Source: Pachysolen tannophilus NRRL Y-2460 (taxonomy: Eukaryota). Taken from it: a stretch of 64,000 bases of DNA. The DNA is taken from positions 1-64,000 of the forward strand of contig KV454014.1 in NCBI GenBank assembly GCA_001661245.1, given 5' to 3'. Both the position numbers and the translations under genes were made by a program. Each line of letters starts with the position of its first letter. Position 1 is the stretch's first letter. The notes under the pieces were generated by a model. The model did no database searches, was not told the origin of the DNA, and worked only from the letters and a program-made list of their open reading frames with translations. Shown here piece after piece: positions 1 to 64,000 of the stretch.

Positions 1-388
1 ACACCACTCACACCACTCACACCACTCACACCACTCACACCACTCACACCACTCACACCACTCACACCACTCACACCACTCACACCACTCACACCACTCA
101 CACCACTCACACCACTCACACCACTCACACCACTCACACCACTCACACCACTCACACCACTCACACCACTCACACCACTCACACCACTCACACCACTCAC
201 ACCACTCACACCACTCACACCACTCACACCACTCACACCACTCACACCACTCTCACCACTCACACCACTCTCACCACTCACACCACTCTCACCACTCACA
301 CCACTCTCACACCTCTCACACCACTCTCACACCTCTCACACCTCTCACACCTCTCACACCTCTCACACCTCTCACACCTCTCACACCT
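1..388. repeat. Telomeric repeat array, unit ACACCACTC (G strand GAGTGGTGT), with proximal variants TCACCACTC and ACACCTCTC
   Basis: Perfect 9-bp tandem array from base 1 to ~250, then variant units to ~388; C-rich strand at the window's 5' end. Confidence 0.95.
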
Positions 389-2507
389 GATTTTTGTTTT
401 TTGAATTTTGAATTTTGAATTGTGATTTGTGAATTCTGAGTTCCCCTCTACTGTTAACGAGTAAATGATGAAAACTAATACCCTGACTTATTCTTTTACT
501 TTCAAAATTAAGGATTAGTAAAAAGAATACTCAGTCTTAGAATTACCAAGCACATTTGCAGACTTAGATGTATAGATTATGCATCATCATTTGCCTTATG
601 TACATATTTCTATTCCATCTAATCAAAAGAGGAAATTAAATTCTTCATCAAAAAATGAAAAACAGTGCAAGTTGTTAATATAAGTAAAATTTAATCCCAT
701 GAACATTTCCACCCTTTTTTGATTTCAGGTGTTCTTTAACGATAATGACCAGAATTCAATTTTTTTGTCTACAAAATGTTGAAGATAGAATCAAAAGTGA
801 AAACTGAATAAAATTGCATCATGTATAAACTTATAGCCATATTAATCTTATCAAAATTGTTATAATAACAAAATAGTAGGTTAGCTATTAATGAAAAATA
901 TGACAAAAATCTTTCTATCGTTTTACGAAATAGTAGTTTCAATTTTTTGTCCCTATATAATGAAGCAGTTTTATGTGCCGTGTTGCGTGTCAGACGAATA
1001 AATTGTAAATTTTTTCAAAGCCAAAATCCCGTTGATCAAAGTACTTTAAGTAGTTAATAAGGTTTTTATTAGTTATTTAAAGAATTTTTTGTTAGCCGTC
1101 ACAAGTTTAATAGTTCTACAACGATTAGTGAGAACAATTTTTCACTAATGTCTTGTATTGTCAACTGATATCAAACATTTTTAAAACAATATAATTGAAG
1201 ATTCTGGGAGTACACTTCTAAATTTTTAAAGATCATTTGATTACAAAATTATTTTCTTACAAAGAAAAATTAATATTAGTTTAGATTTTTCATTATTAAC
1301 CTATATAAATGTATTGAATCAATCTGTATCTTATTCAATTTAGAATTACTTCTCAATTTTTTTTGGATTGCTAGAGGTTTCTATTTTTTTCAGTTCGAAA
1401 CATTTGTCTTTAGTACCACAAATAGTACATATTCATGCAGCATACAAGTTTTATCTCCAATTTTCCAAATTACAAGATTATGACTTCTAACTATTGAAAA
1501 GATTGGTAGGAAATTCTCTGTCCAATCATGGTATTAATAATTACATCCGATATTCTGTATAATATAAGACATCTTTTTTCGGTCCGAGCCCTACGTTATT
1601 TAAATATCTGCCATCTCCTTCAGCTGCATACCACATATTGACCTGCAGTATCTACACAGCAGAACCGCATATCTCGTTATTTCAATTCTTCTAGATCGTG
1701 GAGCTCCCATTACTTAGAGCTTTGGTTTTCATCTTCATTACTATTAATCTCTGCTTATATCTTGTATCACAGTTTTACTTTGATGAATTTATTAATGTTC
1801 GTCGTCACATTTGAATTTTTTCAATAAAATAAAGTTATTTCCGAGGTACGTCTTTCTTTATTCCGAATGTTAAAAACTATAAAATTTATTATTCATAAAC
1901 TTTTCTTTTGCAATTCGATAAATAAATAAAACTATTTTAACTACAACGTAGTTTAATTGAGAGCAATATAGATCAATACCTCGTCACCTTCAAAAGTCTT
2001 GTACCTGTTTTTAACAAGAGCAAAGTAATTCTTGTACAAAGAATTCTTTATTAAGCCGCAGAGGTAAGCTCTGTACGTCGTGCATTAACTTTTGAGAGAC
2101 TACGCAGGGTTTTAGCAATTTGCTGAGCTCTAGTTGAAGACTAATAAGCCATCAGTTCTGCATTAACCAATGCTCCGTTTAGATGATTTAGATTAGATCT
2201 TTTTGATAACTTTGGTTCGAAGTATCACTTCAAAGCTGATTATCATCTTTGATTCTTTACATTTTTTTTCCAAAGTTTGGAAACTTCATAGAATACCTGG
2301 ACGGATGAATCCGGTCTTATGCTTTTCATTCTTTTTTTTAGTTAAGTTGCACAACATGCACGGCACTTTATGTATAATAGAATCATAAATATATATATAT
2401 ATTTTGGAGCCGATTTTTTTTCTTTGGAAGTAATTTTGGTTCAACATATCTCAGAATATTGCTATTATATTTTGAAAAAGTATTCTCTTTGTTTTTTTTT
2501 AATCAAG

Positions 2508-4433
2508 ATGTCTCTTCAACTTGAACCTGATATCACAAGAAAGTCGGATAAGTTGCATGAACCTGAAGCTGGTACTATGCTGGACAATAAAAAAAGTGAC
2601 GAAGTTTTTTCCTCGTCTCATGCTACTGAAAACAATTCAATTGAAAATGAAGAAGAGGTAGAAATTATTGAGACTAAGTCTGTTACTTTAAGAAAAACAG
2701 AAATTATGGCTGCTCAGTATGATACTATATATCATAAAATACTGATTTTATTCTCTGCTTTCTTGGTAGGTTATGGTTATGGTTTGGACAGTCAGGTCCG
2801 TTCTGTTTTCACTTCTTATGCTACTTCTTCTTATAGTACACATTCTTTGATGTCCACTGTTAATGTTATTGATGCTGTGGTTGCTGCAGCTTCTCAACCA
2901 CTGTATGCAAGATTAAGTGATGTCTTTGGAAGATTGCAATTATTTATTGTTTCTATTCTCTTTTACTCTATTGGAACCATTATTCAAAGTCAATCATATG
3001 ACGTTCAAAGGTATGCAGGTGGTTCTGTCTTGTATGAAATTGGTTACACAGGTGTTATCTTAATTTTATTACTTATTTTATCTGATTTTTCTTCTTTAAA
3101 ATGGAGATTATTTTTCACTTTTGTTCCTTCTTTCCCATTCATCATAAATACCTGGATTAGTGGTAATGTTACTGAATCTGTTGGAGGAAGTGACTGGAGT
3201 TGGGGTATTGGTATGTGGGCTTTTATATTTCCATTAAGTTGTGTTCCATTGATATGTTGTATGTTACATATGAGGTGGTTGGCAGGTAAGACTGATGAAT
3301 GGAAACAACTAATGGAAGAAAATCGTATTAAAACTGAAAAGTTTTCTACTGCCTCCAGTGCTTTTTATAAATTCATGGTAGACTTATTTTGGAAACTCGA
3401 TATTATTGGTTTATTTTTATTGATCGTTTCTTTGGGTTGCCTTTTGGTTCCATTAACTTTAGCTGGTGGTGTCAAAGAAAAATGGAAACACGGAAATATC
3501 ATTGGTCCAATTGTTTTAGGTGGAGTTTTAATACCAGTGTTTGTTTTCTATGAGTTCAAATTTGCTAGATTTCCAATTGCACCATTTAAACTTGTTAAAG
3601 ATCGTGGTGTTTGGTCACCTATAGTTATGTCATTCTTATACGACTTCATCTTCTATGTTGCTTGTGACTATTTATATACTGTCATGATCATTGCAGTAGA
3701 CGAATCAGTTAAGTCTGCAACAAGAATTAATACTTTATCATCGTTTGTTGGTGTTGTTGCATCTCCCTTTTTTGGCTTGTTTATCGTCAAATTTAAAAGA
3801 TTAAAAGGATTTATGATGTTTGGTTGTTCCTTGTGGTTGGTTGCATGTGGTTTGTTGATGAAGTATAGAAGCGGTGAAACTTCTCATTCAGGTATTATAG
3901 GTGCCCTTTGTGTCTGGGGTTTAGGTACATGTTTCTTTTCCTACCCAATAACTGTTTCATTGCAATCCGTTACAACGCATGAAAATATGGCTAATGTTAC
4001 TTCATTATCTTATATGACTTATAGAATTGGTGCTGCTGTTGGTTATGCTATTTCTGGTGCAATATGGACTCAAACTTTGTACAATAAAATATTAAAATAT
4101 ATGGGTGATCCTACATTAGCTGCTACTGCTTATGGTTCTCCTTATGAATTTATTGTTTCATATCCTTGGGGAACTACAGAGAGAACTGCTTTAGTTAAAG
4201 CTTACAGAGATGTCCAGAAATTGGAAACCTTAGTTGCACTTGTATTTTGCGTACCATTGTTATTTTGTACATTTTTCTTGAGAGATACAAGATTGACGGA
4301 CGAACAAGCTCAAAGGAAATTTCATCGTGGTGAATTGGTTTATACAGAAGATAAAGATGTTATTGGTGATTGGTTTGATCGTCTTCAAAAAAAGATACAA
4401 AGAAAAAAAACGTATAGTCTAGATATTGACTAA
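2508..4433 (+). CDS. SIT1: Siderophore-iron MFS transporter (ARN/SIT1 family)
   Basis: Multi-TM MFS with YARLSDVFGR, PFIINTWISG, WSWGIGMWAFI and YPWGTTER motifs; likely start at ATG 2508. Confidence 0.85.
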   Translation: MSLQLEPDITRKSDKLHEPEAGTMLDNKKSDEVFSSSHATENNSIENEEEVEIIETKSVTLRKTEIMAAQYDTIYHKILILFSAFLVGYGYGLDSQVRSVFTSYATSSYSTHSLMSTVNVIDAVVAAASQPLYARLSDVFGRLQLFIVSILFYSIGTIIQSQSYDVQRYAGGSVLYEIGYTGVILILLLILSDFSSLKWRLFFTFVPSFPFIINTWISGNVTESVGGSDWSWGIGMWAFIFPLSCVPLICCMLHMRWLAGKTDEWKQLMEENRIKTEKFSTASSAFYKFMVDLFWKLDIIGLFLLIVSLGCLLVPLTLAGGVKEKWKHGNIIGPIVLGGVLIPVFVFYEFKFARFPIAPFKLVKDRGVWSPIVMSFLYDFIFYVACDYLYTVMIIAVDESVKSATRINTLSSFVGVVASPFFGLFIVKFKRLKGFMMFGCSLWLVACGLLMKYRSGETSHSGIIGALCVWGLGTCFFSYPITVSLQSVTTHENMANVTSLSYMTYRIGAAVGYAISGAIWTQTLYNKILKYMGDPTLAATAYGSPYEFIVSYPWGTTERTALVKAYRDVQKLETLVALVFCVPLLFCTFFLRDTRLTDEQAQRKFHRGELVYTEDKDVIGDWFDRLQKKIQRKKTYSLDID

Positions 4434-4923
4434 TCTAATGAAAACTTATTCTTCCAGAGTTCATTTTTAACACTATGTACCATATTTTATTCTTTTTTTT
4501 TTTTCGATATCGGTTTAATCATCATTTATGAGCGTTAAATTAATTTGATATTATGGAGCCCAAATGAACATCACAAAAAATAAAATTAAAAAAAAAAAGA
4601 CATTTACAATGTAAGTTTTTAAGTTAAAGTTTCAAGACAAATTGAAGCTTGCTATCAATATTCGGAATTCTTGTTTAAAATATCATATATCATATCATTT
4701 TGATTCTGCCAATGAGCGAAGTCCAAATATTTACAGGAGCCCAATCTATAGTAACGAATTATCGAACGATGAAGTATACTATCTTGTTTTTTTACCAAAA
4801 TCTTTTAGAACCCATTTTTATTAAACCTTAATCTATATATCTCTCTATCAAACACATAAACTAGATGGAATCTTTAGGAGAGAACTTCCAAATAACCATA
4901 AATCAAACATACAAGTTCCCACC

Positions 4924-5628
4924 TGGAATGATCAAGGTACGGTATTCATTATTACTAGAATCAGAAAAGGCTCTGCGTTTACTTAAAACAGATACATCTA
5001 ACATAATGGCAAAAAAAAAAAGAGAATATAAAGATAACAAATTATTAGTATCCATTCTGTGTTTTATGAAAAATCTTACTTTACTTACAATATTCAAATA
5101 AGTGATTTTCTATATTTGTATTCGTACGGAAATTTATGAATGAAACTTCACTGTTGTTATAAAGGTTTTTAAAATTGATCTGTGAAAAGCTTTTAGCAAG
5201 TAAAGATTTATTCTCATCTTGGTCTATATTATGAACATCACTGGTTATGAAATAATTAATACCATTGGTGAAAGCAGAACTTAATGAAATATCGTTGAAA
5301 TTAAAATTTATAAAATGAAAGTTTTCACTAGTGATTTTTTGAAGAATAGCACCTGAATCTTTTGCCATTTCTAAATGATGTTGATTAGCATCATACCAAG
5401 TCAATATCTTTTCATAACTGCATTGAAGTCCCAATCTAGCACAAGCCTGACATTTAGGTTTCCCTTCTATTTTCACCGTATTAGTTAGCTTTCAAAAACT
5501 GTACTTTAAATCATTTCGAAGAAATACAAACTTACCATCACATTTTTTTTCCTCTTCTTACAAATTAAACACCCAGATCTTTTCCTAACACACTTTCTCT
5601 TGAAGCTATTCTGTTTTTGTATAGCCAT
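4924..5628 (-). pseudogene. 5' half of a Zn(II)2Cys6 transcription factor (exons 5628-5536, 5466-5089, 4997-4924), inverted relative to its 3' half
   Basis: GCLICKKRKK..CD / EGKPKCQACARLGLQCSY zinc cluster; two GTAAGT..CTAA(C/T)..TAG introns; ends at EYRTLIIP; A8 run in exon 1 shifts the frame. Confidence 0.8.
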
Positions 5629-5979
5629 TATATCTTAAGAAATAGTTGTTCCATTCCTATTATGCAATTGAAAGATAAGATAAGAAAAGTAGTAAAGAAA
5701 ATTTGAAAGTAGTGAGTAAATAGTGAGTAAATAGTGTGTTTACTAAGAGAGCTAAACAGTTTATATAATAGTGATGAGTATACCAGTTTAACTATAAGAT
5801 TTGCACAAGGTCAGTATTCTAAGATTCTAGACTGAAAAGTAAATAAGTATCGGAAGATTTCTTTTAATGCGATCATATTTACTGGACTTTCATACCCTCA
5901 AAGTAGCAATTATGACTAAAAATTAGAAGCAGCAATCTTCTTTTAATAAACCTTAAACATCAGCAGAACCTTAAAAAAA

Positions 5980-7065
5980 AATTGCTATATATCACCTGCT
6001 TTGTTTCATTCGGTAATCGCATTGGCAGCAAATGATATGGTTAGAAAGCAGCCACAACATTCAAAGTATTATTCATCGTTATCAACAAAGTATAAGAATG
6101 AGGCCATCACCATATTACACAACATTTTAGATAATGAACCGCATTTTTTATCTAGTGATTCTTCAGATTTACTAAATGAAATAATCGTGACTATATTGAT
6201 GTTATGTTCTTTAGAAATAAGTGATAAGGGAAATAAGAATTGGCTTAATCATTTGAGAGAAGGTGGTCTTATATTTGGTTCATTATCATATTCAAAAATT
6301 TTGAATTCTGGGATGTTATTATTTTCTTATCGGTATTTTACATTGCGTTATATATTATTATTAACAACTTTAAACCACGATGAATTACAAAAATTTTTAG
6401 AAGCATCACCTTGGCCCATAATATCCAATTTTTTTGATAATGATAAAGTTGATTACATGTTAGGCTGTTCCCCTAGTCTTTTAAAAATTATTTACAAGAT
6501 TACAGTTTTAAATTATAACAGGTTTTCTATGACTGAGAATGAATTTCGCCAGGAATATGCACATTTAGAAGATGAATTGACAAATTTAAATCAACAGTTG
6601 AATAATAATGATAAAAATAGTTTGGAATTAAAACTATGTGCTCAAGCCTATTATGAATCTACCAAAATTTATTTACGTTACTCATTGTTCATCTTTTCAG
6701 GAATGGAATTGGCACCATCCGATTTCGAAAAACTAATGAACACTGTTCTTTCAGTTTTAAACAGGTTAATCTCAGAAGTAAAACATTTAAGTTTATTCCC
6801 AACATGGACAATATTCATTGCAGCTTCTTGCTCCTCAAATCTTTTAAATGATGCCGTAAGATTCTCCATATTGAACAATTTTGAAGAATTAGAAAAAGTA
6901 TGGCCTCAAGCATCTAATTCTCAAATTAGAGTTGCAATAGAAACAATTTGGAAAACTTATGACTTGAATTTCGATCTTATTAACCATTACTCTTCATGTG
7001 AAGCTGGTCTTATTGACTGGAGAGATATCTTAAGTATTACAGGTTTTAAACTAGCATTAACTTGA
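5980..7065 (+). pseudogene. 3' half of the same Zn-cluster factor (Fungal_trans_2-type domain), lacking its own N-terminus
   Basis: NCYISPALFHSVIALAA..ILMLCSLEI..WLNHL..DYMLGCS..IDWRDIL; continues the minus-strand RTLIIP motif. Confidence 0.8.
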
Positions 7066-7248
7066 ACTATAAACAATTTACTAGTTTGCTCTGGCCCTTG
7101 GCTAGAACCATCTTCTAGACTCATCATCAACAGAGTACTTTTCCCCCAATAAATAGTTGTTGCATTTTTTTGCAGAATAGAAATATCTTTTTTTCTCCCT
7201 TTTTTCAATTATAACCGTGAGTTGTCCAATTTTTCTTTGATTTTATAT

Positions 7249-7286
<38 letters not shown>

Positions 7287-7356
7287 TATATATGAATAAT
7301 CTTGTGTGGTGAATTTGAATTAGAGTGAGTGGTTTGGTTGTAGATTATTTTGAATA

Positions 7357-8553
7357 ATGACTTGTCTGGAGTATGTATTGGAGAGAACTACTGATGCTAG
7401 AGTGTATCTGTGGTGTCATTTACAAAATTCATGTTCTTGGAAGTCGAATTTAACTTCTGAGCAATACGTTAAAAGGGAATCTGTTTTATCCTTGACGAAA
7501 ATTTGTAATGCCCAAAGAAATGAGAATGAATTAAAAGGTATTCATTATTGGGTTCTTAGGGATATGGGAATTGTTAAAAATGAAGGTGTTAAAAATGATG
7601 ATGAGGTTTACGATTTGACATATAATATTGTTGCTTCATCAGAGACTCTTTTCAGGGAATCATGGGTATTTCAATTTAAAGATGGAATAGTTGATAGGAA
7701 ACAAGTTTTATCACCTTGTATTGGTGGGGTCTATACACTTCCATCACAAAGAGGTAAAGGTGTTGCTTCTATTATGATTACAAAATTAAATGAAAAATTA
7801 TCTGAGATGATGGATAAAGATAGATTTATAACTTTATACTCAGAAATTGGTAATTATTATGAAAAATTTGGTTATAAAAATTTTGAAGTTGGTTTATGTC
7901 ATATTCCAATTCTTGATGAAGATTTAAATATCAATATCAATATTGATGAAAATTTTTCATTTAATTTTTTAAAAAATGGAGAATTTAAACAAATTATTGA
8001 ATTTTATAAAAAAAAATTTTTAAAACAAATTGAATCATTAGTCTTATTAGATAAAAATAGGACCAAGATTAGTTTAATTCCATCAATTGAAGTTATTGAA
8101 TGGCATCATGAAAGATCAATTTTCATCTCAAAGACCCTCTATGATGTAAAACCAGGTCATTTTGGAGTTCAAATATGTGATAATCAACAAAATTTGAAAG
8201 GATTTATAATTTGGACTCATGATTATAAAGAAAAATCATTAGTATTACTCATTATTTATGGTGAAAATTTAAATATTTTAACTGATTTAATAAAGCTTAC
8301 AATTCTTGAAGCTAAAAAGATAAATTTTGAAAAAATTATTTGTTGGGAATCTGATTTATTCAATTATAAATTAAATATAAATGGTATTGATAAAGATGAA
8401 ACCTCAAAATTTACAAAAATCATTGAAACTGATTTACATGGAAAATTACATTTAAAAAATGGCTCAATAAGTGCTGCTTTAAAATTCCATAATAATGTTA
8501 ATGATAATGGAAATTTAGATTGGGAAGGAAACGGCAAATGGGCCTGGTTTTAA
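7357..8553 (+). CDS. GNAT-family acetyltransferase (LYC1-like)
   Basis: IGGVYTLPSQRGKGVA acetyl-CoA motif; LYSEIGNYYEKFGY. Confidence 0.75.
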   Translation: MTCLEYVLERTTDARVYLWCHLQNSCSWKSNLTSEQYVKRESVLSLTKICNAQRNENELKGIHYWVLRDMGIVKNEGVKNDDEVYDLTYNIVASSETLFRESWVFQFKDGIVDRKQVLSPCIGGVYTLPSQRGKGVASIMITKLNEKLSEMMDKDRFITLYSEIGNYYEKFGYKNFEVGLCHIPILDEDLNININIDENFSFNFLKNGEFKQIIEFYKKKFLKQIESLVLLDKNRTKISLIPSIEVIEWHHERSIFISKTLYDVKPGHFGVQICDNQQNLKGFIIWTHDYKEKSLVLLIIYGENLNILTDLIKLTILEAKKINFEKIICWESDLFNYKLNINGIDKDETSKFTKIIETDLHGKLHLKNGSISAALKFHNNVNDNGNLDWEGNGKWAWF

Positions 8554-8727
8554 TTAATTTATAATATTTAAATAATTAGAAAATGTATTAGAAATTATAG
8601 AAACCAAAAAAGAAAAATTTATTTATTTATTTAATATATATATATTTTATTTTTTATTAATTATTCTTCTTCTTTTAATAATAATAATATAATAAGTTTA
8701 TCTATAGGATTATATGATATAGTAGAT

Positions 8728-9741
8728 ATGGTTATCAAAGGTCGAGGGCCGTTAAGGATCAAGGAGAAAAATCACCCAAATAGACCATCACCTACAAGTC
8801 ATATTGATAAAATAGCATCTTTAAAATCACAACCACTTAAAGATGATGCATTAAATTTATTACACGAATTAGCTAAATTGGTGGCACCAATAATGACGAA
8901 GCATAATTTTAAAGTAAAATTACTTTGTGAGATGTTCCCCAAGAGTGCTAATTTATTAGGTTTAAATATTAATAGAGGAGCAAAGATAATGATAAGGTTA
9001 CGCCATTCACATAATAAATTTCAATTTATTGCAAAATCAGAATTAATTGGTACTTTTCTTCATGAATTAACTCATAATATCTATGGATTACATAATGCCC
9101 AGTTTTATTCATTTTTGGATAAATTGAAAACAGAATTTGAAGATATGATGTGTAAATATGGATTTGATATTAATGGTATGGTAACTTTTGATGATATGTT
9201 TGGAAATAATACGAGACTTAATAATAAAATTTCTAACATTACAGGGAATTCTAAAAGTAATAATAATTTTTTCAAAGAAGTTCATAGACTTGGATCTGGA
9301 GATAATTCTAATTCGATATCCACCATCAGGGGGAAATCAATGAGAGAGTTGATTGCAGATGCTACTGATAGGCGGTTAAAGGATAATAAAACTTGTCATG
9401 AAGCCACATTTTCAGATGGTTTAAATGATAATAAATTTATGGAAGATTTGCAAAAAAAAGGAGAAATACCCAGAGATCAAGATTTAGATATAATCGTGAT
9501 TGAAGATGAAGATGAAGACAAACAAAGAGATAATGAAACTAATAATCGGAACAGCAACGGCAACAAAAACAGGAAAAGGAAAATGGAACCACCTCAAGAT
9601 GATGAAGTGATAATTTTGGATTCAAGCAATGATACAACAATTAATACTAATTTGAATAAAAGCCAAAATACAAACACAAAACGGAAACACACCAAAAAGA
9701 AACTGGAAGTAGATGAAATAGTTCTTATAGATCTAACCTAG
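8728..9741 (+). CDS. WSS1: WLM-domain DNA-protein crosslink metalloprotease
   Basis: LLGLNINRG, HELTHNIYGLH zinc motif, C-terminal SIM-like IVLIDLT. Confidence 0.9.
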   Translation: MVIKGRGPLRIKEKNHPNRPSPTSHIDKIASLKSQPLKDDALNLLHELAKLVAPIMTKHNFKVKLLCEMFPKSANLLGLNINRGAKIMIRLRHSHNKFQFIAKSELIGTFLHELTHNIYGLHNAQFYSFLDKLKTEFEDMMCKYGFDINGMVTFDDMFGNNTRLNNKISNITGNSKSNNNFFKEVHRLGSGDNSNSISTIRGKSMRELIADATDRRLKDNKTCHEATFSDGLNDNKFMEDLQKKGEIPRDQDLDIIVIEDEDEDKQRDNETNNRNSNGNKNRKRKMEPPQDDEVIILDSSNDTTINTNLNKSQNTNTKRKHTKKKLEVDEIVLIDLT

Positions 9742-9970
9742 TCTAGATAGAATATAGAGATACTAATGACAACTTTTTTTTTTTTTTTTTTGGTTACGTA
9801 GATAAATCTTTCTGAAATCGCAGCGATCTCTTAATCTCTTTTAATTTCTTGATTTTTTTAATTTTCTATTTTTTCATTTATTTTTATTTTAAATGAAAAA
9901 TAATAGAAAGGTACCAGAAGTTGATAACCTATACGTTAGATACTTTAATCATTTTTGAGGTATTGTTCCA

Positions 9971-12900
9971 ATGGATCAGCAACCCAATAGCTCACCTAAC
10001 TTAAGAAGGCCCAGTGGTAATAATTTTGCTAGGTTTGCCTTTAATATTTATGGAGGAGGTGGTAGTAATTCGAGTAATAATGTTTCGTCGGTATCACAAC
10101 CTCTGAGTTTTTCAAGTTATTCAAGTCAAAGAAATAATAGTAATAATAGTAATAATAGTAATGGTAATCAGAATTATAGTATATCTGGTGGTGATGTTGT
10201 TGAAAATAAACTCAAGTTTGCATCCAATAATGAGATCTTGTGTGTTTCTTTATCAAACTATGATAATAACGTTGTTGCAATTGGAGGCCAAAGATTATTA
10301 CAAGTATTGAGAATTAATTCTTTAACAAATGAGATAAATATAGAAAAGGATTTGAACCCATCACTTGCATTGAGTAGAAGTAGTAAAATTGGATATATTT
10401 CAGATCTAAAATTTGGTCATCATCAATTAAACAACTATATAGCAGCTGCTACATCATCTGGGAATATTTGTTTATATAATCTCATAAAATCAGATCGCAT
10501 TTTAACCACATTGAACGATCATTCAAGAACAGTAAATACCATCGATTTTAATCCCAATCAACAATCACAATATGCTTCATGGTCATTAATCTCAGGTTCC
10601 CAGGATGGAACTATAAAGATATGGGATTTAAGAACAAATTCTAATCGCGCAGCAGTTACCATTACTGGGACTGCTGATCCAGTCCGTTGCGTTCAATTCT
10701 CACCACATAACTCTACAAGTATAGCAGGTATCTTTGATTCCGGTGTAATCAAAAAATATGATTTGAGAAATCCAAATCAAATTGATAGGAAGCTAAATGC
10801 TCACACAGGTCCAGGTTTGACCCTCCAATGGCATCCAGAATTGGATTATATAGCTAGTGGAGGCAGAGATAAACAATTACAAGTTTGGAATATGGCTCCT
10901 TCCAATAATGAACAAAGGACTCCTGATTTTGTCATTAATACAGCGGGAGCAATTTCAAAAGTTAGCTGGTCTCCAATTTTCACAAGTGGGAATATTTTTA
11001 ATTCTCAAATTGCAACATGTTTTTATAACGATGATCCATGTATTCAAGTATGGTCCTTAAACAGAAAATATATTCCAAGTTATAATATAGAAAGTCATAG
11101 TAATCTCGTCACAGGTATATGTTGGAAAGACAATAATACTATATTGAGTGGCTCTAAAGATAAAACATTAGTACAGCATGATCTAACCAAGATTGCAAGA
11201 CGTCTTGATAATTTACATACTGTCAGTATGGATTTTTCCTATCATGATTTGGTGTTTGTAAATCAGAATAGTTCAGATTACGAAAAATCATGGATGAATA
11301 CTCAAGATGCAGAGACAACTCGTTCTCCTCCTATTCATCAGACGTTCTCAAGTGATGCAAATTTAGTATCATCATCCGCACAGCTGTTACTGTCACTAAA
11401 CATCAACTCAACACCATCTTCATTTTTATCCTCCTCATCTGGTCAACATCCATACAATTCCACTTCCCCCAATATGAACCTGCAAGAAAGACCATCATTA
11501 CTAAGAAATGCTACACATAGACCAGTGATAAAACGAAATTTATCAAATAGACAAAATACTTTAGTAAATCAATTTTTGCATTCTTCTCCTTTTCTTTGTC
11601 CTGTTGAGATACCTACTAGTGACAATGACGCGATATTTGAATTTTTGTCTTCACATTATTTAATATCTATCCCTGATGGAATGAACTTAATTTCTGTATG
11701 TCAATACAATTCAAGTGTTGCAGCTACTGGTGGTCATTACCGTGATTCTCAAACATGGAAAATTATTAGTTCAAGTATTGAATTTGCAGAAAACTCTGGA
11801 GATATTCAATATGGTTCTGCTATTGGTGAAACTAGACTGGGTCAAATGAAGGAGGAACATGAAGGTGAGAATAAAGACACTTTGAAAAATTTTGATTCTA
11901 CACGATCCAATTCAGAGATAGATGTTGGATCATTAGGTTCACACTCTACAAATTACTTTGGAGGAGCATCGTTACCGCGAGATAATTTTGCTTCTCAGGC
12001 AAATTTGATTATGAGTCGATCTCTCAGTGTAGAAGAGTACAAACGTGAGCCTGTATCGAAATTAACAAAACTGAGCATGAATTCAGAGACAAATGAAAAT
12101 GCAATTGTTGATGATGAAGATGATGAAAGTGTGAAAGACATTAATTCTGGGACAAAACAATCGAAAAATCATCATACTGATAGTAACGGGAATCATACAG
12201 TTGTTCCAAATGATACCAAAAAATTAGGAGCAACAGAAAAAAATCATGAAGTTAATAATATTCATTCTTCCCAGAAACCGATTCTGATAAATTTAAAACT
12301 GAAAAGATCTTCATTTAATCATTACCCTCATGAAAAAATTTCTTCATCACTTTCAGGTTCTGTCCAAGCACTTTCTGATGATGATGCAAATCTGTATAAT
12401 TCTTCATTGGGTAAATCACCTTTATCTTTGGTATCTACAGTTTCATCTTCAAATAGACCTAATTTTGGTGGAATTGCAACTAATGGTAATAATAACAGTA
12501 GTAATACATGGAAAGATATTACGAAAAATGGTCTTACAACATTACCTGAAAGAGTAAGATTAAATTCAAGGGTTAGTTCTAAAAGTGCTAGAAGTACATT
12601 AACTAAGATCTTAAAAGAAGACCAATCTAAATTAAATAGGAAAGATGGTGATATGAATAATGGGGAAGCAGATGGAGAAGAAGCAGAGGATTTTGATGAT
12701 GGTTATCCGATTGTACCATGGTCTCCGCATGTTTTAATTTCCAAAGCTGCTAAGTATGGTGCACATCAAGGAGATATTATCATGTGTGCGACATTGGCAT
12801 TACTTTTCGCTAATCATTATCAAAGTAGATCGATTTCTAAATATGAGGCTATGGATTGGATTTATTCTTATCATGAGATCTTACTACGCAAGGGATTATT

Positions 12901-13252
12901 TGCTACAGCAGCTGATGTTGTTAAGACATCATCAGTGTATTATCCAATTATGAAACAAAAGGGCCAAATGGAAACATCTATTAGAACATATTGTAATAAT
13001 TGTTATGAATTAATTATCAATGAATCATCTAAAAATAAATTAAAAATGGGACAAGATGTTGATTTTGGATATTGGTATTGTGATAAATGTAAAAAAATAT
13101 TAGGAAGATGTTGTTATTGTAATGAATTGGTCAAAGGTATGTCTGTATCATTATTAGAGTGTGGTCATTTAGCACATTTTGGTTGTTACAAAACATGGTT
13201 TTTAGTTGAAAGGGAAACTTGTTGTCCTTGTTGTGGGTACGTTGTTATATAA
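9971..13252 (+). CDS. RTC1: SEA/GATOR2 subunit, WD40 plus C-terminal RING (WDR24)
   Basis: WD40 repeats (SGSQDGTIKIWDLR, SGGRDKQLQVW); C-terminal Cys-rich RING (CGHLAHFGC). Confidence 0.85.
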   Translation: MDQQPNSSPNLRRPSGNNFARFAFNIYGGGGSNSSNNVSSVSQPLSFSSYSSQRNNSNNSNNSNGNQNYSISGGDVVENKLKFASNNEILCVSLSNYDNNVVAIGGQRLLQVLRINSLTNEINIEKDLNPSLALSRSSKIGYISDLKFGHHQLNNYIAAATSSGNICLYNLIKSDRILTTLNDHSRTVNTIDFNPNQQSQYASWSLISGSQDGTIKIWDLRTNSNRAAVTITGTADPVRCVQFSPHNSTSIAGIFDSGVIKKYDLRNPNQIDRKLNAHTGPGLTLQWHPELDYIASGGRDKQLQVWNMAPSNNEQRTPDFVINTAGAISKVSWSPIFTSGNIFNSQIATCFYNDDPCIQVWSLNRKYIPSYNIESHSNLVTGICWKDNNTILSGSKDKTLVQHDLTKIARRLDNLHTVSMDFSYHDLVFVNQNSSDYEKSWMNTQDAETTRSPPIHQTFSSDANLVSSSAQLLLSLNINSTPSSFLSSSSGQHPYNSTSPNMNLQERPSLLRNATHRPVIKRNLSNRQNTLVNQFLHSSPFLCPVEIPTSDNDAIFEFLSSHYLISIPDGMNLISVCQYNSSVAATGGHYRDSQTWKIISSSIEFAENSGDIQYGSAIGETRLGQMKEEHEGENKDTLKNFDSTRSNSEIDVGSLGSHSTNYFGGASLPRDNFASQANLIMSRSLSVEEYKREPVSKLTKLSMNSETNENAIVDDEDDESVKDINSGTKQSKNHHTDSNGNHTVVPNDTKKLGATEKNHEVNNIHSSQKPILINLKLKRSSFNHYPHEKISSSLSGSVQALSDDDANLYNSSLGKSPLSLVSTVSSSNRPNFGGIATNGNNNSSNTWKDITKNGLTTLPERVRLNSRVSSKSARSTLTKILKEDQSKLNRKDGDMNNGEADGEEAEDFDDGYPIVPWSPHVLISKAAKYGAHQGDIIMCATLALLFANHYQSRSISKYEAMDWIYSYHEILLRKGLFATAADVVKTSSVYYPIMKQKGQMETSIRTYCNNCYELIINESSKNKLKMGQDVDFGYWYCDKCKKILGRCCYCNELVKGMSVSLLECGHLAHFGCYKTWFLVERETCCPCCGYVVI

Positions 13253-13280
13253 AAAAAAATTTTTCTAAATTTTTTATATT

Positions 13281-14357
13281 TTAATTTGATAATAATTTTT
13301 CATATTTTTCGAAAACTTTATCTACAGCATTTAACATTTCTAATTTTCTCTTTTCATCACACCAAGAACCATTAATTGAATTTCTTGCAATTAAACACCA
13401 AGTTTCTAAATCAAATCCAAAACTTTCATGTACAGCAATATAATTATCCAAGATATAACCTCCAAAATAAGCTGGATCATCTGAATTAATAGAAAATGAA
13501 ACACCATATTTAATAAATTCAGCAATTGGTAATTGACCAACATTTTCAACTACTTGTAACTTTACATTTGATAAAGGACAAATTGATAATAAAATTTTTT
13601 CATTTGCTAATCTTTCCATTAATTTTTCATCTTTTATTGAATTTATACCATGATCAATTCTTGTAACTTTTAATAAATCTAAAGAATTTGATACATAAGA
13701 TGGACCACCTTCTTCTCCTGCATGTGCAGTTAATTGAATATTTGGAAAATTTTTTTTCAAAAAAGAATAACAATTTTCAAATAATTCTGGTGGAAAAGGT
13801 TTTTCAGATGAATCTAAACCTAATCCATGAATCCAACCTTTTTCATAATAAGTATTTACAGATTTTATAGTTAATAATCCATCTTCACTTGGTAAATGTC
13901 TTAATAAACACATAATTAATTTTGTTGTAATACCTAATTCTTTTTCAGCTTTTTCACAAGCTTTTTTAAAACCATTTATAACAATTTCAATTGGAATTCC
14001 TCTTTCAACATGACCTTGAGGATCGAAAAAAACTTCAGAATGCCATAATCCATCTTTTTCAGCTTTTTCAAAATAAGAATAAGCTAAATCGAAAAAATCT
14101 TGTTCTTTTATTAAAACTGACATACCAATATAATAATGATTTAAAAAATCTTGTAAATCAGAAAATTTCTTATACCTTTTCTCTAATTCTTCAACACTTG
14201 TTGGGAACCCATTAGGAAAAGAAATACAATTTCTTTCTGCTAATGGGAATAAAAGATCAGGTCCCAATGTTCCTTCTAAATGAACATGATGCTCACATTT
14301 AGGTAACTCATGTAAGAAATCTCTAATATGTCCAGAACACTCGTATCCAACAGTCAT
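13281..14357 (-). CDS. AAH1: Adenine deaminase
   Basis: LPKCEHHVHLEGTL, TAHAGEEG, RIDHG, NSDDPAYFGGY. Confidence 0.92.
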   Translation of the reverse strand: MTVGYECSGHIRDFLHELPKCEHHVHLEGTLGPDLLFPLAERNCISFPNGFPTSVEELEKRYKKFSDLQDFLNHYYIGMSVLIKEQDFFDLAYSYFEKAEKDGLWHSEVFFDPQGHVERGIPIEIVINGFKKACEKAEKELGITTKLIMCLLRHLPSEDGLLTIKSVNTYYEKGWIHGLGLDSSEKPFPPELFENCYSFLKKNFPNIQLTAHAGEEGGPSYVSNSLDLLKVTRIDHGINSIKDEKLMERLANEKILLSICPLSNVKLQVVENVGQLPIAEFIKYGVSFSINSDDPAYFGGYILDNYIAVHESFGFDLETWCLIARNSINGSWCDEKRKLEMLNAVDKVFEKYEKLLSN

Positions 14358-15192
14358 TTACAAAACTAAAATTTAAAAACAAATAACAACTTAAGATAAA
14401 AAAAAAAAAAAAAATAATAATAAATTTTTTCTTTCTTTCTCTCACTTCTCTTCTATTCTTATATTACAAAATTTTCACTTTTCACTAGTTTATAAATTAT
14501 CCATATCTATCTAAATCACTATCTATGAAGTCTCTTTCTGACATCTGTGATGCGCTATGTGAAAATTTTAGCTCTGCATGAAAAAAAAAAAGAAATGTGA
14601 AAAATGTGAAAAAAAAAAAGAAAAGAAAAAAATTGGTGTCGTGTGCGTTTTGACCCAATTCCATAAAAGGAAACTTTTTTTTGAAAAACTTTCTCTTTTC
14701 TTTTTTTTGGCTTGAAATTTTTCAGGTAGTTCATATACACACTAAACTTTCCAAAATGGAAACTGTTTCCGCCCCCCCCCCCCCCCACGTAAACTCCAGT
14801 CGTGTATTTACAGCTCAAATTGATGGTTCTGGAATTGTTTCCCCATTAAATCCAGTCGTGTATTCTACACTCAAATTCTCGCTTTTTTTTTTGGTTTTTT
14901 CTTTCCATTTGGCATAACACGCACTAAAACGTTTTGATATTTGTTACACTCATCCAATGACACTAATTTGAATTTTTCCTTCAAAATAAAACGGAAAAAC
15001 GAAAAAAGCGAAAAAGGCGAAAAAAAAAAAAAAAAAAAGTTACCAAGAAGAACAAAGAGAGAGAGAAAGAAAGAGAATTAATTGTTTTTATAGTGATTTA
15101 GTTGAAATATATAAAATAAACTTTTAAAAAAAAATTTTTTAATCTATAATATTCAATTGAAGAGATATATATTAGTTATTATAATTATTATC

Positions 15193-15917
15193 ATGTTTAG
15201 ACAATCATTAAGGACTGTTTCAAGATCGGCCAGATTGGTTCAGAGAAGAACTTATGCAGAAGCTGTTTCTAACCCAGATATTTTAAAAGTTTCATTGGCT
15301 TTACCACATGAAGTATGTAATTATTTAATTTTAATTTAAATAAAATCAAATTCAATAAAGTTGTTTGGTTTTTAATTTTATTTTGCCATTGAGGAATTGA
15401 AAAATTGGTGAGTTTATACTAACAGTTTTTTTTTTTTTTTTTTTTTGTCTCTTGTTGTTTAGACATTGGTTAATGCTCAAGAAGTGTAAGTATAAATTTT
15501 ACCATATATATGTATATTCAATTGTGAAATATATTGACTAACAAAAACTTTTTTTTCTTTTTTCTTTCTTTTACCAGAACTCAAGTTAATATTCCAGCTG
15601 TTTCCGGTGAAATGGGTATCTTGGCTAATCACGTTCCAGTAGTTGAACAATTAAAGCCAGGTATTGTTGAAATCATTGAATCTTCGGGTACTACAAAACA
15701 ATTTTTTGTCAATGGTGGTTTTGCTACAGTTCAACCAGATAGTAAATTGAATATTACTGCAATTGAAGCTTTTACTCCAGATTCTTTCTCACCAGAAGCT
15801 ATTAAATCACAATTGACTGAAGCACAAAAAAATTTATCTTCTGCAGATGAAGCTGTTGCTGCAGAAGCTGCAATTGAAGTTGAGGTCTTGGAAGCCTTGG
15901 CTGCTGTTGCTAAATAG
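15193..15917 (+). CDS. ATP16: F1-ATP synthase delta subunit; exons 15193-15312, 15463-15485, 15578-15917
   Basis: Mitochondrial presequence, TQVNIPAVSGEMGILANHVP; GTATGT/GTAAGT donors with (T/G)ACTAAC branch points restore the frame. Confidence 0.93.
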
Positions 15918-16348
15918 ATTTTAATTTAATTTAATTTAATTTAATGATTTGAAAAGAAATTACTTTTTTTTTTTTTTTTTTTATAATTTTTGGTTGATTT
16001 TACGTTTTTCTTTTTTCTTTTTCTTTTACTATTTCATTTGTTAGTTTTCTTAGACATTTTTTATAAAATTGGTTAAACAATTTTTTTTTTCAATGATCCA
16101 TGAATTAAACTTGTTATCTGATAATAATGATCTTGGTTTCATTCATTCTTACCATGTATTGAAACTCTTCTAAACTGTTGTAATTTTTTTGATTTTTGAT
16201 TTTTAATTTTTTTAGTTTTTTTGGTTTTTTCAGACCTTGTGAAAAATAAAATAAACTGTTTAAAAAAAAATAGAAAACATAAATTATTACTCTTATAAAA
16301 AAAGTTTCATGTTTCAAAGATAAATCAAGGTATTGATGATAATTAAAG

Positions 16349-16677
16349 ATGGAAAGTAATCTCAGAAATTCATTCAATAACATATTCACTTCTTCAGGTA
16401 ACTTATTGGAATATTTAACCCAATTAAGATCTAAGAATTTGATTGTACCCAATAATAAACTTAATAGAAATAATAATCCAACATATAATAATTTAGTTAA
16501 TATTTTGGATTCTAATATAAATAATTATAATAAAGTATTAGATGAATTTGTGATAGAACTTAGTGATTCAGAGATAATTTTGAAAAATTTAAAAGAAAAA
16601 TTAAAGAATGATAAATTAAACATCAACGGGAATAACGTTTTACAAAATAATAAAAATATCAATAATAATACTACTAC

Positions 16678-16714
<37 letters not shown>

Positions 16715-17329
16715 GATAATAATGTTGGCTCGATGATAAATCCTCTTACTGGGAATACAGAAAGCCAAGACGTTAACCAGCTGTCTCTTGATATTAATAT
16801 GGATGAAGAAAGTTATTTGAATCAATTTTTACAACAGGATAATAATGATTCAATAACTTTAGGAAATAACATGGATGATCTGATATCTAGTTTTAGTAAT
16901 GCTAATGGTAATACTGACGAAAATGACAATTTTGGAGATACGAATTTCTCCAATGGTAATAACAAACAAGGTAGTAGCAGTACAGCTGATATTGCGTCAA
17001 TAGATATCAATAAAAACCCAGCTGATATTTTATATGGTAATTTATCAAACATATCCAACTTATCCAATAATGGTACTAATGATTCTGACTCTCACCAAAC
17101 GAATAATAATAATAATAATAATAACAGTGATGTTGCAACAAACGTAAATGGAAATAAAAATAAGTATGTGACTGACGATAATATAAATCTTGATGAGTTA
17201 GATGAATTAATTGCAAGCACAAATAATGGAAGTGATGATATGATCAATTACGATATTAATGGTGTCGAAATAGATGATAATAATATCTTTGATGAGTTGA
17301 ACTACTTATTAGGCACTCAGGACAATTAA
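16349..17329 (+). CDS. MED2: Mediator tail subunit Med2 / Tlo-like protein with Asn-rich tail
   Basis: N-terminal LRNSFNNIFTSSGNLLE..YNKVLDEFVIELSDSE resembles the Med2/Tlo domain; acidic Asn-rich C-terminus. Confidence 0.65.
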
Positions 17330-18499
17330 TTTTAAACTGGAAAAATATACGAAAACTACGTATAAGAGTTTTTTTTCCAATTGTTTTGTTTATTAATTAT
17401 ATAGTATATCTATAATCATATGTACATTTAGTTATCCACCTTCAAGGGACATTAGAGATAAATACAAGAAACCAATTTTTTTTTTTGTTTTTTTCTTAAG
17501 CTTTGTTGAAGATTTAGTTTATTATATAAAGAACTTAACCACTTCTATATTACCTTTAAACTAAGTCTATCAATACCTGTATCAGAACATTTTAGCTAAT
17601 ATATCATAGTAAATTTGATCAATTTGAGCCGCATTTAATTTTTAACGCAGGTCTTTCACATACAATTTACGCAATACAACAAGAATATTGATTATGGTTT
17701 ATTGCACTGGAAAAGTCTTTGAAAGCTACAATAACGGTAAAGTAAGCGTATCTTAGTCTGTTTTCTAAAGTTGTCTGTAAGCTTTGTTAGTTTTTTTGGA
17801 AATTTACAAAGAACATTATCGTTACAACTTTGGCTTTCTACATAATGTTGTACTACTTAAGCGCATTGATACATATACAAGTTTAAAATCATAAATCACT
17901 TTCCTTATATGAATGTTAACCCGTAATATGATCTAGTTGTATTTCTTGAACATTTTGCCTTATTATTTTGAGCTTTGAAATCGCAATTAGCTCAAATGGA
18001 AATTTTTCCAAACACAAAATAATTATTTGTTATTTGTTATTTGTTAATATCTTAACTTTACATAACACCAACCAAACACTAGTGCCTTTTTTTTTTTTGG
18101 AAACTTTACCAAATCAAATTGCTCAGCATAATTGAGTAATTTGAAACTGGAAACCTCACAGAACCTTTTGGTTATCAAATTGTGTAATTCTTATGGTAGA
18201 TTTAAAATGGATTTAATAAAAACAAACGTGGTGTGGTGTAAGGTGTTTCCAGAATGACAAACAAGGTGATAAATAATTCCATTCTAGAGTCTCTAGAACA
18301 CGGTAAAAGTGAATGAATAGTTGTAAGATTTAATATAAAGAAAGCGATAACCTTTTTTCGATGAAAAGGCTTGAAAGCAAATTATAAGTTTGCCAGATTA
18401 AGTTTTATGAGTCTAAGATGGCTCGTGGCATTAACCAGCTAAGGTTTCCTACATGTAGAAAATATAAGATTAAAAATTGATTTTAACATCAATCAAGTC

Positions 18500-18530
18500 A
18501 ATAAATAAATAAATAAATGAATAAATAAAA

Positions 18531-18573
<43 letters not shown>

Positions 18574-18574
18574 A
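18500..18574. repeat. (AAAT)n microsatellite
   Basis: Tandem AATA units downstream of the 18620 gene. Confidence 0.8.
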
Positions 18575-18619
18575 AGTTGGCAAAACAAAAAGATAGAGAA
18601 GCCATTAAGTAATTCTAAA

Positions 18620-19093
18620 TTATTTAAAAGGATTAACTGGTTTCCTTCTTGGTTCTAAATTATCCATATCAAGACTTAACCCAAAATTACTAGTTGAATT
18701 ACTTGGAAAATGTCTTCCTGGAACATCGTCAACTCTTATAGCATAATTATATTTATCTCTCTTTGGAGTAAAAGAAATTAATTCATAGAGATATTTCTCA
18801 TCAAAGACTTTTTTCTGATAATTTCCAAAACTCGAATCCAATTTATCCTTTAATTCATAATTAAACATATCGGAATAAAATGAAGAGCCATCATGTTCCT
18901 TCTTATACGATTCATTATATTTATATACACCAACAGATACAAACAAAAATACAAAAGGTGTAATAGTCAGACTATTAAACATATTTTGTTCCTCAGCAAG
19001 TGGTTCATGATGTTCTGAAGATGAAAACCTTTTTGACATTAAACCAATCAGCCTACTTGGAACATTCCTAACAGCCAATCTTGGCAACATCAT
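18620..19093 (-). CDS. Mitochondrial single-TM protein, probably complex I 17.8-kDa accessory subunit
   Basis: Arg-rich presequence, His patch, one TM helix. Confidence 0.5.
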   Translation of the reverse strand: MMLPRLAVRNVPSRLIGLMSKRFSSSEHHEPLAEEQNMFNSLTITPFVFLFVSVGVYKYNESYKKEHDGSSFYSDMFNYELKDKLDSSFGNYQKKVFDEKYLYELISFTPKRDKYNYAIRVDDVPGRHFPSNSTSNFGLSLDMDNLEPRRKPVNPFK

Positions 19094-19372
19094 TTCTAAT
19101 TGATCAGATTCACAATTGATGATTTGAATAATCTATTAATCAATCAATTTAAATTAATTAAATAAATAAATAATTGGAGAGAGATTTCAATTTGATTTAA
19201 TGATGACACGGGTAAAAATAAATATTAAGTAAGTATTTTAATTGAAGCCTCAGTTTTATAATAGTAATCGATGATTTCAACAATAGTAAAATAGCAAATT
19301 AATTTTTAAAAATTTAAATCGATTGTCAGGTTCTTTATAAGCAATTGTGTTAGAGGAAAAAATTTTGTGAAG

Positions 19373-19799
19373 ATGGTTGAATGGGTAGTTATTGTTTATG
19401 ATAAACCAAATACTTCTCGTAAAGGTCTTAGAGAAGAACATTTAGCTGCAATTGGTCCTAATGTTGAAAAAGGTATTGTTAAAAATGTAGGAGCAATTTA
19501 TCATGATATTCCAACTGCTGATAATAGACCATTTGCAGGAAGTTCATTCAACATTGAAGCTGAATCTAGAGAAGAAGTTATTGAATTCTTGAAACAAGAT
19601 ATTTTTGCGAAAAAAGGTATTTGGGATATAGAAAATGCTCTCATTTACCCAGTAAGTACTATTCCTATTGATTAACTAATTAATTAATACTACAAGTTGA
19701 TTTACTAACAGAAAAAACCTAAATTTTTTTTTCTTTCTTTAATTGTTCTTATCTTAGTATGGCTGTGTTTATAGAGAAGCAAAGAAACTATCGGTTTAA
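19373..19799 (+). CDS. YCII-related domain protein; exons 19373-19651, 19758-19799
   Basis: EWVVIVYDKP..REEHL..AGS..DIFAKKGIWD; GTAAGT..TACTAAC..TAG intron. Confidence 0.8.
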
Positions 19800-20077
19800 G
19801 GAGAAAAATTAATCTTTATTTGCCACTTGAATTGTGTTGAAAGAACGTTTATTTAATTGTAGTACACAATATATATCTTTATATAGTCTACTGCAAAGTT
19901 CCTAGCTTTATATAAAGAAATAAAAAAAAAAAAAAATAAAAATAAAAAAAAAAATTTAGCTCCAACCATTTCAATATTCAGTATCCTTTCCCTTAAATAT
20001 TATCTGCTCTATTTTTGCAAGTTTCAATTTGCAATTTGCAATTTGCAATTTGCGACTACTAAACAAACTTATAATTC

Positions 20078-21029
20078 TTATTTTTTCAATTCATTTTGTA
20101 ATTTTTGTGCAAAAACTTTATCATCAATATCTCTCCAATATGGTAATCTTCTTTCCAAATTTTGAGAAGATAATTCTGGATAATTTTCATCAATTGCTTT
20201 AATTAAAGCATCATAAAAGATTTTATAACCATCACCAGTATAATGAACACCATCAACTAATAAAGATTCTGCATCTATTTTATTTTTAATACTATAATCT
20301 TCAAATAACAGATGTAAATCTAAAAATGGTAAATTATATTCAGCACTTAATTTTTTCAATTCTTTAGTATATCTTACAGTATTTTCTGTAGTTCTTATCC
20401 AACCCATAGCAACTTGATCCATTCTATCTGGTTCCCATTTAGTTGGATCATGATATGATGGACCAACAATAATTAATTTGATATTACGTTTAAGTGATTC
20501 TTCAATCATAAATTTAAGATTATCTGCAAATTCATCAAGTGGAACTCTTTGTGGACCACCATTAACACAATCATTTGTACCAAAAAAAATTGTCATAATC
20601 TTAATTTTTTGAGTTTCAGGTAAATTATCATGATCATTTTGAAAAATTAATGGTAAAATTAACCTTGCTTGTCTTGTAGAATAACCAGCAAAACCTCTAC
20701 GCAAAATATCCAATTTTCTTGAATAATCTATTAATAAAGCATAAAAAATACAATAAATGAAATTACAGAAAAGCAACAAAGAAAAAAAACAAATTAGTAT
20801 CAATATTCAATATATTTTTATCTTTAAAAAAGAAAAGAAAACTAATATCATTTAATTCATAAAAATAACTTCACAACTTACCATTAGCTAAAGCTGCACC
20901 TAAACTAAAATGTAGGGCTTCTGTATTTTCACTTGCATTAGGACGTAATCTCAAATACGGTCTTTGATCAAAACAAAATTCAGTAATTGAATCACCAAAT
21001 AAAAGAAACCTATTAAATTGTAAAGACAT
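20078..21029 (-). CDS. IAH1: Isoamyl-acetate esterase (SGNH); exons 21029-20882, 20727-20078
   Basis: FLLFGDSIT in exon 1; RRGFAGYST, FFGTND, DGVHY; GTAAGT..TACTAAT..TAG intron. Confidence 0.88.
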
Positions 21030-21499
21030 TTATCTTCTTTTTTTTTTACTATTCTATTACTTTTCAATTTTTAATCAATAATAAGAATAATTAATTAATT
21101 ACTATATAATTTATATATAATTATATATATATATATATATATATATAATTATACTTAATAAAGGGGAAATTTATGGTTATTTTTATAATTTAACCTAGTA
21201 AAAAATTAAGCCTTTTACACGAACCTTAAATTATACTTGTTGATTCATAATATTATAAAGAGGTTACAATTAGTTTAAAATGAAAAGTGATAATAGCTTC
21301 AAATCATTATTTAAGAAGTTTTATTACTATATAAGAGCAAACATAGAATAAAATTTAAAAAATTAAAAAAAATTAAAATAATAATAATTTGTTTGATCTA
21401 TCCCTTATAAAAGAGAACGAAGTAAAATTGAAAATCAAGAACCCACTTTTCTTTATGAAATATATAATAATAATAAAAAAAAAAAAAAAAAAACACATC

Positions 21500-22073
21500 T
21501 TAATAGCCAACACTGATCAAGTAGTCAGCCAATTTCTCAACTACTGTTGTAGCATCTCCTGGCTGAACACCTGAGGGATAATGAGCAACCAAAATAGTTT
21601 GTGTTGATTTAACAATCACAACACCTTCGGCATCCTAAATAGAAGAGATGTTAGTAAAAAAAAGAGAAGATTTTTTTTTTTTTTTTTGATTTTTTAAACT
21701 TACGTGTTTACCATAAATTGATCTTTCATCAGCTCTTAATAAAAAATATTTTTGTTGTTGAACATGTAAACCATTAGCTTGCAAATTCAGAGGATTTGAA
21801 AAACCTTTAGTAATTTCCAGAATCTCATTTGGTTGTAACTGGAAATTATTCGAACTTGCCCATACGGAATCTCCAGCAGCTGAGTAAATTGTCGCTTTAT
21901 CAATTTTGCCTGTTGCTACCAAATTATCGGTATACGCTGTTGACCAAGAAAAAAAAAAAATTGATTGAATGTTAATACTTTGCTTGAACCAAGATAAATA
22001 TATTAAAAAAAACAAAAAAAATAGACAATTAAAACAATTATGAAAAATTAAATAACTAACCTTGCCACGACAT
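21500..22073 (-). CDS. PFY1: Profilin; exons 22073-22061, 21936-21704, 21634-21500
   Basis: [44 protein letters not shown]. Confidence 0.93.
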
Positions 22074-22355
22074 TTCTCTATCTAGATTATAATACTATAA
22101 TTTAATTGATGAGAATAACTAAACTAAACAAGAAAAATGATATTTAAATATCATTAAATTGGTTTGGTTGGTACCTGCACCTATTTTGTATACGCTCTTC
22201 CAACTGGAAACTTTGACCATATTTACCCGGAAAGATTCTTCTACAAAACAAAAACAATTGATACGTTTCTCACTACTGTGTGGGATTACAATTACAATAC
22301 TAACAACAACAACAACAATAACAACAATATTCTACACGATCCTATGTATGTGAGG

Positions 22356-23735
22356 TTATTCTTCATCGTCATCATCACTGATAACTCTTCTTTTCTTTCT
22401 TGGGTTTTTGTTTTTGTCTTCACTGTTTTCAGAGTTTTCAGAGTTTTTCGCATTCTTTGAGTCATCAGAATCTTCTAAATCGTCTAGTGGAGTTCTAGTT
22501 CTTGATCTATCTTGTTGTTCTGATACTTTATATTTAGCACTACCTCTTTCTTTAACATCTCTTAATCTCTTTGCAGCCAAATCTAACTCATCCTCATCAT
22601 CTTCATAATTTTCATTTTCTTCCTCATCTTCTTCATCTCCAATGACAAAACCATCATCTTCATCGTATTCATGTTTGCCTACATCTACATCATCATAATA
22701 AGAAGAAGTTGTTCTCTTTGATGTAGAAGTTGGAGTAATATCTCTTTCATATCTTTCTTCTTCTTGTAATCTTTTCAATTCTAATCTTCTTCTAGCCTTT
22801 GCTTTTTGTTCTTCTAATTTTTCCAATTCTCTTTGTTTTAATTCTGGATCTTCTGTTAAAATTAAAGTTTTCATTGTATTTTGCTTTTTAGCTAATTGTC
22901 TTGCAGTTATAGCATTAGTTAATCTTTTATGAACAATAGAAGTTGTAGAAAGAGGTACAATACTGATTTTTTTATTTAAAAACAGTTCTGTTTGTAAAAT
23001 ATCTTGATCATCATGGGTAACAACTAATAATTCATCATCATTATTTTTTTCAATAATATCAAAAATTTCTCCTCCTAATTTTAAAGACATTGAACCATCA
23101 GACCATTCAATCACTTGAGAATTTGATTGCCTATAAACATTCTCATTCTCATTTTTAGAATACCGCCATCTTATAGTATTTTCAGCAATTAATTTATCAT
23201 CCAATTGTAAATCTTTATTATTTTCATGACTATCAACTGCATTAACAAACATATGTGGATCAAATGGTTTAGGATCAATCCCCAAGAAAGCAGGAACATG
23301 TAAAATATAATTATTAGGATTCTCAAGAACATGCGATTTGTTATGTCTAGGTACTGCAATTTCAATCTCCTTATAATATGGATCAATAATTTCTTCTTCT
23401 TCTTCTTCTTCATCTTCATCTTCTTCTACCTCTACGTCTTTAGTACGCTCTATTTCACGCAGATCATCAATATCATCTTCATCCTCAATAACTCTCGAGA
23501 CTTTTGCCTTTTTCTCATTACCACCTTCTTCTTCTTCTTCTTCTTCCTCATCATCATCGTCTCCAAACAAATCCATATCGTCTTCATCTTTATCTTCATC
23601 CATAATCAGTTCTTTCCCATCATTCTCTTGATCCAGAGAATCCAAATTTTTTCCAATCAAATCATTTTCCTTTTCTAACTTTGAATCCCCTTCACTCCTC
23701 CCATTCAATAACTCTTCATCTCCAATATCAGACAT
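22356..23735 (-). CDS. LEO1: Paf1 complex subunit Leo1
   Basis: Acidic termini; NTIRWRYS..EWSDGSMSLKLGGEIFD Leo1 core. Confidence 0.9.
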   Translation of the reverse strand: MSDIGDEELLNGRSEGDSKLEKENDLIGKNLDSLDQENDGKELIMDEDKDEDDMDLFGDDDDEEEEEEEEGGNEKKAKVSRVIEDEDDIDDLREIERTKDVEVEEDEDEEEEEEEIIDPYYKEIEIAVPRHNKSHVLENPNNYILHVPAFLGIDPKPFDPHMFVNAVDSHENNKDLQLDDKLIAENTIRWRYSKNENENVYRQSNSQVIEWSDGSMSLKLGGEIFDIIEKNNDDELLVVTHDDQDILQTELFLNKKISIVPLSTTSIVHKRLTNAITARQLAKKQNTMKTLILTEDPELKQRELEKLEEQKAKARRRLELKRLQEEERYERDITPTSTSKRTTSSYYDDVDVGKHEYDEDDGFVIGDEEDEEENENYEDDEDELDLAAKRLRDVKERGSAKYKVSEQQDRSRTRTPLDDLEDSDDSKNAKNSENSENSEDKNKNPRKKRRVISDDDDEE

Positions 23736-24732
23736 ATCCTATAACAAAAATATTTTAACAATAATTGAAGAATGTTTAAAGTCTTTGACCAAATGCTCTT
23801 TTTCAATATTTTGTTGAAAAAAAGTTTTTAACAAGCGCATACACTACTAAAATTACAAACACACATTTTTTTCTTTTACAATTTATCTATCTATTCATCA
23901 AATTCCAATTTTAATTGATCAAAGTAGTATGTCAATCGATTATTGGTGATTTGATCTGTTGTTAAGCTATTTATTCTTGGGTTAATCGATTCAAAAAAAA
24001 AAAATTGTGTTTGCCGTGATTGGATCCAATTACTATTGGTTTGAATATACCATCTGAATATTTTAAAGGTGAAGAATTTTTTTCAAGCTAATACAAATAC
24101 TACTCATGTCAAGTGTTTTTTTTTTTAATCCTATAAAGAATTGCGTCACACGAAATGATCAGTTGGATCTTATGTTGATTTGATTGCATTGGAAAATAAA
24201 ATAGAAAAAAGGGTTTGATTACGGCCTTTTACAAAGTTAAGAAAATCAGTTGTCTTGGTACTTTTGTTTCTAGCTTGGTACAACTACATGAAAAGAAACT
24301 TTTTTTTTTCCTTTTTTTGATTTAAATGGTCACAACAAGGAATTGTAATTTCAGATACATTAGAACTGAAGCCTTAGAAGTGGTATAGGTGATTCATAAA
24401 TTGAATCCTATTAACTGTTGTTCAATATTTGGTGAGCTATTTTTTGTTCTTCTTCTTTTTTGCGCACTTTGCGCACTTTCCAGCCGCAAATAGTGAATAA
24501 AGCGTACGCTTAACTACGCTTAACGCGCAATTTTATTGCGTTTCACAAGCTTATTTGCTATCAGCTGCCGCATACACAGAAACAAGCACAGCATATACAT
24601 TGCAGGTACAATCAACGAGATAGATACGAAATAGTTTAGGGGAATTTACTAGATCAGTGGTTAAAGAAAGCAAATTAGAAAGTTTGAAAGGTAAAAGTAA
24701 AGAAGGAGTCTTTTAGTTTTTTTCTGTTGAAA

Positions 24733-25932
24733 ATGTTGGATTATGCACTTGCAAAAGTTTTATCGCCTTTCCAGTCATCAGTTGTAAATCCATCTAGTTT
24801 AGAAAAAATTCAACCAACAGTTTTACCAAATAAACCTGTTGTGGCATTATACTATACTAATTGGTCAATTTTGAACCACCCTGAGAAACCACCACATACG
24901 TTACCATATGATCAGATAACAAATGTTAATTATGCTTTTTTCAAGATAAATAAGAGAACTGGTAACGTTACACATACTGATTTTCATACAGATGCACGGC
25001 TTAAATTATTTATGCCTTATAAAAGAGATTCTTGGTTTAGAACCATTCAAACTTTAGGATTGTTGGGACAATTTATGAATGTGAAATATGCTCGTGTTCC
25101 AGAATTAAAAGTTATGATGTCAGTTGGTGGATGGGGACTGAAGGAAGATTTTAAATCATTAATGACAGAAGAATTTAAATTAAATAATTTTGTCAAATCT
25201 ACTTTGTCAATAATTAAAACATTTGATTTGGATGGGGTTGATATTGATTGGGAATACCCGGAAAATGAAAAAGAAGCAGAATATTTAGTTAAATTATTGC
25301 AAGTCTTGAGGATTCAATTAGATAAGGCAAATAAAAAACCATTGTTTTTATCATTTGCTGCACCATGTGGTGACCGTGAAATTATTGATTTATTAGATTT
25401 GAAAGAAATGGATAAATATTTGAATTTCTGGAATTTGATGACCTATGATTTTTCTGGTTCTTGGAGTGAAAAAGTTCTGCATCATTCAAATTTATATGGT
25501 GATGATAAAACTGAATTATCTTGTGATTCCATAGTTCAACATTATATTTCACAAGGTGTTACATCTCAAAAGATCATCTTAGGTATGCCAAATTATGGTA
25601 GAGTGTTTAGTGGCTGTAATGGTGAAATTGGTTCGAAATTTAAAGGAACTGGTTGTTATAAAGAAGGTATTGTTGAATTTAACAGGTTACCTTTGCTTAA
25701 CACTGTGGAACATTTTGATTCAAAATTAGGTGCAGCATATTGTTATGATCCAATAAAGAGATACTTTATCTCATATGATAGTAATGAATCTGCAAGATGG
25801 AAGGCAAAATATGTAAAAAAGCACGAATTAGGTGGTGGATTCTGGTGGGAAAGCAGCGGAGACCAAAATTACCTTAAAAATTTAGAAAAATCTAACGTTT
25901 TTCAATTTGTTGAGGAATTGAAAAGAAGTTGA
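24733..25932 (+). CDS. GH18 chitinase (Cts2/Cht4-like, no obvious signal peptide)
   Basis: MSVGGWG, LDGVDIDWEYP catalytic motif, NLMTYDFSGSW, GGGFWWESSGD. Confidence 0.9.
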   Translation: MLDYALAKVLSPFQSSVVNPSSLEKIQPTVLPNKPVVALYYTNWSILNHPEKPPHTLPYDQITNVNYAFFKINKRTGNVTHTDFHTDARLKLFMPYKRDSWFRTIQTLGLLGQFMNVKYARVPELKVMMSVGGWGLKEDFKSLMTEEFKLNNFVKSTLSIIKTFDLDGVDIDWEYPENEKEAEYLVKLLQVLRIQLDKANKKPLFLSFAAPCGDREIIDLLDLKEMDKYLNFWNLMTYDFSGSWSEKVLHHSNLYGDDKTELSCDSIVQHYISQGVTSQKIILGMPNYGRVFSGCNGEIGSKFKGTGCYKEGIVEFNRLPLLNTVEHFDSKLGAAYCYDPIKRYFISYDSNESARWKAKYVKKHELGGGFWWESSGDQNYLKNLEKSNVFQFVEELKRS

Positions 25933-26576
25933 AAAAAAAAAATCAATTAGAATAGCGTTTTTCTTATATATGATCTGAAAAATTGTGATTATATTTTTTT
26001 TACAATTCTTTATCCAAAAAAAAAAAAAAACATTTTACATTTTATTACTCCATGGTAGGCACCATCTGAAATATCTTTATTTGACTTCCAAGTTGATTAA
26101 GAGACAAATATGGGTTTTCAAGGAAAGTAGAAGAATCTTAACTTAAAACAAAGAAAAACAAAAAAAAAATACTCAAGATCTTGAAACTTGGAAAAATTAT
26201 ACAACAAACAATATAAGTAGATATATTAATAGAGAAAAAAAAAAAAAAAAAAAAAAAAAATTAGAATGACAACAAGCAATAAAATGGGAATAGTGTTGAT
26301 TGCAATTACCTTTAGGCTTTCCTATCACTCCTTCTTTGGTTTTTCTTTCTTTTTTGTTTTTTTTTTTTTTTGAATTTTTTTAAGGATGGGAGATTTTCTT
26401 TCTATATTTCCAGCCTATCCATGATATTGTAGAAATGATAATGAAAAGATAAAGTTGAAAAATTGGTTAAAAGAGCATAAAAATAATAAACAAATAAAGA
26501 TAAAAGATAAAAATATAAAGATAAAAAAATAAGAATAATAATGATAATAATAAAAGAAATCTCTATGCAATTACAA

Positions 26577-27704
26577 TTAAATAATACTATCCATTTTACT
26601 GAAAACATTTATAACTGCAGCAATAACTTCAATTTTCAAATCAACGTTATTATCCTTTTGTTTTGCAAGTTCAATTTCTTCATCAACTTTTGCTTTTAAA
26701 TTTAAACCAATACCTAACTTATTATCATTTTCAAAAGGTAAAACACTAAAATTAGCAATCAATTCATCTGCTCTATTAAAAGCTTTATCTCTTTGATCAT
26801 ATGTTAAATCGAGTAATACATTTTCTAATACATTTGCTGCATAACATCCACATACTAATGATATTACTCTTAAATTTTTAAAAGGAACCAGTTCAGAAAA
26901 ATATTTTGGATCTGATTCTAATATAAAATTTCTTTGAGTTACTAAATTTAAAATTTTACTAATTGTTAATTTTTTTGGAGTAAAATCATTTATAGGATGA
27001 GTTGCCATATCAAATAATAAAAAATTTTTACGTTCTGTTCTTAATATACCTTTATCAACCAATCCTTTTGCTAATCGTTCTCTAACTTGTTTTAATTGAT
27101 AATTTATTTTCATCAAATTCCATGTTTCACCACTTAATAAATCTATCCATTGATTAATACTTAAATGATCAGAATCACTTTTAATCAATTTTAACAGTTC
27201 ATCTAATAATACTTCACCAGTTAATTTATCATCAACAACTTCAATTAATCGATCACTCAACTCAAATCTTCTCCTAACAGGATCATTTACCATAGATATC
27301 TTACCTCTAAACAGCAATTCCATCAATATTAACCCTCTTAAAGTATATGAAATATTATCATTCCAAAAACTAAGATAACCTTCTTTATCTTTTAATCCAA
27401 TCAATAATACTTCTTCCATCAAAGTTAAAAACGGCAGATTAGACCCACTCTCAGATAAATTCGAATTCGCCAAATCTTTTGGGTCATAAGCTATCTTATG
27501 TGAATTTGGTAAATCATCCGATGATAATTGTGTAAGATTTGACTGATCATCAGAACCAGAATTAACAGACTTATTACCACCACGACGTCTTTGTAATCCT
27601 GCCTGTGATCTCTGTGGAGGTCCTCTAAAGAAATCTAAAACATCGATTTTTTGCTTTAAATTAGCTCTAGGCAATTTATGATTATCATGTCTCTCAGGTG
27701 CCAT
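26577..27704 (-). CDS. VPS74: Golgi phosphoprotein 3 homolog; start uncertain
   Basis: LQRRR, LTLMEEVLLIGLKDKEGYLSFWNDNISY, LLSGETWN, NFLLFDMATHP. Confidence 0.93.
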   Translation of the reverse strand: MAPERHDNHKLPRANLKQKIDVLDFFRGPPQRSQAGLQRRRGGNKSVNSGSDDQSNLTQLSSDDLPNSHKIAYDPKDLANSNLSESGSNLPFLTLMEEVLLIGLKDKEGYLSFWNDNISYTLRGLILMELLFRGKISMVNDPVRRRFELSDRLIEVVDDKLTGEVLLDELLKLIKSDSDHLSINQWIDLLSGETWNLMKINYQLKQVRERLAKGLVDKGILRTERKNFLLFDMATHPINDFTPKKLTISKILNLVTQRNFILESDPKYFSELVPFKNLRVISLVCGCYAANVLENVLLDLTYDQRDKAFNRADELIANFSVLPFENDNKLGIGLNLKAKVDEEIELAKQKDNNVDLKIEVIAAVINVFSKMDSII

Positions 27705-28343
27705 CACCAATCACCAATTACCAATCACTATCACCTCCCGTATCCCAAAATATCTGGAAACTACCAATTAACCAATTTCAACCACACAATCATGAAGTTC
27801 TTCATTAACAAAATGTTAACATTTCTTCTTATCTATACTTTTGCGTTGCTCTTCCGCCAGCCAAAACCACTAGAGCCAAAACCACTGCCGCCAGAATAAA
27901 CCCGGCAGCTGGTGGCGGGCAGGGCAGGGCGGGCCCAAGCTTGGCGGGGCCCAAGCCTGAAAATCTTTGCCTAAATTTTTGCCTAAATGTTTTCCCTTGA
28001 ATTTCCCGCCAAAGTTTTTGACGGGACCCTCCGCCTGATTTTTTGTCCGCCTCTTCTCACTTTTCTGCCATTTTTTCTGTTTTTTTTCTGTTTTTGCCCG
28101 TGTCAGGAGCGCAAGCTCTTTTTGGAGATTTCGAAATTTCACCAAGTTGTATTGTGTGTCAAGCTAATGGACGGCCCAATAGCAGTTTAAAATTTGAATC
28201 AACGAGGTCAAGTAGGTGTTGATTTAGAGAGGAAATAAAAGAAAAAAAAAAACTATCTCTTGAAGAGGTTTATTGTTTGAATTAATTGATTGAGTTGTTT
28301 TAAAAAAATATTTGGATAATAAGTAGGGATAGAGATAAAGAGA

Positions 28344-30329
28344 ATGTCTTCACAAGTTTTAAAACATTTCCAAAATTTAAAAATGTTTTCAATATCACAA
28401 GCAACTTTATCATCATGGTGTTTGAATGAGACTCAGTTACGAAAGAATTTTAATGAAAATCCAAATTTATCAATGTATAAGAAAAAACCGGTATTAAAAT
28501 ATCCTGAGGTGACTAAACTAGTTGAAAGTTATATTGATGAAAATGTGGCTAAAGGAGTTATAATTACAGATCAGTTGATTAAAGATTGTTTCAATTATTA
28601 TCTTGGAATATATGGATACGCAAAGGAAAGTGTATTGTTAAGTAGCGGGATGTTGCATTCTTTTAAAAAGAGAAATTCAATTAAAAAAGGCTTGAAAATA
28701 GATAAAAATCTTCTGGAACAGTTGCTGACACTGGAACCAACTCCAGTACCGGTTCCAGTACCGGCTCCAGTGTCAACTACTACTTCAGAAACTACACCAG
28801 TGTCTGCACCAGTGTCTGAACCAGTACCAGTTTCTGTACCGGTTTCAGTACCGGCACCAGTGCCGCCTCAGCTGCTGCTGCTGCCTCCTCAGCTGCAACT
28901 GTTGCTGGTTCTGACACCATCTGAATCTCCATCAGACCAACTGCAGATTCCTCTACAGGTTTCAACTGCATCCACAGCTCATATTCCTCCATTCCCACAC
29001 CCAACACATATACAGAGTATCTTGGAGAATTCAGCATTGGGTTTCAATACTAGGTTGATTCATTCCGATGATAGTAATTCAAATTTCTTCAATAATTACG
29101 GTAATAGAACTGTGGATCCAGTAACAACAGAGTTTAATGCCTTAGCCCACTCTGGGTTGATGGCTTCAGACAATTTACTGTTGAATGATGATAACAGCAA
29201 CAACAAACAGCAACAACAGCAACAACAGCAGCAGCAGCAACGACACCAGCGACAGCAATCGCGCCAAAATACAGGTAATTCGAATACTCCTATAAACACT
29301 AATATCATCTTAGACAATTTTTCATATTCTAGAACTAGTCATCCAAATTCTGAAAAAGTGGAAAAAATCTTGGAGAATATCACCAATGGATATGTGACGT
29401 TATATAATTCAGGAACATCTGCTATAATGGGACTTTTAACTTATTTGAACCCCAACAAAATTTGTATTAATAATAATGGTGGGTATCAGGGGACACATCA
29501 AGTTATTAAACTATTATCAAAATTAACTCATTTAGAAAAACTTTCACTAAATGAATATAATAAGCTAAGGAAAGGTGATGTTATGTTGATTGAATCACCA
29601 ATGAACCCTGAGGGTTATTGTGTTGATATCGAAAAATACTCTAAACTAGCTCATTCTAAAAATGCTCTCTTACTTGTGGATTCGACTTTAGCACCTCCTC
29701 CTTTACAAGATCCTTTTAAACATGGAGCTGATTATATCATCCATTCAGCAACTAAATATTTTAGTGGCCACTCTGATTTACTTGCAGGTTTTATAGTATC
29801 TAGTACAAAAGATACAAAGATAAATTTATTGGAAGAGAGATTTTCTTTAGGAACTAATATTGCTAATTTCGATTCATTCTTATTATTAAGATCATTAAGA
29901 ACTTTTAAGATGAGAATTTTACAACAATCTTCAAACACTTTCCAATTGATCAAATTCTTGATGAAAAATATTTCAAAGTACCCTATTATCACTAAAATTC
30001 ACCATTCTTCTTTACAATTAGATCCTTTTGTATTATTACAGTTGAACGGTTATTATAATCCAATATTTGCTATAGAATTTAAGTCCATGGAGATTGCAGA
30101 ATTATTAATTAATAGATTTAGTTTTTTGAATTGTAAAAATAATTTAACTGGTGGTGGAGTTGAAACCACGGTGGAATTGACTTATAAAAATCCAAATTTT
30201 GTTAATTTGGATTTTGATAATATCAATTCTTCTGTAGGTGCTAATCTTTTAAGATTCAGTGTGGGATGTGAAGATCACGAAGATTTAATCAATGATTTTG
30301 ATCAAGCTTTAAGTAGCTTTAATACGTAA
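28344..30329 (+). CDS. CENP-B/Tc5-type HTH fused to Cys/Met-metabolism PLP-dependent enzyme
   Basis: N-terminal ISQATLSSW..YPEV..SSGMLHSFKKR; C-terminal YSRTSHPN, VDSTLAPP, HSATKYFSGHSD, LLRFSVGCED. Confidence 0.8.
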   Translation: MSSQVLKHFQNLKMFSISQATLSSWCLNETQLRKNFNENPNLSMYKKKPVLKYPEVTKLVESYIDENVAKGVIITDQLIKDCFNYYLGIYGYAKESVLLSSGMLHSFKKRNSIKKGLKIDKNLLEQLLTLEPTPVPVPVPAPVSTTTSETTPVSAPVSEPVPVSVPVSVPAPVPPQLLLLPPQLQLLLVLTPSESPSDQLQIPLQVSTASTAHIPPFPHPTHIQSILENSALGFNTRLIHSDDSNSNFFNNYGNRTVDPVTTEFNALAHSGLMASDNLLLNDDNSNNKQQQQQQQQQQQRHQRQQSRQNTGNSNTPINTNIILDNFSYSRTSHPNSEKVEKILENITNGYVTLYNSGTSAIMGLLTYLNPNKICINNNGGYQGTHQVIKLLSKLTHLEKLSLNEYNKLRKGDVMLIESPMNPEGYCVDIEKYSKLAHSKNALLLVDSTLAPPPLQDPFKHGADYIIHSATKYFSGHSDLLAGFIVSSTKDTKINLLEERFSLGTNIANFDSFLLLRSLRTFKMRILQQSSNTFQLIKFLMKNISKYPIITKIHHSSLQLDPFVLLQLNGYYNPIFAIEFKSMEIAELLINRFSFLNCKNNLTGGGVETTVELTYKNPNFVNLDFDNINSSVGANLLRFSVGCEDHEDLINDFDQALSSFNT

Positions 30330-30452
30330 ATAACTGTTTTAAGATAATAAAATAAAAGATAAAAAAAACAAAAAACAAACAAACAAAAAACCCTATAAGA
30401 AACCACTAAATCTTTTTTCCCTAATTAATTCAAAAGTTACTATTCATTAATG

Positions 30453-31562
30453 TTAATGTAAAGCCACGTCTGCCGTGACTGGTCTGTGATCCGAAAGCCT
30501 GACACCATTATCAGAGAAATTCTCACCTCCTTTAATTCTTAAAACTTCAAATCCGCTCAATTCTTTATCCTTCCCATTGAAGTAACCTCCACCCATAAGA
30601 AAATCAATTCTTCCAAAACCACTAAAATCTTCAATTTTTTTAAATCCAGTAAAGCTTGAAAAATTTCCCATTCTATATTGAACTGGACACAGAACAAGAA
30701 AATCTTTAAATTTGAATTTCTCAAAATTGTTAGATTTAAATTGTGATAAGAATTCCGGATTCATATCATCTTTATAATCCAAATTTCCTGAAATGACTTT
30801 ATAACCACCAGAATTCTTATTTTCAGCTTTAGAATTGAAATCACCAGAAACAAATACTGGTCCAAAATTCTCATATTCAAATGATCCAATGTATCTAATT
30901 AACGAAGCTGCAGCCTGACGTGATTCATCTGAAACATGATCCCAATGGGTGTTAATAACAGTGAATTTTTTAAAAGTATTAATAAGTTCAAATTTAGCAA
31001 TTGTAGCAGATCTAATACATGCAGCGCCAGGGTACTGTGAAGGAACAAATGGAGTTTTACTCAACCAAATTGTCTTGACATCAAGTAACTTAACTGTATT
31101 AGTCTTGTAAAAAATAGCAGAATATTCACCTTTTGATTTCCCATCATCTCTACCAACACCAACCCAGCTATAAACATCTTTACCTAACAATTCATGTAAA
31201 TCTTGAACTTGATTTTTTAAAGCTTCTTGAACACAAAAAATATCACTATTATTAAATAAGACATCATTTGCAATACCAATTCTTCTTATAGACCAACTTT
31301 TCTCATTATAATTCCCGTAATAATTAATCTTTCCTTCTTCAGGTAATCTTGGATTCAATTTCTTAATAGAATCCAGAATAGACTCACCATCTTTAAAACC
31401 ATCATTTCTTAAGTTCCAAGTTTGAATTCTAAAAGAAGCTTCTCTTTGGGAACTATGGAAAGAAGCTTCTTTTTGAGAACTATGGAGTTTTTCAACTTTA
31501 GAAGAACTCTTATGATTATTCGAATTAAACAACCCAATAACCCCTAATAACAGTGAAGCCAT
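30453..31562 (-). CDS. Endonuclease/exonuclease/phosphatase (EEP) family protein
   Basis: TWNLR, CVQEA, NTHWD, GDFNS, RIDF, SDHRPV. Confidence 0.85.
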   Translation of the reverse strand: MASLLLGVIGLFNSNNHKSSSKVEKLHSSQKEASFHSSQREASFRIQTWNLRNDGFKDGESILDSIKKLNPRLPEEGKINYYGNYNEKSWSIRRIGIANDVLFNNSDIFCVQEALKNQVQDLHELLGKDVYSWVGVGRDDGKSKGEYSAIFYKTNTVKLLDVKTIWLSKTPFVPSQYPGAACIRSATIAKFELINTFKKFTVINTHWDHVSDESRQAAASLIRYIGSFEYENFGPVFVSGDFNSKAENKNSGGYKVISGNLDYKDDMNPEFLSQFKSNNFEKFKFKDFLVLCPVQYRMGNFSSFTGFKKIEDFSGFGRIDFLMGGGYFNGKDKELSGFEVLRIKGGENFSDNGVRLSDHRPVTADVALH

Positions 31563-31834
31563 CTTACTAATAATAACTATAAATCTAATTCAATCAATTT
31601 TAACAATATCAATAGCAATGAATAAATATTATTTAAATTAAACCATATATTATATATATATATATATATATATAAAAGTAGTGATTTAACTACTCTTGCT
31701 AAATAATTAATCTAAATCATATATTAATATATCATAAAATAACTATAAAAAAAAACCCAGTTTCTACTTTAATTCTATTCTATAAACTTGAAAACGATTA
31801 TATCAAAGATTATTATTTTTAAATTTATTAATCA

Positions 31835-33364
31835 TCAAATGTAAAATTGTGGTTTACCAGAAGTTTTAGTTTGAGAATAAGAAGTTTGATGATCAACTCT
31901 TGGTGCTTCACGTAAAAATGAGTTAAATTCTCTATTACTAACAATACTAACAACACTACTTGCAGCACTGACATGTTCACTTTTCAAGATCAAATTATCT
32001 ATATTTGCAATTTCTGGTTCTTCACTTAAACAACCATTCATTCTAGCTTCATATTCCAGTGCTGCATGTCTTGCCTTTTCCATATATGTTTGATGTGAAG
32101 TATGATTATGATTTCTTTTAGTAGCATAATGAGCAAATGTTGGAGATTCAATAATATCTTGATTATTTCTTTTTTGTTGTAATTTTGTTAATGATTTATT
32201 TAACATGTTTAAAGATATTGAAGATGAAGGATTCATATTTGATTTTTTAAAATAATCACCTATATTTTTAATACTTTGTTCTGGTGATAAATTTCTTGGT
32301 GTATTTATAGGAGATTGTCTCGGAGAATAACCTAATTTATGTAAAGAATAATTTGATTTAAAACTTTGTAATAAATCAACATGACTTGTTGATTTTTCAA
32401 TTAAGAATTTATGATTTACCAATTCATCAATAGTTATTCTTTGATTTTGATTTAAATTAAAACATTTAGAAATAAAATCTTTAGCATTATCACTAATATT
32501 TTCCCAATATTCTTTTGGTTCAAAATAATAATCACCTGTCATTATAGCTTCTCTTGTTTCATCATCAGTTTCACAATCAAATGGCATATAACCACATAGT
32601 ACAAAATATGTTAATACTCCTAATGACCATATATCTACTGGGTAAGAATAACCAGTAATTTTTTCTTCAAGATAAATATCAATTTGTTCTTTTGATAAAG
32701 ATGAAGGAATGGGATATTTATGAATTAAAATTTCTGGTGCAATATGACTTAAAGTTCCACAAATTAAATTTAATTTATCCTTTTGTTTATTATAAAAAGT
32801 TGCTAATCCAAAATCAGTAATTAAAATTTCAGATTTTATTGAAGTTGTCTTAAATACTAAATTTTCAGATTTTAAATCTCTATGAATAATATTATGATGA
32901 TGTAAAAATTGAACTGCATCACATAATGATTTTATAATATTTATAGCATCTTGTTCAAAATAAGAACCATTTGATGAAATTTTATCAAATAAATCACCAC
33001 CTGTTGCTAAATCTGTAACTAAATATAATTCATCATCAGTTTCGAAAAAATCATTTAATGATAAAATATTTTTATGATTAAATTTTGAAATTTTTTTCAA
33101 TATTGTAATCTCATTTTGAATTAATGATTCTCTACCATACATCAAATTTTTTTTAATAACCTTAATAGCATAATGTAACCCAGAATCTTTATGAACTCCT
33201 TCTTTCACAACAGAATAAGTTCCTGATCCTAAAGTTTCAGCCAATACAACATATTTACATTTAAAATGTATTCTTTCATCAATATTAACTTTCCTAATAC
33301 TCTCTACTGAGGGCCATATATCACCCTGCTCATAATGGTAATCTTTCCAAACATTACTTGACAT
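31835..33364 (-). CDS. CaMK-group Ser/Thr kinase
   Basis: LGSGTYSVVK, HRDLKSEN, DFGLA, APE, DIWSLGV. Confidence 0.9.
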   Translation of the reverse strand: MSSNVWKDYHYEQGDIWPSVESIRKVNIDERIHFKCKYVVLAETLGSGTYSVVKEGVHKDSGLHYAIKVIKKNLMYGRESLIQNEITILKKISKFNHKNILSLNDFFETDDELYLVTDLATGGDLFDKISSNGSYFEQDAINIIKSLCDAVQFLHHHNIIHRDLKSENLVFKTTSIKSEILITDFGLATFYNKQKDKLNLICGTLSHIAPEILIHKYPIPSSLSKEQIDIYLEEKITGYSYPVDIWSLGVLTYFVLCGYMPFDCETDDETREAIMTGDYYFEPKEYWENISDNAKDFISKCFNLNQNQRITIDELVNHKFLIEKSTSHVDLLQSFKSNYSLHKLGYSPRQSPINTPRNLSPEQSIKNIGDYFKKSNMNPSSSISLNMLNKSLTKLQQKRNNQDIIESPTFAHYATKRNHNHTSHQTYMEKARHAALEYEARMNGCLSEEPEIANIDNLILKSEHVSAASSVVSIVSNREFNSFLREAPRVDHQTSYSQTKTSGKPQFYI

Positions 33365-34109
33365 ATCATTTATCTCTGCCCACTCATTCGCCCAACAAAA
33401 AAGATTAAAAGAAAAACAAAACTAAACTCTATTTCTATTCTATTTGAATAACTATTAATCAAGTTAATTTGGTTGATTTAATATTATCATGTTATTTTTT
33501 AAGAAAACAGAAGATCTCTTTCTATTTCTCTCGTATAAAAGTATTAAGAGCACGCACTTTTAAGCCTCAGCCGCGCACACTAATGCACATAAGCGCATTG
33601 GAGCAGCGCACACCAATATTTAGAAACAGCGCATACATTAGTGCACTTTAGCGCACAAAAACAGCGCGCATTAAAATATTTAAAAAGCAACATATCAGTG
33701 CACCATATTTACCTTAAAAAGCGTTATGCATATGTGTACCACAAAATATAAAAAAAAAATAAAGCGGATCGCACTAATCGCTAATAATGTACCGCAACTG
33801 TTTATTACACATGCGCAACACAATTGCGCTGTTTACTTGCGCACTACTTTTTTTTTTTTTTCATTTTTCATTTTCATTTTTTTTTATGTGACTTCGTTCG
33901 AATTCCTTTTTGACTTTGTTCTTTGCTATATAATTTTGAAAATTCACATTCATTTTTTAGGTAAAAAGACTTTATAATTTTAATTATTTAAAAATTAATC
34001 AAGTTATCGAGGAAGAATTGAAACTTTTCTTTTAGCAATTTTTTTTTTAGCAATTTTTGATTTTTTTTTGCTTTGGCAGTCAATTTTGTAAACTTATTGT
34101 GATAATAAC

Positions 34110-35525
34110 ATGGATTCGAAAGTAATTGGAATTTTAGGTGGTGGTCAATTAGGACGTATGATAGTGGAAGCTGCTAATAGGTTAAATATCAAGACCATAG
34201 TGTTGGATGCACCAAATTCACCGGCAAAGCAGATCAATGCATTAGATCCTCATGTTAATGGTTCTTTTACAGACCCAAAATGTATTAAGGAATTAGCTTC
34301 AAGATGTGATTTATTAACAGTTGAAATTGAACATGTTGATGCTGATTATTTAATGGAATTACAACTGCAAACTAATATTGAAATTTATCCATTACCTGAA
34401 ACTATTAAATTGATTCAGGATAAATATTTACAAAAATTACATTTATTAGAACATGATATTCAAGTTGTTGAATCTAAATCTGTTGAATCTACAAAAGAAT
34501 CTTTATTAACTATTGGAAAATCATTTGGGTATCCATTCATGTTAAAATCTAGAACTTTGGCTTATGATGGTAGAGGTAATTATGTTGTTAAATCTGAAGC
34601 AGGTATTGACGATGCTTTGAAAACGTTATCAAACCGTCCATTATATGTTGAAAAATGGGCTCCATTTGTTAAAGAATTGGCAGTTATGGTTGTTAGATCA
34701 GTTGATGGTAATGTTCAATCATACCCTGTAGTTGAAACTATTCATGAAAACAACATTTGTCATTTATGTTATTGTCCAGCTCGTGTTAATTATACTGTAC
34801 AAGAAAAAGCTCAACTATTGGCTAGAAATGCAATTAAAACTTTTAATGGTGCAGGTATATTTGGTGTAGAAATGTTTTTATTGGCAAATGGTGAATTGTT
34901 GATTAATGAAATTGCACCAAGACCACATAATTCAGGTCATTATACAATTGATGCTTGTAATATTTCACAATTTGAAGCTCATATTAGATCTATAACAAAT
35001 TTACCAATGCCAAAAGGTTTTACTTCATTAACTACAACATCAACAAATTCAATTATGTTAAACGTTCTTGGTGATTATATAACACCTGATGCAGAATTGG
35101 AAAAATGTCGTAAAGCTCTTGAAACTCCACATGCTTCAGTTTATTTATATGGTAAAACTACAAGACCTGGAAGAAAAATGGGTCATATCAACATTGTAAG
35201 TTCATCAATGGAAGATTGTCAACGTAGATTGGATTATATAATGGGTCATACTAATGAAATCCCAGCAAGCTTGGATTTCAATAAAGATAATCAAATTGCT
35301 GGAACTTCAATAAAACCATTAGTTGGTGTCATAATGGGTTCAGATTCAGATTTACCTGTAATGTCAAAAGGTTGTGAAATCTTGAAAAAATTTAATGTCC
35401 CATTCGAAGTTACAATCGTTTCAGCCCATAGAACTCCTCATAGAATGTCCAAATACGCTATAGAATCAACAAGAAGAGGACTCAAATGTATTATTGCAGG
35501 AGCAGGTGGTGCAGCACATTTACCA
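34110..35525 (+). CDS. ADE2: ADE2 5' part (ATP-grasp plus first half of AIR-carboxylase domain), truncated after codon 472
   Basis: [52 protein letters not shown], then read-through into non-coding sequence to a stop at 35627. Confidence 0.93.
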
Positions 35526-35964
35526 TCTTCTTCTTCTACTACTACTACTATTACTACTTTTCCTTTTTCTTTTCCTATTTCCCTTGATTTGATTTCCTTC
35601 TATTTTAAAAACAAAACAAAACAATAAAAAAAAAAAAAAAAAAAAAAATACAACTCAATTAAAACCTAAATCTTATCAATGAACTATTAATCAACCTCAA
35701 CCAAAAGATCAATTAATTCATCAATATTTCATTAAATTATATAAACTAAATCAATTCAATAATTTATAGTAACAAGTTTCAATTTATGGTTTTATTCACT
35801 TTTGATTTCTAAGGTAGAAATTATTGGTTTGATTTACACGACACACTTTCTCCTTTACAAATTACTAAGAGATTGAGTGTAATGATGATGATGAAGAGGT
35901 TATTGAAGTTAATTGGTTTATTGAGTAAATATATATATATAGAGAGAGAAAGAGATTATATAGG

Positions 35965-36261
35965 TTATTGTTTCAAGTAGTCTTCGTAGCCAATTGCTTC
36001 TAATCTCTGTGCTTTTGTCAACACTTCTTCTTCCATGTTGTTCATATAAGTTTCCATTTCAATTAACCATTTAGAATCGTGAGCACCTAGTATTTTAATT
36101 GCTAATAGAGCAGCATTTGTTGCATTATTTATGGCAACCGTGGCAACTGGAACACCTCTTGGCATCTGGACGATACTGTGTAAAGAATCTACTCCATCTA
36201 AAGTTGAGCCTTTAACAGGGACACCTATGACGGGTAATGGAGTCATAGCAGCAACCATACC
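35965..36261 (-). CDS. ADE2: ADE2 3' part (rest of AIR-carboxylase domain), on the opposite strand
   Basis: [46 protein letters not shown] is the exact continuation of HLP. Confidence 0.93.
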
Positions 36262-36349
36262 AAGTAAAAGAAAGAAAGAAAGAAAGAAAGGATCAAGATA
36301 CTAATTTTGGTTATTCTCTTTTTTATTTCTTTTTGATTTGGAAATAAAG
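36262..36349 (+). other. Orphan spliceosomal intron lacking its 5' GT, flanked by 10-bp inverted repeats (36252-36261 / 36349-36358)
   Basis: Starts AAGTAAAAG; TACTAAT at ~36299-36305; pyrimidine tract; first downstream AG at 36348-36349, followed by GTATGGTTG. Confidence 0.65.
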
Positions 36350-36351
36350 GT

Positions 36352-39300
36352 ATGGTTGAACCAGAAAATAGTGGTAGTAACGATTTTGATGGAGACGTTG
36401 AAATGCTGTCCAATGATCAAGTTAACGAAGAATCTGATAAGTTGGTAGATTTACCGGCGGATAGTGTGGAAGTAAAGCCGCTGCACGGCGGATCTGATGT
36501 GGCGGTAGAAGGGGACGCAAAGAGAATGAGGGAAAGTCTTGTTGGTGTTAGCGCTGATAATGAGCTAGAAGTTGTGAAAAGCAATGGGACAGAACAATTA
36601 CAGGAATTGCAAGAATTGCAAGATTCACAGGAATTACAAGAATTACAGGAATCACAAGAATCACAATTTTTACAAAATTTACAAAATTCACAAGAAATTA
36701 TTCAAGAGAATGATTTACAGTCTCAAATTATTCAATTGTTACCTGAAAATCCTAAAATCTATAAAACCTCAGATAGAATTTTGGATGATTTAATAAACGA
36801 TATTTCAATGTTTAAAATGGGGTTTAATAGTGGTATATTAGGATTGCCTACAATAATGTATGCATCGAATTTATCATATTATTTAAGTGAAAAACAATAT
36901 GCATCTGATTATAAATTATTAATTTTAAATAATCAATTGGCCTATGCTCCAAGTCAATTTATGCCGGAAGATGGATATACAATAATAAGAGGTTTAATAG
37001 TGGAGAATCGCGATAATTATATTCCTAATACATTGGTATCAAACGAATTATACCATGTTAAAATTATAATAAAAGAAGATGAAGAAATTTTTAAAAAAAA
37101 TCCAACAAGTATTAAACATACAAAAAAATGTTACAAGCATGGGTTTTTCAAAATTGAGGATGATGAATTGACCCCACAAAATAAAATCAAATTGATCACT
37201 AATTATAGAAAAGTGCTAGAAAATTCAAATTTAGAAAAAAAAGATTTACTGTTTGTTGAAAAATCAATACCAAACGTTATTGATTCAGCAAATTTTATAT
37301 GTAAAAGTTGCAAGTTAATCATAAGGTTGGAATTGTCTACAGCAGAATTTGATAAAGAAGCAATAAATAATTTTCAATTAGATGAAATACAACTAAGATT
37401 TAGCCGTTATATCTCACTGTTGAACGGTAAAGGAGAAGAAGATATTGCAGTTAATGAAAAAATTCCATCTATAGAACAATGTTTTACAACAGTGGGGAAA
37501 GTTGTAAAAGGACCTTTACAACGTTTGCCTAATGACGAAATTAAAAGTATTAGAGCAGATAATAAATCTGTTAATATACATTTAGGTATCGAGTTTATGA
37601 TAAATTATTTGAATTTTACAAACAATGAAGAAATGTCAGAACTATTCCCTCCAAACATGGAATTGCCATTAGTAAAGGAAAGTTATATAAGAAAATATTT
37701 TGAATCAATATATTATTCAAAAATGAGTAACCTAACTTACAGTGGAGAAAATATTATTTTGAAACATTTAAATGAAGCAGTACATTTTGGAGGAAATGCA
37801 TCATTGGATATAGAGGATCGCAAATTGGACCATTCCAAAGGTTACATAACGCTTTCCTGTAAAAATAGGGATTATTCAGATGAAAACATTAAGGAAATTT
37901 ATAAGATCTTAGTTACAATCGACCCTGCAAATGAAATGAAATATTTTGATTGCTTAAAAGAGGTTGCAAACTATAGAAGAACAACCAATATAATGACCTA
38001 CATTGCACAACTATCATCAGAGGGAAAAATTGGATTTGATGAATTATGTGAATATTATAAAACTTTACAAATTCCTTTAGATGCCAACGTGAATGATATT
38101 TCTGATGAAATTTTGATTGATCAATATAAGCTATTAGTTTCAAATACAACATCAAAATCATTGAAGGATTCATTAAGATCAAGTTTTTCAAAATTAGGAA
38201 AAATTAGACATAGTCTGTTTATTCAAGATTATTTGAATTCTGAGCCTTTAGATGATTTGGAACAGGCTTATAATAATCTTGATATAAGTGAATCTGTTGA
38301 TGATGATGTTGTTATCACTGCATATGGAATTAAGGTTGACGATTTCCCAACAGATACCAATTTGTACGATCGTTCATTATTGTCAATTGCTATTAATAGA
38401 AAGTCGTTCATGTTATTAGATTATATTGAAAATAATTTAGGCCATTTGAATTACTTCTTACCAATTGATTATAGTCAAGCTTTTTCGTATATTGGATGTG
38501 ATGAGTTGGCAAATGAATTTCAAATTATTACTATTTTCCAAGAAAGATTACTGAAAGATCATTCTTGTGATGTGAGATTGCTAAGAGCATACTTGAGAGA
38601 AATTGGACAAACTAGAAATTCTCAATTAATTCTCAACTTTCTAAAAACTGGAATTATTGATCAAAGATACTTGCCAGTGGAAAATACTCCAGTTGGTTTG
38701 AATAATATTGGTAATACATGCTATTTGAATTCTTTATTGCAATATTATTTTGTTATAGAACCTTTAAGATCTGAAATTTTAAAATTTAATGAGGTCTTGA
38801 CGAAAGAACTGTTTGAGTCAAATGAATTATTTTCTAGAAGAAGAATTGGTGGAAGAACTGTAGGATATAAAGAAACAGAAAGATCATATCAATTCATATA
38901 CCAACTACGAGATTTGTTTGAAGAATTAATCAAAAGCAATGAGAGATGTGTTTCTCCAAAAAAGGAATTGGCATATTTGGCATTTTCACCAAGTACGGAC
39001 GAGGTTGAATTTGATGTTTCCCAATTAGATGACGAAGATTTTGATGAACAAGGACTCACAGATAAAGATAAACAGCTAGTACTCAGATCAAACTCTACAG
39101 TCATTGCTAATTCGACTTCTTCACTAGAAAGTAGTCAGCATTCCACTAATACTTTATCTGTCGAAAATGAAAAGTCAATGGATATAGATTCCAAGGAGTC
39201 TGACACTGAGGCCACCCTTTTCGAAAATGAGACTGTTTTGGTTTCAAGTCCGCAGAAAAGAAGATTATCATCGGAATCTAGATCCGGAGGTAGTACTAAT

Positions 39301-40566
39301 ATTAAATCAATAAACAAAGGTAATGAAACCATACCTCTGGCTGATAACGAATCTTTGTTGGAAACTACCGATGAAGTCAACAAGGTCGATGACGACTCCT
39401 CTCTCCTGATAGATCGTGACAGTGTTACTGATGAACCAAAACTATTACATGAAAAAACTGAAAGGAAAAATACTTCCGCTATTTGCAAAATCAGTACGGA
39501 CCAAATGGAAAATGCTCTTGAAATGGGTAGACAACAGGATGTAACGGAATGTATTGAAAATGTATTATTTCAGATGGAAAGTGCATTTACTCCCACGGCA
39601 TTAGATGAGGACAACGAACAAATTGATTTGATCAAAAACTTGTTTTACGGTAAAACAAAACAGACTTTACAACCCATTGATCCGGAAACTGGCTCACCCC
39701 TTACTAGCGGTAATGTCAGATCAAAGGTTGAAAGATTTTTGAGTTTATTGGTTAATATTGGTGATCATCCTAAAGATATTTATGATGCTTTAGATACTTA
39801 TTTCACTGAGGATATAATCAATTTAGATGATGGTCAGGTAAAGAGAACTTTGACCATTGCAGAATTGCCTAAAATCTTACAGATTCAAATTCAAAGAGTT
39901 CAATTTGATAGAGAAAGGTATATGCCGGTTAAGTCTATTGATCCGATTCCTTTTGAAGAAAAAATTTATATGGATAGGTATATGGAAACTGATGATGATG
40001 AAATAATTGAAAAAAGAAAGGAAGTTTTCAACTGGAAAAAAGAAATAGCAAATCTAAACTCTGTAAAAGCAAAATTATCTGAGAAAATAGATGGTACACA
40101 GTATAATGCCAAGGACTCTTTGACCGTATTGAAAAATTATTTAGAATCTGGTACCTTGGATAATTTTGAAGGGATAAGTGTGAAGCCAGAAACTATTCTG
40201 ACGTTGAACGCCTTGATTGAAAGGATCTTTCTGAAAGAAACTTCGTTGAATAATGAGTTAGCTGTCTTGCAAAATAATATTGCTCAACAATTTACAAACT
40301 TCAACAAAATTGGATATTCAATTTTTGCCATATTTATTCATCGAGGAGAAGCATCATATGGCCATTATTGGATTTACATTAAAGACCCTAAGAGGAACGT
40401 TTATAGAAAATATAACGATGAAAATGTTAGTGAAGTTTCATTAAAAGAAGTTTTCAACTTTGATGAGGGAAACACAGCAACACCTTATTTTTTGGTTTAC
40501 GTGAAAGATGATTTGGAAGATGATTATGTTGAGCCTTTGAAAAGAGATCTAGAAAATATTAGCTGA
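36352..40566 (+). CDS. UBP2: Ubiquitin-specific protease
   Basis: Cys box GLNNIGNTCYLNSLLQY, QQDVTEC, His box HRGEASYGHYWIY; long repeat-containing N-terminus. Confidence 0.9.
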   Translation: MVEPENSGSNDFDGDVEMLSNDQVNEESDKLVDLPADSVEVKPLHGGSDVAVEGDAKRMRESLVGVSADNELEVVKSNGTEQLQELQELQDSQELQELQESQESQFLQNLQNSQEIIQENDLQSQIIQLLPENPKIYKTSDRILDDLINDISMFKMGFNSGILGLPTIMYASNLSYYLSEKQYASDYKLLILNNQLAYAPSQFMPEDGYTIIRGLIVENRDNYIPNTLVSNELYHVKIIIKEDEEIFKKNPTSIKHTKKCYKHGFFKIEDDELTPQNKIKLITNYRKVLENSNLEKKDLLFVEKSIPNVIDSANFICKSCKLIIRLELSTAEFDKEAINNFQLDEIQLRFSRYISLLNGKGEEDIAVNEKIPSIEQCFTTVGKVVKGPLQRLPNDEIKSIRADNKSVNIHLGIEFMINYLNFTNNEEMSELFPPNMELPLVKESYIRKYFESIYYSKMSNLTYSGENIILKHLNEAVHFGGNASLDIEDRKLDHSKGYITLSCKNRDYSDENIKEIYKILVTIDPANEMKYFDCLKEVANYRRTTNIMTYIAQLSSEGKIGFDELCEYYKTLQIPLDANVNDISDEILIDQYKLLVSNTTSKSLKDSLRSSFSKLGKIRHSLFIQDYLNSEPLDDLEQAYNNLDISESVDDDVVITAYGIKVDDFPTDTNLYDRSLLSIAINRKSFMLLDYIENNLGHLNYFLPIDYSQAFSYIGCDELANEFQIITIFQERLLKDHSCDVRLLRAYLREIGQTRNSQLILNFLKTGIIDQRYLPVENTPVGLNNIGNTCYLNSLLQYYFVIEPLRSEILKFNEVLTKELFESNELFSRRRIGGRTVGYKETERSYQFIYQLRDLFEELIKSNERCVSPKKELAYLAFSPSTDEVEFDVSQLDDEDFDEQGLTDKDKQLVLRSNSTVIANSTSSLESSQHSTNTLSVENEKSMDIDSKESDTEATLFENETVLVSSPQKRRLSSESRSGGSTNIKSINKGNETIPLADNESLLETTDEVNKVDDDSSLLIDRDSVTDEPKLLHEKTERKNTSAICKISTDQMENALEMGRQQDVTECIENVLFQMESAFTPTALDEDNEQIDLIKNLFYGKTKQTLQPIDPETGSPLTSGNVRSKVERFLSLLVNIGDHPKDIYDALDTYFTEDIINLDDGQVKRTLTIAELPKILQIQIQRVQFDRERYMPVKSIDPIPFEEKIYMDRYMETDDDEIIEKRKEVFNWKKEIANLNSVKAKLSEKIDGTQYNAKDSLTVLKNYLESGTLDNFEGISVKPETILTLNALIERIFLKETSLNNELAVLQNNIAQQFTNFNKIGYSIFAIFIHRGEASYGHYWIYIKDPKRNVYRKYNDENVSEVSLKEVFNFDEGNTATPYFLVYVKDDLEDDYVEPLKRDLENIS

Positions 40567-40880
40567 GGATAATCAGGTTAGTTAGGTTATGAGGCTTTTT
40601 TTTTCTTTTTTGCTTTTTCTTTTTTATCGACCATTTTTGTATGTATCTTTCTCTGATGTAAACTTCATTCAACGTTTTTATAGTTATACATTGTATTAGT
40701 AACTTATATTATGATCCCAGCTGCTGAATACAATTTCAAAAGGATCTTCTCAAGCAAATAAGTGTATATTTTCCGTTTATACAAAACATGTTGTCATAAT
40801 TCATTAAATTAAATTTATTATAATAAATCTGAATGTTTTAAAGACTCAAAGTAACAGAATATTGTGTATATAAAATATTT

Positions 40881-43800
40881 CTATATATTGGCATATTCAT
40901 CATCACTGTCGCCAAACTCATCTTGAAAACCATCATTTTTCTTAAATCCAGAATGAGCTGTATCTTCTTCAACCGCTTCTGAATCCTCAATCTTAATTTC
41001 AGACTCTCCGAATTCCTTTTTGGCTTCCATGACTTCTGTCTCTTCTACCTCCAGTGTTTTAGATTTCTTTTTGAAAGGTGACAGTACCTTCTTCACTTCT
41101 ATAATTTCTAAATCTTTGGAAAACTTCACATTACTACTAACTGGGACGATAGTTTCAATTTTCACATCAGGCATTGTAGGCTCTGGACCCGATAAAATAC
41201 CATCCAAGTTTATTTTTACACCAAGAATTAAACTTATAATAATAATAGCAGCAGGTTTTGATAAAACCAATGAATTTTCTTTACAAAAAGGTGCGGCACA
41301 GCATTCTGGACACCCCCAATCGCACTCACATTCTTTTAATTTTTCCAATGATTCTTGAAGAATGTCATCTATATGCTCAAATGCTTTGGTTGATAAACCA
41401 GATCCAAACTGACCAGCCTTTGCATCGTAAAAGATCAAACGAGCTGGCCTTTTACGTGCAGTTTGCCTTTCTGCAAATTCTTTTTCTGGTGCCTTGCACT
41501 CGGTTTGAATTTCATCAGCTCCACTTACAATAAATAATGGAAGCAAAGTCATTATCACATGTTCTGCAGCATGAATACCAGCCAGGGAATTCAATTGTTT
41601 CGATTCGATCATTTCCAAAGCTTGCTTAGGAATGTCTATCCATAAACCTTTCGATTTAATGATAATTGGTGGATTATGAACTTCAACGGCATCTAAGATT
41701 CTTTTTTGTTTATCAATTTTGAAAAACCCAAACACAACAATAGTAGTCTCAATTTTTCCAAAGTAAATTGGGACATCTGAATCACTAGTTGCCAAATTTC
41801 TAATTAATTCAATCTCTACTGGATCAACATTAGTGAAATCTCTTTGAGAAGTCGTCCAGTCAACATTACACCTTTCTACTTTAGCATATTTTGCATCCGG
41901 ATTGAACTCTTTAACTAAATAAGGATATCCCTGGTGAATAAAAATTCCCCCATCATATAAAGTAAAACTGGTCCTTGACGCTTCAATTTCTTCAATAACT
42001 GTATTTCTTCCATTAGTAATATCAACAACTGCATACATATCTTCTTCTATGGCTCTAATTGAAACATCTTTTGGTGGCCATGGCAAAAATCTATTATGAC
42101 AATGATAAGAGTTATCTTTTTTATCAAAAATTAACCTTTCATCTACTATCTTTCTCAAATTTTCCAAATTACCAAAAAATTCAACTTCTTTATTCAAATT
42201 AGTTATTGGAATTTCAAATGCTGCACATTGGATATGACCTTCCAAAACTAACATATTATTGAAGTCTAAAAGCAAGTCCTGATAATCGTCTTTAATCAAT
42301 TCTTCTGGATGCTTCATGTAATGTTGATTCACTGGATCATCACTTCCAACGAGCAATGTCAAAGAATCTTTATTCCTTCTACCAGCTCTACCACTTTGTT
42401 GTTTGAAATTAGCCATTGAAAGTGGAAACCCACATATTAAAACAGCATCTAAAGAACCAATATCAATTCCCAACTCCAATGCATTAGTAGAGATAATTGC
42501 TTTTAGGTTACCATTAAACATTTCCAGTTCAATTTTACGACGGTCACTAGGTGAATAGCCACCCCTATAACTCATCACTTGTCCTATCGAATCATTTTTT
42601 TCCATCTTCTCAAGCCTTGATCTCACTTCCTTCATTAATAATTCACATACTTTTCTTACAACACAAAATGCAATTGTTCTAACGTTGTTTAACATTAGTT
42701 CCACTATAAGTTTTGCACTTTCTGCAATAAAAGACTCTCTACCATTTCTTGGATCAATAGGATTTAGATAAGGAGGATTCCATACTACCAAATGCTTTTC
42801 ACCTGATGGAGAACCATCCTCCCCAACATGTATTATATCGCGAACACCAAATATGTTATACATATGTTGTAATGGTGACTTCAAAGTTGCTGAACAAGAT
42901 ATAAATTGTAAATTCTCATTTCCTAAAGATGCACAAATTCTTCTCAATCTTCTCATTATTAAGGCCACATGAGAACCAAATAATCCTTTATACATATGTA
43001 ACTCATCTACAACCACATATCTTAGTCTCCTGAGAAATTCACTCCAACTTCTATGACTTGGTAATATACTAGTGTGTAACATATCAGGGTTAGTGAAAAT
43101 AACATTTGCATTTCTTTTTATATAATTTCTCTTTGAATTTTCCGTATCCCCATCAAATGTCTCTATGATTATATTATCTAAGTTTGGAATGTGATGCAAT
43201 AATTCAGAGAGTGATCTTTTCTGATCTTGAGCTAAAGCTTTTGTAGGGAAAATAAACACTGATCTAATATCTAGACCTTCCTCTAAAGATTTTACAACAG
43301 GAACCTGATAAATTAAGGATTTCCCAGAGGAAGTTGAAGTAGATATTATCACATTCTTACCATCATGAATAGCATTTAATGCCTGGGCTTGATGAGAATA
43401 GAAATGTTCAATTTTTTTCATGTTATATAAAGCATTCCATAAATAATCAGATAATTCAAAATTCAAATCACCAAACTTTGGAGGTCTTGGTTCAATTAAA
43501 AACTCTCCATTTTCAACTATTTGATTTTTATAAAAATTTGCATTTTTCAATTTTTCAATAAATTTTGGAATACTAGGTCTATCATTTGTTCTTGTCAATC
43601 CTTTAACATCATTATTCAGTGCTAGACTATTTTTCAACATTGCTTCCACAGGATCAACATAATTTTTCGGTTTAGGAATAAGTTTTTCTGACAAAGTATT
43701 CAACTCAGCCATTGGATCAACAATCCCTTTATTTTGGCAATCAGTTAAGAATAAAGATATAACTTTATTAAATTTTGAATTTCTTCGAAGAATTAATTTC

Positions 43801-44291
43801 TTCATTGATTCAGGAGTATATACAGGTAATTTGACCTCAGTCTTAAAATAAGTCTTTGTCTTTGATTTTTTCAAGTTACCATCTATGAATTCAAATACTA
43901 AAAGCTGTTTAGAATGTTTCTCCTCATCTTCATCATTTTTCAAATCATAGATATCAACATCTTTTTGAGTATAACCTTTAGAAAATTGAAAATGTTTATC
44001 TTCCAATAAAAACTGATTCTCATCCACATACTCAAACAAAATATCCTCGGGCAATAAATACAAGAGTTTAGCAACATCATGATATGTCAAAGGTCTCTTT
44101 ATAACATTTTCAGCTGATGACTTGACAATATCAAATGTTGTGATAACATGTTTCCTCGAACTTAAAAATGTAAAATAAGAATTTAATCTAAAATGAATCT
44201 TTTCCAACTCTTGAAACAGCTCAGGCCATTCTGATTTATCAACCAACTTGTCCCCTTCAACCTTAATACGCTTATTGGGGTTTGAACTCAT
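40881..44291 (-). CDS. HRQ1: RecQ4-like helicase
   Basis: TSTSSGKS, VVDELH, SAT, QQSGRAGRR, HAAEH and CECDWGCPEC zinc motif. Confidence 0.92.
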   Translation of the reverse strand: MSSNPNKRIKVEGDKLVDKSEWPELFQELEKIHFRLNSYFTFLSSRKHVITTFDIVKSSAENVIKRPLTYHDVAKLLYLLPEDILFEYVDENQFLLEDKHFQFSKGYTQKDVDIYDLKNDEDEEKHSKQLLVFEFIDGNLKKSKTKTYFKTEVKLPVYTPESMKKLILRRNSKFNKVISLFLTDCQNKGIVDPMAELNTLSEKLIPKPKNYVDPVEAMLKNSLALNNDVKGLTRTNDRPSIPKFIEKLKNANFYKNQIVENGEFLIEPRPPKFGDLNFELSDYLWNALYNMKKIEHFYSHQAQALNAIHDGKNVIISTSTSSGKSLIYQVPVVKSLEEGLDIRSVFIFPTKALAQDQKRSLSELLHHIPNLDNIIIETFDGDTENSKRNYIKRNANVIFTNPDMLHTSILPSHRSWSEFLRRLRYVVVDELHMYKGLFGSHVALIMRRLRRICASLGNENLQFISCSATLKSPLQHMYNIFGVRDIIHVGEDGSPSGEKHLVVWNPPYLNPIDPRNGRESFIAESAKLIVELMLNNVRTIAFCVVRKVCELLMKEVRSRLEKMEKNDSIGQVMSYRGGYSPSDRRKIELEMFNGNLKAIISTNALELGIDIGSLDAVLICGFPLSMANFKQQSGRAGRRNKDSLTLLVGSDDPVNQHYMKHPEELIKDDYQDLLLDFNNMLVLEGHIQCAAFEIPITNLNKEVEFFGNLENLRKIVDERLIFDKKDNSYHCHNRFLPWPPKDVSIRAIEEDMYAVVDITNGRNTVIEEIEASRTSFTLYDGGIFIHQGYPYLVKEFNPDAKYAKVERCNVDWTTSQRDFTNVDPVEIELIRNLATSDSDVPIYFGKIETTIVVFGFFKIDKQKRILDAVEVHNPPIIIKSKGLWIDIPKQALEMIESKQLNSLAGIHAAEHVIMTLLPLFIVSGADEIQTECKAPEKEFAERQTARKRPARLIFYDAKAGQFGSGLSTKAFEHIDDILQESLEKLKECECDWGCPECCAAPFCKENSLVLSKPAAIIIISLILGVKINLDGILSGPEPTMPDVKIETIVPVSSNVKFSKDLEIIEVKKVLSPFKKKSKTLEVEETEVMEAKKEFGESEIKIEDSEAVEEDTAHSGFKKNDGFQDEFGDSDDEYANI

Positions 44292-44499
44292 AACAAAGCC
44301 ACCACAATCCTATCAACCTATATCATCAACTCCAAATATAATGAATCAACTTTACAACTACAAGTCAAAAATGACATTTATATATCATATATATTTATAT
44401 ATCAACTACTATATTGATAAAGAGTTCACTACTTGAGAATATATAACTTGTCGTTGCTATTCTATACAATCAACTACAAGAATCAACAAAAGAAGAGCT

Positions 44500-46710
44500 T
44501 TAGGAATGTTTTTTGAACTTTCTGAAGCTCATGGAAAGTTTTCTGCCCAAAGCGTGGCCACTTCCAGTAGAATGTGATGTATTTGTGTGTCCTAATTTCT
44601 TATCAAAGTCGGATTTTAGGTCGTCAACAATATCACTATTAACAGTTCTTGTACTTTCAGGGTCTCTTGAGAGATCACTATTTCTTCCGCTTGTAGAATC
44701 ATGATATTTGTCGCTGAATGAGGAATGGGTTTCGCTTCTTTCGCTTAATGGGGTGCTGCTGCTACTGTTTTTGCGAAGTTTTGTGTGTGAACCATTTTTA
44801 TTGAAATACGTGCTGATACTTCCATTCTTTGGTCTTTGTTGTTGTTGAGTTTTCTTTTTTGGCAGATTTGAATTCAAGATATTGTTCTCTCTCCTTTGTA
44901 ATGCAGGGCTTTCAGGTAAAGCCTTTGTTCTTGAAAGGCGGAAAAGTTGTTGAACTGGTTTTAAATAAATTGATGCTAAAGTACCAATATTTAATTCCAA
45001 TTCTTCCAAGATCGATTGATCAATCTTATCACTATCGGTTGATATGGCTGGTATATCGCAGCGTATTATTGATTTTGCAGTTTCTAAATCGCGTGATAAT
45101 AGTCTCCAGTAATAGAAACCTCTTTCTCTTAAATCTGGATTATCTGTTTCTTCAGTACACATTTTCAATGTTCTTCCAAGTAAATCTGAACTTTTCAAAG
45201 GTAACATTACATATAATTTAACAACTGCAGTCAAGAAACATAATTGAACATCAACTGGATCATCTTTTAAATTTATTGAAAAATCATCTAATAATAAATG
45301 CGAATTTTCAATAGAATCACAATATTGACCAATAATCCATATAGCTGCCAGTTTTGAGTCTGGTTCATCTATTAATTCAATTCTGCTGATCAATAAAAGT
45401 ATTGAATCATTAAATTTCCCTGGATATTTTCTCAAGATGTTTTTCAATACAATAGCTGATTCTTGAACAATATACGATATTCCATCTTGAATTAAATTAT
45501 TCAATACTTCCACACAATCCCCTGCAGTGGATTCAATTTTAACTGCTAAGTTTCCAATAGCTCTAATTGCCTTCCTTGCCATTTGAAGATCAACTTCAGT
45601 GGCATATTCTTCAAATTCAGTTAATACAATATCAAGATTATTTTCATCTGCTAATAAATAAATAATTTCAAGTTTAGTATCCTTGACATAAATTGGGTCA
45701 TCATATTTGCAAAAAAAAACTGTAACATCTAATTCAACAAGACTTGCTTTACTTAATAATAATAATATGACATTTCTTAAAACTAAAAATTGAATTTCTG
45801 GTGGTTTTGATAACATTGAAACAAGTGAATTACCTAATCTTTTGGAAAGAGATGGTATTACATCTTCAGGATTACGTACATAGTTTGAATAAAAAACTAA
45901 AACTTTTAATGCATTTAATACAACACTTGAATTTTCATGTTGTAAAATTGGTAATATCTTATCTATTATCAATAAAGCATCATCACTTGTTTGTGGTACA
46001 TATGATGGTAATGAATTCAAAACATATATTACAGACCATTCGTTACACCTATGCAAATTGTCAATCAAAGTTAATGCATGATTCTTACTAATCGTTAATT
46101 GTAAACTTGGATGTCTTTCAGTAATATCACTCAATGATGCTAAAGCTGCTGAAACAACCGTCCAATTTTCATCATTTAATAAATTATTCAAACTTTCTAT
46201 AAGATTTTCACCACATGCTAATTCAAAATTAAATTCATAAATTTTTGATACAGCAAAACAAGAAGTCTTTCTCACATATGGATCTTGATCTTTTAATAAC
46301 TGTCTTAATAAAGGAATAAACTTATTCAATTCTAAATTTATAGATGATATTGTCCGAAGTGCCAATGCCTTAATAAGTGAAGAATTCGAAGATAAATCAA
46401 CTCTTAATATCAGTAATGCTTTTGATCCAAATTCAGAACTATTTGAAGAATAAGTAACAAAGTAATAACATAACATTTTTTTTAATTCCAAATCATTTTC
46501 AGAACCTTCCAACATCTTAATAATCTCCGGAAATAAATTGACCATCTCATTATTATTCATAGTAACATTCGCCAAAATTTTCCGAAGAATTTGTTTCTTC
46601 CGATGAATAGATGTCTTTGAAGACGATTTCTTATCATCGATTTGATTCAATTCTCGCAAAAGCTCACTTGCTCTGATCTTGGTGAAAAATTTATCATTTC
46701 CATCAGACAT
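44500..46710 (-). CDS. APL1: AP-2 adaptor beta subunit
   Basis: Adaptin N repeats (DPYVRKT, YDDPIYVKDTKLEI, EYATEVD, NPDLRERGFYYWRLL). Confidence 0.8.
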   Translation of the reverse strand: MSDGNDKFFTKIRASELLRELNQIDDKKSSSKTSIHRKKQILRKILANVTMNNNEMVNLFPEIIKMLEGSENDLELKKMLCYYFVTYSSNSSEFGSKALLILRVDLSSNSSLIKALALRTISSINLELNKFIPLLRQLLKDQDPYVRKTSCFAVSKIYEFNFELACGENLIESLNNLLNDENWTVVSAALASLSDITERHPSLQLTISKNHALTLIDNLHRCNEWSVIYVLNSLPSYVPQTSDDALLIIDKILPILQHENSSVVLNALKVLVFYSNYVRNPEDVIPSLSKRLGNSLVSMLSKPPEIQFLVLRNVILLLLSKASLVELDVTVFFCKYDDPIYVKDTKLEIIYLLADENNLDIVLTEFEEYATEVDLQMARKAIRAIGNLAVKIESTAGDCVEVLNNLIQDGISYIVQESAIVLKNILRKYPGKFNDSILLLISRIELIDEPDSKLAAIWIIGQYCDSIENSHLLLDDFSINLKDDPVDVQLCFLTAVVKLYVMLPLKSSDLLGRTLKMCTEETDNPDLRERGFYYWRLLSRDLETAKSIIRCDIPAISTDSDKIDQSILEELELNIGTLASIYLKPVQQLFRLSRTKALPESPALQRRENNILNSNLPKKKTQQQQRPKNGSISTYFNKNGSHTKLRKNSSSSTPLSERSETHSSFSDKYHDSTSGRNSDLSRDPESTRTVNSDIVDDLKSDFDKKLGHTNTSHSTGSGHALGRKLSMSFRKFKKHS

Positions 46711-47189
46711 CTTTCAACACCATACAACACCAAGATTTTACCTTTACCACACACAATCTCGCACTTGAATCACAACAATTAATATTTCAATAACATAAAC
46801 TAGTTGTTGTTGTTGTTGTAAAGGAAGGCTCTTCTCGGATATTACCCATTTATAGCATTGGTTGGTTTGAGCTGCGGCGCACGACCTCCAAATTTATCAT
46901 CAACATTATCAGAAGGAAGAAATGGAGTTACAAATTGACGAATTTGAGTACTAAAAAATGTATTTCAAGAGTAAAAAAAAAGTGTGATGGGTATATATAG
47001 AAAGAAATTAAAGAAATTAAGAAAAAAAAAGAATAATTACCCAAAGAATTAGTATATAAAAAAGAACAAAAGAAAAAAAAAAAAAAAAGAAGAAAAAAAA
47101 AATAATTGATGTGCCGTTCCCTCCCCGTATGCCTTTACCATTGCCGTTACCGTTACCGTTACCGTTTGAGTTTTGAAAAGCATTCAAGA

Positions 47190-48143
47190 TTAGATGACGC
47201 AGTATCCACTAGCGTAGCTGACACTGCTATCATCTACGTCAACAACGCTGCCGCTTTGTGCGTAACCCAACCATTTGAAATTTCCTTGCTTTCCGGAGAT
47301 TCCTTTCAATTTTTTGTATTTTTCAATAATGTTTAATAATACGCCAATAGGTCTTTCACCACAGACTGTATTTCCTGTGTATGCAATGTAATCTTTCCAG
47401 TCTTTATAACTACCTGAGCTTATAACTTTCATTGCTTCTTTATCTAACATTTCGATACTTTTATAAATTGGGAAATTAGAATTTATATTTGAAGAATAAT
47501 TTAAACTAATAATTTTTTTCAAATCACCACCTTTTAAATACGATGTATAGTTAAATCTTGAACCCCAATGACAAAAATCACTACTAATAACAAATGTATT
47601 TGAATTATCTTCAAAAAATGGTAATAAGTAATCAGCTAATTTATTTTCAAAATCCTTTGATGAATGACTTATCATAATTGGAATAATTTTTGGTTTTTGT
47701 GGATTATTTTGAGTCATTCTATAAACAAATGGTAAATGCATCTCAAAACTATGCTCTTCTTCATCAATATCTAATGACATAGTTTTAAAAAAATTTTTAT
47801 CTTTTGAAATAAATTGTTCAACAATTTTAGTATCAACTTCTAAATCACCAAATGGAGTTTGATAATATTCACAATTCGATAACATCACACAATTCTTGAA
47901 AAAGACAAAATGAGAAGGACCCATAATGAAAACTCGTTTCACATTAGAAATATCCCAAGAAGCATAAGTTTCCAGTAAAGTTTGTCCAGCATATGTATAA
48001 CCAGCATGAGGACCAATTAATATTCTATTACCGGGAATCAGTTCCTCTTTAACATTTGATAAAAAATTATCCATTTGACGAGTCAATCTTGATTCACTAG
48101 CATTATACCATGACCCGGCATGGGTAGCTGCTCTTATACTCAT
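47190..48143 (-). CDS. MHO1: MEMO1-family protein
   Basis: RAATHAGSWY, GPHAGY, EEHSFEMH, SSDFCHWG, SSVSYAS. Confidence 0.9.
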   Translation of the reverse strand: MSIRAATHAGSWYNASESRLTRQMDNFLSNVKEELIPGNRILIGPHAGYTYAGQTLLETYASWDISNVKRVFIMGPSHFVFFKNCVMLSNCEYYQTPFGDLEVDTKIVEQFISKDKNFFKTMSLDIDEEEHSFEMHLPFVYRMTQNNPQKPKIIPIMISHSSKDFENKLADYLLPFFEDNSNTFVISSDFCHWGSRFNYTSYLKGGDLKKIISLNYSSNINSNFPIYKSIEMLDKEAMKVISSGSYKDWKDYIAYTGNTVCGERPIGVLLNIIEKYKKLKGISGKQGNFKWLGYAQSGSVVDVDDSSVSYASGYCVI

Positions 48144-48520
48144 TTCAACCTTTTTTAAAAATTAATTTAAATTAATTAATAAAAAGATTATAATAATAAT
48201 TCATCTTATTACTTTACTTTTTTCTTTTACTTTTCACTAATAAAATTTTAATAGTCAAATTTACGAGTTAAGAGAAATAAACCAAAACTTTTTTAAAGAT
48301 GGAATTCAATTATTATTAAGATAATTCACAATTTGTATATATATAAATATAACGGATCTATTCTAAACACGATAATAGATAGAAAAGAAACATATAGACT
48401 ATTTAGCCAGAGAAATAACAAGATCAATATCAATAAAACTTTTTTTTTTTTTTTCTTTTCTTTTCTTTTCTTTTTGAACACCCAGCCTAATTTCCATTAT
48501 CTGTTTTTTTTTTTTTTATC

Positions 48521-49438
48521 TTACTCATCGATTTCGGAATCTGATTCCTCATCTCCCGACACCTGTCTAGTTTCAATTTCTTTTCTTTCCATTAATGCTT
48601 GTAATTCAGCATCTTCAGTTGCAGTAACAGCCTTAGGAGCCATTGTAATGTTACAATTACCACCAGCAGAAGAAATACTTGCAATGATTTTTTCAATTGC
48701 CTTTTCTAACAAATCAATACCTTGTTGTTTATCCAAAGATTGTGTTGTTAAAACGTATAATGGAGCAGCAACTAACTTTGCCTTTATTTGATTATGTTCA
48801 TCGGATAAAGATTCAGCTTCAGTTAAAGCAGCTTTAATTGCATCAATACCTTCATATCCAAAACATGAAACTTCAACATCAGCTCTACATTTTATAGCTT
48901 GTGGAGTCAACCTTCTAGAAACGTATAATTTCAACTCTTCTAATACATCTTTTGAAGGAGGAGTAATATCATCAAATATACTTGGATCAGTAATAGAAAG
49001 TTTAAAAGCATCATAGGCATGTCCATACTTTCTACTCAATGGCCAGCCAATTGATTGATATAATGATTCTAATGGAATCGCAAATTTTTCTGCACAATGT
49101 CTTAAAATCGAATGAACAGCTTTACTCTTATTATATCTTTCTTCACATTTGGCAATATCTTCAGATGAAACTCTTCTCTTTGATAAATCAATATAACCTT
49201 TTTCCTTATCAACTCTCAAGACAACTGCAACTTCATTTTTCCCAACACGAATCAATTTTTGAATCGATCTAATACGTCTTCTAGATAACTCGGAAAGTAA
49301 CACCATACCTTCAATATTATCATACTCCAATAACTTCACATAAGCACCCATCTCAGCAATTTGCTGAACATTAACCATTACCACCTCATCAACTTCCGGG
49401 TACTTGTTCTCATAAAATCTACAGGTAGAAGTACTCAT
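48521..49438 (-). CDS. SUI2: eIF2 alpha
   Basis: CRFYENKYPE, LSELSRRRIRS, KGYIDLSKRR. Confidence 0.97.
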   Translation of the reverse strand: MSTSTCRFYENKYPEVDEVVMVNVQQIAEMGAYVKLLEYDNIEGMVLLSELSRRRIRSIQKLIRVGKNEVAVVLRVDKEKGYIDLSKRRVSSEDIAKCEERYNKSKAVHSILRHCAEKFAIPLESLYQSIGWPLSRKYGHAYDAFKLSITDPSIFDDITPPSKDVLEELKLYVSRRLTPQAIKCRADVEVSCFGYEGIDAIKAALTEAESLSDEHNQIKAKLVAAPLYVLTTQSLDKQQGIDLLEKAIEKIIASISSAGGNCNITMAPKAVTATEDAELQALMERKEIETRQVSGDEESDSEIDE

Positions 49439-49740
49439 CTTTACCTAATATCAATACTTTTCTTCCAACAAATATAATTCTAGAATAAAATAATAATAAA
49501 ATAAAAAAAGTAAAATTAAAATAAAATTTTTCTTCTTCTACTTCTTCTTCTTCTTCTTCAAAAACTTTCTTGGCTTTTTATTCCAGTTTTTTTTTTTTTT
49601 TTTAACTTTTTTTTCTTTTGACCTAAAACTTTACTTTTTTTAAAATCTTCTCAGGTATTTCTAATAACCTTTTCAAATCTTAAAAAAATAATATTTAATC
49701 CTTTCTTCAGCCTATATATTCTCTTAAATTTAAAGACCTT

Positions 49741-49782
49741 TTCTTCTTCTTCTTCTTCTTCTTCTTCTTCTTCTTCTTCTTC
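49741..49782. repeat. (TTC)n microsatellite
   Basis: About 14 TTC units. Confidence 0.85.
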
Positions 49783-49821
49783 TTTATTATTATTATTCAA
49801 CACTTCGTTTCGGTGAAAGTG

Positions 49822-49854
<33 letters not shown>

Positions 49855-49990
49855 TTTAAGGAAACTGGAAAACCAAATTAGGAAGTTTGCAGTTAAGTTG
49901 CCTAATACGTAAATTCATTGCCCAATTAGGAAGTCATATCAGCAGCAGAGGCAGAAGCAGCACCAGCACCAGCAAAAGGATGGATTTTTT

Positions 49991-51173
49991 TTAAATGGTT
50001 GATTTGAAGTTTTGGATCAAGTGGATGGCTTCTTGTAACTCGTTGAGTGCTGTGTCGCAGTCCTCGTATGATAGAGCGCTTATTGCGAACTTGCAGCATT
50101 TTGAAGCTTGCAGTAATAACTCATTTTTCTTTAATTGGTCTTCTATATCTTTCACCGTCATTGGTTCAGAAGTGGTTGGTCCAGAAGTGGTTGGTGAGGA
50201 CGAGTTCAGAGCCGGGGAAGAAGGTGAGAGTGATGATAATCTGGCAACTATAGATGCTGCAGTTTCAGTAATGGGTGAGTTTCCTGAGTTTCCCAGTTGC
50301 GATTTTTTCCACCATTTATCATGTTTTAAATCTACTTCTTTGTGCTCCTCTTTATCAGTTTCTACTTCTTCATCTTCAGTGATATTTGCAATAACTTGTT
50401 CAATTTCCAGTGATGATATTGGTTCATCAATTTGTAAATCATACTTATACATAAACCGAGATATTATGGGATCATTTTCTTTTGTTTTGACAAAATTAGA
50501 GATATTTTCTTGACATTTTGCTATTTTTTCTTCAACTTGGTTTAAAGATATAATCGTAGAATCATTTAAATTTTTGCCCAAAAATAAATCTTTCAAGACA
50601 TTATAATAACAAGTTGTATCAATTAATAACTCCAAGATTTCCCCATTTTCATCACCATTCCCACAAATATTATTACATTTTTCAAAACTTCGTTCCGCAT
50701 AACTGGCTACAAACCTCTCCCCATTAACATCATTATTAATAATCTCTATTGCCCTTAAATCAACAAGATATTGGTTCGATAAGATATATTTCTTAAAAGA
50801 ACCAATTTTCGTTATCAAAGTATCCGCTACAAGCTCAATTTTCTTAATTTCTTCATCTGACCAATAACTCCCTTGCAACGATAACAGCTCCAAAAGAACT
50901 TCAATTGAATATAACCCACCTGAATCAAAAAAAAAGAAAAAAGAATAGTTAGTCTCTTTCTAACTTCTTTGCAAAATTGAAAAGCAAAAAGAAAAAAGTA
51001 AAGTAAAACTCATGTTTCTTTATTAAAAAAAAAAAAGACATACAAAAATAAGCCATTATTGGAGCTTTCTGTTTCAATTTCTTATAATTATCCAAAGGTA
51101 AATTCACCCTTTTCATTAAATGCAGTAACCTCCCACTCATCATCTCTAAAACCACCGAGAAATCCTCATCCAT
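49991..51173 (-). CDS. VTA1: Vta1-like ESCRT cofactor; exons 51173-51044, 50919-49991
   Basis: PIMAYF|CGLYSIE after splicing GTATGT..GACTAAC..CAG; C-terminal KCCKFAISALSYEDCDTA VSL domain. Confidence 0.75.
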
Positions 51174-51650
51174 TAGCTCTTTTCAACAAAATAAATCATC
51201 ATCATTTATATATTAAACTGTTATCTAATCTGAGAGATGAGGTCCACTACCAATTTTCATTACTTGCCAATAATACTGTTCAAAGAGTTGTTAAACGTTG
51301 AACTTTACAAAACTTTTCAATTTTTTATTGTGTCTAATCAGATCTTTGAATCATATCATCTGTTAGCTAATTAAAAGAGGAATGGAATTACTGGTAGTCA
51401 GCTCAAACTGACGAATTGTATTTTTTAGTATTTTTTAGTATTTTTCAATATTATACAGCCTAGATAGAATACACTCTATATACTATATCTCATTAACCGA
51501 TTAAATTAGTAGAACAACAGGATGAATCTAAGAAACGGAAATGAAACAAAAAAAAGAAAAAAATAAAATAGAATTTTTTTTATAAAAAATGAACCTTGGA
51601 ATCAATGAGAAAAGAATAGAAAAAAGATGTAGTATTATAATAAGTTAAAA

Positions 51651-54512
51651 TTAGGCATAAACTTGCTCTTTCGGGGTCAATGAATAGTAACTTGAATTAG
51701 CACTGCTCAGTTTCAAGTTTGTGTCCCGAAGATCTCTGGGATTCTTTAAGCCAGCTGAATCTGGCTTCAGATTACCATTGTGATACGGAGTTGTTTGATA
51801 AGTTGTATTATTGTGCAAGTTTAATAAATTCCTATAATTATGTGATGCTGCTAGGTTGGGACTTGTAGTACCAGCATTTGGTGTAGTTTGTTGTTGATGT
51901 TGCTGATGATTCTCACTATTCATCTTACTCGTATCACTAAATACGGAACTTCCAGAGTTATCTTCAGAGTCAAGGTAACTATTGTATCTTGGAGATGAAC
52001 CAAGTTCACTACTAAACGCAATTGGAGAACTTAAATGACCAGAAGCTGAAGTATTAATAACTGGTAATGGCTTGGCAAAATTTCCACCATTATTAACACG
52101 GCTATTTTCGTTATGACCATTAAAAGTTGAAGTAATTAAAGCAGGTTTATGTAAAGTGGCTGAACCGTCATTGGGATTAGGAGATAATTGTCTAAAAGAT
52201 GAAGATCTTGATCTGACATTACCAAAAGTTGTATTTCTAGGAGTTGACGCAATGGAACCATTATTTGAACCCATGAATTCCAATTCTTCATCTTCTGTAT
52301 CATAAAATTCTGGATATCCAGCTTCCAAATCTTTCTCCTTTGTATAAATTAAACCTTCTTTGAAAACTTCAAAGATACTTCCTGATCCAGTCCAACCATT
52401 TGTCAATTTAAATGAAATCATTTCTTTAAAAACTTGAGTCCAATCATCACCATTCCAATTTTCTTGAATTGAATTATTTATATTTAGTTCAACCAATTTT
52501 ATTGCAGTTATACTATCCAAATATTCTGTATGAGGTAATTGTGGTAATCCAAATAATAAAGATTCCTTTTCTTGACGTTGTGATAAAAATTTTGCAGGTC
52601 TACCATATAATTTAAAAGTATTTAAAATTGGAATCAATAATCTAAACATTGTATCAAATTGTTTTACTGAAGGATGAATTTCAGGAATTAATAAACATAA
52701 TGAAGTTTTTGTTAAATTTATATTCTTTTTATTTGAAAATGAAGATGTTAAAGATTCAACAGATTGTGCTGAAGAAGATCTAATATGAAATTTGCTATTA
52801 TTCAGACTTAAGGACCTGTTTGATTTATTAATAGGTGACATAAACAGATTGCTTCCATTAGCTGCAAGTTTTGAACCAACAGTTTTAAAAGAAGCTAAAC
52901 TGGATGTTGAAGGTTTTTTTGATAATGAATGACCAATAGAATCACCAGAAGTCAATTCGGATAATTTGTCTTGATTTATAATGATATCTCCTGTAATATG
53001 CAATAATCCATTGTTATCTATAAAATCAGGATTTTCTGGATAAACTGTATAACAAGATCTACCATTAACAATCGTTGCCAATAAATTTTTTTTTGTAGTC
53101 TTATTTGAAGTATAAATTTGAATTTTACCAGGTTTAATCCTACTATTCTTCTTTTCTGTATCAGAAGCATCACCATTAGTAGAATTCTTATTACCAGGAG
53201 TAGGAACTCTTAAAGATTTTTCACCTGGGGTAACTACAACAAAACATTTTATCCACTTGTTGTTTAAAAAGGGAAATCTTAAAACACACCATTCTTCTTT
53301 CAGGTGCCTATTTTCTGGAGCTAATAAAGTTCTAATATCACTAAGTAATAATCCTTTTGCAGATAATAAAGCACCTGTAAAACTTTCTTGTAATTGACGG
53401 TATTCAAATTGGGATAATAACAAAGAAGCATAAAATTCTTTCAACTGTAATTCAGAATCAAATCTTAAAAGATATGATTTAGAATTACTCAAGATAACAT
53501 TTAAATCCCAATTATCACCCAAATCATTTAAACTTCTCTCGATATTATCATCAATCAATGGTGATAAGGCATTACCATCATTTGGTCTATAGACAAATTT
53601 TGCATCTGCAATATTAATATACGATGGTTTTAAAGAATCTCCCGGTTGTGTTGTTGCAGTCAAGTCATCTTCAGGTTCCCAAAGAACCAATTCTGTACCG
53701 CTCAATTTTACTTCTACGGTGTACCAAGTTTGAGCAGTAACACCAGACGCAGAATCAGAACCAGCACCAGCACCAACGCTAACGCCAATACCGGTCATCA
53801 CAGGACTAGTAGATTCCAGAGCAGGTATTTTCAAGAGACCATCGTAATAGATCCTGGCCTGTTGTGCCTGGATAAGAGTAATAATTGGTACTAATTCTTT
53901 TGGGATATTTGGATTTTCAATTATCTTGGAAGGATCCGATGATTTTGGTGTGGGCAATGAACCTCCGGAACCCGATGCCGAGCCTAATCCTGAACCTGAT
54001 CCTGAGCCTGATCCTGTAGAATCACCATTACCATTTGCAATTGCCGAGTTAGGAGACCTTCTGCCAGAGTTTGAGCGTTGTCTCAAGAACGAGGTTGGAA
54101 CAGAAGAAATTCTCTTTTGAGCCAGGGCTTTTGAACTAGCAGATTTAAAACCACCTGGAGCCCCACCTGGAGGTGTTGGTTTCCTCACAGATCCATCATG
54201 CTTATTAGTATTGACTGTAGTTGTATTAACCGAAAGTGCTGGTTTGGCCACTGAACTTAACTCTGACCCCAGACGTTTTTCTTGTTCTTGTTCTTCTCGG
54301 GTTTGTATTGCTTGTAACTGTGGCTCATTTTTCACGTTCAAAGGCGGCGGCGGCGGAGGCTGCGACAGCAGCAGCGAGGGCGGAATTTTTACCGCGCTCC
54401 GCCCAGCCCTAGCGGCCGCCCCGGACCTGGCGGACGGTGCTTGTGGTTCAACAATTAATGGTTTTCCATCAGAACCAGACTTTGACCTATTAAATATACT
54501 TTTCAATCTCAT
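51651..54512 (-). CDS. Skg3/Caf120-like PH-domain protein
   Basis: LSGTELVLW, YINIADA, FEYRQLQESFTGALLS, FKLYGRP, SLLFGLP. Confidence 0.7.
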   Translation of the reverse strand: MRLKSIFNRSKSGSDGKPLIVEPQAPSARSGAAARAGRSAVKIPPSLLLSQPPPPPPLNVKNEPQLQAIQTREEQEQEKRLGSELSSVAKPALSVNTTTVNTNKHDGSVRKPTPPGGAPGGFKSASSKALAQKRISSVPTSFLRQRSNSGRRSPNSAIANGNGDSTGSGSGSGSGLGSASGSGGSLPTPKSSDPSKIIENPNIPKELVPIITLIQAQQARIYYDGLLKIPALESTSPVMTGIGVSVGAGAGSDSASGVTAQTWYTVEVKLSGTELVLWEPEDDLTATTQPGDSLKPSYINIADAKFVYRPNDGNALSPLIDDNIERSLNDLGDNWDLNVILSNSKSYLLRFDSELQLKEFYASLLLSQFEYRQLQESFTGALLSAKGLLLSDIRTLLAPENRHLKEEWCVLRFPFLNNKWIKCFVVVTPGEKSLRVPTPGNKNSTNGDASDTEKKNSRIKPGKIQIYTSNKTTKKNLLATIVNGRSCYTVYPENPDFIDNNGLLHITGDIIINQDKLSELTSGDSIGHSLSKKPSTSSLASFKTVGSKLAANGSNLFMSPINKSNRSLSLNNSKFHIRSSSAQSVESLTSSFSNKKNINLTKTSLCLLIPEIHPSVKQFDTMFRLLIPILNTFKLYGRPAKFLSQRQEKESLLFGLPQLPHTEYLDSITAIKLVELNINNSIQENWNGDDWTQVFKEMISFKLTNGWTGSGSIFEVFKEGLIYTKEKDLEAGYPEFYDTEDEELEFMGSNNGSIASTPRNTTFGNVRSRSSSFRQLSPNPNDGSATLHKPALITSTFNGHNENSRVNNGGNFAKPLPVINTSASGHLSSPIAFSSELGSSPRYNSYLDSEDNSGSSVFSDTSKMNSENHQQHQQQTTPNAGTTSPNLAASHNYRNLLNLHNNTTYQTTPYHNGNLKPDSAGLKNPRDLRDTNLKLSSANSSYYSLTPKEQVYA

Positions 54513-54576
54513 ACCCAATTTCACCTTTACAAACAAAAAGAGAGAGACAGAAAAAAAAATAAATAAATAAAATATA

Positions 54577-54611
<35 letters not shown>

Positions 54612-54761
54612 TTATAATGTATAAACTCTGCTAGCCGGAGACAGCGGTGAAGTTTTTTTTTTTCAAAATTTTTCTTTTTTCTTTTTAACAACTAAGCTTT
54701 AACAAAAGAAAGAAGAAAAGATTTAAGAAAAGAAACAATTAATAATTAACTCATATATTCA

Positions 54762-54798
<37 letters not shown>

Positions 54799-55392
54799 GT
54801 ATATATATATATATATATAAAAATATAAAATATATGTATTCTGTAATAGCCTCTCTTTAAAATTGCGCCCAATTAAAAAATAAAAAGGTTCCTTTTCTTA
54901 AACTTGCTTAAATAAACTCTTTCTGTATACGAAAAATAAGAAATCTGTATGGAATTAAATTAGGGATCTTAAAAATATTTTGTTAAGCTTTTCTATATAT
55001 ATTTTTATTTTCTTATTTTATAATCAGCCTGGGGGAGAAGGAGGTCAAGATTAAAACTAAAGAAATTCCCTTTTCTTCAGACATGAAGTAGAGTTTAATT
55101 GATTGTTACGCAATTGTAACATAATGGTAATGAACTCCCATTTCTCATGGCTATGCCGGCCTTAACTTCCTGCGCGGAAACATAAAACGGAAAGGACTAT
55201 GTACTAATTACCTAATAGGGAAAGTACTACAACTACCCATCAGACTTTTTCCAACTGACTTTTTCCAACAGCGGAACTTTTCAGCGGAACTTGTTTTTCC
55301 CCCTGGCAGAGAAAAGATAAAAAATGCTTTTCCTACTTATTGGTTTGACGTATGGTTTTTTTTATCTCCGGTGCTAAGGCAAAGAGTTCACT

Positions 55393-55448
55393 GCTTTAGT
55401 GGTCTCAGTGGTCTCAGTGGCCACTGAGACCACTGAGACCACTAAAGC
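55393..55448. repeat. Perfect 56-bp palindrome built from 9-bp units
   Basis: GCTTTAGTGGTCTCAGTGGTCTCAGTGG|CCACTGAGACCACTGAGACCACTAAAGC. Confidence 0.95.
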
Positions 55449-55875
55449 CCGCCAGCTCTCCTTGGCTATCCTCCTTGACTACTCGCTTTGGCCAACTTGA
55501 GTTTTTCTTTTGCTTAGATTTCTCTTTGCTTAGGGTTTTTTTTTCCCCGCCCTGGGCTTGTCTGCTGAAATACTTGGAAACAATAGGTCAAGTGTGGAGC
55601 GGAACTCGAGGAACTGCTCGGGGGCTGCTTGGGGGTGGAAAAACAGAAAAAGAAAAAGGGCGCCAACCTTTAGTCAGCCCGTAAAATTTCTCCCGTAAGG
55701 TTTCCCGCCAATTTTTATAAATTTTTCCTTCGCTTTTTGAAGGGGAAATTCCGCATCTTTTCCCGCCCAAAAAAAAAAATAAAAGCAAACGCTATAACTT
55801 CTAATAGATATCAGATTAAACTACTTTACTTTACTTTATTTTAATACTTATCTAAAGAAAAGTTCATTCAAGATA

Positions 55876-56618
55876 ATGATTCATTCAGTGCTAATATGTA
55901 AGTTTTTCTTTCCCTTTTACTTTTTTTTTTTTTTTTTAAAAAAAAATTGATTTGATTTACTAACTTGTTGTTCTTGAATTTCACTTTTAGTTAATAATGA
56001 TGGTTTACCTCGTTTATTAAAATTTTATACCCCAGTGGTGAGTAATTTAAAAAAATGATTAATTTTTATTTTATGATACTAATATATTTTTCTTATTATC
56101 TTTAGGATATACCTACACAACAATTATTATTAAAACAAATTCATAAACTTGTAATTGGTAGACCTTCAAATCAATGTTCATTTTTAACTCCTCCTCCATT
56201 ATTAGAAGATGAAAAATATTCAGATTTAAAAATTATTTATAGACATTATGCAACACTTTTCTTTGTATTTGTTGTTGATGAACAAGAATCTGAATTAGGA
56301 ATATTGGATCTTATTCAAGTCTTTGTGGAAGTTTTAGATAAATGTTTTGAAAATGTTTGTGAATTAGATTTAGTATTTGGTTGGCAAGTTTTAGAAACTT
56401 GTCTTGAAGAAATTATTCAAGGTGGTATGGTTACAGATACTACTATAGTGAAAATTGTTAATGCTGTTGATGAAGCTAATAAACAAGTTAAAGCAAGTTC
56501 AAGTAGTGGAATGATAAATTTAGGTGGAAATAATAATCAAGGTCAAAATAGAGGAGTTTTTTCTACAACCAGTCTTTGGAACGCTATGGATAGTAGATTA
56601 AGTGGTTGGGGAAGATAA
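55876..56618 (+). CDS. APS3: AP-3 sigma subunit; exons 55876-55897, 55991-56037, 56106-56618
   Basis: MIHSVLI|FNNDGLPRLLKFYTPV|D..YRHYATLFFVF..ESELGILDLIQVFVEVLDKCF. Confidence 0.92.
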
Positions 56619-56643
56619 AAAAAATTAAACTATATATAAATAT

Positions 56644-57093
56644 TTATTTATTCCATGGTAACCATCCTTTTGATTTTTGCTTTACTTGTAATTCTAATTT
56701 TTCATTTTCTTCTAATTCTAATTTTGATTTAGCAATAGCTTCTCTTTGTTTTATAGCTGCTTGCTCTTTTTCATATTTTTCCTTTGCAACTAATAAACTT
56801 TCTCTTTTAGTACCATCTGGATTTTTTTCCCATGGAGATACTAATGATCCTGTATACCATACAGGATTATCTGAACTAGAAGTTTGTTTAACAATCTTCA
56901 TTAATTCTTCTTGTTCTTTTCTTCTAAGATCTTTATTTTTTTCATATTCTGCTTTTAATTCTGGTGATAATGAAGCTAAAAATTGTTCTTCTGAAGGAGT
57001 GGTGAATTTATATAATAAAACTCCTGTACCTATAATAGAACCACATGCAATAAGTGATCTTTTCCAAAGTAAATAAGTTTGAGACAGTGACAT
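56644..57093 (-). CDS. CBP4: Cytochrome b assembly factor
   Basis: GVLLYKFTTPSEEQFLASLSPELK..DNPVW. Confidence 0.85.
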   Translation of the reverse strand: MSLSQTYLLWKRSLIACGSIIGTGVLLYKFTTPSEEQFLASLSPELKAEYEKNKDLRRKEQEELMKIVKQTSSSDNPVWYTGSLVSPWEKNPDGTKRESLLVAKEKYEKEQAAIKQREAIAKSKLELEENEKLELQVKQKSKGWLPWNK

Positions 57094-57455
57094 ATTAAAA
57101 ATCAATTTATTCTCAAACCTTTTCTATTCAAATTAAAAATAAAAAAAACAAATTTTTGATTCTAAAATGATTAATACTTCTTCCTCGTCTACATGTTTCG
57201 TTAAAAAAAAAAAATCATATAGTTCATTAAATATAAATAAAAAGAATATCAAATGCGGTACGCATTTAGCAAAAAAAGTATTAAAGCAGCGGTGCACCTT
57301 CTAATACGCTTTCTTTTACAAAAAAAGTGGTACACTTTTAGTTTCCACACTTGCGTACCACAATTTTTTTATAATGTGTACGCAAGTGTGTAATAAGATA
57401 TGCGGCCGCGTATGCGTAAAGCGTTGTGCGCACTTGTGTGCGCAGTTTGCAACTA

Positions 57456-57463
57456 TTTGCGCA
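57456..57463 (+). promoter_or_regulatory. Possible Mac1-type copper-response element TTTGCGCA
   Basis: Matches TTTGC(T/G)C(A/G) ~100 bp upstream of a Ctr gene; single copy within a GCGCA-rich patch. Confidence 0.3.
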
Positions 57464-57565
57464 CCGCATTTTTTGTTTATTTCAAAAAATCAATTTAATT
57501 GTATGGTGATGACCCATTATCTTATCAATATTATTATTTCTTTTTTAATTTTTTAATTCCCATCA

Positions 57566-58200
57566 ATGTCAACACCAATGTCAGATATGCCAGATATGCC
57601 ATCTCACCATGATCATGGTGATATGGGGTCCAGTTCTTGTAAGATGAGTGTAAGTTTAAAAGAAAAAAAAAAAGTTGAATGAAACTTAATTTACTTAAAT
57701 TTTTTTTTAAAAAACCCATTTTATTAACATGTAATTTTATAATTTTTTAATTTTTTTGTTTTCTCTATTAGATGTTATTAACTTGGGATTATGAGGATAG
57801 TTGTATTTTATCCTCATCATGGCATATCCATAATACAAGGGATTTATTTTTTTCAATTTTATTTACTATACTGTTAAGTGCTGGTTATGAATTATTTAAA
57901 AAAAAATCACAAATTTATATTACGAAAAATTTTACAATGTCACCTTCTTCTATACCATTAGTTGAAGAAAATTCAAGACTTTTAACAAGACGTCTTCGGG
58001 TATTAAAGTTTTATAGAAGTATTCTTTATGCAATTAGAGTTTTCTATAGTTTTATGTTGATGTTAGTATTTATGAGTTTTAATTGGTGGATCATTTTAAG
58101 TGTTGTCTTTGGTAGTGGGTTAGGTTATTTTTTATTTGAAAATAATTCAGATTTGATTGATGATAAGACAACTGATAGTGGTAGTTTGGCATGCCATTGA
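57566..58200 (+). CDS. Ctr copper transporter (Ctr2-like); exons 57566-57649, 57772-58200
   Basis: Met/His-rich N-terminus, CKMS|MLLTW, MLVFM (MxxxM), GSGLG, C-terminal ACH. Confidence 0.88.
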
Positions 58201-58425
58201 GAACACTTGAATATTAATGAATATTTTCCCACTTTTTCATCTTTCTTTTTTTTTTTTTAGCCTTTTCAATTATAATTTCTTTTCTTTTTTGGGTGTATAG
58301 TTAATTTGATATGATATGATCATTTTATTAATAAAAAAAATTTTTGATCAATTAAATAATTTTTCAGTTTTTTTAATATTCCCATCAAATTGATTATATT
58401 TCCTCAACTTTTCTTTCGTTAATCG

Positions 58426-59577
58426 ATGATATTTCAAAGTTCAAGGTGTTTGATGTCACTGGTAGATTCTGTTTTAATAACACCAACACCAAAACCAAAA
58501 TATTTTTTCGAAAATGGGTTAAGAAAAATTGAACCATATTATCATTTAAATAAAACATTTGTTAAAGGTAGATGGGTTAATAAAACTTTATTAGAAATTT
58601 TTAAACTGGAATTTAAAAGTTATTATGATTTAGATTATTTATTAAATAAGAAAAATAGTTACCGTGTAATAAGAAGGCAAAGAAATAATGAAATAATAAG
58701 TGGATTAAAATTAATTGATTTAAAATTAAATCATGGTGATTTAGTTGAAAATATTCAACATAAACATGAACCACCAGTTAAATATAATGATAAAATTAAA
58801 ATAATATTTGAAGATGAATTTTTATTAGTTATAGATAAACCATCAGGAATTCCAGTTCATTCTACTAAAAATTATTATTATAATACAATAATTGAAATTT
58901 TGAAAAATGAATATAATTATAAAAATTTATATCCATTACATAGATTAGATAAATTAACATCTGGTATATTAATTCTTTCCAAAAATAATTCTAAAAATTC
59001 TTATTATCAAGATTTATTTAAACTGAAACAAGAAAATCAAGTAATAAAAGAATATATTGCTAAAGTTGATGGTAAATTTCCTTATAATCAATTTTTATGT
59101 CAAGATGATATTATTCAAATTGATTTCCATAAATCTTTTAATGAATGTGGTATTAAAAATCCTAAAAAATCTAGTACATTATTTGAATTTTTACAATATG
59201 ATCATAATATGAATCAAAGTTTATTAAGATGTAAACCATTAACTGGTAGGACTCATCAAATAAGAATTCATTTAAAAAAAATTGGGTTCCCAATTGTAAA
59301 TGATCCATTATATGGTAAAAATGGATTATTAAATGAAATTCAAGATTTGAAAGAAATTGATGAAATAAAATTTAATAATTGTATTGAAATTTTACATTCA
59401 AAAATTGATAATTTAATGCTTGATGAAACTAATAATTGTAAAGAATGTGGAATTTATCTGTATAAAGATCCAGATATAAATAATTTATTTATTTGTCTTC
59501 ATTCTCAAGTTTATAATTTCCCAAATATTAATTTATTTTTTAAAAGTGATTTACCAGAATGGGCTTTAATTGAATAA
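58426..59577 (+). CDS. RluA-family pseudouridine synthase (Pus9/Rib2-like, no deaminase domain)
   Basis: IDKPSGIPVH, HRLDKLTSG, TGRTHQIRIHL, PIVNDPLY. Confidence 0.88.
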   Translation: MIFQSSRCLMSLVDSVLITPTPKPKYFFENGLRKIEPYYHLNKTFVKGRWVNKTLLEIFKLEFKSYYDLDYLLNKKNSYRVIRRQRNNEIISGLKLIDLKLNHGDLVENIQHKHEPPVKYNDKIKIIFEDEFLLVIDKPSGIPVHSTKNYYYNTIIEILKNEYNYKNLYPLHRLDKLTSGILILSKNNSKNSYYQDLFKLKQENQVIKEYIAKVDGKFPYNQFLCQDDIIQIDFHKSFNECGIKNPKKSSTLFEFLQYDHNMNQSLLRCKPLTGRTHQIRIHLKKIGFPIVNDPLYGKNGLLNEIQDLKEIDEIKFNNCIEILHSKIDNLMLDETNNCKECGIYLYKDPDINNLFICLHSQVYNFPNINLFFKSDLPEWALIE

Positions 59578-59586
59578 TTGTTTTAA

Positions 59587-60576
59587 TTATTTTGGTCTTT
59601 CAATAATTGGTAAATTATTATTTAAACATATATTTTTAATTCTTCTCCAATCAATTTTGGAATTTGATTTCATTACCCAAGTATTATTAGGAATTTTAAT
59701 TCTATCAAATAATTTTTGATTAATTAAATTTAAAGGTTTCTTATTCAAATATGAAATTTGTACAATTTCCATTGATTTATCAAAATTTTGTTGGAAATCT
59801 AAAAATTCTTTTAAATTATTTGGTAAACATTCAATTGTATAAAAATAAGTTCCATCTTTAAAAATTTCAATATTATTAGAATAATATTTAAAGAATAATT
59901 CATTTATCTTTTTTTGCCAATAATGTCTATAAAAAGAATAACCAAGTGGATTTAAATTTTTGGAATTACCATCTTTAATCTTTTTTTTATTCTTGTATAA
60001 ATTAAATTCAAATCCACTGCTAAAATTTATTATTAAAGCAGGTTTAGATTTTCTAATTAATGATAAATAATGATTTGAAGGCAGATAAATAAAACTAAAC
60101 CATTTACATCGATGGAAAACAGGTGTATAAATATATAATTTCTGAGTAAAATATTCTTGAAATAATGCTTGAACAACTCCTTTTAAATCATTTTGTATAG
60201 ATACAATTGGTATATTATCACCAATTAAAATCGATTTGTTTAAATATGATGGACTTATTGTAATAATTTTCAAATTTTTAATCTTATTTAAACATTCCTC
60301 AATATTAACTTTCCCCGTTTCATTCACTTTGGGAACTTCAACCAATTTTCCTTCCTTCCTTTCCTTCATATACTTCAAATTAATCGGATCAAATCCATCT
60401 TGATGTTCATGTCGCACATTTGACTTTACTCCAGCATTTGCCTTTAAGACTTGTCCACCACCAATTAACTCAATATTCGGTAACTTAATCTCACTATGAA
60501 ACAACACAGGTTGTTTAACCTTACTAGCCTTAGCCTTATTGACAATCACTATTCCTCTCTTAAACACCACCATCAT
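59587..60576 (-). CDS. Basic uncharacterised protein, possibly mitochondrial
   Basis: 329-aa ORF; no motif recognised. Confidence 0.55.
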   Translation of the reverse strand: MMVVFKRGIVIVNKAKASKVKQPVLFHSEIKLPNIELIGGGQVLKANAGVKSNVRHEHQDGFDPINLKYMKERKEGKLVEVPKVNETGKVNIEECLNKIKNLKIITISPSYLNKSILIGDNIPIVSIQNDLKGVVQALFQEYFTQKLYIYTPVFHRCKWFSFIYLPSNHYLSLIRKSKPALIINFSSGFEFNLYKNKKKIKDGNSKNLNPLGYSFYRHYWQKKINELFFKYYSNNIEIFKDGTYFYTIECLPNNLKEFLDFQQNFDKSMEIVQISYLNKKPLNLINQKLFDRIKIPNNTWVMKSNSKIDWRRIKNICLNNNLPIIERPK

Positions 60577-60814
60577 TCCCTCCTTTTGAATTCAATCCTA
60601 CAATTGACAAAAACCTCTTATCTTATCTCGCCTTGCCTTGCCTTTCCTTGCCTTGCCTTGCCTTGCCTTTGGTTTCAATTCTATTAAATTATCACCACAT
60701 TTATTAATTATTAAAAGGCTTAATTATTAAAAGGGGAAAAATAAATAGTAAAAAAAAGAAAATTTATTAATTGAAAAGATGTTTATTAAATCTAATAATA
60801 AATACCATTAAAAA

Positions 60815-60845
<31 letters not shown>

Positions 60846-60892
60846 ATAAATCGATATTAGAGATATATTGGGATTTAATAAGGTGATATAAG

Positions 60893-62638
60893 ATGTTTAA
60901 TTCTCAGTCTACGACGGGATACCGGTATAATAATGGGGTGAATTGGAGTGGTAATACTGGGTTTAATTCTGGGGGAGTAAATGGTGTTGGAAATGGTTCA
61001 CTTAGAAGGGTATGGATCACTAGAGCAGGAAAGATTCCAACAACGGTGTTTACGAATCAGAGTACTATTGTTGATGATTTGAAGACTTTGATTTTGTCAA
61101 AGTATCCAAATAGTTTGGGGAAACATTTTGATCCTAGTGATTTGATGATTAAATTGAAAATTGGGAATAATAATAGTAATACTGGGGTGTATGGAGGAAC
61201 AGGAGGAGGAGGAGGGTATAATAAAATGAATGCTAATGTGAATAATGAGCATTTGCAACTGCATCCTTTGTCGCCACAACCGGTCCCTGTTGCTTCGTCG
61301 CTTTTAAATGACAAAAATGATAATAATAATAATTATAATAATAATAATTATAATAATAATAATAGCAGTAGCGGTAACATGTTCAAATTTAAACAAAAAC
61401 TGCTGTTTGAGTCCAATTTTCTGATACTGTACTCTGCTAATCCTTCACCAGTTAGCAATGCTTATATATTATTAGAACCTGATCAAAATATATGGCAGGT
61501 GATAGACCAGTACTACCCAAATGGTATGACTATAGATGATTGCTTGATTGTTGATGTACCAGATAATAACGTTCAAGGAAATAATTTATCAACCCCAATA
61601 ACTTCAAATTTTTCTCTGCAAACAAAGATTAATCCGCTGTCTTTAAATAATAGTGATCCTTCCTCAAGTAATAGGAAGAATTTCATATCAAACAATATTC
61701 ATAAGAGATCTCAATCAACTCCTCAATCACCTTTAAATAGCGTTGTTGATAATAAAAATAATAACAACGGTAATCAATCAAGTGTATTGATGATGCCCAA
61801 AAATTTTAATTCATTATCAACAAATTTGGAAAAATCTACTAGCTCTATTGATTATAATGAATTAGCAAATTTTGCAGGAAATGGAGGAGGAACAGGTTTG
61901 AATAATAAATCTCAATTGAAAAATACATTACCTCATATAATTGAAGATCAAAATAAACCATCGGTAGATCCAACAAAGGCTAATAAACACAAGAATTCTT
62001 CATCTACTTCTTCGTTAATGGCTCATTCTCCGTTAAAGGAAAATTCTTCTTCCAATTCAATAAAACTTGCTGCTTTAAGTAAAAAATTCAAATCGACTAC
62101 GGAAAAAGTTTTACCTTCAATAAATGTATTAGTAGTTGAAGATAATTCTATTAATCAAGCCATTTTAGGTGCTTTCTTAAGAAAGAGAAAGATAAATTAT
62201 AAAATAGCTAAAAATGGACAAGAAGCTATAGAAAAATGGAAAGAAGGAAATTTTCATTTGGTATTGATGGATATTCAATTACCAGTTAAATCCGGTATAG
62301 AGGCAACAATTGAAATACGTAGATTGGAAAAATTAAATAACATTGGTTTATTTAATAATGATTCTACATTGATTACTGGTAAGAATCTTAACAATACTAG
62401 CACTAGCAGTCTTGTTAAATTAAACTTAGAAGATGAATTGGATTCAAGTATTTTTAGAACACCAGTTATTATAGTGGCTTTAACTGCTTCAACTTCAAAA
62501 ATCGATAGACAAAAAGCATTAGCTGCCGGTTGTAATGATTTTCTAACTAAACCTGTAAATTTGGTGTGGTTGCAAAATAAAATTATCGAATGGGGTTGTA
62601 TGCAGGCATTAATCGATTTCGATCATTGGAAGGACTGA
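60893..62638 (+). CDS. SSK1: HOG-pathway response regulator
   Basis: VLVVEDNSINQAIL, LMDIQLPVKSG, VALTAS, FLTKPVN, EWGCMQALIDFD. Confidence 0.92.
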   Translation: MFNSQSTTGYRYNNGVNWSGNTGFNSGGVNGVGNGSLRRVWITRAGKIPTTVFTNQSTIVDDLKTLILSKYPNSLGKHFDPSDLMIKLKIGNNNSNTGVYGGTGGGGGYNKMNANVNNEHLQLHPLSPQPVPVASSLLNDKNDNNNNYNNNNYNNNNSSSGNMFKFKQKLLFESNFLILYSANPSPVSNAYILLEPDQNIWQVIDQYYPNGMTIDDCLIVDVPDNNVQGNNLSTPITSNFSLQTKINPLSLNNSDPSSSNRKNFISNNIHKRSQSTPQSPLNSVVDNKNNNNGNQSSVLMMPKNFNSLSTNLEKSTSSIDYNELANFAGNGGGTGLNNKSQLKNTLPHIIEDQNKPSVDPTKANKHKNSSSTSSLMAHSPLKENSSSNSIKLAALSKKFKSTTEKVLPSINVLVVEDNSINQAILGAFLRKRKINYKIAKNGQEAIEKWKEGNFHLVLMDIQLPVKSGIEATIEIRRLEKLNNIGLFNNDSTLITGKNLNNTSTSSLVKLNLEDELDSSIFRTPVIIVALTASTSKIDRQKALAAGCNDFLTKPVNLVWLQNKIIEWGCMQALIDFDHWKD

Positions 62639-62949
62639 TATATATATATATAAATATATATATATTTCTATTTCTTTACAAATTATTATTATTCTCAGAA
62701 TGTGTTAGATATTATCAGTTTAATTCAGGTTAATACTTTTAAATATACTAAATTGTGGAGTATAATTAATACTCTTTTTTAATGTGAAAATATATATATA
62801 TGAAAGAACAAAAAATTGTAATTTTGATTCAACATGTCTGATATCTGATTAAAATAAAATAAAATAAAATAAAAAAGTTTTAAAAAAAAAAAAAAAAAAA
62901 AATTAAGAAAAAGGAACTCAAAAACGGAACTAAGACATTATAAAAATAT

Positions 62950-64000
62950 TCACCAATTGATATAATCCCTTCCGACGCACCTATAGACTCTAAGCTGTCC
63001 ACTTTTAAGATCCCCTATTTTATAACTAACTTTGGAAATCTTACCGCTTGTGTCTGTTTCGAAAACTTTGAATTTGTTTTTCGTGCTATCAAAATCGTAG
63101 ACGATACATGAAAATGGATTGGAATCATTTGTTCCAACCTCATATTGGAACTTTTGATGTAATTTGTTATGGCCTTGAAATTTGGCCTTTAATGACAAAA
63201 TGTCCCCAGCTTTAATGTCATCATATTTATTAATAGTTTGATTTGAACTATTTCTGTAAACTAGCTGACCATAAGCTCTAGTACCAATTGGTTGTAAAAC
63301 TGGATATCTTTTCATCATTTTTTCAAAAACATAAGGAACTAATTTATTGTATCCAATGTTCGAATTTCCTAAAGATTCTGCAATCTTAACAATTTGTAAG
63401 CCATATTCTTGAGAGTAATAATCCAATAACTCTTTTCTAATTGAAGGAGCTGCTATTACATGCTGATATGTTGTTAATGTGTTGAAAGGATCATTGTAAT
63501 TGAAATGCAATTCAATAACTAACTGCGATAAATCTTGATACAAGATATAATAATCACGATAAATAACCTTCTTATTACCTCTTTTAACTAATTCATGGTC
63601 CTCGACTTCAAATATCATGTCTTTTCCATATCTAGATAACAAAGTTGGTGGTAATTCGGACTTCAACCACCAATCTGACGTTGTATTCAAATCAATGTCA
63701 GTCAGAGCAGCACTTTCTGAAGTCAAAGTGTTTGAACGTCCAATATGATGTTCTGAACTTCTTCTCGCTGTAGCAGTAGCAGTAGCAGTAGCATCATGAG
63801 ACTGTCTTCTATCTGAAGCGGTAATCGGAGGATGATCAAGAGGAAGCTGTTGCGGTGCTGGAGGTGCCGCTAAAGATGGTGCTGGTACTTGAGGTACCTG
63901 AGGAACCTGAGGTGAAGGCGGCGCATCTGATGGTGGCAAAGGAGGTGGAGCCTTTTCTCTATGAGGATGTGACACAGAAGTCTTACGAATATCAGTTGGA
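62950..64000 (-). CDS. BBC1: C-terminal part of a Pro-rich actin-patch protein (Bbc1/Aim3-like); runs off the window
   Basis: Pro-rich tract followed by RDYYILYQDLSQ..DLKSGQLRVYRCVGRDYINW domain. Confidence 0.6.
   Translation of the reverse strand, partial: PTDIRKTSVSHPHREKAPPPLPPSDAPPSPQVPQVPQVPAPSLAAPPAPQQLPLDHPPITASDRRQSHDATATATATARRSSEHHIGRSNTLTSESAALTDIDLNTTSDWWLKSELPPTLLSRYGKDMIFEVEDHELVKRGNKKVIYRDYYILYQDLSQLVIELHFNYNDPFNTLTTYQHVIAAPSIRKELLDYYSQEYGLQIVKIAESLGNSNIGYNKLVPYVFEKMMKRYPVLQPIGTRAYGQLVYRNSSNQTINKYDDIKAGDILSLKAKFQGHNKLHQKFQYEVGTNDSNPFSCIVYDFDSTKNKFKVFETDTSGKISKVSYKIGDLKSGQLRVYRCVGRDYINW

Follow-up and report, generated by a model that had tools for sequence, protein, structure and literature searches.

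Two genes of the budding yeast Pachysolen tannophilus NRRL Y-2460, ADE2 and a gene for a probable Zn2Cys6 transcription factor, are each laid down in two parts on opposite strands, and the question is whether the flips occurred in the yeast or were made when its genome was assembled. Both lie in the window (the whole 64,000-base stretch of DNA that was analysed), 5-36 kb from a telomere. The original prediction saw in them a programmed or reversible scrambling of genes throughout the genome; the organism is a yeast with introns and not a sporulating bacterium. The events had been put at two of about 33 genes, while our count gives about 20 genes between them and about 40 in the window.

Alignment with homologues fixes the ends of both flipped segments, of 736 bp and 1056 bp (Table 1), and in this respect the two inversions of about 1 kb are real. 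The shorter one, inversion 2, contains the 3' coding part of ADE2 and its 439-bp 3' flank. The ADE2 protein of [Candida] railenensis (P0003) served as the reference for the ADE2 alignments. The plus-strand piece terminates in ..AAHLP, with the CCA codon at 35523-35525 corresponding to residue 472, and residues 473-567 (GMVAAM.. to the end) are read on the minus strand between 36261 and 35968, followed by a stop codon at 35965-35967. The pieces are free of stops and frameshifts, show 73% (5' piece) and 79% (3' piece, residues 471-567) identity to P0003, and meet at residues 472/473 with zero codons lost.

In the Pfam annotation, the 5' part of ADE2 comprises the pre-ATP-grasp, ATP-grasp and PurK_C domains and the first half of AIRC (PurE-like). 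The AIRC domain is divided between the plus piece (profile positions 2-78) and the minus piece (positions 71-147 of 148), the break falling in the middle of the PurE-like domain, at AIRC position 78 of 148. A complete AIRC on one chain with the other ADE2 domains is absent from the sequence as deposited and present after an in-silico flip: turning back 35526-36261 gives one ADE2 ORF of 570 aa, which matches the homologues end to end (428 identities to P0003 over 567 residues; 1 and 4 gap columns). No second ADE2 of P. tannophilus is found among the best 120 of 7424 matches. The low-complexity tract inside inversion 2, if flipped back, would extend the purine-rich tract at 36262-36290 (repeat pair I23 joins 35557-35576 with 36263-36282). 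The right junction of this segment cuts the upstream region of the ubiquitin-hydrolase gene, in intergenic DNA, 90 bp before the ATG at 36352; the end coordinate first proposed, 36358, lies beyond the true junction at 36261/36262.

Inversion 1 carries the 5' flank (351 bp), exons 1 and 2, and part of exon 3 of the transcription-factor gene. Exon 1 (5628-5536), exon 2 (5466-5089) and the part of exon 3 (4997-4924), all on the minus strand, are separated by two canonical introns (5535-5467 and 5088-4998) with the signals GTAAGT, CTAACTAAT/TACTAAT and TAG. Spliced exons 2 and 3 finish with ..LFEYYVSVLSKRRAFSDSSNNEYRTLIIP, and the 5' part stops at ..NNEYRTLIIP, at 4924, which equals residue 83 of the homologue P0122. 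The 3' part opens with NCYISPALF.. at 5980, residue 84 of P0122, and aligns to its residues 84-439. The halves thus meet at residues 83/84 with no codon lost and, as residues 472/473 of ADE2 are likewise contiguous, the earlier statement that essentially no sequence was lost is borne out. So is the intergenic position of the other break in each event, which for inversion 1 lies 490 bp beyond the stop codon of an MFS gene.

The cysteine cluster of the transcription factor can be read solely across intron 1 and a frameshift at the A8 run in exon 1, where the conserved Cys6 reading requires one extra base. The homologues P0123 and P0124, both of which carry PF00172, read CxxCKKRKKxCDE at the cluster, and the Pfam Zn_clus profile gives no score on the separate exons. 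The A8 frameshift is a second lesion or else a consensus error in a homopolymer.

Table 1. Features of the two flipped segments and their surroundings (positions in the window).
Feature	Positions	Strand	Basis or remark
Inversion 1, flipped segment, 1056 bp	4924-5979		ends set by homologue P0122 residues 83/84
Transcription factor, 5' part	4924-5628	-	splice signals; aligned to P0123 and P0122
A8 run, exon 1	5543-5550	-	ATG frame and ..KKCD(G) frame differ by one base
Transcription factor, 3' part, Fungal_trans_2	5980-7065	+	Pfam PF11951, E 5e-33
ADE2, 5' part, 472 codons	34110-35525	+	Pfam; aligned to P0003 residues 1-472
Inversion 2, flipped segment, 736 bp	35526-36261		ends set by P0003 residues 472/473
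Pyrimidine-rich low-complexity tract inside inversion 2	35526-35600		read from sequence; repeat pair I23
ADE2, 3' part, 98 codons and stop	35965-36261	-	Pfam AIRC second half, E 4.8e-30
Ubiquitin-hydrolase gene, neighbour of inversion 2	36352-40566	+	ORF, Pfam UCH/RPT

The four junctions (4923/4924, 5979/5980, 35525/35526, and 36261/36262) are blunt, with no bases duplicated or missing. No scar was found at them, and the whole window contains zero N characters, with no gap at any junction. Among the 25 longest pairs per region (161 and 107 pairs in all), none is an inverted repeat that abuts both junctions; the longest of those close to the junctions have arms of 21-39 nt at 71-77% identity, consisting of A/T or purine runs. 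For end arms of 6 to 20 nt the complementarity is at chance level in inversion 1, and in inversion 2 reaches 6 of 9 at best (p = 0.025, among 16 tests). The sole microhomology is a single complementary pair, T4924 and A5979, at the ends of inversion 1. Both coding breaks had been placed right after a CCA Pro codon. The codon is indeed present at both, but the position of the break is ambiguous by 1 nt in each inversion, and a reading of the flanking bases indicates that inversion 2, widened by one base per side, would give CCT, likewise Pro. For two coding breaks placed at random, agreement in both phase 0 and the preceding trinucleotide has a probability of ~(1/9) x 0.026 = 0.003, a post hoc figure. 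Compared with one another, the four ancestral break sites have no motif in common except CCA, which two or three of them show.

Pfam searches covered 38 main ORFs and 101 leftover ORFs (108 less 7 telomere-repeat frames), and no integrase, resolvase, DDE or other recombinase or transposase family scored in them, in agreement with the original remark that no such gene is visible. A sub-threshold Tc5 HTH match in the ORF at 28344-30329 is the sole trace of a transposase-type family. No third split or flipped gene occurs among the about 40 genes of the 64-kb window.

The flipped layout is also that of the public record, in which three deposited gene models follow it and match the window as it stands. 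P0001 (NCBI, UniRef, and nr) is an ADE2 model of 505 aa with a junk tail of 33 aa, which runs to the stop ending the ORF at 35627. P0142 (PACTADRAFT_2832, 88 aa) is a separate ADE2 3' fragment on the same sequence of 1,446,495 bases. P0121 (NCBI and MetaClust) is a partial transcription-factor model of 361 aa, which equals the translation of 5980-7065 and starts exactly at the breakpoint. According to an excerpt of PMC13232491, the strain's public assembly is scaffold-level; its contig N50 falls in the 10^4 bin, its scaffold N50 is 1.69 Mb, and ~2% of it is N. A planted control or other edit made to the window after deposit, and absent from the public record, would suit the scarless, in-silico look of the flips, but was rejected because the three models already follow them in public databases; we give it practically no chance.

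The ADE2 region could also be compared with sequencing reads. All five of the five read sets holding 34600-37200, from two studies (2010-11 and 2023), contain the same 0.96 of 266 sampled 31-mers, and none of the words of this stretch recur in the window. From the two junctions of inversion 2 alone, a loss of 60/2571 words (2.3%) is expected, that is ~6 sampled words and a share of 0.977; the probability of losing at least 10 of the 266 words through the junctions only is 0.096. Whether the flips are real or an assembly error, one or more additional differences are required, e.g. at the A23 run 35626-35648. The equal shares imply that the two studies agree on the status of the junctions; flips present in both would make the collection strain ade2-, in conflict with its reported growth in defined medium.

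Yeast nitrogen base without amino acids normally contains no adenine, and growth in it would therefore need ADE2. A defined medium with this base was used to grow strain CBS4044, according to an excerpt of PMC3610204, and a title in the reference list of PMC4937558 gives CBS 4044 and NRRL Y-2460 as the same strain. The reported growth contradicts a broken ADE2, with the limit that the culture bears a CBS number and is not necessarily the sequenced DNA preparation.

The two flips probably arose as orientation errors when the draft assembly of P. tannophilus NRRL Y-2460 was built. Two short pieces, 736 bp and 1056 bp, would have been inserted back to front during assembly; ADE2 and the transcription-factor gene would both be colinear in the living strain, with ADE2 working, and its reads would give no support to the four junctions, which an assembler or a finishing step would have made. 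Both genes are undecayed and the joins lossless, which means that each event must be extremely recent, if it is biological at all. Also in favour of the assembly error are the A8 run beside inversion 1, as another lesion of the consensus type, and the lack of inverted repeats, recombinase or transposase, so that no natural inversion mechanism leaves its mark. An excerpt of bioRxiv 10.1101/025650 describes wrong-orientation links through paired-end contamination of mate-pair libraries as a hazard for short contigs. Counted against the error are the blunt joins without N, as a mis-oriented contig normally sits between gaps or with overlap scars, the other possible causes of the 0.96 share, and the common phase-0 break at a CCA Pro codon (~0.003 post hoc), which stays unaccounted for. 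The artifact that had been suggested at the outset is therefore favoured, by indirect evidence, in its assembly form, and excluded by the three deposited models as a manipulation of the window.

Real and very recent two-break inversions with blunt end-joining, which became fixed either in the clone that was sequenced or in the collection strain and inactivate ADE2 and the subtelomeric transcription factor, are an unlikely alternative to the assembly error. The deposited sequence reads so and its three gene models agree, the blunt junctions without homology are of the kind that precise end-joining can yield, no gap or N marks a contig boundary, and the transcription factor, with its frameshift, may be a genuine subtelomeric pseudogene. 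A broken ADE2 conflicts, however, with the strain's reported growth in the defined medium described above, two independent lossless sub-gene events within 32 kb are an implausible mutation load, and the same 0.96 in the 2010-11 and 2023 reads means that the flips cannot be private to one clone; this share would moreover need at least two extra assembly-only differences in 2.6 kb. We assign a small probability to a culture of mixed orientations (a sub-population or a reversible flip) whose flipped form was reported by the assembler. Only the losslessness of both events and the MAT inversion known in the species speak for it, whereas inverted repeats of 2 kb serve the MAT flip, these segments have no repeat arms, no recombinase was found in the window ORFs, and none of the results shows both orientations. 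Should the flips be real, they could reflect a scarless process, independent of inverted repeats, that turns segments of ~1 kb by cutting at or beside CCA/TGG and perhaps reversibly switches ADE2 and a subtelomeric regulator off and on; this is very doubtful. The programmed system of the original prediction, acting in trans or at a CCA site genome-wide, is still harder to credit. Both coding breaks do lie at a CCA Pro codon boundary, with the post hoc probability given above, but the break sites share no motif past this triplet, whose placement is itself ambiguous by 1 nt, paired inverted-repeat sites, a recombinase and a third event are all missing in about 40 genes, the broken genes are undecayed, and the breakage of ADE2 has no evident use. 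Programmed or reversible scrambling is thus unsupported.

If the assembly error is the cause, the value of the finding is curatorial. The assembly of this strain, a reference for the CUG-to-alanine genetic code, would carry local orientation errors, ADE2, a standard marker gene, would be broken in it, and at least three public proteins would be false or partial (the 505-aa ADE2, the 88-aa ADE2 fragment, and the transcription factor of 361 aa that lacks its head). The errors would pass into counts of lost genes, the design of markers and proteome searches. If the flips are true, an unusual, precise and repeat-free inversion process would operate in a yeast that already inverts DNA at its mating-type locus.

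Among known systems, the Hin/Gin/Fim invertase switches and the shufflons are bacterial and require inverted sites in pairs, with a recombinase close by. They resemble the present case in the lossless inversion of ~1 kb with exact junctions, but their sites and recombinase were not found here. Inversions of kilobase size without long repeats occur in yeast evolution, and those that are fixed flip whole, working genes; evolutionary and end-joining inversions are kilobase-sized and repeat-free like these, which however cut two genes and show no later decay. From a two-break end-joining inversion, blunt junctions without homology are expected, and these are seen. A Ripley-type template switch between short inverted repeats likewise produces an exact, lossless inversion, but needs short inverted arms abutting the segment, and the arms here are at chance level (inversion 1) or match at 6 of 9 positions at best (inversion 2). 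The MAT flip/flop of P. tannophilus, described in an excerpt of PMC6692504 as the reversible inversion of an 8-kb region between 2-kb inverted repeats, shares with these segments the organism and the inversion of DNA in place; it depends on long inverted repeats and homologous recombination, whereas the segments here are armless, interrupt coding sequence and have a tenth of the size. Mis-oriented pieces in scaffolded drafts, as treated in the excerpt of bioRxiv 10.1101/025650, differ in the N run or overlap scar, neither of which this window has at its junctions. They are like the present segments in that 0.7-1.1 kb is reversed in place without loss and with the flanks intact, and in that genes evidently needed by the organism are broken, here in a strain whose assembly is scaffold-level and built from short contigs.

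ADE2 and the gene for a Zn2Cys6 transcription factor are each split into two opposite-strand pieces, as listed in the table below. The two intragenic inversions of the original prediction are borne out by homologue alignments, with the [Candida] railenensis ADE2 protein (P0003) and the closest transcription-factor homologue (P0122) placing both breaks, and by Pfam, which splits the AIRC domain (of its 148 positions, one ADE2 piece carries 2-78 and the other 71-147). The ADE2 break falls in the middle of this PurE-like domain. Reverse-complementing 35526-36261 in silico yields a single 570-aa ORF, 428/567 identical to P0003 and almost gapless. As also predicted, both events are lossless (no codon is missing at residues 472/473 of P0003 or 83/84 of P0122) and the second break of each is intergenic.

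Coordinates of the split genes and flipped segments
Feature	Position	Strand	Remarks
Transcription factor, 5' part	5628-4924	-	three exons, two canonical introns; ends at P0122 residue 83
Transcription factor, 3' part	from 5980	+	begins at P0122 residue 84
Inversion 1, flipped segment	4924-5979		break at residues 83/84 of P0122 (closest homologue)
ADE2, 5' piece	34110-35525	+	aligns with P0003 residues 1-472, then junk
ADE2, 3' piece (P0003 residues 473-567)	36261 down to stop 35965-35967	-	from homologue alignment
Inversion 2, flipped segment	35526-36261		736 bp

In exon 1 of the transcription factor, the A8 run at 5543-5550 (minus strand) is one base short for the conserved CxxCKKRKKxCDE reading, which gives the gene a frameshift in addition to being split. 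This is the kind of homopolymer consensus error that drafts carry, but it could alternatively be a true lesion.

Three public Pachysolen gene models (P0001, P0121 and P0142) follow the flipped layout, so the flips are part of the public record. P0001 (505 aa; NCBI, UniRef and nr) comprises the 5' part of ADE2 and a 33-aa junk tail, P0121 (361 aa; NCBI and MetaClust) starts with an Asn exactly at 5980, and the flipped 3' piece of ADE2 has a model of its own, the 88-aa P0142, which lies on the parent sequence of the window (1,446,495 bases) and bears the name PACTADRAFT_2832 (Pachysolen tannophilus NRRL Y-2460). P0142 treats 27 bases within 35965-36261 (minus strand) as an 'intron' and thereby skips nine conserved residues, VDSLHSIVQ, which looks like a modelling artefact. 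The sole CTG codon in the 5' piece of ADE2 (34365-34367, codon 86) is Ala in P0001, hence the record was translated with the CUG-Ala code.

No second ADE2 of Pachysolen tannophilus is found among the best 120 of 7424 matches. Neither a colinear ADE2 at 100% identity nor a junction-spanning fragment was found when the 5' piece was compared with proteins of 259-826 aa and the 3' piece with those of 53-172 aa. Exact protein look-ups succeeded in 2 of 10 cases, and at least three of the eight misses arose because the ORFs contain CTG codons, read as Ala by the public models. Since the intact control genes AAH1 and SUI2 are also each found on one contig only, a contig-based comparison of junk-tailed with colinear ADE2 cannot discriminate. 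Scanning metagenomes with 30 bases from the left side of the ADE2 break returned 10 loci, all rejected as low-GC purE-type genes that have no more than 36-48 bases in common with the window; each of them is colinear past the break (GGNATG..), and as unrelated genes they are uninformative on the Pachysolen strain. The available portions of the literature on Pachysolen tannophilus ADE2, genome assembly or inversion, and misassembly yielded no description of these flips.

All five read sets that contain the region 34600-37200, from two studies thirteen years apart, have the same share of 0.96 of 266 sampled 31-mers; there are no RNA read sets among the sequencing runs listed. The two junctions of inversion 2 alone would cost 2.3% of the words, and the probability of losing at least 10 of the 266 through the junctions only is 0.096, the k-mer share being a blunt instrument. 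With real junctions, at least three further differences confined to the assembly must lie in these 2.6 kb, for the most part intact coding sequence, to account for the missing 4%; with junctions that are not real, one or two other differences are needed. The equal shares indicate that both studies concur on the status of the junctions. Were these carried in both, the collection strain would have to be ade2-, at odds with its reported growth. Yeast nitrogen base medium is not known to contain adenine. According to one study (PMC3610204), a CBS-numbered culture of the strain grew on a defined medium made with yeast nitrogen base free of amino acids, and a reference title gives the CBS and NRRL numbers as one strain (PMC4937558).

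All junctions are blunt, and no inverted repeat abutting both ends of either flipped segment was found among the 25 longest pairs of each region. The complementarity of the arms (6- to 20-nt) is at chance level for inversion 1, and for inversion 2 the best match is 6/9 (p = 0.025 among 16 tests). Together, these features argue against a homologous flip/flop, an invertase-type switch and short-repeat template switching. Checked by eye, the four breaks show no consistent Cas9-type cut or restriction site. The intergenic breaks meet an A/T run of low-complexity DNA at 5973-5979 (inversion 1) and a long purine/pyrimidine tract around 35526-35600 and 36262-36290 (inversion 2). This tract is cut by the right junction of inversion 2 and, flipped back, would form one continuous purine-rich run upstream of a ubiquitin-hydrolase gene; an A23 run lies at 35626-35648. 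The predicted break right after a CCA proline codon holds in that both coding breaks fall at such a codon, on the codon boundary (post hoc chance of ~1/9 x 0.026 = 0.003). Each break, however, is placed only to within one nucleotide: in inversion 1 the end bases are complementary, and in inversion 2 extending the segment by one base at both ends would restore CCT, also proline.

The total is two events in ~40 genes, both within the telomere-proximal 36 kb. Positions 1-387 hold a tandem 9-base telomere-type repeat (42.6 copies of ACACCACTC, 95% matches, decaying toward 390), from which the window looks like the extreme end of the 1.45-Mb sequence. The G+C content is ~29%, and there is no N base across the whole window. 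The genes are eukaryotic, of the ordinary budding-yeast type, and several have short GTAAGT...TACTAAT...AG introns. The bacterial framing first adopted (sporulation, colonies) is inapplicable. Pfam searches of the 38 main ORFs and 101 of the 108 leftover ORFs (seven telomere-repeat frames were excluded) turned up no further gene with a piece on the opposite strand. Nor did they reveal a recombinase or transposase, in agreement with the earlier observation that no such gene is visible. Four candidate split genes, namely ATP16 (ATP synthase delta subunit, 15190-15917), a GDSL lipase (20078-21029), profilin (21500-22081) and an AP-complex sigma subunit (56106-56615), were rejected, each having an ordinary same-strand intron after a short 5' exon. 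Genes of this build are readily mistaken for broken ones in ORF lists.

A 661-aa ORF (28344-30329) carries a Cys/Met-metabolism PLP enzyme domain at residues 319-656, and the sole match of its 318-aa N-terminal extension is a sub-threshold Tc5-transposase HTH (20.0 against 22.2 bits). No Rfam family reaches the gathering score within the window. Both strands of a GC-richer palindrome of ~75 bases (55383-55459) in a gene-poor stretch are matched by several miRNA-hairpin models, but the scores stay far under the gathering cut-offs (at best 31.6 bits where 86 are needed), and the palindrome is probably just hairpin-forming. An intergenic (TA)37 microsatellite lies at 54766-54839, and an (AAT)26 tract (16646-16723) encodes a poly-Asn run in a Med2-like gene.

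Except for the flip both genes are intact, which makes the events either non-biological or, on an evolutionary time scale, only days old. The flips are probably a local orientation error in the reference assembly, in which two short segments would have been placed the wrong way round during the build. This reading is favoured because ADE2 is cut mid-domain and no second copy is listed, yet the strain is reported to grow on defined medium, because the k-mer shares of the two studies are equal, and because the A8 shortfall in transcription-factor exon 1 may be an error of the consensus type. The public assembly is described as scaffold-level, its contig N50 falling in the 10^4 bin and ~2% of it being N (PMC13232491), and wrong-orientation links are a hazard noted for short contigs in the accessible text of 10.1101/025650. 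Our confidence is not higher because the k-mer share is blunt, because the junctions lack the N, duplicated or missing bases usual for a mis-oriented scaffold member, and because the CCA coincidence is accounted for by no reading.

The deposited sequence would fit genuine two-break inversions that arose recently, were joined bluntly and became fixed in the strain, but the growth on record and the equality of the k-mer shares both conflict with them, and we regard them as unlikely. Still less credible is a mixed or reversible population, in whose favour only the losslessness speaks. The genome-wide programmed scrambling that the original prediction put forward is highly improbable, the window offering no recombination sites, enzyme or further case for it, and an edit planted in the window has next to no probability, as the public models refute it. 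An error of the reference assembly, the likeliest outcome, would be useful to curators and users of this yeast's ADE2 and of low scientific surprise. With no abutting repeats, both segments differ from the MAT flip/flop of Pachysolen tannophilus, described in the available text as 2-kb repeats around 8 kb (PMC6692504).

Follow-up and report, generated by a model that had tools for sequence, protein, structure and literature searches.

A Zn2Cys6 regulator gene in two opposite-strand pieces in Pachysolen tannophilus, a candidate for gene inactivation by a small repeat-free inversion

The locus and its two diverging parts

The window analysed here, a 64-kb stretch of Pachysolen tannophilus (64,000 nucleotides), is yeast nuclear DNA with 29.7% G+C and zero N. 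Its genes are ordinary budding-yeast genes, several of them with short introns, and a tRNA scan of the 64-kb window found none. In protein searches, the nearest named relatives of the ADE2 product encoded in the window are those of [Candida] railenensis (73% identity) and [Candida] anglica (72%). The C half of the regulator described below finds its nearest named relatives in Yamadazyma tenuis (39%) and Millerozyma farinosa (38%). The nearest named relatives of both proteins belong to the Debaryomyces/Candida group, and the host appears to be a budding yeast allied to that group, with very AT-rich DNA. The regulator lies in pieces between a siderophore-transporter-like MFS gene and a LYC1-type acetyltransferase gene (Table 1). 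The block 4924-5979, which carries one of its two parts, is not special in the composition profile along the window.

The part on the plus strand encodes the C-terminal, regulatory portion. ORF 5950-7065 reads TLNISRTLKK and then NCYISPALFHSVIALAAN, with AAT (N) at 5980-5982. Regulator homology on this strand begins at NCYISPALF, and the ten preceding codons of the ORF match nothing. A start codon is absent at this point; the first in-frame ATG, at 6037, lies 19 codons in and would give a protein of 342 aa. The ORF belongs to the Fungal_trans_2 family (PF11951), which it matches with an E-value of 1.1e-34 and 120.4 bits against a Pfam cut-off of 21. This match runs from profile position 35 to 374 of 384. 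The plus-strand piece thus lacks the beginning of the domain, whose counterpart is the exon-3 region on the opposite strand. Taken alone, the C half has a confident predicted fold (pTM 0.84, Atlas), and every one of its Atlas neighbours is a Fungal_trans_2 cluster.

The part on the minus strand encodes the N-terminal portion in three exons. A first-pass annotation of this DNA had described a spliced minus-strand part that ends ..NNEYRTLIIP at 4924 and a plus-strand part that starts at about 5980. Codons and ORFs confirm both ends: the exon-3 codons AAT AAT GAA TAC CGT ACC TTG ATC ATT CCA encode NNEYRTLIIP, and the last of them, CCA, is the reverse complement of 4924-4926. The splicing is likewise borne out by two introns with GTAAGT donors, whose exon joins fit the homologues. 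Removal of intron 1 yields CDE followed by GKPKCQAC, and removal of intron 2 gives LFEYYVSVLSKRRAF, in agreement with the pattern LF(E/D)YY(V/I)xV(L/I)SK(K/R)K(V/A)F of the homologues. Exon 1 shows 63% identity to P0003 over the matched residues (BLASTP). The exon-2 ORF matches the Zn_clus profile at positions 16-38 of 39 with 19.5 bits, under the Pfam cut-off of 21; the match is partial and sub-threshold because the first half of the cluster is encoded by exon 1. None of the regulator pieces contains a CTG codon, so the reading is unaffected by CTG reassignment.

The earlier description had the Zn2Cys6 half and the regulatory half diverging on opposite strands. That arrangement stands, but the DNA-binding half is no intact ORF, as a -1 frameshift in exon 1 had been overlooked. 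The frameshift lies in a run of eight A within the zinc cluster. All nine aligned homologues that reach this region have the spacing C-X6-C there (CK.R.K[KR]C[DN]E). The same spacing in the window would require AAG AAG AGG AAA AAA AAA TGT, that is, nine A, of which eight are present. The frame from the ATG therefore reads ...CKKRKKNVM and, once spliced, stops in exon 2 after 52 residues, and the frame that carries CDEGKPKCQAC has a TAA just upstream. The six Cys codons are all present (C-LI-C-KKRKK.-C-DEGKPK-C-QA-C-ARLGLQ-C), with Cys 1-2 and Cys 3-6 placed in separate frames by the A8 run. In a single frame, the PF00172 spacing C-X2-C-X6-C-X5-12-C-X2-C-X6-8-C is not found; it fits only with an X at the frameshift. 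As read from these codons, the locus is a broken member of the Zn2Cys6 family by descent and not an intact one. Even with the A-run mended, the N part would still be a 188-residue DNA-binding stub.

A homopolymer miscall was considered as the origin of the frameshift. In the window's 25 other large ORFs (41,559 bases) there are 35 further A/T runs of 7-9 nt, a few of which precede likely start codons, and all of these ORFs are open. Because the frames stay open across these runs, the frameshift is probably not a base-calling slip, and this cause was set aside as unlikely.

Table 1. Features of the split regulator locus, its neighbours and the companion block in ADE2, with the residues of two homologues matched by each regulator piece in BLASTP
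Feature	Position	Strand	Residues of P0002	Residues of P0003	Remarks
Siderophore-transporter-like MFS gene	2508-4433	+			Left neighbour of the regulator pieces
Read-through tail past the left junction	4903-4923	-			GGNLYV, stop at 4903-4905; homologous to nothing
Inverted block, 1,056 bp	4924-5979	.			Exons 1-3 and 351 bp of 5' flank
Exon 3 up to the joint	4924-4997	-	60-83	151-174	(Y)VSVLSKRRAFSDSSNNEYRTLIIP; ends ...SDSSNNEYRTLIIP
Intron 2, 91 nt	4998-5088	-			GTAAGT ... TACTAAT ... GTTAG
Exon 2	5089-5466	-	3-58	33-149	Second zinc-cluster half and poorly conserved linker, to ...IENHLFEY
Intron 1, 69 nt	5467-5535	-			GTAAGT ... CTAACTAAT ... AATAG; inside the zinc cluster
Exon 1	5536-5628	-	unmatched	11-29	ATG at 5628; MAIQKQNSFKRKCVRKRSGCLICKKRKK...; first two or three Cys of the Zn2Cys6 cluster
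A8 run, -1 frameshift	5543-5550	-			In exon 1, within the zinc cluster
Regulator 5' flank (putative proximal promoter, by position)	5629-5979	-			351 bp; between the diverging halves
Regulator C-terminal part	5980-7065	+	84-439	178-535	361 codons and stop; Fungal_trans_2; starts NCYISPALF
LYC1-type acetyltransferase gene	7354-8553	+			Right neighbour of the regulator pieces
ADE2 inverted block, 736 bp	35526-36261	.			Last 98 codons of ADE2 and 439 bp of 3' flank

Collinearity of the two parts with whole homologues

A conceptual protein was derived by flipping 4924-5979, splicing the exons and placing an X at the frameshift. The limits of the block carry an ambiguity of 1 bp per end and could also be 4925-5978. 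The resulting protein has 543 residues (182 + 361), and its closest homologue match reads RSLIIPNCYNSPALF. It aligns end to end with all 11 homologues compared, gap-free across the joint, where the window has RTLIIP followed by NCYISPALFHSVIALAANDMVR and P0002 has RSLIIPNCYNSPALFQSVIALAANDMVR. The claim that one gene was split onto opposite strands, and that flipping this block restores it, thus holds against every homologue aligned.

Protein searches with either half lead to the same relatives. The C half, searched against a collection of 5.8 billion proteins, returned 16 proteins from 2,795 candidates, comprising 15 relatives and the window's own P0001. The closest relative, P0002 (62% identity, E 2.1e-134), reads straight over the joint, and Zn_clus and Fungal_trans_2 occur together in a single chain of 477-535 aa in 9 of the 15 relatives. 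The exon-2 ORF, searched against 1.84 billion representatives, returned three proteins: the window's own P0017, together with P0018 (550 aa) and P0019 (490 aa). The latter two match the C half too, with E-values of 1e-54 and 4e-86. Local BLASTP of the separate ORF pieces against 17 homologues gave the positions listed in Table 1, and on P0002 exon 3 and the C half adjoin exactly (83 and 84). Had the halves found their best matches in different proteins, a single origin would have been hard to maintain, as the first-pass annotation had pointed out; the pieces instead match the same proteins at adjoining positions. The pieces also follow one another in the same order, as seen on P0002 and P0003, which places both parts in one orthologue group of yeast regulators of 477-550 aa (P0002-P0015, P0018 and P0019). 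Judged by these alignments, the match between the halves of the regulator is far beyond chance, and an inversion is supported as a description of the sequence.

The relatives also define what kind of gene was broken. Factors with Zn2Cys6 and Fungal_trans_2 domains (PF00172 and PF11951) have the same domain order as the flipped gene, at 477-535 aa against 543 aa. Shared elements include CKxRxKKCDE...KPxCxxC, LF(E/D)YY, NEFRS(I/L)I(I/V)P, SP(A/S)LFQS and the C-terminal WRD(I/V)LS..GFKLALT. Unlike these factors, the regulator lies in two opposite-strand pieces with a frameshifted zinc cluster, and its C half is 38-39% identical to the named ones. The named relatives, CANTEDRAFT_91547 of Yamadazyma tenuis (P0014) and Piso0_001417 of Millerozyma farinosa (P0015), are both uncharacterised. 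Within this very large fungal family the regulator is unremarkable and likewise uncharacterised.

The inverted block had also been said to carry the proximal promoter, and it does include the start codon (ATG at 5628) together with 351 bp of preceding sequence. One could imagine that the inversion is real and that both parts are now in use, with the old promoter driving a DNA-binding fragment and the 342-aa regulatory protein divergently. The promoter piece does lie between the diverging halves, and the C half is open for 361 codons, has an in-frame ATG 19 codons in and has the confident predicted fold described above. A recent event, however, explains the open frame equally well, and the N half, frameshifted within the zinc cluster, ends after 52 residues. 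No homologue was seen as a regulatory-only gene beside its partner. Even the shorter hits P0002, P0005, P0009, P0012 and P0013 (432-471 aa) cross the joint, as seen in alignments for P0002 and P0005 and in adjoining BLASTP coordinates for P0009, P0012 and P0013; they look like intron-truncated ORF calls. Divergent use of both parts is accordingly a very unlikely state of this locus.

Joints, block ends and the split of ADE2

The joints are blunt. In agreement with the roughly 1 bp of homology first reported at the exact joints, inverted homology between the block ends is limited to 1 bp (T at 4924, A at 5979), and between the flanks there is none. A pair of inverted 5-mers, AAGGT/ACCTT (4934-4938 and 5968-5972), had been singled out nearby. 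The pair is present, but it lies inside the block, so it could not produce the joint, and it has no significance in a random-pair test. The longest exact inverted repeat within 40 nt of both boundaries measures 6 nt; among 300 random position pairs the mean is 6.7 nt, and 86% reach 6 or more. Recombination between inverted repeats was rejected on this basis, as the repeat search and the random-pair test show chance level only. The locus fits a two-break inversion, in which reversal of one block, 4924-5979, restores the ancestral order between repeat-free break points.

These observations also bear on the idea that the gene is rejoined on demand, whether by a programmed reversible inversion (an invertase switch or ciliate-like unscrambling) or by trans-splicing. 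Known invertase switches include Hin/Gin/Fim, Flp/FRT of the 2-micron plasmid and the Ogataea mating-type flip, all of which need inverted recognition repeats and a recombinase. As in those systems, the orientation of the block decides whether the gene is whole; unlike them, it shows neither repeats nor, in the ORFs scanned, a recombinase. No recombinase domain appeared in a Pfam scan of 6 proteins and 125 small ORFs, in which, apart from the regulator, the large ORFs covered were the two flanking genes 2508-4430 and 7354-8550. With no repeats beyond chance and no recombinase domain in the scanned ORFs, the block does not have the makings of a site-specific inversion switch. Pointer homology at the ends of the regulator block amounts to 1 bp, and the locus does not resemble a trans-spliced or scrambled gene. 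No splice donor lies at the joint, where the minus strand reads CCA followed by GGTGGG; the two genuine introns begin with GTAAGT. On the plus strand, which reads ...TTAAAAAAA before the AAT at 5980, no AG acceptor precedes that codon. The exon-1 frameshift, moreover, would persist after rejoining. Only the precision of the joint and the recurrence of the same pattern in two genes, both broken after CCA, speak for such a process, and we consider it extremely improbable.

The second of these genes is ADE2, which serves purine biosynthesis. The regulator had been called a second gene split by an inversion, which implies a first, and ADE2 is indeed split likewise in the same window, about 30 kb away and with the same anatomy. 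The plus-strand ORF 34110-35627 reads ...GAGGAAHLP to 35525 and continues with 33 junk residues. The remainder of the gene, ending ...EDYLKQ, occupies 36261 to 35968 on the minus strand, and this fragment corresponds to positions 68-147 of 148 of the AIRC profile (Pfam). Flipping 35526-36261 restores AAHLP followed by GMVAAM, identical in 12 of 12 aligned homologues. The ADE2 block ends share 0 bp. The gene is whole in all 119 other homologues among the matches listed (533-660 aa).

ADE2 resembles the regulator in having one coding break after CCA and the other break in adjoining intergenic DNA, with blunt, repeat-free joints. It differs in losing its C-terminal 98 codons, in encoding a housekeeping enzyme and in showing no further lesion. 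When 125 small ORFs, none of them among the 26 largest, were screened with Pfam, the Zn_clus and ADE2 fragments were the only pieces with their missing part on the opposite strand, and no third fragment of this kind appeared; such a screen is blind to flips of whole genes or flips that break no Pfam domain. The profilin gene (21500-22081, minus strand) was considered as a third case and rejected, its apparent break being ordinary splicing.

In each gene the coding break separates two codons, the first of them CCA for proline. Sites that follow CCA account for 1.0% and 1.5% of the respective coding sequences; with n=2, a motif chosen post hoc and an ambiguity of 1 bp in the regulator case, this coincidence supports no conclusion. 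Cas9-type cuts were also considered and dropped, since inspection by eye found CC at -6/-5 or GG at +5/+6 in one of three ancestral break sites. A process peculiar to this lineage might be imagined, in which DNA would be cleaved with blunt ends, perhaps preferentially just 3' of CC(A), and pieces of about 1 kb joined again in the opposite orientation. Small inversions within genes would then arise far oftener than in other yeasts, here at two per 64 kb and with even ADE2 tolerating one. It could be a nuclease, a domesticated transposase or a repair defect favouring flip-rejoining, and we regard it as a very improbable source of the two flips.

Inversion in the cell or error in the assembly

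The broken forms belong to the deposited assembly. Three catalogued proteins, P0001, P0017 and P0020, all come from one contig of 1,446,495 nt, and each shows the broken form. P0001 (361 aa), a letter-for-letter entry in the Atlas, opens with the Asn that directly follows the joint; such a start would be explained by a gene caller that does not require a start codon. P0017 is the 95-aa ATG-to-stop ORF of exon 2. P0020 (505 aa) consists of the N part of ADE2 and the junk tail of 33 residues, and matches with 100% identity and cover. As a collinear contig would not yield these ORFs, the flips are part of the assembly as deposited.

The reading we favour, with a probability of roughly 0.5 (0.52), is that a Gal4-type gene (Zn2Cys6 and Fungal_trans_2) was inactivated by a two-break, end-joined inversion. 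The first break would have fallen between the codons for Pro182 and Asn183 and the second 351 bp upstream of the ATG, and the 1,056-bp piece would have been rejoined in reverse with blunt ends and no loss of coding bases. Such a blunt, repeat-free pattern would fit non-homologous end joining and not recombination between repeats. The N and C parts would now point apart across the old promoter, which by position lies just upstream of the C part, in reverse. The N part, frameshifted in the A-run, would give the 52-residue peptide, and the C part would be left without a start codon or a DNA-binding domain. With both parts broken and the frames otherwise still open, the locus would be a young pseudogene, and as it stands should yield no working regulator. 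We infer from these features that the flip exists in the DNA of the organism, that end joining produced it and that function was lost. The inversion would be real and recent; the strain might be mutagenised or auxotrophic or, if diploid, might carry the flip in heterozygous form.

Several observations support an inversion in the cell: the relatives are whole, the joint is collinear, the broken forms occur in the public contig, and the A8 frameshift adds further damage to the regulator. Such damage is expected where a gene has fallen out of use, and the frameshift thus fits disuse. In graph and overlap assemblers, repeat-free junctions normally need read support. With a window free of N and joints free of repeats, simple misassembly is harder to explain. 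Other observations weigh against the inversion. Loss of ADE2 should cost fitness, yet ADE2 is also flipped, and two flips per 64 kb would amount to hundreds genome-wide if the rate is typical. Both coding breaks are lossless to the base and fall between codons after CCA, which is unusually tidy for random breakage. Decay beyond the one frameshift is absent, with 361 codons open at 30% G+C.

The same points lend some weight to a different account, in which the flip is an assembly, scaffolding, curation or other computational error and the cellular gene is collinear and intact save for the A-run. Two small flips (1,056 and 736 bp) lie within 64 kb, with lossless coding breaks and 0-1 bp of homology; one of them disables a gene that is whole in the 119 other homologues among the matches listed, and the halves of both genes are nearly without decay. 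A single assembly of the species is represented in the protein collection, and the P0001 and P0020 clusters have one member and one contig each. Against an error of this kind stand the absence of N runs in the window and of misleading inverted repeats at the boundaries. The apparently high homopolymer accuracy elsewhere speaks for a polished assembly, and the additional frameshift in the regulator fits real disuse. We know of no common assembler fault that makes clean, repeat-free 1-kb flips. On this evidence, an error in the assembly is a possible but tentative explanation, and we hold it to be less probable than an inversion in the cell.

The two accounts differ in what they would imply. A gene broken by a small inversion is an ordinary lesion; the oddity is two clean flips in 64 kb, one of them in ADE2. 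If the flip is real, it would provide a dated, base-exact case in which a very small inversion without repeats killed a gene in a yeast that has received little study. Taken together with ADE2, a real flip would also suggest that double-strand breaks are repaired at an unusual rate or in an unusual mode in the lineage, and that the strain requires adenine or is heterozygous. If it is an artefact, a public chromosome-scale assembly contains local orientation errors that create false pseudogenes, which would be relevant to annotators and to comparative-genomics pipelines.

Small chromosomal inversions form part of the literature on budding-yeast genome evolution (PMC1391921, PMC4915352, PMC2675101). 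The papers listed in literature searches were general work on yeast inversions, and no report of such a split gene turned up among them. As in published yeast inversions, a short segment is reversed in place within an ordinary neighbourhood. Published inversions generally comprise whole genes, have intergenic breaks and are often longer, whereas here each flip has one break within a coding sequence, spans about 1 kb and would leave a dead gene. Unlike a change of gene order that has become fixed, an inversion of the present kind would amount to a polymorphism or a defect.

A second split gene at ADE2

ADE2 (AIR carboxylase; window 34110-36261) is split in the same manner as the regulator gene, the Zn2Cys6 and Fungal_trans_2 gene that lies in two opposite-strand pieces. 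Flipping 35526-36261 regains AAHLP/GMVAAM across the joint (slash), which matches 12 of 12 homologues. The 33-residue junk tail listed in the table is also included in P0020, the database record of the ADE2 N part from the same contig.

At the right end of the ADE2 block, the break is just 90 bp 5' of the ATG of the next gene (window 36262-36354). Because of this short distance, the reversed ADE2 3' end now constitutes the upstream DNA of that gene, a putative ubiquitin-hydrolase-like gene as judged by eye, and may affect its expression.

Coordinates of the split ADE2 gene and of other loci in the window
Feature	Position	Strand	Remarks
ADE2 N part	ends 35525	plus	472 codons
ADE2 junk tail	directly after N part (35525)	plus	33 residues
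ADE2 last codons	36261-35968	minus	98 codons
Next gene	36352-40566		1,404-codon ORF; ATG at 36352
Profilin gene	21500-22081	minus	intron after an 11-residue stretch (not shown)
Collagen-like ORF	6-326, left window edge	minus	collagen triple-helix repeat match, E 3e-17

Sequence context of the breaks

A CCA (Pro) codon immediately precedes both coding breaks, each of which falls at a codon boundary (4921-4926 and 35520-35525), and CACC precedes one more of the four ancestral break sites, the third in this count. Within the two coding sequences, CCA precedes just 1.0% and 1.5% of positions, figures to be read with n = 2 and a motif chosen post hoc.

Reading frame, records and codon usage of the split genes

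In regulator exon 1, a run of eight A residues (5543-5550) results in a -1 frameshift within the Zn2Cys6 cluster, and the spliced product of the N part in its present state comprises 52 residues. P0001, the record of the regulator C half, begins in both the database and the Atlas with Asn exactly at the joint (5980) and carries no start codon; two further records from the same contig run from ATG to stop. The way P0001 begins would be accounted for by gene-calling software that does not require a start codon.

The single CTG codon of ADE2 (34365-34367, codon 86) stands opposite E, D, K, S, Q or N across 12 homologues and opposite Leu in none of them. This alignment is in keeping with a yeast in which CTG is not translated as Leu, but only one site is concerned. 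The regulator gene contains zero CTG codons.

Other loci in the window

The profilin gene gave a first impression of another break, which was rejected, given that exon 2 (opening with 10 residues not shown) continues on the same strand. At the left edge, the collagen-like ORF probably encodes a Gly/Pro-rich repeat protein of low complexity that continues beyond the window. The first kilobase of the window displays raised G+C (38%) and a strong C-over-G skew.

Follow-up and report, generated by a model that had tools for sequence, protein, structure and literature searches.

The ADE2 gene of Pachysolen tannophilus NRRL Y-2460 is split within its PurE domain by a reversed 736-bp block, probably through mis-orientation in the draft assembly

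Results

ADE2 locus and its neighbours

The window analysed here comprises positions 1 to 64,000 of contig KV454014.1 from the genome assembly of Pachysolen tannophilus NRRL Y-2460 (GCA_001661245.1). Its G+C content is 29.7% and it carries ordinary budding-yeast genes; tRNA genes were not found in it. The open reading frame (ORF) starting at 34110 on the plus strand is ADE2, the fungal fusion of PurK and PurE, and lies between two intact neighbours (Table 1). The last sensible residue of this ORF is residue 472, encoded by CCA at 35523-35525. On the minus strand, the sequence from 36261 reads GGT ATG GTT GCT GCT (GMVAA...) and continues for 98 codons to 35968, followed by TAA at 35967-35965.

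Table 1. Features at the ADE2 locus as assembled (positions within the window)
Feature	Coordinates	Strand	Description	Basis
Upstream neighbour	31838..33364	-	Ser/Thr protein kinase, intact	ORFs, Pfam
ADE2 5' part, codons 1-472	34110..35525	+	PurK and first half of PurE/AIRC, ending ...AAHLP	Pfam, ORFs, alignment
Reversed block, 736 bp	35526..36261		Blunt ends, no base lost or gained	
Read-through tail, 33 codons and TAA (35625-35627)	35526..35627	+	Created by the junction	
ADE2 downstream region in the block, about 440 bp	35526..35964	-		Sequence, homopolymer list, repeat masks
ADE2 3' part, 98 codons (...YLKQ) and stop	35965..36261	-	Second half of PurE/AIRC	
Spacer between block and next gene	36262..36351		Purine-rich, (AAAG)n	Read from sequence
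Downstream neighbour	36352..40566	+	Ubiquitin C-terminal hydrolase (UCH and RPT repeats), intact	ORFs, Pfam

The domain content of the two parts was determined with Pfam. The plus-strand ORF contains PF22660 (E 3.5e-27), PF02222 (E 2.9e-66) and PF17769 (E 5.2e-18), all matched over the full or near-full length of the profiles, and thus the pre-ATP-grasp, ATP-grasp and PurK_C domains that make up the N-terminal PurK portion of fungal ADE2. Its share of the PurE domain corresponds to positions 2-69 of the 148 in the AIRC profile. The 3' part matched positions 70-147 of the same profile (E 7.3e-31), which places the cut between positions 69 and 70 and makes the halves meet exactly. In the motif GGAAHLPGM, the cut falls between P and G. 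In a PDB search, the 3' part aligned over its whole length (residues 1-98) with residues 84-181 of the PurE structure 1o4v (E 7.9e-32). Neither half contains an internal stop or a frameshift and no decay is visible in the ORFs or the alignment. A complete PurE/AIRC domain in one chain is absent from the locus as assembled and was regained only after reversing 35526-36261 in silico, which yields a single ORF of 570 aa. Judged by the sequence, the match between the two ADE2 halves is far beyond chance. The initial annotation had described ADE2 as cut within its AIR-carboxylase signature with an inverted 3' part, and had noted that no codon was lost and that no frameshift or internal stop was present. 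Both statements were confirmed, the former by the abutment at 69/70, by 1o4v and by seven of seven homologues, the latter by the restored ORF.

Beyond residue 472, the plus-strand ORF reads into a tail with in-frame TCT/ACT (Ser/Thr) repeats. The tail sequence corresponds to the far, purine-rich end of the region downstream of ADE2, read as the reverse complement. It had been described before as running into CTT/CTA repeats; the repeats are there, but their phase in the reading frame is the one given here. The tail has no ADE2 homology and aligned to nothing in any of the seven homologues. The public protein model of this gene, P0001 (505 aa), terminates at the end of the tail. It was the sole 100% match among the 120 matches listed from 8000 scored candidates and is represented by one member and one record. 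A collinear ADE2 protein with 100% identity was not among these 120 matches, which were drawn from a collection of 5.8 billion proteins.

The ADE2 ORF contains a single CTG codon (34365-34367), which encodes residue 86 and is given as Ala in the stored translation of P0001, in keeping with genetic code 26, the code named for P. tannophilus nuclei. CUG-to-Ala decoding is described for P. tannophilus (PMC4937558). CTG codons are rare in the window, with 102 out of 14,378 codons (0.7%) in 30 large ORFs. A cluster of twelve CTG codons, four of them consecutive, is located at 28683-28970 (+) in the ORF 28323-30329, which encodes a Cys/Met PLP enzyme. Under code 26, the cluster gives a natural Pro/Ala/Gln/Val-rich linker (...PPQAAAAPPQAQALAVATP...), while the standard code would result in an odd Leu-rich stretch.

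Comparison with other ADE2 proteins

All of the seven full-length yeast homologues that were aligned read unbroken through ...AAHLPGMVAA..., and neither the tail of 33 residues nor a split in the middle of PurE occurs in any of them. The PurE loops SAHRTP and GGAAHLPGM are both present in the P. tannophilus gene and identical to the consensus of the alignment. Among the ADE2 matches listed, the identity over the first 472 residues was between 66 and 78%. The closest relative among them, P0002, showed 78% identity over the N-terminal query and 76% in the alignment, and it is collinear. After the window's own protein, the next best ADE2 reached 78% and came from Logan only (annotated or predicted proteins of 259-826 aa). 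ADE2 homologues listed were mostly between 557 and 575 aa long; the restored 570 aa thus correspond to a normal ADE2 length. For the 38 bases to the left of the first junction, metagenome contigs yielded no exact match. None of the papers found in a literature search concerned this locus, as judged by titles and the beginnings of abstracts.

Junctions and content of the reversed block

The junctions were inspected for traces of their origin. The breakpoints have an ambiguity of 0 nt: there is no palindromic or complementary sequence at either end and no microhomology. No inverted repeat spanning both junctions was present among the 25 pairs shown out of 82. Those of the 25 pairs that link the block ends to the flanks consist of A/T- or purine-rich low-complexity sequence with 71-83% complementarity. 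Within the window, no repeated 31-mer was found in 34000-37500 and no repeated 15- to 21-mer around 36100-36180. The left breakpoint is located in unique coding sequence, which shares no repeated 15- to 31-mer with the rest of the window. The 64 kb contain no N bases, and there is no gap at 35525/35526 or at 36261/36262. Thus, the block is bordered by neither a gap, an N run nor a repeat, but only by low-complexity tracts at or near its borders. Reversing the block joins its purine-rich end directly to the purine-rich spacer at 36262. A CRISPR origin of the flip was considered and rejected, as inspection by eye showed no NGG or CCN suitably spaced from the left breakpoint.

The part of the block that follows the ADE2 stop codon probably represents the 3' UTR and terminator of the gene. 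It contains a TA/GA microsatellite (35916-35962), an A23 run (35626-35648) and a CT-rich end (35526-35580), and the masked repeat tracts coincide with these low-complexity tracts. At the other end of the block, the 3' half begins with G-M and therefore has an ATG available (36258-36256); the divergently oriented UCH gene is 90 bp away. The 10-mer GGTATGGTTG at the start of the ADE2 3' part (36252-36261, -) recurs in the surroundings of the UCH start codon (36350-36359, +). In the assembly, the two copies of GGTATGGTTG are perfect inverted counterparts of 10 bp separated by 88 nt; a pair of this length is probably due to chance.

Splice signals are lacking at both junctions. On the plus strand, CCA is followed by TCTTCT and hence by no GT, and on the minus strand GGTATG is preceded by ...TTACTT and hence by no AG. 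Introns of the window look different: the profilin gene (21560-22072, -) has two short introns with the 5' sites GTTAGT and GTAAGT and the 3' ends CAG and TAG, and the second one contains a TACTAAC branch point. RNA-level repair, which had been proposed for ADE2, thus found no support in the sequence, as the GT that should follow 35525 and the AG that should precede 36261 on the minus strand are missing, whereas the profilin introns possess both. Close to the right breakpoint (2 nt away, at 36264) there is a weak GTAAAA. Upstream of the UCH ATG (36298-36351, +), TACTAAT, a T-rich run and AAAG resemble a branch point and a 3' splice site, which may point to an intron at the 5' end of the UCH gene or in its 5' UTR.

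The other large ORFs of the window were surveyed for comparable cases. Among 28 further large ORFs (25 with Pfam hits and three without), none has a domain of which the missing part lies on the opposite strand. Of the ORFs with partial Pfam matches, profilin was the only one examined further, and its partial match (2-83 of 127) is due to its two introns. The other partial profile matches were a clathrin adaptor small chain (26-140 of 142), a response regulator (1-69 of 111) and a GDSL lipase (36-178 of 178). The match of the clathrin adaptor ORF (56106-56615, +) starts only at profile position 26, and a 5' exon is probably missing from this ORF. The receiver domain of the response regulator is encoded in the ORF 60887-62635 (+). 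A recombinase, transposase or integrase was not detected among the 30 other large ORFs (27 with a Pfam family and three without).

Public sequencing runs

Five public sequencing runs contained a share of 0.96 of 266 words sampled from the locus. Four of them share a single sample from 2010-11; the fifth belongs to a study of 2023 that is filed under a different organism label. RNA data sets were not among the runs listed. Four of the five runs, namely three from the 2010-11 sample and the 2023 run, were compared with the window as Logan contigs. The 2010-11 runs share one sample, which may be the assembly's own source, and the 2023 run may be from the same strain. Therefore, the runs are not independent witnesses of the species.

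In all four runs, no contig piece was placed on 34000-36298; the filters of the method drop records and the tracts 35519-35663, 35916-35962 and 36258-36298 are skipped, so that this empty stretch speaks neither for nor against either form. Neither junction was bridged by any placed contig in either orientation in the four runs, the contigs being of a kind that drops rare variants. However, the contig that fits from 36299 rightwards has extra letters on its left-hand side in each of the runs (158, 158, 159 and 159). If the window form were correct, these letters would be those from 36140/1 to 36298. The 117-118 unmasked ones among them (up to 36257) would be placeable, as contig pieces as short as 18 nt are listed by the placement method, yet they were unplaced. 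The collinear form predicts instead that the extra letters consist of 36262-36298 and of 35526-35646/7 in reverse complement. Both stretches fall entirely inside the masks 36258-36298 and 35519-35663, and consequently nothing would be listed. The comparison is arithmetic on record coordinates and not an inspected alignment.

The two forms also differ in where the contig would stop. The collinear form would put its left end inside the A23 run, while position 36140/1, where the window form would place it, has no homopolymer and no 15- to 31-mer that is repeated within the window. The right end of the same contigs is at 47089-47091 in the three runs from one sample, in an A-rich tract with an A16 run at 47073-47088, and both ends show a raggedness of 1-3 nt. 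Ends in A-rich tracts point to homopolymers as stopping places of these contigs. Homopolymer runs of 15-29 nt occur 19 times in the 64 kb of the window, and contig ends lie in the A-rich tract 47073-47102 in three of the four runs. Short-read assemblies of this genome are thus expected to fragment at intergenic poly(A/T).

The share of 0.96 means that approx. 10-12 of the 266 sampled words are missing in each of the five runs. Two absent junctions would remove 60 out of 2571 words, i.e. about six of the sampled ones, and a break at the A run would remove a few more. The window form predicts fewer missing words than the collinear form. The number of missing words is weakly suggestive of two missing junctions plus one break.

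Discussion

ADE2 of P. tannophilus is present in two halves that together form an undamaged gene, and the question is how the second half came to lie on the other strand. The block 35526-36261 is probably mis-oriented in the draft assembly and the true gene collinear and functional. The locus would then hold an ordinary, intact and collinear ADE2, encoding a PurK-PurE fusion of 570 aa, with its terminator behind it, and the block that carries the final 98 codons and the sequence downstream of them would have been put in backwards during assembly. The 505-aa public model and the orphan ORF of 98 codons would be products of this orientation error and no biological event would be involved. We infer a collinear form in the underlying reads and adenine prototrophy of the organism. 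This reading is favoured because the flip is perfectly reciprocal and blunt, restores the ORF of 570 aa and leaves halves without decay, and because the purine tract of the reversed block runs into the spacer at 36262. It is also favoured by P0002 and the six other aligned homologues, all of which are collinear, and indirectly by the 158-159 unplaced letters that fit the collinear and not the window form in four of four runs.

The growth of the strain points in the same direction. Yeast nitrogen base without amino acids contains no adenine, and growth without adenine needs a working ADE2. The type strain of P. tannophilus, CBS4044, was cultivated in a defined medium containing yeast nitrogen base without amino acids according to PMC3610204, the reference list of which equates CBS 4044 with NRRL Y-2460. 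The state of the public assembly of this strain also fits an assembly error, as it is a scaffold-level draft with a contig N50 in the 10^4 bin and less than 2% N (PMC13232491).

Some features of the locus speak against an assembly error. Local mis-orientation of small blocks occurs in draft short-read or 454-era scaffolds, but it is usually bounded by N gaps or inverted repeats. The window has no N and no gap at the junctions, the left breakpoint is located in unique coding sequence, and no assembler step is evident that would produce a seamless flip there. The same seamless assembly without N or gap, together with a breakpoint in unique sequence that offers no obvious cause for an assembler error, would be accounted for if a very recent inversion of the 736 bp had really taken place in the sequenced stock through two double-strand breaks and precise rejoining, making it an ade2 null. 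Its products would be a 5' protein of PurK, half a PurE fold and a nonsense tail of 33 residues, and a 3' half without a promoter of its own. That the 120 listed matches include the truncated model as the sole 100% match, and no collinear identical protein beside it, is in line with such an event. It is nevertheless a rather unlikely one, as end-joining does not usually produce two blunt joins that neither lose nor gain a base and lack microhomology, both gene halves are free of decay, the contig coordinates fit the collinear form in four of four runs including the one of 2023, and the type strain grows without adenine (PMC3610204).

It is very unlikely that the split is maintained as a switch or as a divided gene, be it by reversible inversion, by rejoining at the RNA level or by separate expression and reassembly of the protein fragments. 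Both halves are perfectly intact, the 3' half has an ATG 90 bp from the divergent UCH gene, and Pachysolen is reported to use one programmed inversion, the MAT flip/flop (PMC6692504). In this MAT switch, an 8-kb region with 2-kb inverted repeats is inverted by homologous recombination (PMC6692504). At ADE2, however, inverted repeats at the segment ends as in invertons are missing from the 25 of 82 pairs shown, the breakpoint ambiguity is 0 nt and, according to Pfam, the genes that flank the block encode a kinase and the UCH hydrolase and no recombinase. GT and AG are absent from the junctions, unlike in the real introns of the window, and none of the seven aligned homologues is split in the middle of the PurE fold. 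If the inversion were real and fixed and the strain grew without adenine all the same, ADE2 might be rebuilt by fragment complementation inside the PurE oligomer, which appears extremely improbable. In that case, the product of 472 residues with PurK and half of PurE would pair with a second half of 97 residues starting from the ATG at 36258, and the promoter for the latter would have to lie in the 90-bp spacer, which it has in common with the divergent UCH gene. Among the readings listed in the initial annotation, misassembly, which is the best one, and a very recent real inversion survive, whereas reversible inversion and RNA repair have gained no support.

Given the probable mis-orientation of the block, the 505-aa public ADE2 model of this genome is probably wrong and should not be trusted as is. 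It could mislead the inference of adenine auxotrophy, the design of ADE2 markers or CRISPR targets, and counts of pathway completeness. If the inversion were real, it would be a simple null allele in one stock, useful to strain users but not new biology. Both of these readings are ordinary and the locus matters mainly as a case of quality control.

Several known systems can be compared with this locus. Classical ade2 null alleles serve as red/white colour markers in yeasts and are point mutations, deletions or insertions that were lab-made or selected. A real inversion would have the same consequences (no AIR carboxylase, a need for adenine and red pigment), but as a lesion it would differ, being balanced and blunt and present in a strain that is described as wild type. 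With mis-orientations in draft scaffolds, the ADE2 block shares the exact reversal with unchanged sequence and the low-complexity tracts (CT-rich, A23 and TA/GA) at which short-read contigs break; it differs from them in the lack of bordering N gaps or inverted repeats. The MAT flip/flop of P. tannophilus and Ogataea resembles the locus insofar as a chromosomal segment of yeasts from the same group can take two alternative orientations, but at 8 kb with 2-kb repeats it differs from the ADE2 block of 736 bp without a flanking repeat (PMC6692504). A further comparison is with fungal ADE2 proteins themselves. As assembled, the PurE domain of the window's gene is split and its second half lies on the other strand, whereas the motifs SAHRTP and GGAAHLPGMVAA are conserved as in these proteins. 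After reversal of the block, domain order and length are equal to those of ADE2 from [Candida] railenensis, Cyberlindnera fabianii, Candida parapsilosis and Candida maltosa.
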